Assembly (NCBI GenBank): GCA_036785375.1 | Contig: JAWMAR010000174.1 | Location: 4,960,001 to 5,024,000 of the forward strand | DNA from: Leucoraja ocellata | Lineage: Eukaryota | Direction: 5' to 3' | Length of the DNA stretch: 64,000 nt | Part shown: positions 1 through 64,000 of the stretch, piece after piece | Numbering within the stretch: position 1 is the first letter of the stretch | How the letters are laid out: each line of letters opens with the position of its first letter | Notes under the pieces: generated by a model | Database searches by the model: none | Seen by the model: only the letters and a program-made list of their open reading frames with translations | What the model was told of the DNA's origin: nothing | Made by a program: the position numbers and the translations under genes

Positions 1-220
1 AGTAACCTGAGGTTGGAGAAATGTTAGAATTCAACACAACAGCAGCTAGTCATTGATGAGCCAAGATACAAGAGTGAGCTGGTGAGATACAGACTCTAAA
101 AGTTGCAACATTTATATGGGTTCCTTACACTGTGTCAGGGGATGTATTAAGGAATTAGAACATAGTAATGAACTTAAATAAATAATTTGTACCTGTTGTC
201 ATGGAAGAAGCCACGATGGA

Positions 221-510
221 GGTAACCATAGAGATCTGTATCTCGGGTGTCCATGGAGATCTGTATCTCGGGTGTCCATGGAGATCTGTATCTCGGGTAA
301 CCATGGAGATCTGTATCTCGGGTAACCATGGAGATCTGTATCTCGGGTGTCCATGGAGATCTGTATCTCGGGTAACCATGGAGATCTGTATCTCGGGTAA
401 CCATGGAGATCTGTATCTCGGGTGTCCATGGAGATCTGTATCTCGGGTAACCATGGAGATCTGTATCTCGGGTAACCATGGAGATCTGTATCTCGGGTGT
501 CCACGGAGAT
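221..510. repeat. 25-bp minisatellite (CCATGGAGATCTGTATCTCGGGT[GT/AA]), about 11 copies, in an LRRK1 intron
   Basis: Tandem copies read directly; explains the periodic ORFs at 155-553. Confidence 0.95.
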
Positions 511-718
511 GAAACCTATAATTTTTAAATGTTGAAGAAATTAATGGGGCCAAAGTTGTTAAAAATCCTCACCATCTGGCCATCATTCCCAGGTTTTGGA
601 AAGTGGTCCAAGCCCTGTCTCTCATTAACTAATTCTACCATTGATGCAGCATCCTCATGTAGATAGATCCCTGGTCCCTGCTGCCCGCAGTAACAGGTCC
701 ACTGTCTACTCTCACTAG

Positions 719-916
719 ATTCGATGTTGCGGCACCTGGAGGCGCTGGAGGTGATGCGGAGTTTCTCAGAGTTCCGCCAGGAGAGCAGCATCCTACACAC
801 GCTGCAGCACCCGTGCATCGTGTCCCTGGTCGGCCTCTGCATACACCCACTCTGCTTTGCTCTAGAGCTCGCTCCCTTGGGCAGCCTCAACAACGTGCTC
901 AGACAGCACTCGAAAG
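719..916 (+). CDS. LRRK1: LRRK1 kinase-domain exon ([22 protein letters not shown]...VLRQHSK)
   Basis: ctcactAG acceptor and G|GTAACA donor; matches recalled LRRK1 [27 protein letters not shown]. Confidence 0.93.
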
Positions 917-1013
917 GTAACAGAACACACACGCCATCAGCCAACTGCATGTGTGGAAAATGCTTCCAGAAACGGCCAATACTGGGAATGTGAGGACTTT
1001 CAGAGGGTCAATA

Positions 1014-1455
1014 GCTGTGGGGAGAAGGCAGGAGAATGGGGTTAGGAGGGAGAGATAGATCAGCCATGATTGAATGGCAGGTTAAACTTGATGGGCCGAA
1101 TGGCCTAATTCTACAAATCTTATGATCTTATGACGGAATTAGCAGCGCTGTGCGATGGAAATTAAATGTTCAAAGACACACGTGGGTTTGCTATTTGCAG
1201 TGAATAGTGATCAGCGGTTTAGGAGCGGTGACTAGCCCACGCGGACATTTGTTTCTGGAACTTTGTGTCACACACACGAGATGGTGGGTGTGTGGAACGA
1301 GCTGCCAGAGGAGGTCGTTCAGGAAGAAACTATAATAACATTTAAAAGACATTTGGCCAGACGCATGGATAGGGACGAGTGTAGATGGGGCATGTTGGTC
1401 AGCATGGGCCAACTGGGCAAACGGCCTTTGTTTCCATGCTGGGTGACCCTATAAC
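1014..1455 (+). mobile_element. Two CR1-type LINE 3'-end fragments
   Basis: GGAGAAGGCAGG..GATCAGCCATGATTGAATGG..GGGCCGAATGGCCT tail and WNELPEEVV..FKRHL ORF2 C-terminal peptide. Confidence 0.75.
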
Positions 1456-1628
1456 TGATGCGCTACAATGCTGAGAACTATATTCTACACTCTGTATCTT
1501 CCCCTTTGCTCTACCTGTTGTACTTGAGTTGGACGATTATATTCATGTATAGTATTATCTGATTTGATTGGAAAGCGTGTACCTTGACTGGTGCTGTGAA
1601 GGTAAATTAACCATCTTCTCTACAACAG

Positions 1629-1906
1629 GGACCTCCTTCATGCCCCTGGGCCACATGCTGACCTACAAAATTGCCTACCAGATTGCTCTGGGCCTGGCCT
1701 ATCTCCACAGGAAGAAGATCATCTTCTGTGACCTGAAGTCTGATAATGTCCTGGTTTGGTCTCTGGACGTCTCCTGCCCCGTCAACGTCAAGCTCTCTGA
1801 CTACGGTGTGAGCCGACAGTCCTTTCATGAGGGGGCTCTGGGGATAGAAGGCACTCCGGGTTATCAGGCCCCAGAAATCCTGCCCGGGATTGTTTACGAT
1901 GAAAAG
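1629..1906 (+). CDS. LRRK1: LRRK1 kinase exon with catalytic loop (FCDLKSDN), DYG motif and activation loop (GTPGYQAPE)
   Basis: aacAG|GG acceptor and AAG|GTATGA donor; DYG in place of DFG is an LRRK hallmark; phase matches the previous exon. Confidence 0.97.
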
Positions 1907-2013
1907 GTATGAAACCAAACGCCTCGCTCAACAAACATGCTTTAAAAATGTTGATCAAATCTAATCGAGCAATTTACAGTAAAATCACCAGCTCTGGTGA
2001 CCTGTGTGAGCGC

Positions 2014-2882
2014 TGGTACACGGGGTATTGACAGTGTGGGTACACGGGGTATTGACAGTGTGGGTACACGGGGTATTGACAGTGTTGGTACACAGTGTAT
2101 TGACAGTATTGGTACACAGTGTATTGACCGTGTTGGTACACGGGGTATTGACAGTGTTGGTACACAGTGTATTGACAGTGTTGGTACACAGTGTATTGAC
2201 AGTGTTGGTACACAGTGTATTGACAGTGTGGGTACACAGGGTATTGACAGTGTGGGTACACGGGGTATTGACAGTGTGGGTACACGGAGTATTGACAGTG
2301 TGGGTACACAGGGTATTGACAGTGTGGGTACACAGTGTATTGACAGTGTGGGTACACGGGGTATTGACAGTGTTGGTACACGGGGTATTGACAGTGTTGG
2401 TACACAGTGTATTGACAGTGTGGGTACACGGGGTATTGACAGTGTTGGTACACGGGCTGTGAGTGTTGGTACATGGGGTATTGACAGTGTTGGTACATGG
2501 GGTATTGACAGTGTTGGTACATGGGGTATTGACAGTGTTGGTACACAGTGTATTGACAGTGTTGGTACACAGTGTATTGACAGTGTTGGTACACAGTGTA
2601 TTGACAGTGTTGGTACACAGTGTATTGACAGTGTGGGTACACAGTGTATTGACAGTGTTGGTACACGGGGTATTGACAGTGTTGGTACATGGGGTATTGA
2701 CAGTGTTGGTACACAGTGTATTGACAGTGTTGGTACACAGTGTATTGACAGTGTTGGTACACAGTGTATTGACAGGGTTGGTACACAGTGTATTGACAGT
2801 GTGGGTACATGGGGTATTGACAGTGTGGGTACACAGTGTATTGACAGGGTTGGTACACAGTGTATTGACAGTGTGGGTACAC
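2014..2882. repeat. 24-bp minisatellite (GGTACACAGTGTATTGACAGTGTT variants), about 36 copies, filling most of an LRRK1 intron
   Basis: Tandem units read directly; give 8-aa periodic spurious ORFs. Confidence 0.97.
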
Positions 2883-2942
2883 TTGCTGGTCTGGACTCCT
2901 GTTCCATTACCACTGTGTGACCTGTTTCTCCCACCCTCCCAG

Positions 2943-3137
2943 GTGGACCTGTTCTCGTTCGGCATGGTCCTGTACGAGCTGCTGTCTGGACAGCGACCGA
3001 TCCTTGGCCACCACCAGGTGCAGATTGTGAAGAAACTATCCAAAGGTATCCGACCTCTGCTGGGATCGCTGGAGGAGGTGCAGTTCCATCCGATGCAGAG
3101 CCTGATGATCGAATGCTGGGACACAAAGCCGGAGAAG
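2943..3137 (+). CDS. LRRK1: LRRK1 kinase exon ([19 protein letters not shown]...ECWDTKPEK)
   Basis: cccAG|GTG acceptor and AAG|GTAAAG donor; kinase subdomains IX-XI. Confidence 0.97.
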
Positions 3138-3154
3138 GTAAAGAAATGCCAGGT

Positions 3155-3290
3155 AGAGCCGGTGCCTCACACTGCCAGAGACCCGTGTTCAATCCCGACC
3201 TCAGGTGCTGTCTGTGTGGAGTTTGCTGATCAATGGTCAGCATGAACTCAGTGGGCCGAAGGGTCTGTTTCCATGCTGTATTTCTGAACT
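3155..3290 (+). mobile_element. Internally deleted HE1/V-SINE fragment
   Basis: B-box-like GTTCAATCC, GGTGCTGTCTGTGTGGAGTTTGC and GGGCCGAAGGG..GTTTCC tail shared with the copy at 40520-40800. Confidence 0.7.
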
Positions 3291-3784
3291 ACTAAAGGGG
3301 CATCAGAAATGACAGCGGGAGACTGAAAACCCACCGACTGAAGGTGCAGAACAGGCAAACAAAGATGGAATTTAACAAAGAATGCAGTCGGTCTCAGCGT
3401 GGTGAATATCAGAGTTACTAGTATCTTTGGTGAATATTGACCAAGGGCCGATAGAGCATGACCACAACAAGTTGTGAAATGTTCATTGTTTCACCACATC
3501 CCTTCCTATTGGGCACTTGCAGCATTTCCTGGTTTTATTTCACATCTTCAGCATCTACAGTTGTTGACATTGACTATTGGCGTTTGTTAACTTCTCCCCA
3601 GAGAATGGCTGGACGTTCCAGTGCAATCTCTCTGCCTCAAGTACACAAACTAAAGTACAATAGGTAGAGCAAGGTTAGAGGTGACAAATTCTGTCCAAAA
3701 GACATTTATGGTGCAATTTGTGATTGTAAATTTAGCTCAAGCAGCCGCTCCCGTCTGGCAGAATGTACAGAATATTAAAAACGA

Positions 3785-4130
3785 TCACTACCAGACAGAC
3801 TCAGGAACAGCTTCTTCCCGTCTGTTTATCAGGCTTCTGAACGGTCCTTCCATAAGCTAGGGTACTGTCCGATTCACCTCCACCCCATTGCGGACATTGG
3901 ACTTTGTCTCTGGAACTGATGCGCTACAATGCTGAGAACTATATTCTACACTCTGTATCTTCCTCTTTGCTGTACCGATTGTACTGGAGTTTGACTTGAT
4001 TGTATTTATGTATGGTATTACCAGGTAAGGATGGATGCTGCACCAGGTATTATCTGAACTGTTTGGATAGCGTGCAGAACAAATCCTTTCACTGTAGCTT
4101 GATACATGTGGCAATATTAAACCTGGACCT
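3785..4130 (+). mobile_element. Rex1/Babar-like LINE 3' end (partial second copy at about 1455-1580)
   Basis: Encodes ..RLRNSFFPS.. C-terminal motif followed by a 3'UTR that is repeated at 1455-1580; clade call is from recall. Confidence 0.6.
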
Positions 4131-4186
4131 AAACCCTGACCTAAGAGGTTTATACTGACTGTTCTTTTCCACATCTCTCTGCCCAG

Positions 4187-4338
4187 CGTCCGGCAGCGAG
4201 CTGTGTCGTCAGGTTGATGCGAGATCCCAGCTTCCCAGTCTTCATGTACACCCTGCAGACGGGTAGACAACACCTGTTCTGTCCTTCACTCGACCACGAG
4301 CGCACCGTCATCTTCTGGAATGAAGAAGGAAGCAAAAG
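4187..4338 (+). CDS. LRRK1: LRRK1 exon (RPAASCVVRLMRDPSFPVFMY...FWNEEGSK), kinase to WD40 junction
   Basis: gcccAG acceptor and AG|GTACGT donor; matches recalled [21 protein letters not shown]. Confidence 0.92.
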
Positions 4339-4362
4339 GTACGTCTGGCAGCATGAATCCTT

Positions 4363-4872
4363 ACTCACCTGTTGCAGCATCCATCCACACACTCACCTGA
4401 TGCAGCATCCATCCACACACTCACCTGATGCAGCATCCGTCTACACTCACCTGTTGCAGCATCCATCCACACACTCACCTGATGCAGCATCCATCCACAC
4501 ACTCACCTGTTGCAGCATCTGTCCACACACTCACCTGATGCAGCATCCGTCCACACACTCACCTGATGCAGCATCCGTCCACACACTCACCTGTTGCAGC
4601 ATCTGTCCACACACTCACCTGATGCAGCATCCGTCTACACTCACCTGGTGCAGCATCCATCCACACACTCACCTGATGCAGCATCCGTCTACACTCACCT
4701 GTTGCAGCATCCATCCACACACTCACCTGTTGCAGCATCCATCCACACTCACCTGGTGCAGCATCCATCCACACACTCACCTGTTGCAGCATCCATCCAC
4801 AGACTCACCTGATGCAGCATCCGTCTACACACTCACCTGGTACAGCATCTGTCCACAGACTCACCTGGTGCA
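4363..4872. repeat. 26-28-bp minisatellite (ACTCACCTGATGCAGCATCCATCCACAC), about 18 copies
   Basis: Tandem units starting about 25 nt after the donor. Confidence 0.95.
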
Positions 4873-5162
4873 TCAACCTGCAGAATGTGTAGTTTGTCTT
4901 GGATCCCTGTGTTACATTTACTCAGTAGATGGAAGAATGGGAATAGAAATAACCATTAACTGTTTGTGAACAACCTTTGATGTAATGTGATTAACATGAG
5001 GATCACAGGTTGTTATTGGACCTCAAAAAGACTGGGTTTTAGGGTGTTATTGCCATTCCTCACGTTCTGATGAAGTGGGATGAAGGAAGTTCCGTGGTGT
5101 CGGGATGTGTCGGGGATTTCTTAGACCATCACTGACGTTGTGTGTTTGTGTGAAACCGGCAG

Positions 5163-5280
5163 GAACTACAGTGTGGTGAATATTGACAAAGGGCTGATAG
5201 AGGTTGACCACATCAGCTGTCCAGGAGCTGGGCTGAGCTGCCAACTGAAGTTTCACACTGCACTGTGGACCGCTACTAAG
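5163..5280 (+). CDS. LRRK1: LRRK1 WD40 exon (RNYSVVNIDKGLIEV...LWTATK)
   Basis: gcAG acceptor and AAG|GTGAGC donor; matches recalled RNYTVVNTEKGLMEV..LWTATE. Confidence 0.93.
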
Positions 5281-5745
5281 GTGAGCATTGTGGAGCACCA
5301 GAGTAGCCAGAGGAGGCTGGCACTGTATCCAGAGGAGGCTGGCACTGTATCCAGAGGAGGCTGACAGTTCTATCCAGATGAGACTGGCAGCTCTGTATCA
5401 CGGCAGCACAGGGCAGCTCTCCATTTGTGTTCTGTAACACCGACAGCTGGGGTATATTTATATTACAGCTCATTTACACGTTATTTAAGCCGTTTGTAAC
5501 CACTAGGCATTGCCATTGGTGGGTGGATTATTCATGGCCCTGAACTAATGCAGAGTGGGTTGCGTTTTACGGTCTGGGCGTTAGAGACCTGGCGGCTTTG
5601 TACTTCTTACTCTGGGTCAGAGAGAAGATGACCTGAGGAAGTTCTCTCCTCCATCTAAGCTGGAGTGAGTACAGGCCCAGCACTGTCAAGCTCTACCTTG
5701 ATGAAAGAACCTTGTGTTGGTGACATGCTTCTTGTTGACGTGTAG

Positions 5746-5862
5746 GACCAGAAGATCCAGGTGTACAGTCTGAAGGGGATGTGTCCACTCAAGGTGCCGC
5801 TCCGCGTACTCGATGTTCCTGCCGTCGTCACCTGCTTCCTGTCCATATCCCGTGGAAACCAG
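5746..5862 (+). CDS. LRRK1: LRRK1 WD40 exon ([15 protein letters not shown]...SRGNQ)
   Basis: gtAG acceptor and CAG|GTAACA donor; matches recalled [23 protein letters not shown]. Confidence 0.93.
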
Positions 5863-7139
5863 GTAACATGCATACTCCCAAAGCCTGTCCCAATTGGCCG
5901 ACTGACCAGAGGGTGGTCCAGTGATAGAGTTATAATCATTGTCCCATCACACCAGGCCGACTACGTCTAGTTGGAAGCTGCTCTCGATGCAGAACCATGA
6001 GGGTCCAGATCCCACCTCCTTGTGCTGACGTTGGCTGTGCCACTCTCTCTGAGGCTCGGCAGCTGACAGCGATCCTCAAAGTCGAACAATCTTCCTCAAG
6101 CCCTGACCCGCACCGTGATCAGCGGCCGCAATGTTTGGAAACTGTAGGGTGATGGGAAATGGGGCTCGTGTCAATAGATGTTTGAGGGCCAGAATGGGGA
6201 TGATGTGCCGAAGGGCCTGTTTGCATGCTGTTGACTCTGAAGACACCATCCTCTCCCGCACCTCCCTGCAGTTTCAGCAGCAGACAAACCACAATAATGG
6301 GTCTGGCTCTCCAATGCTGTTCTTCTGGCGCCAGATGTTGCAATTCACCATCCATATGTCAATAATTAGACCACTGTCAAATTCTGAAATGTAATATGTT
6401 CTACTCCTCCTGCAATCTTACCCTCAAAGTCTTTAATTTAATCAGAACAAAGTTAACAAATGAAAAGCAGTTCCTGTCTGTTCCCAGTCCTTGTAGTAAG
6501 CAGTTGTGATTTCACTCTCCCATCTTCCATGTGCACCAGTCACCATTCTTTACCTGCGCTGGGAAGAAGGGACAAACCAAAACATCATCTATGCATTCCC
6601 TCCACAGATGCTGCCTGACCTGCTGAGTTCCTCCAGGACTTAGTGTTTTGTTTAAGATATCAGCATCTGCAGTTTTATTGAATCACCAGTTTATATCTGT
6701 TTATTTTAAGAATGGTGAACTGTGGGGTGGTCAGTGTAATTCCCAGCCATTCTTGGAGCAGGTACTTACTAACCTGTGGGAGGTATTCAGTTCATTTGTA
6801 GCTGGGCATCACATTGTCGCTGCCTAGTGGGATAGGGAATATAAACATCACTGGTGGGGTGGGCTTATGGGAAGTACTCTCCCACTTTGGTGGCAATGTT
6901 TTCTTGAGTGTGTTCCCGTACAGGGAGTGGTTGACCTTGTACTTGGACTGCCCCAGACCCAGCCCTGTGCACTGACACCCAGTGGCTCGGGCTTGTTCCA
7001 CAATGTAATGATCCACATCCTCACCTGTGAAGATCCATCGCTACCTTTGGTTCCTTCAGGAATTCGACCGACAGATGAGTTGACCTACACATCTGGTCTG
7101 GTCAGCTGCCCAAGAAGTTTTGTTGTGTTATTTTCATTA

Positions 7140-7330
7140 GGACAGTGGGTTGAGCCTCTGCCTCACAGCGCCAGAGACTCGGGTTCAATCATGACCTCGG
7201 GTGCTGTATGTGTGGACGTTCTCCCTCTGGGTGTGGGTGAGAAAGTGGAATAACACAGAACCAGTGTGAATGGGAGATGAATGGTTGCTGTGGACTTGGT
7301 GGGCCGAAGGGCCTGTTTCCATGCTGTACC
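7140..7330 (+). mobile_element. HE1/V-SINE fragment
   Basis: tRNA-like B box GGTTCAATC plus the 3' tail shared with 40520-40800. Confidence 0.7.
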
Positions 7331-7398
7331 GGCTGGATAAGATGAATCGGTCACTGCCATTTTCTGAGCGTGCATGTCTGTTGATTTCTTTGCCACAG

Positions 7399-8195
7399 AA
7401 GTCTCCGCTGATGCTGGCCGGTATGGCTGATGGAATGGTTGCTGTTTATTCCTTGGCCAGTGAACTTCCCTGGGATTGGTCTGCCTACCTATGCTCACGT
7501 TCTGCAAACAACCTGCGGTTTAAAATTCCCGACAGTGACCGGCGCCAGAATGCTTACCCCGTCACCGCCATCTTAGCGGTCAACAATGAATCGGAGGTGT
7601 GGTACACCAATGGTCCTGGGATCCTGGTCATTGACACACTGACCGTGGAGATCAGTCGCCGGTTAGAACCTTACCAGCCGCCCTCCCAGGTCATCTCCAT
7701 GGTGTCTAACCTGGGCTGTGACGGAGAAGAGACGGTCTGGTGTCTGGATGACAAGACAAGTACCTTGATCATGTACCGTGCCTACCAGGTGTGTGCCCAT
7801 TATGCCTGCAATGACTGCAATCCATTGAGAGACATGTTTCCCATCCAACATCCTGTTGGTGTCATGGCAACATTAGCCATCCAGGACAGCAGTGAATCCC
7901 ATCCCACAGATACAACCTTCATTGTCACCGATGAGGTTGGGACACAGATCTTACAGCGTTGTGACTCTGTGACCGATTACTGTTCAATATCCTCCTGCTC
8001 TTCCTCCGCCAACAACACAAACATTCGTTTCCCCTCCAGCCCAACAAGTATTCCCAATTCTCCCGACTTCGAGGGACCTGGAACGCTGAACGTTCTGGGC
8101 GGTGGGTCCCAGGACATCACCCCAACACCAGAGAATCGCCAACAGCTGCGGGCTGTCAAAGTGCTGGCCGTGAGGGACACACTATGGGTTCCCAG
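7399..8195 (+). CDS. LRRK1: Large LRRK1 WD40 exon (KSPLMLAGMADG...LAVRDTLWVP)
   Basis: ccacAG acceptor and AG|GTGAGT donor; EVWYTNGPG, RRLEPY, VWCLDDK, PLRDMFP and TDYCS motifs. Confidence 0.96.
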
Positions 8196-8342
8196 GTGAG
8201 TGAGTGAGTGAGTGAGTGAGGGGCACAAGGTGAGGATCCAGGTGAGTGAGTGAGTGAGTGAGTGAGGGGCACAAGGTGAGGATCCAGGTGAGTGAGTGAG
8301 TGAGGTGCACACTGACGTGTTGTTGCCATGTTCCCCCTACAG

Positions 8343-8444
8343 GGAGGGTGGGGACATTGTGGTGATCGAGCTGCAGACACAGATTGGCGGTGAGTCGGGC
8401 AGAGTGGTGTCAGTGCTGAGGGCTGGAGGAATGAATGAGGACAG
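8343..8444 (+). CDS. LRRK1: LRRK1 penultimate coding exon (REGGDIVVIELQ...GRVVSVLRAGGMNED)
   Basis: cctacAG acceptor and AG|GTGAGA donor; matches recalled RRGGDVIVIGL..GRVIAVLKA; absent from the ORF track. Confidence 0.9.
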
Positions 8445-8453
8445 GTGAGAGGA

Positions 8454-8605
8454 ACACACGGCACCCACACGCCTGACACACGGCACCCACACGCCTGGCA
8501 CACGGCACCCACATGCCTGACACACGGCACCCACATGCCTGACACACGGCACCCACACGCCTGGCACACGGAACCCACACGCCCGACACACGGCACCCAC
8601 ACACG
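8454..8605. repeat. 20-bp minisatellite (ACACGGCACCCACACGCCTG), about 7 copies
   Basis: Tandem units read directly. Confidence 0.9.
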
Positions 8606-9310
8606 GTGTCCCAAACACAACACGCAGCACCAATACACACACCATGACCCAAGCAGGAGTCGTACTCATTTACAGTCCCAGATGGGAGTGGTTTACTGGG
8701 TCAGATTATAATTTAACTGTGTTTATAAAACAGAACTTTGGCAAATGTATAAACTTGGAATATTTTACAATCTCATCCTTATTTGTTCACCAGCTGATTT
8801 AGTGTTTAGATTCAGCGCGAAAACAGGCCCTTCGGCCCACCGAGTCCGTGCCAACCAACGATCCCCGTTCACCAGCATCATCCTACACACGAGGGGCAAT
8901 TTACAGGCCTGCATATCTTTGGCCCTGGTCTATAGCACTGTGTGGCAGCAGCTCTACTGGATTTATTTAATTTTACAATTGGTTTTCTAAAGCACCTCAA
9001 CCCCCCTCGCCTCCCCCCTCCCCCCCCCCCCCCCCCCCATCTCATCCCCACCAATGCTGACTCCACGCTCGCGGCTGTGCCAGTGTTTAGCGGGGCAAGT
9101 GTCAAGGAATCGGCAGCTCCTCCAAACACGGTGTCCTCACACTCCCCTCACACTTGTCGACTCACCAGAGTTCTCTGGAGTGGAACCCGGCACGGCCGTT
9201 AATACTACCGTTGCTACTGTTGTTAATACTGATATTGATACTGATATTGATACTGCCGTTGATGCTGCCATTAATACTGACACCACTCCCTGTTGTCCCG
9301 TTCCCCACAG

Positions 9311-9488
9311 CTCCCTGGTTGAGGCAGCCCTGGTGGCACAGGACACGGTGGTTTGCTGTCTGCTGGATGCGGCTGGAGAGTGGCGGTTGTGTGTGTGGAG
9401 GGGCTGGGGCTCCCAACAATTCCAGCTCTTCTACCAGTCCCTCGAAGAGCTGGGGACGATGGAAGTCGGCATGCGCAGACGGAGGTAG
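9311..9488 (+). CDS. LRRK1: LRRK1 last coding exon (SLVEAALVAQDTVVC...VWRGWG..FYQSLEELG..MRRRR*)
   Basis: ccccacAG acceptor and TAG at 9486-9488; matches the recalled C-terminus [21 protein letters not shown]..TRKRR. Confidence 0.96.
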
Positions 9489-9705
9489 CAGAGACAGAGG
9501 CAGAAAAAGATCTGTGAATTAATGCTTAACGACAAAACCGAGAAGCAAAGACAACATGTGGAGGAAGTTGGAGGAATCTGCAGCCTCTTGCCTTCTGCTG
9601 ACACACAGCTGAACTGTGGCCTCACCTCAGTCACATTCTCCTCAATGTGGAAAGCCACAGAGATCGTATGCAAAGAGTTTAAATGGACTAATTTATTTAT
9701 TATGC

Positions 9706-9711
9706 AATAAA
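9706..9711 (+). terminator. Probable LRRK1 polyadenylation signal AATAAA
   Basis: First canonical hexamer, about 220 nt after the stop, followed by a GT-rich tract. Confidence 0.65.
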
Positions 9712-9819
9712 TACAATGAAGACATTAATTGTCAGTGTGGGGTGCTGACAGGTGCAGCGTTCTGAAGTCAAAACCTCCCTCAAACCAGCAGAGTTGTGTC
9801 CTTCATCTCCAGTGAAGCC

Positions 9820-9921
9820 GGGCACTGGGTCGGGTCAGGGGTCAGCCACTGGGTCGGGTCAAGGGTCAGCCACTGGGTCGGGTCAGGGGTCAGGCGCTGG
9901 GTCAGGGGTCAGGCGCTGGGT
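9820..9921. repeat. 24-bp G-rich tandem repeat (CACTGGGTCGGGTCAGGGGTCAGC), 3-4 copies
   Basis: Read directly. Confidence 0.85.
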
Positions 9922-10479
9922 CTACAGTGAGGGATTTAGGGGCTCTTACAGCTTTTATTTCATTTGTGAACATCCAAGATGAATCTGCTTGGGACTTGGC
10001 TGCGTGAATTCAAAGCTCAGGTGCCCATGAACTGGTGAATTAGGACAGGCTGGTTACAACAGATGCACAGGACTCCTAAAATTACCTCTGAATGCCATGT
10101 ACTAATGGCGAAAACACCATGATCAATGCCTTTTAGGGACACACCATAGCATAAAGGGGCCGTTGAACGTCACACAGCATATCAGGTGCCAGGTTACAAG
10201 CTATGCAAGTGACACTTCTTGCATATGACGTGCACAGCTTAAAGTTGTAGGACAACTTGTTCTATTTGATCTTATCGATTGTGCACGCCGGGTTGGTTGC
10301 ATTCGTCGAAACATGGTGGACCACGTGAAGGTTGCAATCTCCCGCCCCAACAAGTGTCACTGAATATTTATGAAGAAGCACTTTGGGTTCAACTCGAACA
10401 CAGCATTTTGAAAGGATGCAGGGACCAGCAGGGGGCACTAATGAGCTCCATATATAAATGATGAGTGAAGGTGAACTGC

Positions 10480-10610
10480 AGATAGACATAAACGGCTGGA
10501 GTAACTTCAGATCTGAATCTGAAGAAGGGTCTCGACCCGAAACGTCACCCATTACTCCTCTCCAGAGATGCTGCCTGTCCTGCTGAGTTACTCCAGCTTT
10601 TTGTGTCTGA
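10480..10610 (+). mobile_element. Penelope-like terminal repeat with intact minimal hammerhead core at 10519-10546 and a short inverted partial copy upstream
   Basis: CTGAAGA-A-GGGTC-TC-GACCC-GAAA-CGTC; same repeat family terminates the GIY-YIG remnant at 32670-33950. Confidence 0.75.
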
Positions 10611-13600
10611 TAGTCATTTATTTCCACAAACGTTGGAACTGGTTCCCTCTCTCCATTTTTAGTCCTATGTGCTTCCGATGCCACCCATTACAATTCTGTG
10701 GCGGTAGTTACTATATCGAGATATTTTTGTATATTTGTCAACATGTGGAACCAAATTAGCTTCAGGACGTCTGTAAATCTCAACATGTTCTTTACCCAGG
10801 GATATCCTGCATATGAAAGGGAATTGGATATTCTCAAAATAGGGTGAATTAGGTTGTTTGATCAGAGTTATGGCTCATGCATATGGGCACCATTGGTTGC
10901 ATGCTTTTACAACTCTTTAACTATTTGCAGTATTTCTGTGTCCTGGTTGTACATCCTTCTACTCTGGCTTCATTGACTCCAACCACTTTGCTACTTAAAC
11001 AATTATACCCATACACTCTGAGTAAGTCTAAACTCTGCAACTATGTTCTTTACCAAGATTCTCCTGGAAACAAAGGATAAATTATTCAAGTGAACACAAC
11101 CAAAACATTTGTAAATTAAAGAACTAAAGAATTGCAAGATAACTAATTCTCTTTAAAAATAGTGACAACTGGATAGATCTGGTTTTGTTTAGCATTGCAC
11201 ATTGGCCTGTCATTGACACTATTGTTGTTTTCTGGCACTCTGCTCAGCTTCCCATTACTGGCACCACACTGTACCACCTTTTGGCACAATTGTTTACAGC
11301 TTTTAGTTTTTAGGAACAGTAGTATAAATATTAAACTGCAATGAACAAGGAATCTCTTTGTTAAAATATTATCTTGGCCTTTGCTTAACAGTGAGTTCCC
11401 TAAAGGTTCAACTTTTAAAGGAAAGTTCCAAATGCTCAGTGCAGCATTTTAAATGATTCCTGGTGCTTTCTAGGTTGAGTAATCACTGCATTCAGGAGTG
11501 AAGACACAAAAGTAGCTGAGAACACTGGATCACAGAATCGAAGTGGAGAGACAATATCATTGCTTGGACGTCCTCACTCCCAAAGGCATTGACTCAGGAT
11601 GGAGTCATGTATTTTTTCGGAATAATAGTTCTGACATTAAATTGCAATGAACAAGGAACCATTTTGTTAAAATCATATCTTGGCCTTTGCTTCACTACAG
11701 GTTCCCAAATAGTTCAAATATAAAGAAAAGTTCCAAAACCTCTCATGGGACTTGGCATCTTTTCTACACACTGTGTCCAGACTGGAGTAACTCAGCGGAC
11801 CAGGCAGCAACTCTGGAGAAAAGGAAAAGGTGACGTTTCAGAGTATTGGAGTAACTCAGCGGGACTGGCAACATCTCTGGAGTGACCATGAGATGCTGCT
11901 TGGCCCATTAAGTTACTCCAGCATTTGGGGATTTTATGGTAAACCAGCATCTTCAATTCTTGTGTATACAAGTCAGCTTTTCAATCGATGTTAGCTTAAC
12001 TTGATTATTTTTAACACTGTGGCCCAGTAAGGTGGATTGGATTAGTCCTGCTTTTTGTGTACAGCACAATTTTACAATTTGTCAGATTGATACAATTGTG
12101 ATGGGCGCATTGAAAACGAGCCATCATTAGATCTATTGCATGTTTTTAGTACAGTGGTCTGGTGCGGCTCACCTTACTAGAACTGGTGCTCTCAATCAGA
12201 TTTTAAATGAATGTTATCTGAATCAATTTGGTTGAGGACATTGATGGTCATGCAGTTGTTTAATGCATCCAACACAGCAGGACTTTGATCCCACCCGTTT
12301 CAGAACACAGATCTGTCAATTGCATACGTTTTGTCATCTTGCAGCATCATCCTTTGGACAGTTCCCTTTCCTGATTAAGGGTTTAGACCCAAAATATTAA
12401 CTACCCGTTCGCCAGAAATGCTGCCTAACCCATTGGAGTTATTCCAGCATTCTGTACTTCCCTCTGAGCCACTGTTGGTCACCTGTCATAACTGTAATAA
12501 TATGTGGCATATTCTGGGCCATGAGGTGACAAATTAGGGTCGATTAGAAATACTGTTGTAGAAGGTTCCCAGCACCCTACAGATATGTAGATCTGACTAA
12601 TTGTTCCCTTTTAGCTGTGGCAGCGCCAAGCAACTTTATGGAGGATGTCTTCAGATACAATGGTTTATCAAAGTAGCTCCTCCACTGCATGAACTGAAAC
12701 CCCAACTTTCACCACTGACTGACACGTACAATAGGAATGACTTTGCAATGTCCAAATGCGGTGTGGAACAAACATGAATGCTTGATGATTGAAGTCAACT
12801 TAAAGTTACTAATCAATGATAATGGGGCCGGCTCACTCCTGTGCCACCCTTTGGTGATAGATTTCCAACTTGCTTGACTTTATATGGCACCTCTGCTTTG
12901 GCTGCAGGCAGACCAACAATATAGACTTGCTGAAGACACAAGGATGCAGATGCTGAACTCCACAGAGAGCAGGAGTAACTCGATGGGTCTCTCCAATCCA
13001 TGGATAGGAGACATTTTAGGTCAGGCTGAGTTTGAATAAGGGTCCTAACCAGAATCTTTGCCTAGCCATGTACGCCAGAGATTCTGCCTGACCCACTTGG
13101 TGTTCCAGACTTGCTGCACATATTCGCTGTTTCGAGAAGACATTTCTGGGGATCATCCAACGAGTCTCTTAGTGGAACCGAGAAATCAGAAGAGGGTGAT
13201 CACTTATTTTGGGTTATACTATAGGCGCCATAAACTCAGTGGCAATAAGAGGAAGACATATGTATGGATATCAGAGACCTGGAAGAACATATGGTTATAA
13301 TAGTGGTGTATTTAAAGACTTCTTCAACCTTCTTAAAGTCTCCATCAGATTTGTCCCACCTGCAGCAACTTCTTTACTGGGCCACCATCTCCCCTTGCTG
13401 AATCTACTCAACGCCATCTGGCAGCTGTGTCTACAATAACCAGCAATCAATTCAGCTGGCCACCAGGCCATTGCAGCTGTAGTCATTGCTTCAGCCTGCA
13501 GCTTCTGGCATTGGCCTGCAGAAGTGAGAGCAGTGCATTTGTGAACAAGTTGCAATGGGTTTGAATGGTGAAAGATAATATATGGGTCCACATTGAAGAA

Positions 13601-13703
13601 TATTGTTGGTAGGAGAAGGATGGAAACATACTACATGAAACAGTATGCAGTTAGTGGTGCAGTTGTTAGATGTGAAATGTTCTCCTTCAATACACATGTA
13701 AAC

Positions 13704-13818
13704 GTAAGTCGTAGATAGAAACTAAACGCTGGAGTAACTCAGTGGGACAGGCAACATCTCTGCAGAGAAGGAATGAGTGACGTTTCTGGTTGAGATCCTT
13801 TTTCAGAAGTAAGTCGTA
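13704..13818 (-). mobile_element. Short Penelope-derived repeat with 10-bp target-site duplication GTAAGTCGTA
   Basis: TSD at 13704-13713 and 13809-13818. Confidence 0.7.
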
Positions 13819-14009
13819 ATGTGCCAGAAGAAACTGCAGCTTCTGCCTTATATCAAACATGTCACAGGGTTAATATCTTGCTGTTATTATCTACTCTCAG
13901 CCAGTCAATGAGATGTCCCTTGTCTCCCAGGTTCTTACTTTTGCTTTAGATGCCGACATGGTGGCAGTCTGCTCCACTTTAAAACTCATTAAAATTAGTT
14001 TTAAATACA

Positions 14010-14042
14010 TTTATTGATAAATAAATCAAAACAAATTTTATT
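14010..14042 (-). terminator. Candidate distal CHSY1 polyadenylation signals (two AATAAA on the minus strand)
   Basis: TTTATT at 14010-14015 and 14037-14042 at the end of an about 3-kb AT-rich, repeat-poor stretch; proximal hexamers also occur at 17064 and 17098. Confidence 0.45.
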
Positions 14043-17000
14043 CAAATTCAATAAACCAGTATGGAGACAAGTACAAAGGAATTAAAATTTTGCATGGTGA
14101 TTTAAGTTACAATTGTGCAATGCAAAAGATGGAAAACAATAGATAAATATTAAATTGCATCACATTTTAAAAACTAATAAATGAATTGTCCCAATGTGAG
14201 ACTCACTACAGATCTGGAGATATTCTGGCTGTGAAGATAGAGTTGAACATTGCAAGCACATCCACTCCGAAACTGCAAATCCTTGACAAATAAAATAAGT
14301 TTTCCACACGTGGTGAATTATGTTCACTTAAATTCCAAATGGTGCCACAAATAATGTTAAAATAGTATGTATTATGGGGTAGTATAGATGGTCCATGAAG
14401 ATGTTTCCAAGTTGCATTACTGAAATAACAAACAATAAATTGCTAAAGTACTGTCTGAAGTTTCAATTGGGCCCACCACATGTCCACAAACCTCCACTTC
14501 TGTTCCAAAATAAAGTTCAGGTTTGTAACATTACCCCTGGGTGGGCATCAGAACACAGAGCATTTGAATTGTGAAAATTATTATTAATGAGCACATTGAA
14601 GCACTCATTCGCTTGGAGCCTAATAACCAGGGAACTTACAGGTCTTTTGTACATCACATTAAAACTCAATTCAAGGGTTAGAAAATTGTAGCGACAAAGA
14701 AATGTGGAAATAAATGCAGAATTTGGTCAATACACAAAACATAATGTATTGTATCCATTTGTATATAATTATTTAAGTGTGTCCATGCAAATTCTCACAG
14801 GCAGAGAAATGGTGAGGCAAAGCAATCCTTGTTTTGTCAGTAATAAGCTCTGGGTCTTATCCAATCTAATGTAGGTGGTCACTCAGTACTACACTGGATC
14901 TAGATTTATGTCACCTGGAGTGGCTGCTGTCAAAACCACCACACAGACACAGGAAGCTACCCCTTCCCTCCCCTCTTCAAGAAAGTTAAAGGAAAGATAA
15001 TTTGTACTAAGGTGTTGCTGAATGGCTTCATTATTTTGCAGGATGTCCTCTCACAGTCTTCTGATAACAAGCTCTGTTTAACATAGAAGTTGGCAGAAAA
15101 TGTAGAAAGTGATTTAAATACGATGCAAATATCAGTTGATAAGTTGATACCATTCAACTGAATGTAGCTCTGAATTGTATGGATGACACCTTGGAAAATA
15201 AAAAGAGAAACAGTAGCCTAGGGTGGACTTTACTCCACAACAGTGCTATAAAGTATTGACATTTCAACAAAGATGGGATCAGTAGATAATTTCATACATA
15301 GTGAAAGCCAGGAGGAAGTCACCACAATCCCGAAAAAGTTAAAATGTTAGTTTGAAGCTAAGTGAAGCTAACCACTCTCACTTTTAACAGAGCCAGATTT
15401 GTCTATGATTGTTTGCATAAAATATTCACTCAGACCTCAATTCCTGAGATTATGCAAAATCAATAACCATGCTCCAACACTCTACTGATATATGCACACA
15501 CACACACACATTCTACTCCCAAACAGCTTTTCCTTTAACACTAGCTTTAATAAAGCAGCCCATAAATTTAAATGGCTACTTCAGCTTACAGTAAACGAAC
15601 AGCACATCCATGAACAGATGCCTCGGGGAGGGAGTTAATTTGGAGTCAAATAAAATCCATGGAATGCAAGATGGATTGGCACCATCCATGAGAAGGGATT
15701 GATGATCAGGAATGGAGCTTTGAAGTACTGGATCAGACAACAATTGACCGAGTGGAACAGCTAGACTACGAGGTAGAATTTTCAAAACCAAGCACCAATA
15801 CATGATCGATTGTAATGGGCTGGCTTGGCAAGGCAAGCCAAAGGCCAGCTCTGGTGGTAATGCACATCAAGATGTGCCAGTGATCCCAAAGAAAATATGG
15901 TCCATTCTCTTCTGAACTATTTTGTGACCAAATTAAAGCCCTTCTTCTTCTTGCAAATGAAACATAAACCAAAGGAATAGTTAGATCTCAAGTCGGGTGT
16001 TCAGCAGCCAGGTTGTCTCTGTGTTAACTAAAGTCCAAGATCTATACTTTTGGATTAGGATGGAGTGTTGGGGTCTGGATCCCGTCTCAATATTTTAAAG
16101 GATTAACCAGCATTTTCTAAGCAAACATTACAAAAGGGTTAAAACCCCAATGTTCTAGATCTATGGTTCAAATAAGTGTACAACATGAATGGGGAAAACT
16201 TACTTTGTGGAGGAAGGATTGGGCAGGAGATGAAAGCATAGACTTTAGAAAGGCCTGTATATGCAACACAATAAAATGAAGATACTGCAAAAGTGGACCC
16301 AAAACAATGTAAGGTGATAGGACAAGACGGTGAATCACAGCAATGAAATTAAACCATTTAGTGGAGATGATGGCCATCAATCACCTCCATAAAAATCCAT
16401 AGCCTGCTAAATTTACACAACACTTGATGAATAAACAAATTATAACTTAGTCATTGCTTCACTGTTGGCATCTAAAATCTATACATTATGACAAAAAGTA
16501 ACAAGGTTAACAACTGAATTAAGTCCTGATACATTAGCTAATTGACTAAAAGTTAAATTAAAGTAATGGAGTAACAACCAAGTCGATGTGCAATAGTCCC
16601 TCAATATTAAAGGGGCTTAAATCCTTTCAGAAATATAATTATCATGGCCAAATTATTCACATTATAAATGGAGATACAAGTAACTGCAGATACTGAAATC
16701 TTGAGCAAAATACAAAGTGCTGGAGTAGCTCAGCAGGTTAGGCAACATCTGTGGTGGGAATGAACAATTAATGCTTTTGTTTGGGACCAGATGTTAGTTG
16801 ACAAATGGATGGAAGTCTGGAGTACAGTCCTGACCCGAAGCGGCACCTGTCCACTGCCTCCACAAATGCTGCCTGATGTGCCAAGTTACTCCAGCACTGT
16901 GTTTCATTCACATGAGAGTTAGATGTTGTAATCTCGGGGAGCTGGACGGCCATGATTTTACCCCTCTGCTCCTCGACCAGGAGCACTGTAAATGTGCTGC

Positions 17001-17174
17001 GGGTATAAATCATCCCACCATTCACCACGATATTAAACAGCCCCTGTGTGGCCACAACGCTCCTTTATTCCAAGTAAAATGTCTTATCTGTAAAACATTT
17101 ATTTACAATATAATCAATTTACTTTATAAAAAACATTAAAAATAAATTATGAAGTTCTCCAGCCGAGCTGGATA

Positions 17175-18764
17175 TTATGCTGTCCTCTTTGAACTATCAA
17201 GTGTGCTGATGTTGCTGGGACTGGGCCGCTGCCTCTCCAGCCACAGCTCGGCTAGCTGCTGCGTGGAACTATATGTCGATGCTCGCGACGCCAAGCACAT
17301 TTTGTATTGATTAGGTTCCAAATTTGGGTCACAGTAGATTGGATGATGGATATGAATGATTCCAACTTCTTGACTCCTGAATGGTTTTAAACCAACCTGA
17401 ATGACTTTGTTGTAGAGATCTACATCCTCCATTCCCCAGCCCTGGATCGAGATGTTGAACCCACCAGCAAATAAAAGATCACTTTTGTAAACACATGTGA
17501 TCCCAAAGCCATAGTGTCTCCAGAATCCAGTCTTCATTGTAAAAGCAGAATTGTTGTCACTGGGAGGTTTGCCAGCATGTACAATCTTGGGATCAAACTG
17601 GGTAAAGATAATTGGAAAATATACTTGCTTCCCTGGCACAGTATTAGTTCTGCAACGCTGCAGAAAATCCACTGTAAAGATCAAGTCAACATCACAAAAC
17701 AGAAGTAGGGAGTCATTGCTAAACTGGGCAGCTCCAAGGTGCAGAGCAAGAGCTCTTGAAAACTGCCCCAGAACTGCCCGGACCTGGATCTCTGCTTTGG
17801 GATATTTCACCTGATAATCTCTTGTCAACTCAAATTGTTTTATTTTGTCTGGATTTGAATCGGAATTGAGTAGCAATATAACTAACCTGACATTTTGATT
17901 TGTAATCAGACAAGTCCTTTCAAAGTTTTCCATGAATCTCACAAACATTTCATAGCGTCCAGACAGAGGGACCAAGATGTTGATTTTCTGATCTTTGGGC
18001 TTATGTTCAACATTACTGGCTCCAAGTTGGAAGGGGACAAATATTTGGAGTGGGTTTGAGAAGATGGAGAGAGATTGTGAGTTCCTGTTAATTTGGTTGG
18101 CCAAGTCTGCAGCATCAATCTCTTCACTCTCATAAAACTGGACCTTGCTGAATGTTTGTTGCAGATAAGCATGTCTTCTTACAGGGACAGTCATCTTCTT
18201 GCCCTTGTGCTTTTTGTAGAGAAGGAGCAGGTCAAGTACATACTCTGCCCCATACATAGGGTTAACCCTTCTGTAGCCATACTGAATTTCTTTGAAGTCA
18301 ATAATGCGGCCTCTAGATTTGGCGTTGGCATTAATCATTTCCATCAACTGCATGATGATGTCATCTAAAGCTTCTTTCTGAGACAGATCCATCCCCTTTC
18401 TTGGCGGCTCTCCATCAAAAGCCGAATAAAGGTGTTTCCCCGTCAGGAAGTCCCATTCCAGAACCTCGTCCCTGTTCCCAGGCTGGAAGCGCATAAAGGA
18501 AGGTGGAATTCCCAACTGGATGTCATCTGGGTGAAGCTCAGTGTTGGTGTACTTGCCCATGAGTGCCACCTCCCGGTGAAGCAGTATGGTGCGGTGACGA
18601 AACTCAGACATCCGGTGGCTCAGCATGTAGCGGTGGAGGCGGTATTGATATTCGGGGCTCTTGTTTGGATGTAGCGTGATTGCACGCCGGATCTTGGTGT
18701 TGTGGAGGTCCTGGATATAACCTTTTTTATTCTGTTCATAGTTTTCATAAAATAGCTGTTGCAT
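17175..18764 (-). CDS. CHSY1: Chondroitin sulfate synthase 1, last coding exon (MQQLFYENYEQNKKG...SSKRTA*), GalNAc-transferase half
   Basis: ttcacAG|ATG acceptor; FCDVD DxD motif, GGF..IQGWGMEDVD GT7-like motif; phase 0 join with exon 1 gives 785 aa. Confidence 0.97.
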   Translation of the reverse strand: MQQLFYENYEQNKKGYIQDLHNTKIRRAITLHPNKSPEYQYRLHRYMLSHRMSEFRHRTILLHREVALMGKYTNTELHPDDIQLGIPPSFMRFQPGNRDEVLEWDFLTGKHLYSAFDGEPPRKGMDLSQKEALDDIIMQLMEMINANAKSRGRIIDFKEIQYGYRRVNPMYGAEYVLDLLLLYKKHKGKKMTVPVRRHAYLQQTFSKVQFYESEEIDAADLANQINRNSQSLSIFSNPLQIFVPFQLGASNVEHKPKDQKINILVPLSGRYEMFVRFMENFERTCLITNQNVRLVILLLNSDSNPDKIKQFELTRDYQVKYPKAEIQVRAVLGQFSRALALHLGAAQFSNDSLLLFCDVDLIFTVDFLQRCRTNTVPGKQVYFPIIFTQFDPKIVHAGKPPSDNNSAFTMKTGFWRHYGFGITCVYKSDLLFAGGFNISIQGWGMEDVDLYNKVIQVGLKPFRSQEVGIIHIHHPIYCDPNLEPNQYKMCLASRASTYSSTQQLAELWLERQRPSPSNISTLDSSKRTA

Positions 18765-19929
18765 CTGTGAAGAAAGGAAAACGCAGAGATCAAACTTCAT
18801 AGATATGCGCAGTGTTTTCTAGGAGTAAGTAGGCCATTTGACCTCGAGTCTTGTCCACTATTTTAATTCCATCCAACTGATACTCAAATTCAGTACGCTG
18901 TTCTAGCTTTTCCCTCATATCGCTGCTCTCTCTTTGTGTCAGTCAGTCTTTGTGTTCCAGGTGACGCTATGGGAGGTGCTGAGTCAAGTACAATGGTGAT
19001 CAACTCTGAGACCACGATCGGCGCTCCTGAACCACAGGCACAGGCTGGGCTGACACTGTTTCATCCAAGGACAGACTGACCGACCTAAAACTGGGCCCCT
19101 TTTGGCCCATGCTGCTCAGATGGTGCACACATTTGCTGACTGGATTTTGAATGAGCCATTGCCCCAGGTGCCAAAAAGTGTGCCTGCTCTCTGATAAACC
19201 TCTGCTTGTTAGGAACATTACGCACTAATCACCCATGGAAAACTTGACCTACATATCAATAACGCGCTGTAGTAAGAAAATACAAATTGCGTCTCAAAGG
19301 AGTTTGAAAAAGGCAGAAGCAAAGCACAGAATGACAGTGTATTTTCAGCAAAGCATTGCCACAGCCAGATAATTCTAACCCAACATTTATATTCAACACC
19401 AGCTTCCCTTCACGCAAAAATTTGATACGGTGTTTTTAGTAAACGCTTGCAATGTAAGATTTAAGCAGCACCATATATATTTCAGGCATCATCTTCCTTT
19501 GTGCTCTGTGTTGGTGCCCTCTGTGGGCACACTGTATGCAGCAGCACACCAGCTTCACCCATCCTGGAGAAGATTCAGTACACAGGCCTCCTCAGCTTCA
19601 TGTTTGATTCATCTTCTATCTCGGAGTAGCTGAATGATTTAAAATGCTACCGTAGCCCCTAACATTGCCCCAAAGATACGAAACACTCCAAAATACTAGC
19701 AGCATAAATAGTTCCAATGATAGGTGATGGAGCTGAAACATAACTGTTTCATGCTTCACTAGCACTGCCCAATTACAGAGTATACGACTTGGTTCCAAAC
19801 TGCCCATTACACACGTCCAATGATTTAGGATTCAAAAGGCCACGTATCAGGACTTGAAACATTTCTGCCTTTTGTTTTCCTTTTTATTAAGGAAAGCCAA
19901 TTTATGGTACGGGAAAAAAAATGCTTCAA

Positions 19930-20740
19930 AAGATCATGTGATTGGAGCAGAATTAGGGCATTCGGCCCATCAAATGTATTCCGCCAAACAATCATGGCTG
20001 ATCTATCGCTCCCTTCTGGCCCCATTCCCCTGCCTTCTCCCCATAACACATACTAATCTACTATCTATGCCTTATAAATATCCACTGACTTGGCCTCCAC
20101 AGCCTTCTGTGGCAAAAAATTCCACAGATTCACCACCCTCTGACTAAAGAAATTCCTTCTCATTACCTTCCTAAAAGAATGTTATTTAATTCTGAGGCTA
20201 TGACCTCAAGCCCGAGACTCTCCCACAAGTGGAAACATCCTCTCCACATCAACTCTATCCAAGCCTCTCACTATCCTGTGTATTTCAATGATGTCCCCCC
20301 TCATTCTTCTAAACACCAGTGAGTACAGGCCCAGTTTTGTCAAACGCACATCATTCCTGGGATCATTCTTGTAAACCTCCTCTGGACCCTCTTCAGAGCC
20401 AGAACATCTTTCTTCAGATATGGTGCCCAAATTTGCTCACAATATTATAAATGGAGCCTGACCAGCGCCTTATAGAGTCTCAGCATTACATCCCTGTTTT
20501 TGTATACAAGCCCTCTCGAAATAAATGCTAGCATTGCATTTGCTTCCTTTACTAACCGATTGCGACTTGCAGGAATCCTGTGCCAGCCAAGTCCCTTTGC
20601 ACCTCTAATTTCTGGATTCTCTCCCCATTTAGAAAATGGTCTACACCTTTGTTCCAACTACCAAAATGCACGACTCCACACTTTACTACACTATATTCCA
20701 TCTGCCACTTCTCTGCCCACTCTCACAACCTGTCCAAGTG
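19930..20740 (-). mobile_element. CR1 LINE 3' fragment, degraded
   Basis: KEANAMLAFISRG..LYKALVRLHL and LGLYSL..RMRGD ORF2 peptides plus CR1 tail. Confidence 0.9.
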
Positions 20741-22459
20741 CTCCTGCGGAGTCCCTGTCTGCCCCTGCACCTATTTTCTTGGGGAGGGAAACTAATAACA
20801 TGCAAGTAATGTTAAGAGACCAACGTAATCCTAGAATGTATGTCTTCAGATTCCCAATATTGAAAAGACAAGTTTTCTGAACCAGCTTAGCCAAATCACA
20901 ATGCGAGAGCCATTCATGCTACAATTATATAAAAATAATTACTGTTAAACCACCACAAGGAGGATGTGACAGCACTAGAATTGTAAAGTAAGTTGATGAG
21001 AGTCATGCAGGTCAAGTCATCGCACCATACCTGCAAGAACATTTGTAGATTATCATCAGGAATACAGCTCATCGACCTATAGTGCTAAAGATCTTTAACA
21101 AGGTATCCAACAAAAAGTTGTCAAACATTTTTATACTTTATACTAAAATCAGATTCACACATCAGACCAAATTGTTGGTTAAATTTGAGAGATTACTCCA
21201 TGATCAATTGTTTACCACTGTAAATATTAATGCCTCTCTCCGCCCACCACTAAACATTTTCGTAATCAATTCAAAAGAGGTTCTTTTTGCACATCCCACA
21301 CCAAGTTATTTGAGCCCATAGGCAGAAGTGAAAACAGAATCTGTGATTGATGAGAGGCAGGATCTGGAATAGGCTTGAATTAGCAAGGAATGTGCAGTTT
21401 ATTTTACAGTGCGTCTGACACATGAAGCAGAGGCATAGAAAATGCTTTGTTTTTAGTTGCTGTAAACAAGAGTTGTTTATGCAGCATGCAGAATATCAAG
21501 GCATCGGCTCCCAACACCTTTGTAAGTGCAACTTGCCTTCTTTCTAGGTAGACTTGGACAAATTCAGAGAAACACATATTGAGATTTCCCCCTCTATCCC
21601 TGGAGAACAACAGACTAAAATAGTATAGACTGCACTGCCATGTCCAGCCACCAGAGTTCCATAGGTCTCACAAAGTGCAAGATTTAATGGAAATGTTTAA
21701 AATATTATCAGCACATTCAGCTTGAAACCATCAGCAATTTAAAATAGTTGCAAAGAAATTATTGCTGGTTAGTTGGGATGGAATCTTCCTTGGACATTAT
21801 GTACAGTGAACAGAATTAATAGTTCCCAGGTTTAATTAAGGGAGTTTGAATCGCAGCATATTTTGTGAAAATAGGTTAATAACTAAACAAAACAGTAAAT
21901 CCAGGCTTGTATCCAAATCTAAACTGGATTCAAAACCTAAAGCAAGATTTAAAACATTGCTCCATTGTAATGTTAAATTGAGGTTGCTGGCCTAATCAAT
22001 AATCAATGTCGCAACCTCAATTTAACATTACATTTAGAGAATTCACGTGCACGGAGATGGTTATGGTTAAATAATGGAAAAAGGAAGAGCCGAATGATTG
22101 CTCATTCTCAAACTGAGTTTGTGAAACTGGATTGTCAACTTTGCTTCTGGAACTGGTACTCTCTACAGAAAAAAAGAGACTCGGCTATATTTGTGGATGA
22201 TGCCATAAAATATGTACTTTCCTACCTAATAATTATTTTTAAAAAGTGAACCTCTAATTGAAGATTCATATTTTCTCATGGTGCACACACATCATAGATT
22301 GTAATAACCCAAGCCCAGGGTAGTAGGGCCTTGAAGGTTAGAGTATGCAGCCCAGTAGAAGTTTGCATTGACGTCCTTACTCATTTGGGCAGAGCCTGCA
22401 TGGATGGAATAAACCCTGTGCTTTATCCATCCACAAGCAATTAGTCAAAGAGTGATAGC

Positions 22460-23550
22460 GTCGAAACAGGCCCCTCCTTGTACATGTCTAACTGTTTCTT
22501 AAATGCCTCAGCTACCTCATCTGGCAGCTTGTTCCATACAACCACCCTTTATATGAAAAAGTTACTTCTCAGACTGATATCAAATCTTTTCCCCCTTCAC
22601 CTTAAACCGATGTCCTCAATTCACCTCCTCTGGGCAAGAGAATGTGTGCATCTACCCAATCTATTACTCTCATGATTTTATACATCTCAATGAGATCACC
22701 TCTCATCTTCCTGCGCTCCAAGGAATAGAGTCCCAGCCTACTCAGACCCTCTAGTCCGGGCAACATCCTCGTAAATCTTCTTTGATACCTTTCCAGCTTC
22801 CTAAAGCATAGTACCCAGAACTGACCACAATACTCTAAATGCAGCCTCACCAACGTCTTATACAATTGCAACATGATTTCCCAACTTTTAAAGCCTTTTT
22901 GACCACCCGATGTGCCTGCGACCACCTTCAAGGAACCATGCACCTGCACACCTAGATCCCTCTGCTCTATAACACTCCCCAGAACCCTGCCATTTACTGT
23001 GTAGGTCCTGCAATTGTTAGACGTCCCAAAATTCAACACTTCTCTGTATTAAATTCCATCAACCATTCCTCAGCCCAGCAGGCCAATCGATCATGATCCT
23101 GCTGCAATTTTTCACAACCATCTTCACTATCTGCAAAACCACCCACTTTTGTATCATCTGCAAACTTGCTAATCTTGCCTTGTATGTTCTCATCCAAATC
23201 ATTGATGTAGATGACAAACAGTAACGGGCCCAGCACCGAACCCTGAGGCGCACCACTAGTCACAGGCCTTTCACCATCACCCTCTGCTTCCTGCCATGAA
23301 GCCAATTATCTAGCCATTGAGCTATCTCTCTTTGGATCCCATGCAACCTAACCTTCCATAGCCTACCATACAGCACCTTGTCAAATGCTTTGCTGAAGTC
23401 TGCCCTCAGCGACCTTTTTGATCACCTTTTTTTCCAAAAACCTCAGATTTGCAAGACACAACCTCCCACTTACAAAACCATGCTGACTATCCCTAATCAG
23501 CCCTTGCCCAACTAAATACCTATATATCCTATCGCTCAGAATATGCTCTA
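22460..23550 (-). mobile_element. CR1 LINE ORF2 (reverse transcriptase) fragment
   Basis: SQHGFVSGR, GAPQGSVLGPLLFVIYINDLD and KFADDTK RT motifs with frameshifts. Confidence 0.93.
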
Positions 23551-25569
23551 TTCTATTTCTCTCTATTCTATTCCTTTTCTCAAGGGATCTAAGTTTTAGA
23601 CTATTGCGATAACTTTCATTGCAGTGCTTGTTTCCATCCTTGCTGGCCAACAAACTTAGTCCACTCTGATGTTCATGCATTAGGTCCAACTGAGATTGTA
23701 ATAATCAATACTGACACAGTTAATCCCATGTTGGTATTAATGTCCTGGTTTCTGACAAAACTCCACCCATCCAAGCAGGTCCACTCCCATGAAGTTTAAA
23801 AATCCCAAACACTAAATTCATTCATTTTTCTTTAATGAAGGTTGTCTGCCAAGATTGGCTGTTCAATGTGCCAGGATTTGCTATCCAGAGGCCCCCTCCG
23901 AATGCTGTTCAATGAGGTAAATTTTCTGACAGAGAAACTATTGTTTAGCTTTTAATATAAAGTGTGACAGAGCAAAACTGATATTTTAAAAGCAAATGAC
24001 AATATTATATATTTATACACACATCAGCCTCCTGAGGAATTTAATAAAAGTAATCAAATGAAAGTAGTCAAGTTTTATTCTCCCTAGGTTCAATATTCTC
24101 CCAATTCTCAAAAATACTACATTAGTTTCATGTTTACTTTCAAACCAGCCCAGGGGCCCCGTTTCCCCCAGCATATTTTGTACAAATCAAGAACTTAAGA
24201 CTGTTATTTTGCGACCATGCCTATCAAAAGCTGTTGTTCAATTGGTTAATCCTCATTCTATAAGTATTGAAAATGACAACAGTTCTCAGAATCTAAAAGC
24301 AGAGAAAGGAAGATTTAAAAAAAATTAAAGACCTTCTGGAGCACAAACTCTTCCAAGCTTCAATGAGCAACAGCTTTAAAAAAAGGTCCAGAATGCAAGG
24401 GAGTCGAGGGTGGCTGGGCTGAATACAATATCTCATCTAATTCTAGTTCCATACAACCCTGGTACTAGACAGCTCCAGAGAAAACAAGGAGACAAGACAC
24501 TGGAGTTATTGGAATCTTGAGCAAAAAACACAAACATCTGGAGGAACTCAATGGGTCAGGCGTCTGTTGAGGAAATGCGCAGACAATGTTGTGTCTTGAC
24601 CCTTCTTCGCACTCCCTGTAGAAGTAGCTTCACTGTATCCATCCTGTTGAGGTTCCCAATAGTTTGTTTAGATGAAATCAGCCCTCTTTCTACAACTCAG
24701 GGACCCTTTCCGCTCATTCTTGAGATTAAATCCACTGCATTGTCCCAAATGCAGCATGCGCAAGTTCAAACTGTGTAAGTACTCCAGAGATGTTTGCATA
24801 TAATCAAAATGCCGTAACAAGGGGTTACAAAGGGGATGGAGTGCCAGTGAATGTGCCTTCCTAATTACCTGCATTCCAAAACTTGCAGATTGAATAAATC
24901 TTAATATAAAAGACCGAAGAAAATGTAAGCATTTTGATATTCTATTCCTTTTACCAAAGTGGATACACTCGCATTTCCCCTTATTATATGTCAATGCCAT
25001 ATTTTCACCCATTCAAGCCAAGTAACTTCCTCCTCACTCAAACCCGTGTACCCATCTGTCGCGGACGGCTGAACCCTGAATTTGCCCTTTAGCAAATTCA
25101 TTAACAGATTGAAGCACCACTATATTCTGGGGTACAACAATAATTTAACTTTTATCCACTGAAGAATGGTCCATTTATTCCCACCATTTTCTATCAATAA
25201 CCAATCCTCTACTAATACCAATACTGTATCAATAACCAATCCTCTACTAATGGTCGATTCTTTGGAAAGTGTACCAAAATGTCACACACGTGACCAATCC
25301 TATTTGACCTCTTACCTTAAACAAACATTGTCAGCATAACATAACATTTTCACTTGATAAACCGAAAAATAAGAATCATACATAAATGATACCAGAATGA
25401 AGCACTGGTATCAAGTACAGTGGCCAGTAAACTCAGCCTGACAAAAACCACAACCGATTCACTAATATTCTTCAGGAAATAATGTATACCACCCTTGCCT
25501 CGTCTGACCAATGTAGTTAACTTTTAAATGCTTCTTCAATTCAGGATCATCACAGGAGGGAAAACAGAC

Positions 25570-25680
25570 ACCGTCGTTGTCAGTGGTAGACAAAAATGCT
25601 GGAGAAACTCAGCGGGTGAGGCAGCATCTATGGAGCGAAGGAAATAGGCAACATTTCGGTCTACGACCATCATTGTCAGT
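25570..25680 (-). mobile_element. Short Penelope-derived repeat with about 15-bp TSD (ACCRTCRTTGTCAGT)
   Basis: Family sequence flanked by near-identical direct repeats with two G/A differences. Confidence 0.65.
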
Positions 25681-26320
25681 CATATCCATGACTCATGATC
25701 AAAATCTGTCAAGGCTTTTAATTTAATGTAACTTTGCAGACAATCTCTAGACCCTACCTGGTCATGTTATGGTTTCATATGAATCAGCATTTTCCCGACA
25801 ATCAATATTGTGCTCATCCTCCTGCAGGGTAATGCTTTCTCCTTCCTTCCATTTATGGATGGACATCTCAGACTGCAAAATGGCAAATATACAGGAACCT
25901 TTGACAATTTACAACAAAAGTACCAACATCTTTTAGAACCGGGATGTGCAGGTTATCACATGCAATACATCTGTCAGCCTTGGTCTCATTAGTTTATGTG
26001 GCACATTTTCTCATGATGGATTTTCATTCTTTTACTTTCCTAATTCTTGTATTGTCGTTAATCTGTTTTAAATCTTCTCGCATTTCAGCTCTAAGGGAAA
26101 CACTTACTTTGGCATTTAAGCATTAAAGATTTTGTAAGAGCTTCAAAAGCAAGTTTCTTGTCAATTTACTTCTATTTTCTTCCACGATCAATTAGTTAAT
26201 ATTATCTGCTTATTCGCCCAACTCTGGCTTACTACTTTTGCAACTTTGAGCTTTTTCAAACGAATATTCCAAGTTTAGTTAACCTTAGTAGATCCTTATT
26301 TCCACAGACTTTATTCCATA

Positions 26321-26321
<1 letters not shown>

Positions 26322-26353
<32 letters not shown>
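26322..26353 (+). repeat. Poly-G homopolymer (32 nt)
   Basis: Read directly. Confidence 0.95.
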
Positions 26354-26354
<1 letters not shown>

Positions 26355-28319
26355 TACACATATGTTAAGAACATTAAAGTTTATACACAGCAAAACTATT
26401 GTTTGTTGGTTTCTAAGATTCTCCTACAGGCTCCGTTTCCTGCAACTTGAGCTGTTTTCAATCCAATATTCTTGAGACAGCAGTTACCCACAGCGGCATT
26501 TCTAATTCTCAATGTTATTTACTTGTCTAGAGACTTTTCTACGAACCCGTCTACTGCGCTTCGTTAACTTGGCTTTAGGACTATAGTTGCCAATTTATAT
26601 TCCCTGGAGTAAAGATACCATCATTATTGCATTACCTTAGTTACAAACCCATTTCTATTACGTGCATCAGTATTGCATTGCACATAGAAACGGCATGCTC
26701 TGATATAGAAGGTAAACCGATTTAAATGTTCTCTTATCACAAGATCACCACTTCATTCATTATTTTGCCTAAACGTTCTACACCATCAAGCTTTTACCTT
26801 CGGCTTCGTTGCAGCTAAGAGAGACACCATTGGGAAAACAACTCTTGTTTTGCTAGTAATTAAATAGTATTTATTCATCTTCCAGGATGGTTCTTGATCT
26901 GGGCATTAATGGCAAGGCCAGCAGAACTTGTTGCCCATGGCCAATTGCCCTCAAGCCTGCGTTCTTGAATCACCACAGTTTATCTGCTGAAGATACTTCT
27001 ATTGTTGTTGGGTAGGATGTTCCAGGCCTTGGGCATTGCAATACATTTCTAAGTTGAGATGCTTTTGCCTTGGAGGAAAACAATCAGATGGTGATGTTTT
27101 TCTTCATCTGTTGCCCTTGCCATTTAGAACAGATCGGGAAAAATTCCATTGCCCAAGATGGCCCTTGGAATCCTGGACCACAGAAGGCAATGGAAGCCAA
27201 GTTATTAAATATCACAACTGAACAAATAACAGAATTATAAATACATGGGTTATTAGGAGGAGGTAGGAACAGGTTACACAAGTGCACGATGAACCATGAT
27301 CATATTAAAGGGGGGAAAACGGGACCTACCTCTGCTGCTATTTTTACCTCCCAAAACATATACTATCAAATGCTACCTTGATGTCAATGTCCTTGGCCAA
27401 TGGTTGGATCATGTTTTAGGAAAGTCTTGGTATGCCATCCTCTACTTTAATGGTTTATGACTAAATGCTACATGACTGCACAGCTTGTTTCAATGTTGGT
27501 TGCAAGGACCGTAGGCTCCATCATATGCTACTCAGCACAAATGTAGCCCTGTATTGCAGTTTTACCAGCTAGGACTTCCTTGTTTCTTCATAAGTACACC
27601 TTGTGCTAGTCTTGACTAACCCCTTCACCATGCCTCTGAATCACAGCTGATCCCCAGTTTGACTGCAACAGGAAGGTGAGGGACACATCAGGCCATGTAG
27701 GTAGAGATAGCGATGTACATTTCTGCATTCTGCTTCCAGCTTTATCCCCCCAACCACAGAATCAGTCTGAAGAAGGGTCCCGACTTGAAATGGCACCTAT
27801 CCATGTTCTCCACAGATGCTGCCTGACCCACCGAGTTATTCTTTTACTGCCCTTATTAGCACTCCTTAAGTATTTTGTCCAATTTGAGTCCAATACTTGG
27901 TACATGTGAACTGGTGGAAGTTCAAGAAGCACATAACGTTGATTCAGGAATGATGGGACCGATTTACAAAAAGAATTGTGCAGGTTGGGCCCTAATCTCG
28001 CAGTTTGAGAGGTCACCTTACTTTAAAACAGTATTGAGGGGGTTTGTTAGGGTTTATGCCCTCATGGGAGATGAAGGTGAGGAGAGGGTTTGCATTGGAG
28101 GGCATAGTTTAAGGAACTGCCAAGACAGACCAGGGAACCATTGCTAGGGCCAGTTACACTTTGGAACTCTCCGTCCAATAAGCTAGAGATATCAATTAAT
28201 TGTGTACATTGAAAAAGCCATGATAAAATTATTGGACTAAAGACATCAAGACTTTACGAAAGCACGAAAGAAAGAGGCCAACATACGATCAATAAGATCA
28301 TAAATAGCAGAACAGGTTA

Positions 28320-28680
28320 CATAGAAACATAGAAATTAGGTGCAGGAGTAGGCCATTCGGCCCTTCGACCCTGCACCGCCATTCAATATGATCATGGCTG
28401 ATCATTCAACTCGGTATCCCGTACCTGCCTTCTCTCCATACCCTCTGATCCCCTTAGCCACAAGGGCCACATCTAACTCCCTCTTAAATATAGCCAATGA
28501 ACTGGCCTCGACTACCCTCTGCGGCAGAGAGTTCCAGAGATTCACCACTCTCTGTGTGAAAAAAGTTCTTCTCATCTCGGTTTTAAAGGATTTCCCCCTT
28601 ATCCTTAAGCTGTGACCCCTTGTCCTGGACTTCCCCAACATCGGGAGCAATCATCCTGCATCTAGCCTGTCCAACCCCTT
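28320..28680 (-). mobile_element. Young CR1 3' end with (TTTCTATG)n tail
   Basis: Nearly identical to 49895-50257. Confidence 0.95.
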
Positions 28681-28824
28681 ACATGATCTAATCATGTTTC
28701 CATTTTTTTAAAGTCAATTGTCAGTAACTAGTCCACACATCAAGAGTTTACACTGAGAACTAAGTCAAAGGTATATGACAATTGCACTCATTAAACAACA
28801 AAGCACGAGGTTTTATTTCGTAAT

Positions 28825-29660
28825 GCTTCCGGTAGGCGGCGCGACTCTCGTCAGCAGCGGCCTCTGCAGCCCGTTTTTATTATTTTTTGTCTATGTTTCT
28901 ATGTAGTTTTTGTTATTTTTTTGTTGGGGTGTGTGTGTGGGGGTGGGTAACTTTTAAATCTCTCCCTGCACGGGAGACCCGACCTTTTCTTGTCGGGTCT
29001 CCGTTGTCGTTGGGGCTGCAACGAGGAGCGGCCTCCAACAGGAGAAGACCGGGGGCTCTGGTGCCGACGACTCACCTCACCGTCGCGGAGCTGGCCGAGT
29101 CCAGAGCGGGTGGAGCGCTGCTGCTGCTGCGTCCCGACCTCCGGAGATTCTGAGGCTGCAACTGCGGGTCTGGCGGACGGCAGCACCGGGAGCCCGCGTC
29201 CCTGGAGCGAGACCGCTTTTCAGGGATCTCGCAACGGCGACTTCTCCCGCCCGAGTTGCGGGGTCGAAGAGCTCCTGGAGCGGGGCCTGACATCACCGCC
29301 CCGCGCGACTTGGAATGGCCGCGGGACTCTGCAAGCGCACGCTGGGGGCTCTAACACCAAGACCCGGTGTGCGAACCTCGCACCACCCGGCGTGGCTTTA
29401 ATGACCGCGGGACAATCGCCATCGCCAGCCGGGGGCTTTGACTTTGACTCTGACATCGGGGGGGGGGGGGGGGGGAGAGTGCAGTGGAGAGATAAGTTTT
29501 TTTGGCCTTCCATCACATCGCTGTGTTTATGTTTATGTAAATTATGTTGCGTCTTGGGTCTATTTGTTTGTAATGTAAGGCTGCAGAAACGCATTTCGTT
29601 TGGACCTCAAGGGGTCCAAATGACAATTAAATTGAATCTTGAATCTTGATCTTGATCTTA
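28825..29660 (+). mobile_element. CpG-rich, probably non-autonomous retroelement ending in a short TCTTGA-type tandem tail
   Basis: Sharp GC/CpG-rich insert in an AT-rich intron; LINE-like 3' end TGACAATTAAATTGAATCTTGAATCTTGATCTTGATC; family not identified. Confidence 0.55.
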
Positions 29661-31412
29661 TTTAAAATTTACATGTTATCAAATTGTGGCAATAGAATTC
29701 CATTTGGTGCAATCTACATTTTTGTGAAGAGAAACAGGACAGTGCGGATATCCTTACACCAATTCAATTCAAATGTAGGATATCGAGCTACATTCTGTTA
29801 CTGTTAGTCTCCTCAACTTGATTTCAAAGATAACCACAAAATATTTTTCCTATAAAAATAACTAAAACCTTAGGCAAAGAGGAAATGTTGCTTTGCTATG
29901 TTTGCTATTGCATCAAATTTAAGAAGAGGATTAAAATGATATAAACACATATATAAACAAGGAATGTTCAAAGAATTTGATGCCAGTGACAGAAATCTTC
30001 CATCTCCAATAAGAGTTATACATAGTGGGATAGCACATGTGCTCAGACTATTGGTCCTGGGTCTGAAAATGAATGGCAGGCCAAGGTTCAAGGGTTGAAA
30101 TCTTGAAGGTCATTTATGAAGCTGCTCTCCTTGGATGTTTTTATAAATAACAAATTTGAACAAAAGTGGGCATACAACCACTTAGAAACAAAGAGTCTTT
30201 CATTGTTGGATGCATTCAATTGCATTGCAATAACTCAAGTTTATTACAGACATTTTACTAAACAAGGTAGCACAATGACCCATGTATCCAAATGCACAGA
30301 TGGAAATAAAATTTGCAGATCCTTGCACAATTCCCATTACAATTGATTTTCTTCTAAATTTAAGCCAACAAAAATGCACGAAAGCAAGAAAATGGTTGGA
30401 AAATTTCACAACGTGGCCGCATATTCCCAAGCATAAGGATGAACCAGGAAAGAGAACACTCATTAATTAAACCATCTGCAGAGAATAGTTCTAGCCTTGA
30501 TTCTGTAGTTGAAGGCAGAACCACAAGTGGGATCTTGTTTCCAGGAAGTCTCGCTATTTAGGCCACTCTCAGCCATCTGGAGTAAGGGGCAGCACCAGGC
30601 CAAACCAACAGCAAGTACCTGGGGCTCCACATTTTCACTACAGTTAGAAATTACTACTCAGAAATCCTGCCTCCGTTTGACTTGAAGCTTATGTAATCCA
30701 TAACTGGGAGAAACACCATTTGGTTTATTGGAACTAAATGACATAAAGCTAGAAAACCGCATTTTAGGATATAGACAATGGGCTCCCTTACCAGTTAAGT
30801 AAGAAATGAGTAGCCTGAGGATTTGTTTAACAGGCCAGTCTCTGCTAAAAGCCTATTCACAGCAGCAAGGAAATAACATGCAGCACCACATCTCAAAATG
30901 TCACAATTATTCTTGGATTTTGTTTAAACTTTCATCTTCGGAAAATCAGTAACAGAAAAAGATATTGATAAAATGACCAACCAGGACACCACCCAAAGTC
31001 GTGACTACTCTGAATACGAACTGTTTGTGCAGTTTTCAGGATTTTGTGGTGAAAATAAGTTTCTAGCTTTGTTTATTACTGTGAAAAAGATACATTTGTT
31101 GATAACCAGATTTTGCAGTTTTGAGTGAAATGAACAAAGCTTATGGTCTAGATTGGAGCATTGCCAACTTTCCAGGCCTGCCTTCTTAGCTATTCAAATT
31201 ATCCACATGCAAAAACTCTTCTAAAAACACAATTGCAAACTCTGCTGTCACATTTGAAATAAATATGGTTGACAATTAAATTGGTGAAGAGGGAAACAGA
31301 GGCATAGTACTGGGTACATTTCACTGAAGGGCAAGCAATGATGGACTTGGAAGTTTTATGTGACAACAATTTCAGAGGTAGAGGTTTGTGAGCAAGACCA
31401 AAAATGGTATCT

Positions 31413-31654
31413 GATTCTAAATGTGCAGGAAGGACCTGCAGATGCTGGTTTACACTGAAGATAGAGACAAAATGCTGGAGTAACAGCGGGACAGGCAGCA
31501 TTTCTGGATAGATGAAATGGGTGACGTTTCGGGTTGAGACTCTTCTTCAGACTCCGAAAGGTCTCGACCCAAAACGTCACCTATTCCTTCTATCCAGAGA
31601 TGCTGCCCGTTTCGGCGAGTTACTCCAGCATCTGGTGTCTATCCGATTCTAAAT
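31413..31654. mobile_element. Inverted pair of Penelope terminal repeats with 10-bp TSD GATTCTAAAT
   Basis: Minus-strand copy followed directly by a plus-strand copy; TSD at 31413-31422 and 31645-31654. Confidence 0.75.
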
Positions 31655-32669
31655 CCTAATCTGGAGATTTATGATACAGAGTATAAAATATTATCTGATA
31701 TTAGTTTAAGGAACACATCTTAATAGAAACAAACTAGGAGTTAGTATTGCTGATGATTAGCAAATAGCAGAGATGAGGTCTTTGAGACCTCAAGCATAAA
31801 AGAATCTGCAGATCTGGGCTGAGAAATTCCACCTGTCGTTCTCATAGGTCATAGGCCAAAACCCAATGCTGATCTGGTTCAGGATTTAATTGTTTATTAA
31901 GAAGCATTCCAACATGCCCATAATAAGCATTTGCATTTGAATCATGCAGACGGTATTCAAAGTCAGTAAGCAATCAGTCTACTGCTCTTCGCACTCTGCA
32001 GCCTGACCTGCAGAAGATTTCCAGCATTGTTTTTATATACACAGTTCCAACATCTAGTTTGTTTTTTAGTTACAAAACAGGAATCGTGTCACCAAGTCTC
32101 AGTGTGATGCAAAAATATAAAAATGCCCTCTTTGATGAGCAAACCTCAGGAATTCACAAAGTTACATAATGTTTGGAACAGAAATATGCTGTCAGTCTTG
32201 TCACCATCTTGTTTTGAAAGACATCATTCCAATTCAAGGTTTTTCATAAAAAATGTTTTAATAAAAGGCCACCTTCCACTAGTAAAATCCAGTGACAACT
32301 ACATTGCAATCCAGAATGCAAAAAGTGGCCTGTCTGTATGGAAGATAATTCAGCTCAGATCCAAACCTACAACTTTTACCTTTCTGCAATTTTGTGCACA
32401 CTATCTTTGCTTGAAATCAAATCTAAAGTCAGCTTTTACCCAGCTGCTTAAAGCTCAAGGGGCAAGGAGACAGGAATCACCAAACTCCATGTTGGCTGCA
32501 CATCATATAATGACCAGTTCCAGCTGTGGGAGATCTGGATCATTTGGAATACAAAACATTTTATTGTAGAGAGAAACATTGCAATACAATTCTAAAAGCC
32601 TAGTCCGTTGCAGGATATCAACTGTGTCCACATTCAAAAGGCATTCCACAACATTTATAATTTGCCATG

Positions 32670-33950
32670 CAGGAAGGAACTGTAGATACTGGTTTAAACT
32701 AGACACAAAAAGCTGGAGTAATGCAGCGGGTCAGGTAGCATCTCTGGAGAAAAGGAATCGGTGACGTTTTGGGTTAAGACCCTGCTTCAGACTGAGAATC
32801 AGGGGAAAGTGAAACAAGAGCAGTGATATAGAACAAATGAATGAAAGATATGCAAAAAAGTAACAATGATCAAGGAAACTGTCCATTGCTGGCTGTGTTA
32901 TACAGACAATAAACCTCAAAAGGACAACAGTGAAGCATCTGTGGGTGATGTTTTGGGTCGAGACCCTTCACCGAACGTCACCCATTCCTTCTCTCCAGGG
33001 ATGCTGCCTGCCCGGCTGAGTTACTCCAGCATTTTGTGTCTATCTTCGATTTAAACCAGCAGCTGCAGTTTCTTTCTGTACAGGACAGCAGCAAAACTAG
33101 TACAATGACCTAGGAAGGGGGAGGGATGGAGAGAGAGGGGGATGCAAGAGTTACTTGAAGTTAGAGAAATCAATATTCATACCGTCAGTTTGCAAGCTGC
33201 CCAAGCGAAATATGACATGGTGTTCGTTCAATTAGCATTTGACCTCACTCTGACAATGGAGGACAGAAAGAGGAAGAAGGGTCTCGAACCGAAACGTCGC
33301 CTATTCCTTCTCTCCATAGATGCTGCCTCACCCGCTGAGTTTCTCCAGCATTTTTTGTCTACCATGGAGGACAGAATTGTCAGTATGGCAATGGGAGTTA
33401 AAGTGTTTGGCAACTGGGAGATCTCATAGGCCAAGGCGGACTGAGCAAAGGTGTTCAGCAGTCACCCAGTCTATGCTTGGTCTCGCCAATATACAATAGC
33501 CCACACCTGGAACAACGAATACAGTAGATGAGGTTGGAGGAGGTACAAGTGAACCTCTGCCCAACCTGAAAGGACTATCGGGGTCCTTCGACGGAGTCAA
33601 GGTAGGAGGTATAGGGACAGGCATTGCATCTTCTGCGGTTGCTGGGGAAAGTACCTGGGGAAGGGGTGGTTTAGGTGGGAAGGGATGAATTAACCAGGGA
33701 GTTGCAGAGGGAACGGTCTCTGCGGAAAGGGGTGGAGATGGAAAAATGTGACTAGTGGTGGGATATTATTGGAGGTGACTGATGGGGTGAAAGGTGAGGA
33801 CTAGGGGAACTCTGTCCCTGTTGCAACTGGGGAGGGGTGAGTAAGAGTAGAGCTACGGGGGTACCGAGGAGGTACGTGTGAGGGTTTCATCTATGATAGA
33901 AGTGAGGAACCCTTGTTCCCCAAAGAATGAGGACATCTCGGATGCTCTGA
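32670..33950 (-). mobile_element. Penelope-like retroelement remnant: GIY-YIG endonuclease end plus terminal repeat, with nested repeat copies
   Basis: Minus-strand translation PGTFPSNRRRCNACPY..QRFTCTSSNLIYCIRCSRCGLLYIGETKHRLGD (about 33460-33660) with a stop and a frameshift. Confidence 0.88.
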
Positions 33951-34897
33951 ACCATTTGCCTGTCCATTCTACAAATCTTTTCACAACTCTCACTGCAGGG
34001 TACCCGAGAGTGTGCACAGGTAACAGTTTCTCTCTGTCCCAATGCTATTTAAAAAAAAGTAAGAATCTGGTATGCACATTCCATTTCCCAACAGCTTGCA
34101 GTTATATCACCATATTCCCCTTATAGCATTCATACCAGTCTGGTTGGTTCCAGGCAGGTTCTTCTGACACTTCAAAGAACGTATTCACATGGCAAGCGAG
34201 AACTACTCAATTTATTGAATATTACGTAGTACATACGGTGAGAACCCTGATTTTTGTGTGATAAACTTACTGCAGCCCAACGTTCCTCTACAAGCAGACT
34301 CTGGTGCACCCATGTCGCCCCTTTGTCTCACACAAAGAACACATTTATGCCATGCTTTTTTTGTTTAATTCACCACACAAATCACAAATACCAAGATTTT
34401 ATAGGTGCTCTCATAGCCTTGATGTGCAGCAAGGAAGGAAAAAAAGCCTATTTAACAGGGCTGAGATACAGTTTTTAAGGATGGAATCCTCGTGCTTCCT
34501 CCAGAGTGGTGGAAGATTTTTTGGGATTATTTTTAAGGAAGTGTTCGATACTTGAAGAATTGACTGGACTGTGATTTTGAGAGTACAATCAGATCAGTTG
34601 GTGTAATCGTATTAAACAATAGATTCAGCTCCTATCTGAGTGAGCACTAGCCGTTGGTTTATTTTTCAATTATGCCCTCACTTAGCTAAACTTCAGCAGA
34701 CACAAAACGAGCTTGTTTAACCTTTCCTTGCAAAACCATTGTCCATTGGCTCAGCACCCACCTTCTTTCTGATTTATATACGACTGAAATATTGTATATA
34801 CATGCTCCCTGTCTTTTATTCAACTTCCCCAGACTATTATTTTGCTATATTCATGCTCTAAAATACCCAAATATCATCTTTTGATAAAAAATACTTT

Positions 34898-34970
34898 ACT
34901 CAGCAGGCCAGGCAGCATCTCTGGAGAGAAGGAATGGGTGACGTTTCAGGTGGAGACCCTTCTTCAGACT
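34898..34970 (-). mobile_element. Penelope terminal repeat with intact minimal hammerhead core (34940-34967)
   Basis: Minus strand CTGAAGA-A-GGGT-CTCC-ACCT-GAAA-CGTC. Confidence 0.7.
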
Positions 34971-36151
34971 CGCATCTTTTTGCCACATTTGCCAGATCTT
35001 TGCACAGCCACAACCTATTTTTGTCCTCTTTCATCGAGAAAATTGAAGTCACCATACTTCAGTCGGTTAACTTCATACAAGACAAATGGAAAAAACCGAG
35101 ACTATGGTACTGATCCCACTGACACATCAATCGAACAAAAGGGTCGTTTATGCACAATTTTCCAGTTAGTACGTCAATTATCTATCCAATAAATATATAT
35201 CCACCTACACCAAATTCTATTTTCAACAACTTTTGATGTAAAACTTATCAAAAAGGTCCCCAAATAAAGTAGACTTGCTCCACTTTATCCACAGCACATA
35301 ATTCAAAGAACTTTTTGGGCAAGAAACAGTGCTGTGGGAACTCAGCAGATAAAACAGAATCTGTGGAGGAAATAGACTAATGATATTTTGGGTGAGGACC
35401 ATTTGAAGAAAGGTCCCTCAAAGGATCCCATCCCAAAATATCCATTCCCTGACCCGCTGAATTCCTCAGCACTTTATTTTTTTGACCTGGAGATTCTTGC
35501 AACGTCAGGATTTTCATGTTGTTACACAAATTAAACTCAAAATTCAATTTTGCAAGATCTAGTAATATTATGCAAATGATTTAATATCCAGAAGCTGCAC
35601 AAATTGAAGAATTTATACATTCTTCATACATAAAACCTCAAATATCCACACAATTGTTTGATACTCCTAACTAGGAGTTATTTAATATATCTCCAGACAT
35701 ATATACTGATGCACGATTTATATCCATGCCTCTTCAAGCATCTTTGAATGAAATCATGATTGATTTATAATCTTAATAACAATTACTATGTCGAAACTTT
35801 AACTTCAATTCTTCATTCTTGACAAAGGATCTCACTAAAAATACTGACCGAGTAATAGCTGTCACGTGGAGAAAAGTTCCACACTATAGCACATCAATCA
35901 CCCCCTGGGTGTAGAAGTGACTTCAAGCTTGCGAGCTCCTTCGCACCACTTGGCAATCACTTTGCTCTTCCCTCCCCTAGGTTGGTGTTTTCATGTTTAT
36001 ACTTTCAGACTGTGACATGCATTGACTATGGTTTTACCAGCAGCATCCCTGCCTCTGCTGTCCGCACAGAGAGGGGTGCTTCCCCGGCATCACCTCCTCC
36101 TCCCGAGAGCACAAAGTGCCGGAGAATCAGAGGCTCGGCTTGTGTCCTTAC

Positions 36152-36919
36152 CTCATAAGACCAGGCGCATTGAACGCCGGCGACCCTGCGCACACAGCGG
36201 CCGAGCTCCAGGTCCTCATGTGTGGTGTACATCTCCCGCAGACACTGGCCGATGTGAGGCAGCACCCGGCGGAGCAGCTCACGGCTCAGCACCACGCCCG
36301 GACCACCCATGCAGAAGTTCTCGCCCGGCTCCAGCGCCAGCTTGCCCATCTCCTCTGGCGCGCCGAGGCCGGTCTGGCCCAGGTACAGCGGCTGGCTGCT
36401 GTTGAGGCCCCGTAGGAAGCGCTCCAGCCTCTCGCCGCGGATGTATGTGTCGTCGTCGGCCCGCACGAACCACTCGAAGTGCTGCAGATGCCGCTCGCCC
36501 ATGTACTTGAGCATCAGGAAGGACTTCTTCTGCGGCGGGTAGGTGTCGTCCACGCCGGGCAGGGCGACGAGCGGCAGCGGCAGGCTGAGGTCTGAGCCCT
36601 CGCTGGAGAAGAACTCGACGCGGCCGGGGATGTGTCGGGCCCAGGTGCCGTAGGCCGCCAGCGCCCGGCTCCTCAGGTACTTCTTGGCGCTCATCACCCC
36701 CACGTACATGAAGCGGGAGGCGGCGGGCCGCTCATCCTCGCCCTCATCCTCCTCCCCGCCCGCAGACCCCGCTAACTGCCCGCACCCGGCCCTCTCCCGC
36801 TGGCGCGCCGCCCGCCCCGGCATTGTGGCCCGGGGCAGCACCAACCAGGAGGCGAGGCCGAAGCCGAGCACTAGGCCCAGCAACACGCTGAGCCAGGAGC
36901 GCCGGCAGCGCGGCGCCAT
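36152..36919 (-). CDS. CHSY1: Chondroitin sulfate synthase 1, first coding exon (signal anchor plus Fringe-like GlcA-transferase half)
   Basis: MAPRCRRSWLSVLLGLVLGFGLASWLVLPR, YPPQKKSF, WFVRADDD, FCMGGPG; donor WSYE|GTAAGG. Confidence 0.97.
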
Positions 36920-37310
36920 CCCCGCCCGGGCCCGGCCTCTATCGCGGCCGCTTCGCTAGTCGGGCTGTGGGTACCCGAGGCCGGGGCGATCACCCCGCCG
37001 TTTAGTGGGGCCGGTTGGCGGAGGCCGGGGACCCGCGGTGCCGCCACTGCCGCTCCTCCATGTCCCCGCTCCCCACTGCCGTGCCCGGTCTTAGTGCCCC
37101 ACTGCCGTGCCGTGCCGGGTCCTAGTGCCCCACCGCCGTGCCGTGCCCGGTCCTAGTGCCCCACCGCCCCCTCCTCCTCTTCTCTCTCCCACTACTTTCC
37201 CTGCTGTCGACCCGCGCCTTTAACCCTCCCGCCACGAGCCGCTCATTGGCTGCTCTGTCTAGCCACGCCCCTTAAAGGCGCATTGCCGCCGGCGCCTGGG
37301 GATTTATATC
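36920..37310 (-). promoter_or_regulatory. CHSY1 CpG-island 5' leader/promoter with CCAAT box (37245-37249) and Sp/KLF box GCCACGCCCC (37262-37271)
   Basis: Very high GC/CpG content upstream of the ATG; motifs read directly; TSS not determinable. Confidence 0.7.
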
Positions 37311-38039
37311 CCGCCGACAGATACAGTGCTGGAGTAACTCTAGAATCTTTGTAACACAGCTGGTCAGAATATACTTTATTCTGAATAAAGTTTATTTTTG
37401 AAAATGAAAGTTACCGTGCTGTTCCGAGACATCGAGGGCTTTAGGGCCGAGGACACACTGCAGTTGGGTACAACGAATACAGACTGTGTGCAAGCACCAC
37501 AACACTACTGAGCAGAGCAGTGCAGGGTCCGGAGGGGGGACTCCTCAAACAGTGGAAGAGATATCACCACTGGGAGCAAAATGAGCGGCAAAGGTGTTTG
37601 CCAGCACTTTGTATTTTATTTAAAGAAAGATGTGAATATTACTGAGTGCAACACTATAGAATGAATGAACACTAAATATGTATTGAAGAATTTTGCAGTT
37701 TTTGTTTTATATATTTTTTATTCTTAATAAAGTTCATTTTTGAAATTCAAATCAAACTGGAATATACTGCATGAAGATTATGTACCATAATTTGTGACAT
37801 TACAGTGACCATCTTCAGAGCATTTATTCAGCTGTGAAGCAAAGAGCTCTGCTATAGGATCTTTGCTGTGAAGAGCTTCATGATGTCCTGTTGAAAAAAA
37901 GCGCCTGCATTTACATAGTAGCAATTGGCCTCCTTTCTGAGAACCTCAAGGTGTGTGACTGCCAAAGTACTTAAAGATGGTGAAATGCAATATGGAAACA
38001 GGCCCTTTGCCCAACCAACCACCCACCCACCCATTAACA

Positions 38040-38346
38040 CTAGAACATAGAATAGAAACATAGAAAAATAGGTGCAGGAGTAGGCTATTTGGCCCTTCGA
38101 GCCTGCACCACCATTCAATATGATTATGGCTGATCATCCAACTTAGTATCCTGAACCTGCCTTCTCTCCATACCCCATGACCCCTTTAGCCACAAGGGCC
38201 ACATCTAACTCCCTCTTAAATATAGCCAATGAACTGGCCTCAACTACCTTCTGTGGCAGAGAATTCCACAGATTCACCACTCGGTGTGAAAAATGTTTTT
38301 CTCATCTCGGTCCTAAAAGATTTCCCCCCTATCCTTAAACTGTGAA
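38040..38346 (-). mobile_element. CR1 3' end
   Basis: High similarity to the 28320 and 49440 copies. Confidence 0.92.
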
Positions 38347-38723
38347 CTAATCGGGGGCCGCCAAGGAAAAGAGAGGGGGCAGGGGAAGATGATGAATGGA
38401 CCAACTATATTTCAGGGTACTTTGTAGCATTGTCAGCACATTGTGGTGAATCTTGTACTGTGTATGCAAAAAACTATTTAATTGTACCTTCACGGTATGT
38501 GACAATAAAGTGTATATCTATCTAGAACTAATTTAATCCAATTCTCTCCAAACTACTCCATTAAGTATTTTTGAGGTACAATCAGTCTTGTAAAGTTAAA
38601 CCAAAGTTATAAAAGTTTTATAACAAACGTTTGATCATGCTTGTCGGTATTAAAACCCAATAGATTCCCCTTTGGCTTAAATCAGTGCATCTTGGCTGGA
38701 GATTTTGCCCAATAACTTGCTTC

Positions 38724-39150
38724 ATAGGTTTACAAGAATGATTCCAGGAATGAGTGGGTTAGCATATGATGAGCGTTTGACAGCACTGGGCCTCCACTCA
38801 CTGGAATTTAGAAGGTTGAGAGGGGACATCATTGAAACATATAGAATGGTGAAAGCCATAGATATGGAAATGGAGTGGATATGGAAAGGATGTTTCCACT
38901 GGTGGGAGATTCTAGAACCAGAGGTTATAGCCTCAGAATTAAATGGCACTGTTTTAGAAAGGTGGTGAGGAAGAACTTTGTTTGTCAGAGGGTAGTTAAT
39001 TTGTGGAAGGCCAAGTCAGTAGATATTTTTAAATCAGAAATACATTGAATCTTGATTAGAGCAGGTATCAAGGGTAATGGGAAGAAGGCAGAGATCAGAC
39101 ATGATTGAATAGTGGAGTAGAATCAATGGCTGAATGGCCTAATTCTAACT
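38724..39150 (+). mobile_element. CR1 3' fragment (older subfamily)
   Basis: RFTRMIPGMSGLAYDERL..LEFRRLRGD peptide. Confidence 0.88.
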
Positions 39151-40519
39151 TGTGAAAACCCCAGGTTGTATTTTGGAAGTTAAACGCATCAAATCTCTGC
39201 ATTTAATCTAGGTATTTGAACTCCATCAGCATAGGGCAAAGTGCAACAAAGGTTGACTAGACTGATTCCTGGGATGGTGGGACTGCCCTGTGAAGAGACA
39301 GTCAACAATGTATATATTTATTCAAGTTAATGTTTGGGATCGGATTGAAAATTAGAATTTTGACATGGTTTGACTGGCTGCAAAGAGCATATTTCCCGAC
39401 TTGAAAATCTGAAATAACGTTTCAGCTATCCATGTCCTCCAAAGATGCTGTCTGACCCACTGAGTTACTCCAGCATTTTGTATAGTATTCTGTACTGTTC
39501 ACATTTGCCTCCAGTGCTCTCACAGGTAAAGAGCAATCAATTTGTCCTCTCACACCCCACATTTTGCTGCACGGTGACCCCAACATGACAGGCCATCAAC
39601 CTGAAATATTAACCGTGTCTTTCTCCTGACCTGTTAGGTATATTCTGGTTTTACCTTAAATATTCCTGAAGGGGATTTTGCAGCAAAGGGGTAGGTCTCA
39701 TCCTCTGGTGGCAGACAACTATAAAAAGTCCAATGGCCAAGAACAAGATATAACTCACGTGGAGGTGATTGTCGTGTGCATGCCCGAGCCAAAGCAAAAT
39801 ACAAATAAGTAGGTAGGAAATTGAATAGGTTAGAATGCAACTTCCATTCAACTTTGCTTCTGGAGTTACAGAAAAACAAATGAAGGGTTAAAACATTGTG
39901 GCTCGTTCAAGCTGAATGTTGTCTATTCAGTGGATTTACTTCCACTAATAAGATCTCAGATGTGACCTTAGTACAGCTAATTTATGATCTCATAAATTGT
40001 TTGAAATTGGGAGGTTTGATTTGATCAGCAGTATTCACGGATCTGTGTGCTTTATTGATATTTATTTTTTACCTTGCAGGACACAGTGATATTGGTTCAA
40101 CTTCACGTAATTTGCTAAAACATTTTTCTTTGTTGTGCCTTGGCTCAGATATTTTTACTCTGAAGTTGGCAAACTCTTTCTTCACTGAAAACCATGCAAA
40201 TGTTAAGGCCTGTTTCAGTGATTAATAACATGAATCAGCTGTAGGCTCCTTGAATCATGGCTGATCTAATCTTGACCTTAATGTCACTTTTCTTCTCGCC
40301 GCCCCCCAGACCTCTTATAGTTAATGCCACATGACCTGAAGTAGTGTTTCAGTATATGTTAGGGAGGAACTGGGAAACATGGCATAAAGGCAAAAGAAAA
40401 ATCACAATAAGAGCTGATGTAGAGATAAAGGAGAACGGGCGCAACATATATAATCAATAATACAATGGATTAATAATCAGTAATATTGTGTAATCATCCC
40501 GGCATTAGCATTACGATTA

Positions 40520-40800
40520 ATGCCCCACAGCACCGGAGACCCGGGTTCGATCCAGGTCTCGGGTGCTGTCTGTGTGGAATTTGCACGTTTTCCCTGTGAC
40601 CGCGTGGGTTTCCTGGGGGTGCTCCGGTTTCCTCCCACATCCCAAAGACGTGCGGGTTGTAGGTTGTAGGCCCTCTGTAAATTGCCCCCTAGTGTGTAGG
40701 GAGTGGATAAGTGGGATAACAGAACCAGTGTGAATGGGTGATCGATGGTCAGCAGTGACTCGATGGGCCGAAGGGCCTGTTTCCGCACTGTATCTTTGAA
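40520..40800 (+). mobile_element. tRNA-derived V-SINE (HE1-like), near full length
   Basis: B box GGTTCGATCC, V-domain GTGGGTTTCC..GTGCTCCGGTTTCCTCCCACA and CR1-derived 3' tail GGGCCGAAGGGCCTGTTTCC. Confidence 0.88.
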
Positions 40801-41878
40801 CTAATTATAATATTGATCAAATCAAGACTTACCCATCGGATTTGAATATGAACAATATTATCCCAGAGTATTTGAATGGCATTTACTGGATAATCCCTGA
40901 GGTTATTCTTTGTAAAGTGAAGGGAAAAGTTCATCTCTACAAGTTTCATTTTCTGAAGTTAATTTGTAGTTTATATTTACCATTTTGCCTTTGCTTATTT
41001 GGTCGCGCGATACAAGATTTACACTTAAAGATGAACAAAATATCAATTTAAAGACAGATATCAACTAATTTCCCCGATTGACTATGAATATCGATTTCTT
41101 TAACATCTCCTTTCTCTCCGTCCATCCCCCACCCGACTACTACCTGGTACTAGCTGCAAAGTCGCTTTGTTGGGTCTCATTGTGTGAGAAGGAACGACCT
41201 TAGAAGGGGCACGGCCAGAAACGTCACCCATTCCTTCTCTCCAGAGACGCTGCCTGATCCATGTTGTTCACCAGGGCGAATTCGGCACAGAGACTAACGG
41301 TAGTGGTGCAACACTTCCCATGCCCCAGGACTCTTGCAGTGAGGCTGCTCCATGGCCGGAGCTGCAGCGAGCGACTCGCCAGCCCGGAAAACACTCGCCA
41401 GCCCCAGCTTCCCAACTGCATCTGCATCTGTCCCGCCGCTGCTTCTGCTGCCATCCCTCCCTCAGCCCCGGCTCTCCAACACCCGCGGCCCATGCAGCTG
41501 ATATGAGTTTTGAAATTCTCGTTGATCACAGAATTTCTCATGACAGAGCGTGAGAAATTTGTGATCGGCGTGAGAATTCATCGAAATGCGCGAGTCTCAT
41601 GCTCAAATACCTGACTGATGAATGCAAGCATGCCACACCCCATATATATTTCATGAGAAGATGGCATATGTTGCATTTTTCACGTAAATTTTGATCAAAT
41701 TATGACCTGAGAAAATACCCTATGATTTTTATACAAGAAGCCTAATTATGCTATCCATCTGAAGGCTCAGCTGCTTTACAGTTGGTTGGTGTAGTTACAA
41801 GTTACCCTGTATGGCAATATTCTGCAAACATATCAAAATGAACGCAAAAATGTATACTACAGATACTAGCAATCAGAT

Positions 41879-42001
41879 ACATAGAAACATAGAAATTAGG
41901 TGCAGGAGTAGGCCATTCGGCCCTTCGAGCCTGCACCGCCATTTAATATGATCATGGCTGATCATCCAACTCAGTATCCCGTACCTGCCTTCTCTCCATA
42001 C
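41879..42001 (-). mobile_element. 5'-truncated young CR1 tail
   Basis: Nearly identical to the last 120 nt of the 49440-50257 copy. Confidence 0.9.
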
Positions 42002-43736
42002 AAAAACAGGATATCCTGGGAACACTCAGCAAGTTAGGCAAGTATCTGTGGAAAGCTAACATACTCATAACAATCCTGGTCTCACTCCTCCACATAGTCC
42101 CTTTGTCCTTTCCATTTACCCTTTTATTTTGCCTTTACAGCAATTAAAACCAACTTGTTTATTTTCCTCTTTCCAAGTTCTAATGAAGGGTCTTTGACTT
42201 GAAACATAACTCACTCTTTTCAGAGAATCTGTTGTGTTTTGATTTTGCTAGTTAGTGTAGCATCTTCAAGTACTCCAGTTAATGTAGCAACCAAGAATCC
42301 ATCAACAGTGTATTTAAACAGTGTGTACTGAACATTTTAAACCATATTCAATTATTTATTCACATGCATCCCTATGTGACCAATCATATGTTCACAAACC
42401 ATGAAATCATTTACCAATTGAGCCTATGCTAGTTCTTTAGTGTAAACCCAAATTAATCTTCGAATCCGATACCTCTTCAAATATTTATCCAATTTATCAT
42501 GATTTCCTCAGCAAACACTCCCTGTGTGCCACTTGTGACCTTATCTTTTTCAATGTGAACATATCATCACCAATTTACCACTATATTCTTCTTCGATCAT
42601 CTTCAGCCTCTATTTTTACAACAAAATGAAAGAAACAACAAACTCTCAGTTTATCCTTTCAAAACATAATGTCATTCTGAAAACCACCAATTTGTTGGAG
42701 GGTGGATGTGTGTGGTTACAGTCTGGTGCACAGATACAGAAAGAAACATAACTAAGATATGAAGACTCAGATCTGCAGATTCCAACATGTACTAATCCAC
42801 ACACACACATCTGAAGAAGGATCCCAACTCAAAATGCTGTCTATCCTTCCCTCCAGAAGCTACCTGAGCCGCTGAGTTACTCTGTCCGGGCTGCATTGTG
42901 ATGCAGGCAGTGGAAGGTGAAGGGGACGGTCTGCAAGCTTACATTCCACACCCTCAGAAAATACTGTTGTTCCATGGTGGGCTCGGGAGGTGGGACAAGG
43001 CAACCTCAGCATAGGGTAGTGGAGGGATAGTTGCTGGCGGTGGCAGTCAGAGGTTGTGGTGTTGGTGGAGGTGGCTGCAGGAGGCCCGAGAGCAGCCGGG
43101 CAAAGATCATACCTTTCAGAAACTTGGAAGGTTCAAGATGGCGCCTCTCTTCATGCTGTTCTAGGCGAGGTTCTGTGGTGCTGTTGTATGATATCACTTG
43201 CTGGACAGCATGCAGAACAAGCATTTCACGGTATTTCTGCACATACCATTGAACATGGATCTAAAGTTCAAGAGTGTTTACTTGTCAAATGCACAGGAAG
43301 TGATCCGGAAGAATTAATTTCTTACTCGCTGCAGCTTTACAGCCTGTCCCACTGAGTACATACACTATTTCAGCCTGTCCACTGAGTACATACACTATTT
43401 CAGCCCGTTCCCACTCACGTTGTCTGGCCTACTGAGTGTTCCATCATGATACCGTTTTATTGTAGAAACGCACCCAGGTCAACGTGTAAATATACGCATG
43501 GATTCACACATTCTTACAAGCACACAAATCAAACAGAAACCTTCATTATCACAGAAACACACTCAATAATGTACAGAAATACCTACAGAAATTACTAGTG
43601 GCAAATTCAAACACATTGGATCTTCAGAATCATGCATGCACAAAGATTAACACAAATATACGCATGTATTTCATGAATATTCAAAGACACCCATGGGTGG
43701 AGTCTTTACCGGTGCATGCATATGTACATATAAATA

Positions 43737-43739
43737 CGC

Positions 43740-43775
<36 letters not shown>
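43737..43775. repeat. (CA)n microsatellite within a degenerate CA-rich region
   Basis: Read directly. Confidence 0.9.
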
Positions 43776-43778
<3 letters not shown>

Positions 43779-44642
43779 TTTACAGGAATAAAAAGCCATG
43801 TACAAATTTCTACCTAAGCATGCAATAAATTCACAAAAGTTATAGATTTAACGAAACACCATGTCACAGTTTACAGAAATGTTCAGGTAGATACAGAGAT
43901 ATTGATATGGATCTGCAGAAAGATAAACATTCATCAATCTAAGGATGTACAGAATCTACGAATACACTCAAGAGTACTGAAACTCCAATTTGTGAAAGGT
44001 AACTGACAGATTTGTGCAAACTGGACAGCTCTCTCCAAAAATACACACAAATCTACAAAACTGGCATGCTCTGATCTTTAGAACTCCTCACATATTAAAC
44101 TGTTTGCACAAATCTGCAGACACACATAGAGAACCACTGAAGATTACATTCAGAATCGCACCTGCACACAAAAGTAGAGAAATACAGAAATATCCAGACA
44201 ATTCTTCACAAGTACATACCCACTAAAGTGAACAACAGACATCTACAGAATCACAACTACTCAAATGTCCATGTCAAACCTTCACCACACACAAAGATTT
44301 GCAGAAATATGTATACACAAGGATTAAAAAAAACAGAAACTTACACACAAATGTACAAACAGTCTCCCTTGGGCCCATCATAGAATCTATAGAAACGCAC
44401 CCACAAAGACTGACAGAATTGGATACACAAATATGCAGAATGATACTCAAACAGAATAATAGAGAGGTGCAACACAGGAATAGGCTCTACTGCCCAGCAA
44501 ATCAGAGCCATCTATCATCCCCCTATCTACTCTGATCATACATGTGTCCACAAACATGTCAACAGTTTCCTTCAAATCTAGTTACATGCTCACAGAAACA
44601 CTAAAACTAAAGAACAACGTCCCCATGTCCAAAAAGGTAAGC

Positions 44643-46095
44643 AATAAGCGAGTTCGGTATTCCAAAAACCGCAAGGATTCATGGGATTTGTCAAAGGTCT
44701 TTCACCATAAACAAAAGCGAACTAGCTGGCTGAAGAAACAGTATATAAATTCTCATCTTTGTTCATAATTTATGTGTAAAAATATCTTTAATCTGAGGAA
44801 CAGGGGTGCCGTGTGGTCACATTATAGGAAAGTGAATGTATTCCAGACTAGAACACAACGATGATCGTTTCTGAGTCAAACTATCCTGCTAATACGAATA
44901 CAAATGAGCAATTAAATTCTCGATTCCAGAGAGACTCCCATAAATGGTCAACTCCTCACCCCCCCCCCCCCAAACAAACAGGGTAGCGGGAGAGCGGGGT
45001 AACAGCAACAGAGAGGGGGCAGATGCGAGTGAGAGACAGCGGAGATCACTCACAGACCTGCGCCTCATCCGGTACCTCATGGGTACCCGGCGCCGCAGGT
45101 GCTGTCGAGCCGCAGCTGGGTGTCCCATCCCAGCGGCTCCAGGCCCACAGCCAGCGCGGAGAAGAAGCGCCAACTCCAGCCCAACCCAACTCCCGAGGAA
45201 CCCGCTCGCCGAGGGGCCGGGCACCACCAGTGGCCAACCACACCCCCCCCCCCCCCCCCCCGTGCTGGTGAAGATTGAGGGGGGATCTTATAGAAACTTA
45301 CAAAATTCTTAAGGGGTTGGACAGGCTAGATGCCGGAAAATTATTCCTGATGTTGGGGAAGTCCAGAACAAGGGTCACAGTTCAAGGATAAGGGGGAAAT
45401 CTTTTAGGACCGAGATGAGAAAATCTTTTTTTAAACAGAGAGTGGTGAATCTGTGGAATTCTCTGCCACAGAAGGTAGTTGAGGCCAGTTCATTGGCTAT
45501 ATTTAAGAGGGAATTAGATGTGGCTTTTGTGGCTAAAGGGATCAGGGGGTATGGAGAGAAGGCAGGTACAGGATACCGAGTTGGATGATCATCCATGATC
45601 ATATTGAATGGCGGTGCAGGCCCGAAGGGCCTACTCCTGCACCTATTTTCTATGAGCACCAGCCTTCAATGGGGAAACACACAAAGCGCTGCAGCAATTT
45701 GGCTGCCTCTGCCTCGCCGGCTGCATGCCCGGCCCGACACCTCTGGCCACCCCCAGACAGTGACCAGACATTCGGGAGGGGACTGGAACAGCCCAGCAGC
45801 AACTCAACAGCGCCCACAGCGCCAGAGCTCCGGGCCCGACCCCAGACGAGCACGATCTCGCTCACTCACCAAAGTATAAAGCAATAAAAATGACAAAATA
45901 ATCTTAGTTTTTAACAAAGGAACAATAAACAATAATTCGTAGTTTGAAAGCTGACTCTACCCAGAAGAATCAAACCTGGAAAAAAAGGAAGAAATGAAGG
46001 TGTATATGTACACAGCTCCACTGCTTTCCAGCAATGTTTATGCATAGTGACCTTTGACCCAGGCATGCGCAGTCGGAATACCGAACTCGCTTATT
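44643..46095. mobile_element. Putative non-autonomous DNA transposon bounded by perfect 21-bp inverted repeats, containing nested insertions
   Basis: AATAAGCGAGTTCGGTATTCC (44643-44663) is the exact reverse complement of 46075-46095. Confidence 0.65.
45268..45654 (+). mobile_element. Young CR1 3' end nested in the TIR element
   Basis: High similarity to 49857-50250. Confidence 0.92.
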
Positions 46096-46554
46096 CTAGA
46101 GACTTTTTAACGAAAGCACACATGCACAGATCATTGCGCAGAAACAATTCTATAGAAATAGCCACATGGATTGAAAGAAATGTGCACACTAGACTACAGA
46201 AATCCACACAAAACTGCAGAAGCATGTGCAAGTGTTCATGGAATGATATTCACTCATCTATAAATAGCTCTCTTATCTACAAAAAACGAATTGTCTACAA
46301 AAATACATGTATCTGCACAAACTTCATTTTTACATAAGCATAAAGACATGCACAGGTAGATAGGACAATTAAAAAACAAACACATGCAGATATACGCACA
46401 CAAATCAAGTTTTTTCTCAGGTATCCATAACCAGTGTAGAAAATATACTTAACATAACTACTAATTAAACATTTGGAATCTCAAACATAGTTAATGGTTT
46501 TAATTATCAGCTAAAACAAAATTAATGTATTTATGTTGGTATCAAAACCAAAGA

Positions 46555-46573
46555 TTTAATAAGATGTTTTAAT
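46555..46573 (-). terminator. Candidate SELENOS polyadenylation signals (two ATTAAA)
   Basis: ATTAAA at 46573-46568 and 46560-46555, just downstream of the SECIS. Confidence 0.55.
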
Positions 46574-46579
46574 GTCACT

Positions 46580-46650
46580 ACCCACGCCCATTTTCAGAGA
46601 TCCTCGCTGGCAATGCCATTTACAGGGATAACATCATTCATAGCTGTCAA
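46580..46650 (-). promoter_or_regulatory. SECIS element (type II) in the SELENOS 3'UTR
   Basis: AUGAU-GUUAUCCCUGU-AAA-UGGC(AUU)GCCA-GCGAGGAUCUC-UGAA: AUGA/GA core, unpaired AAA 11-12 nt above it, apical mini-stem. Confidence 0.9.
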
Positions 46651-46800
46651 TTCATATAACGTTTCACTTGAGTAAACAATGCTCTTTACATTAAAAAGTG
46701 AATGATAAAATTTAGGTCTAACAGAAAATTGAAACTAGCTGTAACAAAATAAAATGATTGAAATTGACAAGCTAGGGAGCAGGGTAGAGTGTCCAAAGAT

Positions 46801-46829
46801 GGCCAGTAGCTCTGGTAACGCCACTGACC
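46801..46829 (-). promoter_or_regulatory. Proximal stem-loop of the SELENOS 3'UTR
   Basis: GGUCAGUGGC/GCUACUGGCC 10-bp stem (2 G-U), 9-nt loop, starting 5 nt after the TAG. Confidence 0.8.
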
Positions 46830-46834
46830 GCTCT

Positions 46835-46920
46835 CTAACCTCACGCTCCAGAAGAAGGCCCTCTGTGACCTGGTCTCCACGAACACGAACCACCGCCGTC
46901 ACCCGTCAGGGGATTAAAAC
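46835..46920 (-). CDS. SELENOS: SELENOS exon 6 ([28 protein letters not shown]), Sec UGA at 46843-46841
   Basis: tttcAG acceptor; matches recalled [37 protein letters not shown] ending. Confidence 0.96.
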
Positions 46921-47179
46921 CTGAAAGACCAACAGCAAAATACTGTGACATTTCAAAGAGCATGGAGCAGTCAGAAAATCACACTTTGTGACATGGGGTA
47001 TGGTAGTACATTGGGTACCTAAGTGGATGAGTGCCAAATATTTAGAAATGATCAATGTGCCACCATTGGCAGTGGCACATTCAGTGAAAGAATTAAAAAA
47101 ACTAAGTCTTACACTGCAGATGTCTGTTTGTGCGTGTGGGTCTCTTTACTGGAGTTCTGAGATTACATATGAAGACAGG

Positions 47180-47600
47180 TACAATACATGGAGACATCAC
47201 TGCCATCCAAATGGCCCTCAGCTAGTGAATCTGTACTCCCCCAAGGTCAATATATATGGAAGTATTATTGAGAGCAGCAGGGTGACCACAAGGTGGTGAA
47301 CAGAGTGTACATTATCTGATGCATCCACAGCAGGAGAACAGACCAGACGGGAGGTGCAACCGCAAAAGGACCTACACCACCCAAGCAATGCTCTCATTTC
47401 ACTCCAACATCGGGAAGGCATGGGAGTCGAAAACTGTGACCATCAGGTTAAACAATAGTTTCTTCCCAACAACCATCAGGCTCTTCAACTCTAACCAATG
47501 GACTATGGACTATCTTTGGTTGCACAAAGGACTTGGACATTTTCTTTATTAATTGATTGAATTTATCCATTATATATTATTTATATGTATTGTGTTACAG
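47180..47600 (+). mobile_element. Degraded Rex1/Babar-like LINE 3' fragment
   Basis: ..TIRLNNSFFPTTIRLFN C-terminal motif. Confidence 0.55.
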
Positions 47601-48628
47601 GCAATTAAACACTAGACCAAACTTTGGACCGCAGGGGGAATTGCTTTTGTAAAGAAGATAAATTGAATCCCAAGGCTTGCAACCTGCACTAACTTCCATA
47701 ATTAGTGAAAGGCATCACACACTCAGATTCAAGAAAGTTCATGGAAGTTGGGAGGGAGGGGAGGTAAAGATGAGTGACCCCCACAGGTAAGCTTCTGAGG
47801 ATCAACTGATTTGGCTTTCCAAAGTACAACAGGGATTAAAAATTAACAAAATAAATTACTGGTATTTTAACTGCAGAAATGTTACTATTAAATGTATACA
47901 AAAAAAGTATAGAGAATTAAAATACAAGGCTTCTTAGATTAAAGTTAGTCATACAGCACAGAAAAGGGCCCTTCTGCCCATCTTTCCCACGCCGACCAAG
48001 ATGCCTCTGCTACACTAGGCCCATCTGGTCATGTTTGGCCTATATCCCTTGAAGCCTTCCCTATCCATGTACCTTCAAATGTCTTTTAAATGTTGATATA
48101 GTACCTGCCTCAATTATCTCCTCTAGCTTGTTCCTAATACCCACCTCCCTATGTGAAAACGGTGCCAGTCAGTTTCCTATTAAATCTTTCCTCTCTCCCC
48201 TTAAACATATGCCCCCTGATCTTGATTCCCTAGGCTGGGCAAAAGAGTCTTTGCATTCTTTGTGCATCTGAGAAACTTAGTATTTAGCAGTTCTACTAAA
48301 TGCACTATGATGTTGCTAGTACCTGTTAAACTACTGCAGGAGGCAGAGAAATTGTGCTTCAATCAGTCATACCATAATCAAGGTGACCCAGGTTATCAAC
48401 TCAGGTCACAGATGAACTCCTAAGGCCCGTTGAAGTGATAATGCTACTAATATACTGGAGCTATTAATCAACTCTGCCACAACTTAAGGCGGATATCCTG
48501 GCAATATTTGTTCGAAACAGAGAATAAAATGCAGGGTTAAAGTATTCAATGTCCATGTAAACATGGTTGCTGTTCCCCTGAACACTTGACTCCACACCAG
48601 TGAGTACTTGGTGATTAGGAACACTCAC

Positions 48629-48692
48629 CTCCTCTCAAGGGCTTCTTGTCAGATTTGGGTTTTGTTGCTCTTGGTGTGTTGGATTCTGGCTC
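48629..48692 (-). CDS. SELENOS: SELENOS exon 5 (EPESNTPRATKPKSDKKPLRG)
   Basis: atcAG acceptor and G|GTGAGT donor; matches recalled KSDRKPLRGG. Confidence 0.92.
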
Positions 48693-48807
48693 CTGATATC
48701 AAACAATGATAAAACAACTAATTAGCCCTATTCATCTCATAAACATGAACATTATACATTAAGGACATCTCAATTGTAAATAACTAAACATAACAAGATC
48801 ATGTTAC

Positions 48808-48897
48808 AGGATCTGTGATTGGTTTCCTCCGGGTGCTCTTTCCTTCTTGCAAATTTTCCCAGGCTTGGATTCTCTCCCTTCTTTTCTCTTCTTCAAC
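48808..48897 (-). CDS. SELENOS: SELENOS exon 4 (VEEEKRRERIQAWENLQEGKSTRRKPITDP)
   Basis: gcAG acceptor and GTAACA donor, 90 nt; matches recalled [21 protein letters not shown]. Confidence 0.93.
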
Positions 48898-49439
48898 CTG
48901 CATTAAAGAAAACAACAAGGTCAAATAGCCACCGCCCCAGAGCCGAATCTGCACAGCTTGAACCAATGAGTCTTATTCAGTCTTACAGTAACAAATTAGC
49001 CCAATGCTGCACACATCCACTTGTTCATTTACCATTGTTAGTTTACTTGTTAGCTCTTAATCTTAGTTTTCTTCTTCAAAAAATCTACCACATCAGAATC
49101 ATCCAAATTAAATTACATCTTCCATGTTCCTAACATCTCAGCAATCTACTAAACAAATCCCATTCTCAGTTCTCCCCGCAGTTTGCTAACTTTCTGGGAT
49201 GATACATTGTACAGAAGTTGTCCAGTCCAACACGCCTCCATTGACTTCCGACTAAACTCACAGCCCTTCATATTATTCCTTTTATACATGCTTGACTAAA
49301 TGACTTCCGAATCTATTCCCAGCCTTTGACAAAGGATATTTAAAATCACAATTTTTAAATCCTTGTTTTCCCCTGGCTTACAATTCCCACACCTGTGGAA
49401 CACATAATGCGTGCATTTTCAGCCCGTGCTGCATGTACT

Positions 49440-50257
49440 GATGTGGATAAATGTGAGGTTATCCATTTTGGTGGCAAAAACGGGAAAGCAGACTATTATC
49501 TAAATGATGGCCTATTGGGAAAGGGGGAGATGCAGCGAGACCTGGGTGTCATGGTACACCAGTCATTGAAGGTACACATGCAGGTGCAGCAGGCAGTAAA
49601 GAAAGCGAATGGTATGTTAGCTTTCATTGCAAAAGGATTTGAGTATAGGAGCAGGGAGGTCCTACTGCAGTTGTACAGGGTCTTGGTGAGACCACACCTG
49701 GAGTATTGCGTACAGTTTTGGTCTCCAAATCTGAGGAAGGACATTATTGCCATAGAGGGAGTGCAGAGAAGGTTCACCAGACTGATTCCTGGGATGTCAG
49801 GACTGTCTTATGAAGAAAGACTGGATAGACTTGGTTTATACTCTCTAGAATTTAGGAGATTGAGAGGGGATCTTATAGAAACTTACGAAATTCTTAAGGG
49901 GTTGGACAGGCTAGATGCAGGAAGATTGTTCCCGATGTTAGGGAAGTCCAGGACAAGGGGTCACAGCTTAAGGATAAAGGGGAAATCCTTTAAAACCGAG
50001 ATGAGAAGAACTTTTTTCACGCAGAGAGTGGTGAATCTCTGGAACTCTCTGCCACAGAGGGTAGTTGAGGCCAGTTCATTGGCTATATTTAAGAGGGAGT
50101 TAGATGTGGCCCTTGTGGCTAAGGGGATCAGGGGGTATGGAGAGAAGGCAGGTACGGGATACTGAGTTGGATGATCAGCCATGATCATATTGAATGGCGG
50201 TGCAGGCTCGAAGGGCCGAATGGCCTACTCCTGCACCTAATTTCTATGTTTCTATGT
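49440..50257 (+). mobile_element. Young CR1 LINE 3' portion with uninterrupted ORF2 C-terminus, antisense in SELENOS intron 3
   Basis: KCEVIHFG..RDLGV..RPHLEYCVQFWSP..WNSLP ORF without stops; (TTTCTATG)n tail. Confidence 0.95.
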
Positions 50258-50320
50258 TCAGATCTGTTTGCATGGGCTTTCATTTTACCATCAGGACCAA
50301 ATGATTTGATGCGCCCTTAC

Positions 50321-50427
50321 TTCTTTCTGTTTCTCTTTGTATTTCGCTGCTTGGGAATCCAGTTCTTGCTGCATGCGATGCCGAGCAGCATCCATTGCTT
50401 CCTGCCGTCTCACAATTAATGATGGTT
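50321..50427 (-). CDS. SELENOS: SELENOS exon 3 with p97/VCP-interacting motif (EPSLIVRRQEAMDAARHRMQQELD...KQKE)
   Basis: gtccAG acceptor and GAA|GTAAGG donor, 107 nt; R-x5-AA-x2-R VIM. Confidence 0.95.
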
Positions 50428-51388
50428 CTGGACACAAGGAGAATACATTAATACATTTAAAGAAGCTCCAACCTTAAGCAAAATAGATTTTACCTTTAGG
50501 AATAGGCATAGGAATAGTTCATATCCGATATTATGAAATATAGATCAAATAATTCTTATGAATGCAGAACTAAGACAAACTTAATACATTGACCAGAGAG
50601 AAGACTACATTTCTGTCCAAAGACAATGATTTACTGAGTTTTCTGTTACATCTAGAAGGTGGGTTGTCCACAATGTGAAACTAACAAACCACCATCAAAT
50701 CACAATTGAAGTCCAATGGCATCAAAGTTCAAATGTAAAATTATTCCAAAAACTCTTAAAATATGATGAGAAAATATAGTAGAAATAATAATTTCTAATA
50801 ATATGCTCAACCTTCTCAAATGGATGTCATGAACCCAGCTTGTAGGGATCAGTCTGAAGCGGGATCTATCCATGTTCCCCGTAGATGCTGCCTGACCAGC
50901 TGAGTTACTCCAGCACTATGTGTCCTTTTGTGTGGATCAGTTATCATAATGCAAACCCTCCAGTCCCAGAAACATCCTCATAAAACGACTTTGCACCCTA
51001 CCAATCAACCTGTCTTATCAATGACAAAGCAAATAGAAGTTTGCAGAATGATAAAAAATATACGGTACAAGAAGCCATTCTGACTATCACATCAATGTCT
51101 ACTTCGAGCTTCCAATAAAAGGTCTGTAGCCCCTAATAAACAGATTCAAATCCAGAGCATGAAATAAACTTTAGTCAATCACAAGCCAATCCAGCCCAAG
51201 ATTTATGTAAAAATTAACTGCAGGTGCTGGTTTATACAGAAGATAGACACAGAGTGCTGGAGTAACTCAACGAGTCAGTCAGCATCTCAGAAGAAAAAGG
51301 TTGGTGGCGTTTCAGGTTGGGAGCCGTCTACAAACTATTTTTTTCCTGTCTGAAGAAGGTCCGGACCCCCGACCACCCATTCCTGTTC

Positions 51389-51642
51389 ACGTCACCTATC
51401 CATGTTCTCCACAGATGCTGCCTGACCTGCTGAGTTACTTCAGCACTCTGTGAAACGTCACCCATCCATGTTCTCCACAGATGCTGCCTGACCTGCTGAG
51501 TTACTCCAGCACTCTGTGAAACGTCACCCATCCATGTTCTCCACAGATGCTGCCTGACCTGCTGAGTTACTCCAGCACTCTGTGAAACGTCACCTATCCA
51601 TGTTCTCCACAGATGCTGCCTGACCCGCTGAGTTACTCCAGC
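51389..51642 (+). repeat. 66-bp tandem array (4 copies) of the Penelope terminal-repeat segment
   Basis: Units start at 51389, 51455, 51521 and 51587. Confidence 0.92.
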
Positions 51643-51766
51643 CGAAGATTCCTTGCATTTTGAAATTCAATTCTCACTTGTAGATTACAAATGTATTAAT
51701 TCAATTTAGAATCTGGATAAAAGTTAAAAAATGCCCGTTAAAGTAAAATATTGTAAAATTCTGTAC

Positions 51767-51910
51767 CAAGTTCAGCCTCCGTGGCCTGTGGCTGCTGGCG
51801 GCTCTTCAATCGCATTATGGAACCAATTCTCTGAAGGACAAAGTAGCCAGCCACGCAGCTGAAGAAGATGTACCAGCCATATTCTGAAAGGATGTGGAGC
51901 AACTGTGTCA
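51767..51910 (-). CDS. SELENOS: SELENOS exon 2 with transmembrane helix (VTQLLHILSEYGWYIFFSCVAGYFVLQ...EAEL)
   Basis: tttcAG acceptor and G|GTACAG donor; YGWYI motif. Confidence 0.94.
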
Positions 51911-52029
51911 CTGAAAGGGAAACAGAAACAAATGCTGACATTTTACCCACACATGAATATTGTCTAGACAGCTAAAACACCTCAGGTAGGTTGGCCTGAT
52001 ACAAGGAGTAGCTGGGGAACAAATTGGAG

Positions 52030-52640
52030 TTATGGAGTCTATGTGATACAATGTGGAAACTGGCCCTTCGGCTCAACTTGCACACACCGGCCAAAATGTC
52101 CCAGCTACACTAGTCCCACTTGCCCGTGCTTGGCCCGTATCCCTCTGAACCCGTCCTATCCATGTACTTGTCTAACTGTTTCTTAAATGTTGGGATAGTC
52201 CCAGCCTCAACTACCTTCTCTGGCAGCTTGTTCCATACACCCACCACCCTTTGTGTGAAAACGTTACCCCTCAGATTCTTATTAAATCTTTTCTTCTTCG
52301 CCTTGAACCTAAGCCCTCTATTCCCCTACTCTGGGCAAGAGATTCTGTGCATCTATCCGATCAATTCATCTCATGATTTTATACACCTCTATAAGATCAC
52401 CCCTCCTCGACTTGCGCTCCAAGGAATAGAGACCTAGCCTACTCAACCTCTCCCTATAGCTCACACCCTCTAGTCCTGGCAACATCCTTGTAAACTTTCT
52501 CTGAACCCTTTCCAGCTTGACAACATCTTTCTATAACGGTGCCCAGAACTGATCACAATATTCTAAATGCGTTCTCACGAACGTCTTATACAATTGCAAC
52601 ATGACCTTTCCAACTTCTATAATCAATACTCTGACTGACG
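52030..52640 (-). mobile_element. CR1 3' fragment (same subfamily as 22460-23550 and 47950-48260)
   Basis: Shared sequence with those copies. Confidence 0.85.
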
Positions 52641-53984
52641 ATGTCCCTGCCCAAACTTCACCAGGTGACCCCATGGGTATGGAATGAAAATAGGTTCAGT
52701 CTCTTACGGTGTACAGAGATTTCCATCTGTGGAAAGTATTCTGCCCTGCTTGTCTAGTTAGGTCAGAATGGAGTGTTCAGAAAACGTCTACAGATTTATC
52801 AGACAACTACAGGCCAATCAGTTTCTCAGTTGTGGAACAGCTTTTAATGACAATTATCAGAGAAAATATTAATAGGCACTTGGTAAAGGTTCATTTGATA
52901 AAGAGGACCCCGATATAATAAAGAACAATCATGTTTAACTGACCTGACTGAATGTTTTTTGGTGAGATAACAAAGGAAGCTTAAAGAATTGTGTAAGATG
53001 TTGACCACATGAATTTTCAGAAGGCCCGTTAGCCCCATGGAATTACAGGATCTATCACAGCATGGTTAGGAAAGTCAGATGGAGTGTGGTGTAAAATGGC
53101 TGTTTCTCAGATATTGGCACCTCCAAGGAGTCAATGCTGGAAGTTTTTTTTAATATTTTAATGATTAAGGGGTTGTGTTACAGGGATAGGCTGGGACTTT
53201 TGTCTGAGGAGTATTGAAGGCTCAGGTGTGACCTAGTGGAAGTGTACAAATTCATGAGGAGCATGGATAATGTAAACAGGGCCAAGGGAAATGGGACTGC
53301 AGGGACTCAGGACCTTACGGGACAACGCAACCCTATTCGGCCCTTCAAACTTGGGCTAGCCAAACACAGGATATAGCTTAATCCCATTTAGTTAACCAGT
53401 GCTACCGATGAAGCAACTTAAAGGTACTTATCCAGGAACTGCTTCAAAGTGGACACAAGAGACTGCAGATGCTTGAATCTGGAGCAAAAAAAGAAAACTT
53501 CTGGAGGCACAGCAAATTTCTTTCCCCCTGCGGATACTGCTCAACCCACTGAATTTATCTAGCAGTTTGCTTATTAATACTTAAATGCCATGCTTCCATC
53601 AACTTCACAGGCAGTTGAGTAAAATAATTATTTCTCAATTCCCTCGAACTCTTCAACAATTATCTTCACCCTCGGTGACCAACAGAAGGTTGACCGGCCC
53701 AAGGTTCCTCAGGCTGGTGCTTTCTCCCTTTTCAAACTACGGCACACCAGCAGTTTCCAGTTGGCTGACACCAACCTATCTGTGCCTTGAAAATACCACA
53801 AATCTGGTACAATTTCCTCCTGTGGTTCACTTAAGCATTTAAAATACACCTGAGCCACTCTGTAAAGTTGACAATCCTTTTTAATTATCCTTATTTAGCA
53901 TTTCCAGTGGTGTCACCTTTTCCATACGTATAATATTTCTCCCATTAAAAGATGAAATACATTTGTTCAAAACTATAGGAATTA

Positions 53985-55088
53985 ACTGGTCCGTTTCAGA
54001 ATGGCCGGCAGTGACCAGTAGGGTGCCGCAAAACTTAAAGCTGGGACCCCAGTTATTTACAATATATTATCGATCTAGACGAAGGAATTAAATGTAACAT
54101 CTCCATTTGTGAATGACACAAAGCTTGGTGGCAGCGTGAGCTGCAAGGAGGATACTATGAGGCTGCAGGGTGACTTGGATAAATTGGATGACTGGGCAGA
54201 TGCAGTATAACAATGTGAATAAATGTGAGGTTATCTACTTTGCTGGCAAGAACAAGAATGCAGATTATTATCTGAATGGTAGACAAAAGTCTATGGTGTC
54301 AGATTAGGAAAAGGGGAAGTACAACGAGACCTGAGTGTCCTTGTACATGAGTCACTGAAAGTAAGCATGCAGGGTCAGTAGGCAGTAAAGAAAGCTAATG
54401 ACATGTTGGCCTTCAATTCAGAGGGGATTTGAATATAGGAGCAAAGAGGTCCTACTGCAGTTGTACAGGGTCCTGGTGAGACCACACCTGGAGTATTGTG
54501 TGCAGTTTTTGGTCTCCTAATTTGAAGAAGGACATTCCTGCTATTGAGGGAGTGCAGTTTAGGTTCACCAGATTAATTCCCGGGATGACGTGACAGGGAT
54601 ATACAATATGATAGAACTTTATTTATCCCAGGAGGGAAATTGATCGAAAGAATTAAATAAATTATGATAAAAGAATGGATTGAATAGGCTTATATTCACT
54701 GGAATTTTGAAGGATGAGAAGGGATATTATAGAAATATGTAAAATTATTAAGGGATTATACAGGTTAGATGCAGGAAAAATGTTCTCGATGTTGGAGGAG
54801 TCCAGATCCAGGGGTCATAGTTTACAAATAAGGGTTTAGGACTGAGATGAGGAAAGACCTTTTCACCCAGAGTTGTGAATCTGTGGAATTCTCTGCCACA
54901 GAAGGCAGTGGAGGCCAATTCACTGGATGTATTCAAGAGAGTTGGATATTGCTCCTAGCGAAACAGAATCAAAGGTTATGGAGAGAAAGCAGAATCTACT
55001 GATTCTGGATGATCAGCCATGATCACAATGAATGGTGGTGCTGGCTCAAAGGGCTGAATGGCCTACTCCTGCACCTATTTTCTATGTT
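53985..55088 (+). mobile_element. Degraded CR1 ORF2 and 3'UTR
   Basis: Collinear with the 49440 copy but frameshifted; CR1 tail at 55000-55088. Confidence 0.9.
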
Positions 55089-55929
55089 TCCAAAACTGCA
55101 GATGCTGAAGATATACAAATTGTGCACAAACTTAGCAGGTGTAGCCAGGCAGGCAAGTCTCACATTAACAACTCATTACACAGACCATGAAACCTAATGT
55201 GGCAGTAATTACTACTAGTAAGCCATTTTCACTCATTGTATCACATTTGTTCTACCCATCTCTCCCTGACCTCCCCTCCTACTGAAAATCAGTGTGTATT
55301 TTCCCTTTCCAGTCCAGACGCAAAATGTTGATGGTTTCTCTTCTCACAGATGCTGCTAGACCTGCTGAATTGTTAGAAAAATTTCCTGCTTTTGTTCAAA
55401 TCTGTACATTAAGCACCTTCAGATTTACCTTGATTTTACTAGCAATTATTTTTGATGCAGCTTTTTTGCTATTAATTTCCTTGTTAATTGCATCCCTGCA
55501 CCTGCTTTATTCCTTCAAGCTATGATACAGAAGGAAGCCAAATAGTCTATATTGGTTTGTAGTTAAACATTCTAAGGCAATTTAGATTTTTGTTTCACAG
55601 AGTAAAAGGATAAGAATGCAAATGAAACGAGGTAAGGGGGAAATTCAAAGAAAATGGTTTTAGCTCAAAATTTCTCACTGCAACTCCCCCTCCGGCACCA
55701 ATCTCCTCCTCCCTCCACAATCTCTCCTCTCCTCTCCACCACCCCCTCCCCCTCTCAGACTGGAGCCCAGCTCTCCCCGCACTCACCCTCTCTCACCCTC
55801 ACACCTGACCCTCACTCACTCCCCCCCCCCCCCACTCTCTCCCCACGCACCTGCCCCCACTCCGTCTCCCCCCCTCTCTCTCCCCCCTTCCCCTACTCTA
55901 CCAGTCTCCCCATCCCCCAAACTGTAAGC

Positions 55930-57300
55930 CCTCCACCACCTGCCATTACCACCGGCCCCTCGGCCTCCCCCACTGTACACCAGCGTACCCCCCCCGTACA
56001 CGTGTACCCCACGCTATAGCCCACGCTGTACCCCACGCTGTACCCCACGCTGTACCCCACGCTGTACCCCACGCTATACACCAGTGTACCCCACACTGTA
56101 CACCAGTCTACACTGTATACACCGTACCCCACTCTCCCCCCACACTGTACACCAGTGTACCCCACTCTACACTATACACACTCTATACCACTATCGGCCC
56201 CACACTGAACCCCAGTGTACCCCACACACTCTACACCGGTCTACACCACTATACACACACTATCTACCCACACACTACACCAGTCTACACTACACACATA
56301 TACACACACTATCTACACTGAACCACCTGCTGTCACCGCCGGCCCCTCGGCCTCCCCCACTGTACACCAGCGTACCCCCCCTGTACACGTGTACCCCACG
56401 CTATAGCCCACGCTGTACACCAGTCTACACTGTATACACCGTACCCCACTCTCCCCCCACACTATACACCAGTGTACCCCACATTATACACCACTCTACA
56501 CTATACACACTCTATACCACTATCGGCCCCACACTGAACCCCAGTGTACCCCACACTCTACACCACTATACACAAGTCTACACTATATATACACACACTC
56601 TATACCACTATCGGCCCCACACTGAACCACAGTGTACCCCACACTCTACACCAGTCCACACTATACATACACACACTCTACACATATACACACACTCTAC
56701 ACTACACACTCTACACAATCTACACTGAACCCCAGTGTACCCCACACTCTACACCCCACATACACACACTATCTACCCCACACTACACCACTATACACAC
56801 TATCTACCCTACTATCTACACTGAACCCCAGTGTACCCCACACTACACACTATCTACCCCACACACTCTACACCGGTCTACACCACTATATACCACACAT
56901 ACACTCTACACTACACACTCTACACTGAACCCCAGTGTACCCCACACTCTACACTACACACTCTACCCCACACTATATACACACACTGTCTACACAATCT
57001 ACACTGAACCCCAGTGTACCCCACACTACACCACATATACACACACTATCTACCCCACACACTCTACACATACACACACTATCTACCCCACACTCTACAC
57101 CACTATACACACATATACCCCACACTCTACACTACACACATCTACCCCACAATCTACACTGAACCCCAGTGTACCCCACACTACACCACTATACACACTA
57201 TCTACCCCACACACTCTACACCGGTCTACACCACTATACACACACTATCTACACCAGTCTACACTACACACATATACACACACTGTCTACACTGAACCAC
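55930..57300. repeat. Complex CA-rich satellite (ACTGAACCCCAGTGTACCCCACAC-based) at the start of SELENOS intron 1
   Basis: Mosaic tandem units; source of His/Thr/Tyr-rich spurious ORFs. Confidence 0.9.
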
Positions 57301-57334
57301 CTGCTGTCACCGCCGGCCCCTCGCGCTCCTCCAT
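57301..57334 (-). CDS. SELENOS: Probable SELENOS exon 1 CDS (MEEREGPAVTA + G)
   Basis: ACGATGG Kozak ATG next to a CpG-rich promoter; phase-1 donor CAG|GTGGTT (weak) fits exon 2; total 174 aa with Sec at 173. Confidence 0.72.
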
Positions 57335-57420
57335 CGTTTCACTTCCGACTGATCCGTTGGTCACGTGACATCCGGGACCGCTCGACCAATCAGAGCAGCG
57401 ACTGACGTGGCAAATCAGGA
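57335..57420 (-). promoter_or_regulatory. SELENOS proximal promoter/5'UTR: ETS ACTTCCG, palindromic E-box GTCACGTGAC (57360-57369), CCAAT (57386-57390), UPRE TGACGTGGCA (57403-57412)
   Basis: Motifs read directly within 80 nt of the ATG. Confidence 0.75.
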
Positions 57421-57498
57421 CCTGCATCCGCGTTTAAAAGGGTAACGCCGGCGGCGCCGGTGGGGTGGGGCCCACAGCAGGAGCTAAAGGCTGTTTGT

Positions 57499-57590
57499 TG
57501 ATGGGGGTTTCGGCCCGAAACGTCGCCTATTTCCTTCGCTCCGTGGATGCTGCTGCACCCGCTGAGTTTCTCCAGCTTTTTTGTGTACCT
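57499..57590 (+). mobile_element. Penelope-derived repeat, GGGT-TTCG-GCCC subfamily
   Basis: Matches 60368-60460. Confidence 0.7.
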
Positions 57591-57952
57591 GTTGATGGAA
57601 CATCTGGCTCTGGCTACTGGACATAAGGGCCCGTTTCGCACCACAGACTGTGCTGGATCATGTCTGATCCCCCTGGATTTTCACAGCAGGTGTTGCAGTA
57701 TAATTGTCACTCCATCCGGACTCTATCCCAACCGAGATTCTGTTTCCTTTCCAACTCCAATCCTCCTGTACAACTAATCACAGAATCATGCATGCCCATC
57801 ATGTCTTTAGTTTAGAAATACAGCATGGAAACAGGCCCTTCAAGTCAAGAGTTTATTGTCATGTGTCCCAGATAGAACAATGAAATTCTTGCTTGCTGCA
57901 GCACAACAGAATATTGTACGCATAAATGCAGATCAGTGTGTCCATTTACCAT

Positions 57953-57953
57953 A

Positions 57954-57990
<37 letters not shown>

Positions 57991-57996
57991 TATATA
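57953..57996. repeat. (TG)n(TA)n microsatellite
   Basis: Read directly. Confidence 0.9.
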
Positions 57997-59572
57997 AAAG
58001 TCTGTGGCTGCCGGCTGCCTTTCTTCCTTTTGATTCGTTTCCATCGTGTGATGTTACAATGCCCAATGCTCACTGATGTCCAATCGGACTTTCTTCCTTT
58101 GATTCCCTGCAACTCCGAAACCAGACGCAGAATCGCCGACATCTTTTCCATTTCGGTAGAGATTTCACTTTTCTTTCTAAGTATCCGCTCCTCATTACAT
58201 TTCGTCGTGTTTAAGTACACGTTTTTATCTTATTCTTACTCTAAAGACTGTGTGGATCTGGATGTACTACTTTAGGTAGAACATCACTCAGCATTATGAC
58301 AGTGGTGGACGTGCTAGTGGAGATGGAGAGTGGTCAATGTTGATACCTTCTTTACATACAGCTAAATCATTGACATAAACCACAAATATACCACACCTTG
58401 CAAAAACCTTCGCGGAGCCCGATTGCAAACATTTCTCCAGGCTCTAACCTCTGCTTTTCAAGCAGCAATGGCCACACTGGAGTCAGTAGGAATCAAGGGG
58501 TAATCCCTCCATGGAATCACACATAGCACAAAGGAAGGCAGTTGTGATGGATGGTCAATCATCTCAGCCACAGGCTTCTTGTTAGGAGTTCCTCTGGGTC
58601 GTGTCCTTCATCAATGAACTCGGTTCAGAAATGGGAATGTTCATTGATAATTGCACAATGTTCCACTCCAGCCGAGACTTCTCAGATAATGAAGCAATGT
58701 AATAATGGTTGGACTCAATGCGCCACAGGGCACCTTGTTACCTTGCTACCACTGATGTTACATACACTGGCCTCCTCTGCCCTCTGTTGAAACTCAGGTT
58801 ATATGCACACATTCTATGTTTACACAATTCATTGACAACCCGACTCCAGCAATTCAAATAGCACATCAGAGAGCGATGCCTTCAGAACAAAACACATCAA
58901 CCTTCCTCCTTCCTAACAAAAGATTATTAGCCTGCTAATTTATTTCTCTCTCTCTCTCTCTCTCTCTGTGCAGAAACTGACTCTGACTTGCCGAGCTCCT
59001 TCAGCTTCCTTGACTTTTGTGCCATGGTTAAGCTTTGGTGCCAATTACACTCTGCTCCTTGGCATTAGGCCCATCAAGGTACCCCTCACGATGAGAACAG
59101 AGCACGAAACTGGATAGAAGCTCTCATCCCTCCCCCACTGATGAGTTCCGATGGGTTACTTATTAAAGAGACGGGGAAGGTGATGCCTTTATCTTCTTCC
59201 TGCGTCAACCTGAGGATCAAGGATGATTGGGTTCTGTGGGTTGCGAGGTGATTGGTGGGACCTGCACTCTCCCAGAGGGGACAGACAGGTTGTGCCTGAT
59301 GGGATGAGTGGCAGGTCCTTTCCTTCCATTGTCCATCTGCTCCTGACACAGGATGTTCTCAATGCATCTTGAATGCTGCTCCTCCACTCCAACAGTTACT
59401 CTGCTCTGCATGGACCTTGCTTTCCACCTCCCATCCCAGGCTCTGTACCTAACAAAAGCCTCTCGTCTCAAATACTTTGAGAAGGTGACCTACTAGAATC
59501 AGCAACCATCCCGCTTGACCTGAATATTTACATCTTTGTGAAAGTAAAAACTGACAATTACCTCAAAAAATG

Positions 59573-59578
59573 TTTATT
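59573..59578 (-). terminator. Probable SNRPA1 polyadenylation signal AATAAA
   Basis: About 305 nt downstream of the stop. Confidence 0.7.
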
Positions 59579-59882
59579 ATCAAAATCCTGACAAGCAAAA
59601 CATATACAGCCTGAACATGATAATTGAAGTGAATGATACTTGGTTAGAGTGAAAACACAAACCAATCTTTTCTGCAGTGAGGTCTGACTTGGACAATAAG
59701 TTGTTCCTGAGCAGTATTCCATTGGGTGATAACAGGACATTGCAGTTTCCAGGTGATCAGAGCCTGCCCATAGACAAAACCACACACAAGCACAATGCTC
59801 ATCACTTCACTAAATTCAAGGTTCATCTCCAAAGCGGAGACCACCCAACAAAGAACTTTAACATAAACACATTAGGGAAGCA

Positions 59883-59944
59883 TTAGTTGCCGTTGGTTAC
59901 AGAATCCGCCTCCATATCTTCTTCCTCAACTTCATCTGTAGCGC
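59883..59944 (-). CDS. SNRPA1: SNRPA1 (U2 snRNP A') last coding exon (GATDEVEEEDMEADSVTNGN*)
   Basis: tttacAG acceptor; matches recalled PTDDGEEEMEEDTVTNGS*. Confidence 0.92.
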
Positions 59945-60355
59945 CTGTAAAAACATAAATGTCTGACATCTTAAACTTGCTACTCTTTTTATTCAAAGAT
60001 TAAAAGATTGACAATTGTTAATAAAATAGTTTCACAAGGATGTTGAGGGTTGCTTTAACCAGTACTGTAACGGAGCTCAGTATTACATTATCAATTAGTA
60101 ACAGTACCTGGGCTGCACAGTTCACTCAGATAGTGTTTACTACCAGTCAGCGTGTAGTGACAGCAGTGGAGAGATAATAATGTTTGTTGACATAATGGAA
60201 AAAGTTCTGCCTTGCTTTATAGAAAGGGGAGATCGGCAGAGATCTGGGCAAATAAAAAAGGAACTAAACCAAACAAGTGTAGAATTGCAAAAAAATTATA
60301 ACAGAGCCATTCAGCCATTATATTCATGCCAAATGAAAAAGAACTGCCAAACATA

Positions 60356-60472
60356 ATCTCACTATCCTTAAAGAAGGGTTTCGGCCCGAAACGTTGCCTA
60401 TTTCCTTCGCTCCATAGATTCTGCTGCATCCGCTGAGTTTCTCCAGCATTTTTGTGTACCATCTCACTATCC
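60356..60472 (+). mobile_element. Short Penelope-derived insertion with 12-bp TSD ATCTCACTATCC
   Basis: TSD at 60356-60367 and 60461-60472. Confidence 0.78.
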
Positions 60473-60777
60473 ATCACTAGTTAGGCCTTTTCATGTACAA
60501 TTCCAAGTTTTATTTAAAATGTGGGGTTGTGTCTCTATTCACCTTCCAGGCTCACACCCAGCTATAAAGCTTTCACTTTTCAACAGATTCTAAATTGTCT
60601 GATTTTTTAGCCTTCTGCAAAAAGGTGTTCTCTAATTACAGTATCTAGATCCTTCATAATATTTTACACCCCAATTAAATCTTCCAGTCTCTTATGTTCT
60701 GATAGAAACAGCCTCTCCAATCAATAAAATGGGGGCTCAATCCATGGGAGCTCAGAAATGAACACACTGGACAAATG

Positions 60778-61130
60778 TTAATCTGATCAAAGATTGACAC
60801 AAAATGCTGGAATAATTCGGCAGGTCAGGCAGCATTTCTGGAGAAAATGAATAGATTATTTTTTGGGTCAAGACCCTTCATCAGACAGAGTCAGGGAGGG
60901 GGACACTGGAGGTTTGGTTTAATCTGATCAGTCTAGAAAAGGGAAGGCAGAGTTTTCTCTGATCTTACATACTCTGCTTGTTCCTTTTTGAATCTCGAGG
61001 GGGATAGGAAATATAGTAGCTCTGAAGAAGGGTCTCGACCCAAAAATGTCACCCATTCCTTCTCTCCAGAGTTGCCGCCTGTCCCGCTGAGTTACTCCAG
61101 TATTTTGTGTCTACCACAAGGAATATAGTT
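60778..61130. mobile_element. Two further Penelope-derived repeats (minus 60790-60918 with TSD TTAATCTGATCA; plus 61021-61113)
   Basis: Family sequence with mutated hammerhead cores and flanking direct repeats. Confidence 0.7.
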
Positions 61131-61259
61131 TTGTGAAGCAGAAGGACGCGAAGTATGCAACAAAACTGCTAAATGCATTATCGGCAGATTGGGCTTTGTG
61201 GAGAACAGGACTTTCCTTGCTTTGGACCATTTGATTTTATGTTCATGCTCTCAACTCAC

Positions 61260-61353
61260 CAGTCTTCCTGTCTCTGCCTGGGATTTGCCCAGCCTGCAAC
61301 ATTCCTTTCAATTTCTCCACCTCAGCCAGGGTTGATGCATTGGCAATCGCATT
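61260..61353 (-). CDS. SNRPA1: SNRPA1 exon (NAIANASTLAEVEKLKGMLQAGQIPGRDRKT)
   Basis: ttgcAG acceptor and G|GTGAGT donor; near-identical to recalled U2A'. Confidence 0.96.
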
Positions 61354-61699
61354 CTGCAAATCAAACAGCAGCATAGCTTCAGAGATTGACACGTTCGAAG
61401 GTGCCCTTTTAACTAAGTGACCCTTCAGCCTTTCCACAGATCTGCTGTCTCTCCAGGTACTAAAGTACTCAGTTGGCCCAAAGTCTAGGAGATAATACAC
61501 TAGCCATTCATGAGCAAAAAAGAATACACCTGCAATCTGAAACTGAATTTGACCATGTTTGGCACAGAGTGGGTCAAAGGGCCTGTTTCTATGCAGCAGC
61601 GCTCCAGGCTTGCTCCATGTTTGATGCCAACCCACAATCTCTATCAACGCATCTGTTTGCTTTCCATGACCTGCCAGATATATTAGAAAATCAAGAGTC

Positions 61700-62930
61700 G
61701 AGAGAACCCAATGAACTGGAATTTACTAATAGTCAAAAAACGCAGTGTGAAAGCTGATAAACACCAAGATTAAAGTAAATTATGTGCAGAATTTTGAAAG
61801 AGACGACTTCAGAGATGGTGGGTATTATTCCATGGTTTTAAAGATCCTGGAATTTTTCCGATGGATTGCAAGGTAGCCCAGTTTAATGAAGGCTGGAGAG
61901 AAAAAGGGGAATAATCAATCCATCAGGTTAATGTCAATGGAGTGGAAAATGTGAAATCTATAATCAATGATGCAATACTAGGATTGAGGAGTCAATATGG
62001 ACTTACAAATGAATTGTCCTAGAATGAAGATGCAACTTGTGAATAGACATGGTGCACCCAGTAATATGGTGTAATTGGAACTTCAGCGGGAACATAATGG
62101 TCAAAGCACTTGGAAGTGGAAGCAAGGGAGTGGCATGGTTAGAGAACCTGTCATTGGATAGAAAGCAAAGAGTGGCAACAAAGAGGTCCTTCCTTCCGTC
62201 AGCAGAGGTGACTATTGGGGAACTTCTCGGATCAGTGGTTGGGCCAAAGCTGATCACCATCTATCAACTAAGGGGACCGACCATACATCAGACTTGCAAG
62301 TCTGCACAATCCGATTATTGCATCTGTGATTATAGACTAAAGTATTATAGTATAGTATAGACTAAAGTGGGTGAAGCAGAGTATTTGTTCAATATCAGAC
62401 ATTGGGTGGTGCTTCTACACGTCACCAAAGTCAAACACGCAGGAAGAGTGCAAACTTAAACGGGCTCCATTTATAAACAGAAGTGCTTGATTACAGGGTA
62501 AAGAACACCTAGATAATTGTACAAGGCCTCAGTCAGACTGCACCGGGAGTATTGTGCACAGATCTAATCTTTTTACTTGAGAAATGATGGAAGTGCAACA
62601 ATGCTTTGCTGGATTTGTTCAGGGGACGGTGTGTTTCCTGTACAGAGATCGAGTAGAGCAGAGCGCAGAGTGTGGGGGATGAGGGGAGACCTCATGGAAA
62701 CCTACCAAACTAGGAAAGGCCTCGACAGGTCAGATGTTGTAAAGATGTTTTCTCTGACTGAGAAGTCTAGGAATGCAGAACATGTTGGAAATAAGGGGTA
62801 AGCAAATTAGGACCAAGATGAAAAAATAATTATTTACTCAGAAGATAAACCGTTGGAATCGTCTGCCCTGCCGCTCAACAATGAGCTCAATCAAATCAGA
62901 AAGAGAAGTAGATTGGTCTTGAATCTCATG
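61700..62930 (+). mobile_element. Old, heavily degraded CR1 ORF2 fragment
   Basis: WLENLSLDRKQRV..GSVVGPKL and RGDLMETY..KGLDR remnants. Confidence 0.7.
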
Positions 62931-63502
62931 AATAGTGGAGCTGACACAAAGGCCAGCCGACATCCTGCTGCTCCTTATTAAGTTCCTAAAACATTTGGCA
63001 CAGAAACATACCGGCTCCATTGCCGCCTGTTTTACCCCCCCCCCCCCCCCCAACAATGTGCGACAGGGAATTGAAATAAGAGAGGAGGGCGAATTGGACC
63101 CATCTGATATCATTCATCCTTCATCTGGTAATTCCCACTGCTCTGTATAATTGGGCAAAATTATTCTGGGATATGGTGCAAATATAATCAACCAATGGAA
63201 TTAAATGGCCCAAGTGAACAGATCACTCCTCCTGCTCTGAGACTTCACCTCCTCACAGAACAGTTCAACAGGACTACCTGCAATTAGCTTGATTCATGTT
63301 GTGCATCCATGTCATCTCTGCTTTAGTTCTGTTTTTATTTCATTTCTGAAATCTTGCTCATGCATTGGCTTCAGCATTGTCAAACAAGCAATTCTCCAGA
63401 CGCCAACCTAGCCCCTAAGATTCCTCGTTTCTTTGTCTGATTCCAGCATTTGCTCTTGCAGGGCCCAGTTAAACCTGTAGCGAGCGGGGTGTATCTGCTT
63501 AC

Positions 63503-63578
63503 CTTAATAGCTTCAACTTCAGGTCCTGTAGGACCTGCTTTCTTCTTCTCCCCTGACAATCCTGCACCTGGTGTGAAA
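63503..63578 (-). CDS. SNRPA1: SNRPA1 exon (FTPGAGLSGEKKKAGPTGPEVEAIK)
   Basis: ttaAG acceptor and AAG|GTAAGC donor. Confidence 0.95.
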
Positions 63579-63900
63579 CTTAAGGACACAGAGAATTTAG
63601 TCAATTAAGCTGCCACACAAGATCTTCTCTGGACCTTTAAAGCCACAATGTTTAAAAACCAGTGCAGTATCTGATCTTTTCATTAACTGATACATATTAC
63701 AACTCTGCCCTGAACAGATCATTACTTGAAATAACTTCCCTCAGAAACACAAATGTGCTGGGAAGGCAGCACTTGCTGAAAAGATCAGCAATTTGGAAGC
63801 ACTGTTGGTCTTGAATAAAGACATCTCTCTGGTTGATTCTTGCCCAATTGCAGTGTTTCTGAGGCAAGGCATCAAGTCAAGTGTAGTGTCTGTATCTTAC

Positions 63901-63980
63901 GTCTTGGTTTTCTTGGTTATATCCTTGGCAAGCTGCGCCCCACGTTTGCCTTTAAACATCCGATCCGCTTCCTGACGTTC
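63901..63980 (-). CDS. SNRPA1: SNRPA1 exon (ERQEADRMFKGKRGAQLAKDITKKTKT); gene continues beyond the window
   Basis: cacAG acceptor and AC|GTAAGA donor; matches recalled ERQEAEKMFKGKRGAQLAKDI. Confidence 0.96.
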
Positions 63981-64000
63981 CTGTGACGATACATCACATT

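What the first reader, a model, noticed from the sequence alone, without database searches (positions are those of the whole stretch)
10480..61130. Window-wide family of short repeats carrying minimal hammerhead ribozyme cores
Seen: well over 15 copies of an about 90-130-nt repeat. The best copies read CUGAAGA-[A GGGUC UC GACCC]-GAAA-CGUC (10519-10546 +, 34940-34967 -, 31523-31550 -). Helix II varies but keeps pairing (GGGU-CUCC-ACCU, GGGU-UUCG-GCCC), and a palindromic ACGU stands in for helix III. Established: Penelope-like elements carry minimal type I hammerheads thought to cleave as dimers. Inference: these are ribozyme-bearing Penelope termini inside CHSY1, SELENOS and SNRPA1 introns, some in sense orientation. 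Caveat: helix I looks only about 2 bp, so activity is uncertain.
Basis: partly seen in the sequence, partly recalled or inferred. Interest (0 to 1): 0.7.

Follow-up and report, generated by a model that had tools for sequence, protein, structure and literature searches.

The report
Clipped Penelope ends carrying decayed hammerheads
These repeats are the short tail ends of a known kind of jumping gene (a Penelope-like retrotransposon), probably in a skate or ray; they carry a known self-cutting RNA motif that is broken in most copies and likely does not harm the host genes, and the one oddity is that many copies stop exactly at the motif's front edge.

Summary
In detail: 39 copies in the window, with the three cited cores at the stated coordinates. 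They are 3' pseudo-LTR tips of a Neptune-type Penelope-like element. A decayed RT/GIY-YIG fragment at 33970-33154(-) runs into one copy, 34 of 41 ORF ends are followed by the repeat, and an intact 1247-aa element carries it at both ends. The motif fits the published minimal hammerhead, but only 3 of 39 window copies keep all core boxes. One oddity remains: 29 of 100 young copies start 0-6 nt before the core and 0 at the cleavage site, while only 1 of 18 copies that pass an internal pLTR stops there (p=0.005). The stop is therefore tied to the end where reverse transcription began. The scan found this family, and the sharp edge, on other DNA of this genome before.

The parts
10511..10609 (+). 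Solo pLTR tip; core 10519-10546 with all boxes, helix I only 1 bp; lies between the LRRK1 and CHSY1 stops
   Evidence: predicted to be locked in a hairpin by the upstream inverted piece
10459..10506 (-). Inverted partial copy upstream of the 10511 copy
13691..13808 (-). Solo tip with 10-bp target-site duplication, core broken at G8
18765..36151 (-). CHSY1-like intron holding 12 copies, 7 sense and 5 antisense
   Evidence: Pfam CHGN/Fringe on both exons; GT..AG ends and copy list
31419..31556 (-). Tip with tail; core 31550-31523, all boxes, helix II 3 of 4 pairs
31556..31680 (+). Inverted partner of the 31419-31556 copy (head-to-head pair)
   Evidence: (I8, I21)
33154..33970 (-). Decayed Penelope-like ORF 3' part: RT thumb region, Cys linker, GIY-YIG nuclease (33458-33574), with stops and frameshifts
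   Evidence: Pfam GIY-YIG E=0.015, below its cut-off; 150 scored genome matches at 89-100%
32666..33153 (-). Pyrimidine-rich 3' UTR and terminal repeat of that element (32799-32666; core broken at A9 and G12), with a nested inverted pair at 32942-33084
33256..33376 (+). Solo tip inserted into the nuclease-coding region, 13-bp target-site duplication
34885..34972 (-). Best window copy: core 34967-34940 passes the strict descriptor; sense in the CHSY1 intron; 8-bp target-site duplication
51203..51642 (.). Broken sense copy (51339-51203) and an antisense array with 66-nt units that lack the CUGA box, in the SELENOS gene body
57505..57603 (+). Solo tip of the sister subfamily, 9-bp target-site duplication
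60370..61118 (.). Three solo tips in the last SNRPA1 intron (60370+, 60891-, 61020+), each with an 8-12 bp duplication, none with a whole core

Best explanation
The repeats are the 3' pseudo-LTR tips of a Penelope-like retrotransposon that is still intact elsewhere in this genome; they were likely made by target-primed reverse transcription that started at one of two fixed sites and stopped early, and they now decay neutrally and likely do not cut host pre-mRNA. Shown: linkage to RT + GIY-YIG ORFs, two fixed 3' ends (+93-98 and +125-133 from C3, the 'tail'), target-site duplications, inverted pairs, neutral decay, no strand bias. Inferred: the element's protein nicks the target and copies its RNA from the tail site (as shown in vitro for the Anolis element). 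The ribozyme is likely functional only in the young element's own RNA, with help from protein or a second copy. The excess of stops at the ribozyme's 5' edge is likely caused by something on the initiating end itself, most likely the protein-bound ribozyme region (my odds 0.45, against 0.35 for short initiator-driven RNAs).
For: Decayed ORF running into a copy in the window. 34 of 41 ORF ends have a same-strand repeat within 700 nt, chance 0.15 each (p about 1e-21). Intact element L135: inverted partial copy, pLTR, 1247-aa ORF, pLTR, with RVT_1 E=1.9e-6 and GIY-YIG E=0.011. 58 of 150 scored loci are 100% identical over 155 aa, the query's own place included; 7003 exact copies of a young 35-nt motif. 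3' ends of 100 young copies: 59 at +93-98 and 37 at +125-133. Duplications of 8 bp or more in 25 of 117 edge copies vs 1-3 in five mismatched-flank controls. Core mismatch 3-9% vs 6.8% neutral, G12 22% in a CpG. Strand: 322 vs 329 of 651 hits; intact 26/151 vs 25/144, OR 0.99. Edge stop: 29 of 74 copies at risk (5.6% per nt vs 0.46% just downstream and 0.30% just upstream), but 1 of 18 at an internal pLTR (p=0.005).
Against: Both Pfam scores lie just under their cut-offs, and clade placement rests on the Cys linker, with no tree. The strand test is modest in power (OR 95% interval 0.54-1.81) and covers five stretches in four contigs whose host strand I took from Laminin_G_2 exons. The hammerhead fold is not the predicted fold even in the young element (helix II probability about 0), so activity anywhere is unshown. 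No call shows a protein-bound stop. The two sets compared for the edge were chosen differently (first 100 exact motif matches; top 30 BLAST loci of 1952 candidates).
Confidence: 0.85

Rival explanations
1. The short copies come from short RNAs that start at an initiator (TCAGT) on the ribozyme's 5' edge, either from a pLTR or from solo copies, so they are run-off products or a SINE-like family mobilised by the Penelope protein.
For: TCAKTY occurs only at -3 and -670 in the last 1.6 kb of the young element. The C and A at -4/-3 are kept in all six subfamily clusters although they do not pair in helix I. Penelope elements have internal promoters (PMC2377424, section 15) and an Inr-like TCACT in a rotifer pLTR (PMC3846280, passage). 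It would explain the 2-bp helix I.
Against: The modal end is -2 (11 of 100), not -3 (2 of 100). No excess of an untemplated cap G: 4 of 13 at depth 3, 9 of 22 at depth 2. 26 other YYANWYY sites hold few ends. Only 1 of 18 ORF-start copies stops there, so full-length templates must start upstream.
Confidence: 0.35
2. The copies are active intronic ribozymes that cut host pre-mRNA as dimers and are under selection.
For: 3 of 39 window copies keep all core boxes, two of them sense in the CHSY1 intron and 3.4 kb apart. Published Penelope minimal hammerheads show low dimer activity (PMC4209133).
Against: No strand bias and neutral decay; no covariation. The active fold is not favoured: dimer -7.3 vs -12.4 kcal/mol for 34967 and -5.3 vs -8.5 for 31550. 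One young copy of 100 has its 5' end within +26..+30 and none at +28.
Confidence: 0.06
3. The edge is a 3' splice site (pyrimidine tract, CAG|UCUGA), as in the Drosophila virilis element, and short copies derive from spliced RNA.
For: Pyrimidine-rich UTR ending in CAG in most ORF-linked copies listed; the D. virilis intron ends at the 5' end of helix I (PMC4209133).
Against: The candidate donor GT at the stop codon is missing in several ORF-linked copies. No shared upstream exon precedes edge copies. No such joint is among the 15 listed (168 more not shown; reads come from a species label that may be a relative).
Confidence: 0.08
4. A purely sequence-driven break makes the edge: the TCAG-T-CTGA palindrome, or a G-quadruplex in the cDNA just beyond it.
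For: A 4-bp-arm palindrome is centred at -1, and four G runs lie at -9 to -27 on the cDNA. Several inverted junctions use the palindrome.
Against: The same sequence at an internal pLTR stops 1 of 18 copies. Other palindromes in the element hold 0-2 ends each.
Confidence: 0.12

Closest known systems
Minimal type I hammerheads of metazoan Penelope-like elements (Cervera and de la Pena 2014, PMC4209133)
   Same: Core boxes, extra base between 9 and 10.1, G10.1-C11.1, palindromic 15.2-16.2 in place of helix III, position in the pLTR, and thousands of dispersed single copies related to truncated elements
   Different: Helix II is 4 bp (7-8 in Schistosoma) and helix I 2 bp (4-5 there; 2 in D. virilis). 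Little sequence variety between subfamilies. Density of about 0.6 repeat copies per kb, far above the 4,000-9,000 descriptor hits given for coelacanth and Xenopus (the counts are not made the same way).
EN+ Penelope-like elements, Neptune/Nematis type (Craig et al. 2021, PMC8557442)
   Same: Single ORF with RT then GIY-YIG, CX2-5CxxC linker, partial tandems, inverted 5'-truncated copy, 30-40 bp tail
   Different: 1247-aa frame with a long Pro-rich insert, against roughly 700-1100 aa for most listed homologues; a strong stop at the ribozyme edge is not described in the passages I read
Poseidon element of Anolis (Frangieh et al. 2024, PMC11167929)
   Same: Two adjacent RT start sites that define the tail; no RNA ends seen at the cleavage site
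   Different: There the ORF starts inside stem II; here the first Met lies about 160 nt downstream. Different clade.
Non-LTR retrozymes (bioRxiv 10.64898/2026.07.22.740005)
   Same: Non-coding, pLTR-derived, hammerhead-bearing repeats in vertebrates, including one cartilaginous fish
   Different: Retrozymes are tandem arrays with a whole ribozyme in each unit; these are dispersed solos, and the one array here lacks the CUGA box

Membership tests
Minimal hammerhead of metazoan PLEs | CUGANGA, GAAA and NUH core boxes | tested here: met
   All six subfamily clusters and the young element (GUU triplet); only 3 of 39 window copies
Minimal hammerhead of metazoan PLEs | Unpaired base between 9 and 10.1; G10.1-C11.1 pair | tested here: met
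   A in 94% of 295 copies; G-C in 202 of 284, G-T in 44 through CpG decay
Minimal hammerhead of metazoan PLEs | Palindromic 15.2-16.2, no helix III | tested here: met
   CG in 176 of 286
Minimal hammerhead of metazoan PLEs | Helix I of 4-5 bp (2 bp in the D. virilis variant) | tested here: inconclusive
   2 bp; the third position pairs in 11%. Fits the variant, not the common form.
Minimal hammerhead of metazoan PLEs | Compensatory changes among families | tested here: not met
   0-2 double changes per pair, at or below shuffled means; the subfamilies differ only by one-sided U-A to U-G changes, so power is low
Minimal hammerhead of metazoan PLEs | Located in the pLTRs of a Penelope-like element | tested here: met
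Minimal hammerhead of metazoan PLEs | Self-cleavage as a dimer or with protein help | not testable with these tools
   Folding predicts other structures
EN+ PLE, Neptune/Nematis type | One ORF with RT and C-terminal GIY-YIG | tested here: met
   (scores 28.2 and 16.4, under the cut-offs 29.6 and 22.6); 750 homologues at E<=0.001
EN+ PLE, Neptune/Nematis type | CX2-5CxxC linker before the nuclease | tested here: met
   C-x4-C-x2-C in P0001 and in the window fragment; criterion from PMC8557442
EN+ PLE, Neptune/Nematis type | pLTRs, inverted 5'-truncated copies, optional 30-40 bp tail | tested here: met
EN+ PLE, Neptune/Nematis type | RT phylogeny inside Neptune | not tested
   No named reference set was at hand
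Non-LTR retrozyme | Tandem units, at least two with a whole hammerhead | tested here: not met
   The only array (51452-51642) starts each unit at model position +20
SINE | Own promoter and solo-specific subfamilies | not tested
   Needs genome-wide subfamily analysis and start-site data

The most novel reading that the evidence does not exclude
The sharp 5' edge records an undescribed step of Penelope retrotransposition: reverse transcription begun at the tail ends at the front of the ribozyme on the same pLTR, but not at a later pLTR, yielding a defined 95-135-nt mini-element. It has spread to roughly two million copies and may be re-copied from its own initiator as a hammerhead-bearing SINE. 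The young, near-identical family makes this testable at single-base resolution.
Probability: 0.4. Interest if true: 0.55.

Novelty: new member of a known kind. Interest (0 to 1): 0.3.

Why it matters
As a ribozyme discovery it is ordinary: Penelope minimal hammerheads are published, and these copies behave as neutral fossils. Its value lies in the mechanism. How Penelope-like elements end their cDNA, and what their hammerhead does, are open questions. Thousands of near-identical young copies show that the cleavage site does not set insertion ends, while the ribozyme's 5' edge on the initiating pLTR does.

Tried and rejected
Rfam: no hammerhead model hits at E<=1. Bare core pattern: not above chance. 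MITE or DNA transposon: rejected; the inverted arms are two copies of one pLTR tip, and the tip is linked to an RT ORF. Cleaved RNA as template: 0 of 100 young 5' ends at +28. Splice donor at the stop codon: not conserved. Cap-derived G: not seen. L050 looked like a partial tandem, but its flanks suggest a young insertion next to an older solo copy. Sequencing runs: no RNA holder listed. Three raw RNA runs added by species label and one contig set were laid on the young junction: no place where many molecules begin or end. Reads in two single-cell runs lay mostly antisense over the whole element, not only the ribozyme, so I do not count this as evidence. Whether the 10519 copy lies in an LRRK1 3' UTR stays open. 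A first pass over the young copies used a shifted motif and caught only 33; one search replaces it. The column table was offset; one search replaces it. The subfamily-by-edge table uses a crude pyrimidine filter and is not relied on. Lunse et al. 2017 was not readable; I saw it only as cited in PMC6765202. No supplements were read, and the alignments in the supplement of PMC4209133 may already list a cartilaginous-fish motif.
Full report
Setting. The window is G000:C174:4960001-5024000 of a 3.44-Gb assembly. It holds the 3' end of LRRK1 (+), a CHSY1-like gene (-; Pfam CHGN and Fringe; the name CHSY1 is recalled from synteny), SELENOS (-) and the 3' end of SNRPA1 (-). That the host is a skate or ray is recalled from the look of the repeats and comes from no call. 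The assembly holds duplicated contigs (identical pairs), so genome-wide counts are inflated.

Observation. Profile searches give 42 hits with a window-seeded model (0 in the reversed window) and 39 with a model rebuilt from 243 intron copies. Of the 39, 14 span the core and 3 keep every core box; only 34967(-) passes a strict descriptor. Placement: 1 in an LRRK1 intron, 11 between the LRRK1 and CHSY1 stops, 12 in the CHSY1 intron (7 sense), 3 between CHSY1 and SELENOS, 6 in SELENOS (1 sense), 3 upstream of the SELENOS exons I mapped, 3 in the last SNRPA1 intron (1 sense). Nine have flanking direct repeats of 8-13 bp (a tenth hit is the tandem unit; no control for this window search). Density is 0.61 per kb here and 0.65 per kb in 1.0 Mb of introns; scaled up, about 2.2 million (an extrapolation).

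What it is. At 33970-33154(-) the window holds a broken ORF end with a Cys linker and a GIY-YIG motif, then a pyrimidine-rich UTR and a repeat copy. In the intron set plus window, 56 tblastn hits gave 41 ORF ends with enough flank, and 34 are followed by a same-strand repeat within 700 nt. A young sister subfamily is near-identical genome-wide (58 of 150 scored loci at 100% over 155 aa; 7003 exact matches to a 35-nt motif, 0 for the reversed control). L135 is a whole element: inverted partial copy, pLTR, 1247-aa frame, pLTR, with RT and GIY-YIG matches just under Pfam's cut-offs. The CX2-5CxxC linker marks Neptune or Nematis (PMC8557442, passages); I built no tree.

The ribozyme. The motif has the marks listed by Cervera and de la Pena (PMC4209133, parts 1-2 of 4 read): core boxes, extra base after A9, G10.1-C11.1, palindromic 15.2-16.2. 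Helix II is 4 bp with a tetraloop and helix I is 2 bp. Among 295 copies that span the motif, core positions mismatch at 3-9%, like neutral columns (6.8%); G12 reaches 22% as part of a CpG. No pair covaries beyond shuffles. Folding puts helix II near zero probability in the young element and at 0.05 or less in the three window copies; in the young element and in 34967 the purine run of the core pairs with downstream CCUUC instead. This fits, but does not show, the protein-assisted behaviour of the Anolis ribozyme (PMC11167929, parts 1-2 of 4 read).

Effect on the host. I took 1.0 Mb between same-strand Laminin_G_2 exons on four contigs. Of 651 hits, 322 are sense and 329 antisense (p=0.81). Intact ribozymes are 26 of 151 sense and 25 of 144 antisense (OR 0.99, interval 0.54-1.81). 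The independent descriptor gives 29 vs 30. A halving of intact sense copies lies just outside the interval; a mild effect is not excluded.

How the short copies arise. For the first 100 exact young matches on two contigs (two duplicated pairs and a tandem array included), 3' ends fall at +93-98 (59) or +125-133 (37), the two-site tail signature that Frangieh et al. traced to RT start sites. The 5' ends: 26 in +1..+57, 29 in 0..-6 (mode -2, 11 copies), 6 in -7..-50, none at the cleavage site +28. The edge excess holds for non-inverted copies alone (15 vs 9, p=2e-9). In older copies, 117 of 322 end within 12 nt of the core, 95 have an inverted partner and 110 run further upstream. To ask why, I took the 30 best loci holding the ORF start. 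Eleven have their 5' alignment end downstream of C3; five of these continue as an older pLTR type. Of the 19 that reach the core (18 after dropping one duplicate), 1 stops at the edge, against 29 of 74 for terminal pLTRs (p=0.005, or 0.009 after removing duplicates from the young set). So the sequence alone does not cause the stop, and element transcripts do not all begin there. Either the protein-bound initiating end halts synthesis (my odds 0.45) or a separate pool of short RNAs starts at the TCAGT initiator (0.35); a splice site or a palindrome/G-quadruplex break is less likely.

Against my reading. Ribozyme activity is unshown for any copy. The two sets in the edge test were selected differently and are small. 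RNA reads show no pile of ends and no listed splice joint, but they come from a species label holding under half of the element's words and mix thousands of loci.

What is known. The kind is published (PMC4209133; PMC8557442; bioRxiv 10.64898/2026.07.22.740005, parts 1-3 of 5 read, which includes one cartilaginous fish; PMC2377424, passages and section 15; PMC3846280, PMC6155905 and PMC6765202, passages). Six searches showed no paper on this family's sharp 5' edge; subscription papers, Repbase and supplements were not seen. Earlier notes of this scan (69 fit, 8 shown) reached the same identity and noted the edge; they are unchecked AI notes and I formed my reading before seeing them.

Verdict. 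Real, correctly identified as Penelope termini, a new member of a known kind, mostly inert; interest 0.3, carried by the mechanistic clue.

Noticed in passing
window 51344-51642 (+): Minisatellite of 66-nt units born from the repeat, in SELENOS; the units lack the CUGA box, so it is not a retrozyme
   Followed up: partly
window 33256-33376 (+): Solo tip nested in the nuclease-coding region of an older element, with a 13-bp duplication
   Followed up: yes
L136 pLTR and window 34967 (-): A predicted helix between the core's purine run and downstream CCUUC blocks the hammerhead fold in both subfamilies; it could be an off switch
   Followed up: partly
L263-L267: Five loci join an old-type pLTR body to the young-type tail and ORF start: a chimeric or intermediate subfamily
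   Followed up: no
L135, protein P0001 residues about 180-520: Long Pro-rich, partly repeated insert before the RT, making the frame 1247 aa
   Followed up: no
L136 UTR, -27 to -9 from C3: Four C runs with 1-nt spacers; the cDNA strand could form a G-quadruplex
   Followed up: partly
window 22602-23704, 49359-50165, 52113-52530: Fragments that look like CR1/L2 LINE RT ends (recalled; no Pfam hit at E<=0.01 for 49359)
   Followed up: no
window 155-568, 1942-2920, 4145-4969, 55636-57368: Minisatellite-like repeats that give long spurious open frames
   Followed up: no
window 18765-36151: The CHSY1-like gene has one coding intron here; two in human is recalled, not checked
   Followed up: no
G000: Many loci occur twice with identical flanks, so the assembly likely holds both haplotypes in part
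   Followed up: no

Follow-up and report, generated by a model that had tools for sequence, protein, structure and literature searches.

A predicted hairpin of 10 bp begins 5 nt past the stop codon of the selenoprotein S gene (SELENOS) of Leucoraja ocellata and carries in its 5' arm a weak 5' splice-site-like motif. We interpret it, with moderate confidence, as orthologous to the proximal stem-loop of human SELENOS (SL1 or PSL) and as acting as a standing mask over the weak splice site, so that the SECIS is retained in the mRNA. The sequences compared suggest that the hairpin and its GUYAG motif predate the separation of cartilaginous and bony fishes, a split more than 400 million years old. 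Masking of a donor by this stem is already in print for mammals (PMC3628699, 2013; PMC6844570, 2019), and what is new is only the occurrence of stem and motif in cartilaginous and bony fishes. No publication on the SELENOS stem or donor in these fishes was found in our searches, one of which was too broad and whose coverage left subscription journals mostly outside.

The stretch analysed (the window, 64 kb) is part of a 3.44-Gb genome and holds SELENOS on its minus strand. Two of the exons match the Pfam family Selenoprotein_S (PF06936) above cut-off, which identifies the host of the hairpin as a SELENOS ortholog. In a search with exon 2, two proteins among four candidates matched, one at 100% and the other, selenoprotein S of Mobula birostris, at 77%. 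The six exons total 525 nt (174 codons plus the stop), consistent with protein P0002, and the C-terminus encoded by the last exon reads SSGA-UGA-G-UAG on the minus strand. The gene is laid out as follows:

57301..57334, minus: SELENOS exon 1, coding part (N-terminus of protein P0002)
51767..51910, minus: exon 2, transmembrane part (77% to Mobula birostris selenoprotein S)
50321..50427, minus: exon 3 (Pfam match)
48808..48897, minus: exon 4 (protein P0002)
48629..48692, minus: exon 5 (protein P0002; loose-end letters of reads)
46835..46920, minus: exon 6, coding part (Pfam PF06936; exon 5-6 joint seen in reads)
46841..46843, minus: UGA, penultimate codon, read as Sec by homology (same position in the metagenome loci L003-L005)
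46835..46837, minus: UAG stop codon (reading of the last coding exon)

By-eye readings place a presumably SNRPA1-like gene upstream, ending at about 59885 and extending upward, and what we take to be a CHSY1-like first exon downstream (36920-36152, minus). Intron 1 (55700-57300, minus) opens with a long GT-rich minisatellite, in which the end of exon 1 recurs twice more together with its donor region, near 56340 and 55960. The residues preceding Sec (46849-46844, minus) are Gly-Ala, likewise in Mobula (P0003), and Gly-Gly in human and in L003-L005. According to PMC11568203, KLHDC1/KLHDC2 read the consensus di-Gly end, and KLHDC2 accepts some non-consensus ends. A SELENOS product that stops at the UGA would here end in Gly-Ala in place of the consensus di-Gly and may, to judge from these residues, be turned over differently in batoids.

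The hairpin and the motif embedded in it occupy the following positions:

46801..46829, minus: proximal stem-loop (SL1/PSL ortholog), arms 46829-46820 and 46810-46801 with a 9-nt loop (fold prediction)
46823..46831, minus: weak 5' splice-site-like motif GCG|GTCAGT, GT at 46828-46827 (6 of 9 U1 matches)

Fold and coordinates thus confirm what the preliminary description had reported, a 10-bp stem 5 nt past the stop whose 5' arm contains this motif. The hairpin starts 11 nt past the UGA and covers UTR positions +6 to +34. Its predicted energy of -16.4 kcal/mol (z -3.48) was equalled by one of 200 shuffles, all ten stem pairs have a predicted probability of 1.00 within a 180-nt context, and 12 of the 6397 34-nt windows on the minus strand fold equally well. 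When the first 48 bases of the UTR were compared with their shuffles, they folded better than 299 of 300 in the window and than 300 of 300 in each of L003 and L004. A scan of the window against Rfam returned no family at gathering score, with just four chance-level matches near the SELENOS locus.

Positions -1 to +6 of the motif lie inside the stem, with the GT at UTR +7/+8. Donor strength was scored as pairing to the 5' end of U1 as encoded in this genome (Watson-Crick matches out of nine, and kcal/mol). The motif makes six matches and gains -6.3 kcal/mol, values reached by 7.1% and 6.5%, respectively, of the 4113 minus-strand GTs. Since the genuine donors of SELENOS exons 2-5 make 4, 6, 5 and 7 matches, the motif is plausible as a donor, though weak; the pyrimidine that always occupies +3 in the fish sequences and in human is a weakness in this respect. 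Three further GTs (46869, 46839 and 46623) reach 6/9 among the 27 listed between 46918 and 46500, and two of these donor-like sites, both in the last exon, 46839 (GAG|GTTAGA, spanning the Gly and stop codons) and 46869 (CAG|GTCACA), lie outside the 10-bp stem. Freeing motif positions -3 to +6 has a predicted cost of 13.1 kcal/mol. A GTYAG placed entirely in the 5' arm is found in 4 of 492 stable 36-nt hairpin windows of the 64 kb.

Scanning metagenome contigs with a codon pattern for the SELENOS C-terminus gave three loci (L003, L004 and L005), all of them last exons of SELENOS that contain UGA-Gly-stop as well as a SECIS-like element. L003 is a teleost (91-92% to eelpout proteins), L004 appears teleost-type from its likeness to L003, and L005 appears tetrapod-like, judged from its C-terminal peptide. 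One more match, in genome contigs (L006), was a chance hit: it lies in bacterial DNA, is preceded by stops and enters none of the counts; the same pattern found no locus in viral contigs. A related species (organism C) contributed one contig at a depth of 35, with 21 differing letters over 46070-47050, of which 20 are listed. For human, both arms were taken by eye from the primers designed for the loop deletion and the stem mutants (supplement of PMC6844570), unmutated positions being assumed wild type, and the stem so reconstructed spans UTR 3-36, as that paper states. The human donor GT was placed at +8/+9 from the variant-1 sequence given in PMC3628699 (Fig. S1), with which the site between nt 13 and 14 given in PMC6844570 disagrees.

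Alignment with MAFFT left the 3' arm of the window out of register with the teleost-type loci because the loop lengths differ, and the pairs are therefore listed by position from the donor G, in the order human, window, organism C, L003, L004 (L005 was left out; the human and organism C rows were read by eye):

+1: G-C in all
+2: U-G, U-G, U-G, U-A, U-A
+3: U-A, C-G, U-G, C-G, C-G
+4: A-U in all
+5: G-U, G-C, G-C, G-C, G-C
+6: U-A, U-A, U-A, C-G, A-U
+7: G-C, G-U, G-C, G-C, G-C
+8: U-A, G-C, G-C, G-C, A.C mismatch

The covariation check proposed earlier, here on five sequences only, found 39 of the 40 cells at +1 to +8 paired, with two-sided changes at three positions: +3 (U-A versus C-G, with U-G as an intermediate in organism C), +6 (U-A, C-G and A-U) and +8 (U-A versus G-C). 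One-sided changes occur at +2, +5 and +7. In the 5' arm, G+1, U+2, A+4, G+5 and G+7 are constant in all five sequences. Invariant columns number five of eight in the 5' arm and two of eight in the 3' arm, a difference that is not significant (hand-calculated one-sided Fisher p of about 0.16). From cartilaginous fish through the teleost-type loci to human, the U1-read positions stay fixed while their partners change, a pattern pointing to the donor motif. Both stem changes of organism C keep the pairing, an observation that is weak alone, since 12 of the 20 possible stem transitions would do so too. RNAalifold on L003 and L004 recovers the same outer helix, with one two-sided change in 11 pairs. 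These two loci are identical at 31 of 39 positions over UTR 5-43 and at 11 of 37 ungapped positions beyond. Their motifs, CGG|GTCAGC in L003 and AAG|GTCAGA in L004, lie at UTR +6 and each reach 6/9 against U1. L005 has a GT at +9 with 4/9 U1 matches and no AG at +4/+5, hence no GUYAG, and its stem is weaker (z -2.2, matched by 7 of 300 shuffles). The hairpins of L003 (703-750) and L004 (753-800) contain an additional inner helix, and their 3' part carries three TGAC repeats; as each repeat can pair with the GUCA of the motif, the alternative folds of both loci all keep the motif paired, including the other registers that L004 can adopt.

The motif is thus found in five of the six sequences examined, few as these are (four lineages). 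The antiquity proposed in the preliminary description for the hairpin and its embedded motif is borne out, since the window, the related species, the two teleost-type loci and human share them in register with compensatory changes, L005 being without the motif. The description had also held that the primary sequence differs from the human one. This understated the likeness: counted by eye, the 5' arm equals human at seven of nine positions from the donor G.

The RNA reads used come from a close relative of L. ocellata (organism B, 82% of words shared; tissues unspecified). About 5 in 100 of each of two polyA runs (X23 and X24) were sampled and mapped over 45670-47050; a single-cell run (X21), with about two reads at the site, was uninformative and was left out of the depth count. 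The joint between exons 5 and 6 served as positive control and is visible at 46922, where 59 and 47 reads have loose ends. At 46829/46828 the two polyA runs have neither a joint nor a loose end among those listed, the smallest of which have 17 reads (X23) and 11 reads (X24); a further 3 joints and 179 loose ends exist besides those listed, so this absence is weak evidence. Depth passes the site without a step, from 128 reads (83 + 45) at 46832 to 125 (81 + 44) at 46826, and is 139 at 46865, 132 at 46819 and 139 at 46808. Provided that read turnover is ordinary and that spliced reads are mapped and counted at 46832, the probability of a net drop of at most three reads is 0.61, 0.24, 0.064, 0.023 and 0.0006 for 2, 5, 8, 10 and 16% use, respectively. 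Use of the site at 10% or more is therefore unlikely in the close relative (p of about 0.02), 5% use is compatible with the depth, and so are the lowest of the 5-16% values known from human. A SECIS-less product might be unstable. The reads of the close relative continue past the site through the SECIS. The junction search suggested in the preliminary description thus gave no listed joint and no depth step, in one close relative and two shallow polyA runs that are compatible with 5% use; the "on/off switch" that it had proposed finds no support at 46829|46828 in these reads.

Downstream of the hairpin lie:

46592..46637, minus: SECIS-like element (pair list; alignment with L003 and L004 and, by eye, with L005)
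46499..46573, minus: three ATTAAA poly(A)-type signals at 46573, 46560 and 46504 (sequence)

The SECIS-like element has an AUGA core, a 12-position helix II with three inner mismatches, an AA loop, a small apical helix and UGA(A). Two organism C changes in it keep or gain a pair. No SECIS model of Rfam matched at the locus, and the element was called by anatomy and homology. Molecule ends cluster at 46527 (9 molecules, one run). Depth falls near 46500, 46300 and 46100 (46100-46500, minus), which suggests that, past the main end at about 46527, two or more extended forms of the 3' UTR exist. Just behind the UTR, a 1.45-kb element (44643-46095) with perfect 21-nt terminal inverted repeats (44643-44663 and 46075-46095) and a second, inner inverted pair is likely, by its sequence, a non-autonomous DNA transposon; the right part of the element has a high copy number in both DNA and RNA. 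It carries an acceptor-like site (45977-45976) and a donor-like GTGAGT near 45868. Among the joints listed for the close relative's reads over 45670-47050, none leads to this acceptor-like site.

In the masking explanation the hairpin would fold on the nascent RNA before U1 pairs. By predicted energies, opening it would cost about 13 kcal/mol and U1 pairing would gain about 6; as the cost exceeds the gain, the site would be used rarely or never, and the SECIS would be kept in nearly all SELENOS mRNA. In primates, where a downstream acceptor exists, 5-16% would leak through as the SECIS-less variant. That the ray site would splice once the stem opened is a putative step of this explanation. Weighing against it, a simple mutation of the GT would remove the risk, yet the motif persists; moreover the site is weak, equal against U1 to three nearby GTs, and L005 has a weaker stem without GUYAG. 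In favour of the explanation, in human cells the PSL was deleted, disrupted or replaced with no drop in Sec recoding, and no active role is assigned to it (PMC6844570, 2019). With the PSL dispensable for Sec insertion there, splicing is left as its authors' candidate role: they propose that the PSL is perhaps conserved to prevent the variant-1 splice. The same paper raises the question of what conserves the PSL when Sec insertion does not depend on it, and the fish sequences sharpen this question; their hairpins are natural variants of the motif, and they show no new mechanism and no switch.

A role in translation, with the hairpin acting like an SRE or as a spacer by the Sec and stop codons and GUYAG riding as a passenger with no splicing function outside primates, is possible but rather unlikely. 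It would suit the start of the hairpin 11 nt past the UGA, the retention of a stem without the motif in L005 and the fact that use of the site was not seen in the close relative's reads. SL1 near the UGA promoted Sec insertion in vitro (PMC3628699), and six of eight mRNAs with a C-terminal Sec can form post-stop stems, those of TR1 and SelK without a splice site (PMC6844570). Against these stand the human cells of PMC6844570, in which recoding was not lowered when the PSL was removed, disrupted or replaced, and the constant 5' G-U-x-A-G, which structure alone does not predict while the partners at +2 and +5 vary. The human premise of the preliminary description divides along this line: the stem and the donor position are in print, as is the proposal that the stem masks the donor (PMC3628699 and PMC6844570), whereas on modulation of Sec insertion the human data conflict and the premise is partly outdated, no active role in cells being described in the latter.

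Stronger forms of splicing control fare worse. That GUYAG has been selected since the jawed-vertebrate ancestor as a structure-gated U1/splice site, switching SELENOS to a SECIS-less mRNA by tissue or stress, we consider improbable; if true, an ancient control would survive visibly in the primate variant, which would then be no recent leak. That the stem opens in some tissue or stress and the donor of rays then removes the SECIS by splicing, as it does in primates, is quite improbable. The motif and register equal those of the human donor, organism C carries the exact human hexamer, and position -1 is G in each of the four fish sequences, nearer the consensus than human; there is the acceptor-like site downstream of the SECIS, and the human variant is highest in testis (GTEx data; PMC5133445). 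Against regulated use, the two polyA runs gave no listed joint or loose end and no step in 128 reads, the acceptor-like site sits in a high-copy repeat, and even for human the available parts of PMC6844570 and PMC5133445 do not demonstrate regulation.

U1 affects 3' end processing. The motif might bind U1 (or a protein) without splicing, for example to steer downstream poly(A) choice, with the stem setting its availability; the invariant positions include those read by U1 (+1, +2, +4 and +5), several poly(A) signals lie within 330 nt, and depth shows short and longer UTR ends. We regard this as very unlikely, as the stem is predicted closed with probability 1.00. An ordinary hairpin with an incidental GT is hardly credible: 7% of GTs do score equally against U1, but the post-stop position and register are the same across the five tabulated sequences and nearly all their cells pair, and chance as the origin of the stem is refuted by the pair-keeping changes in organism C, the shuffle tests and the RNAalifold helix.

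Among known systems, the post-stop stem-loops of SELENOK and TXNRD1 (PMC6844570) share the place of the hairpin right past the stop in mRNAs with a C-terminal Sec and differ in that, per the authors, no splice site lies in them. The SRE of SELENON is likewise a stem-loop a short distance downstream of a Sec UGA (PMC3628699 and PMC8704476); it lies in coding sequence 6 nt past the UGA and stimulates recoding, whereas the L. ocellata hairpin follows the stop at a distance of 11 nt from the UGA, and cells can recode without its human ortholog. The closest system is human SL1/PSL. PMC3628699 (2013) covers SL1 and the covariation of the stem across 36 species (32 mammals, two birds, a frog and Ciona, with no fish), the primate SECIS-less variant at a level of 5-16% and the sequestration of the donor in the stem. 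The L. ocellata hairpin differs from it in a stem of 10 bp rather than 14-15, a longer loop (9 nt), G at -1 (U in human) and C at +3, and in the spliced SECIS-less product, 5-16% in human and not seen in the polyA reads of organism B, with which 5% use is compatible. Both lie directly past the stop of SELENOS with a donor-type GT in the 5' arm (UTR +7/+8 here, +8/+9 in human), and they share nine pairs in register from the donor G and six of nine matches to U1, the human matches being counted by eye.
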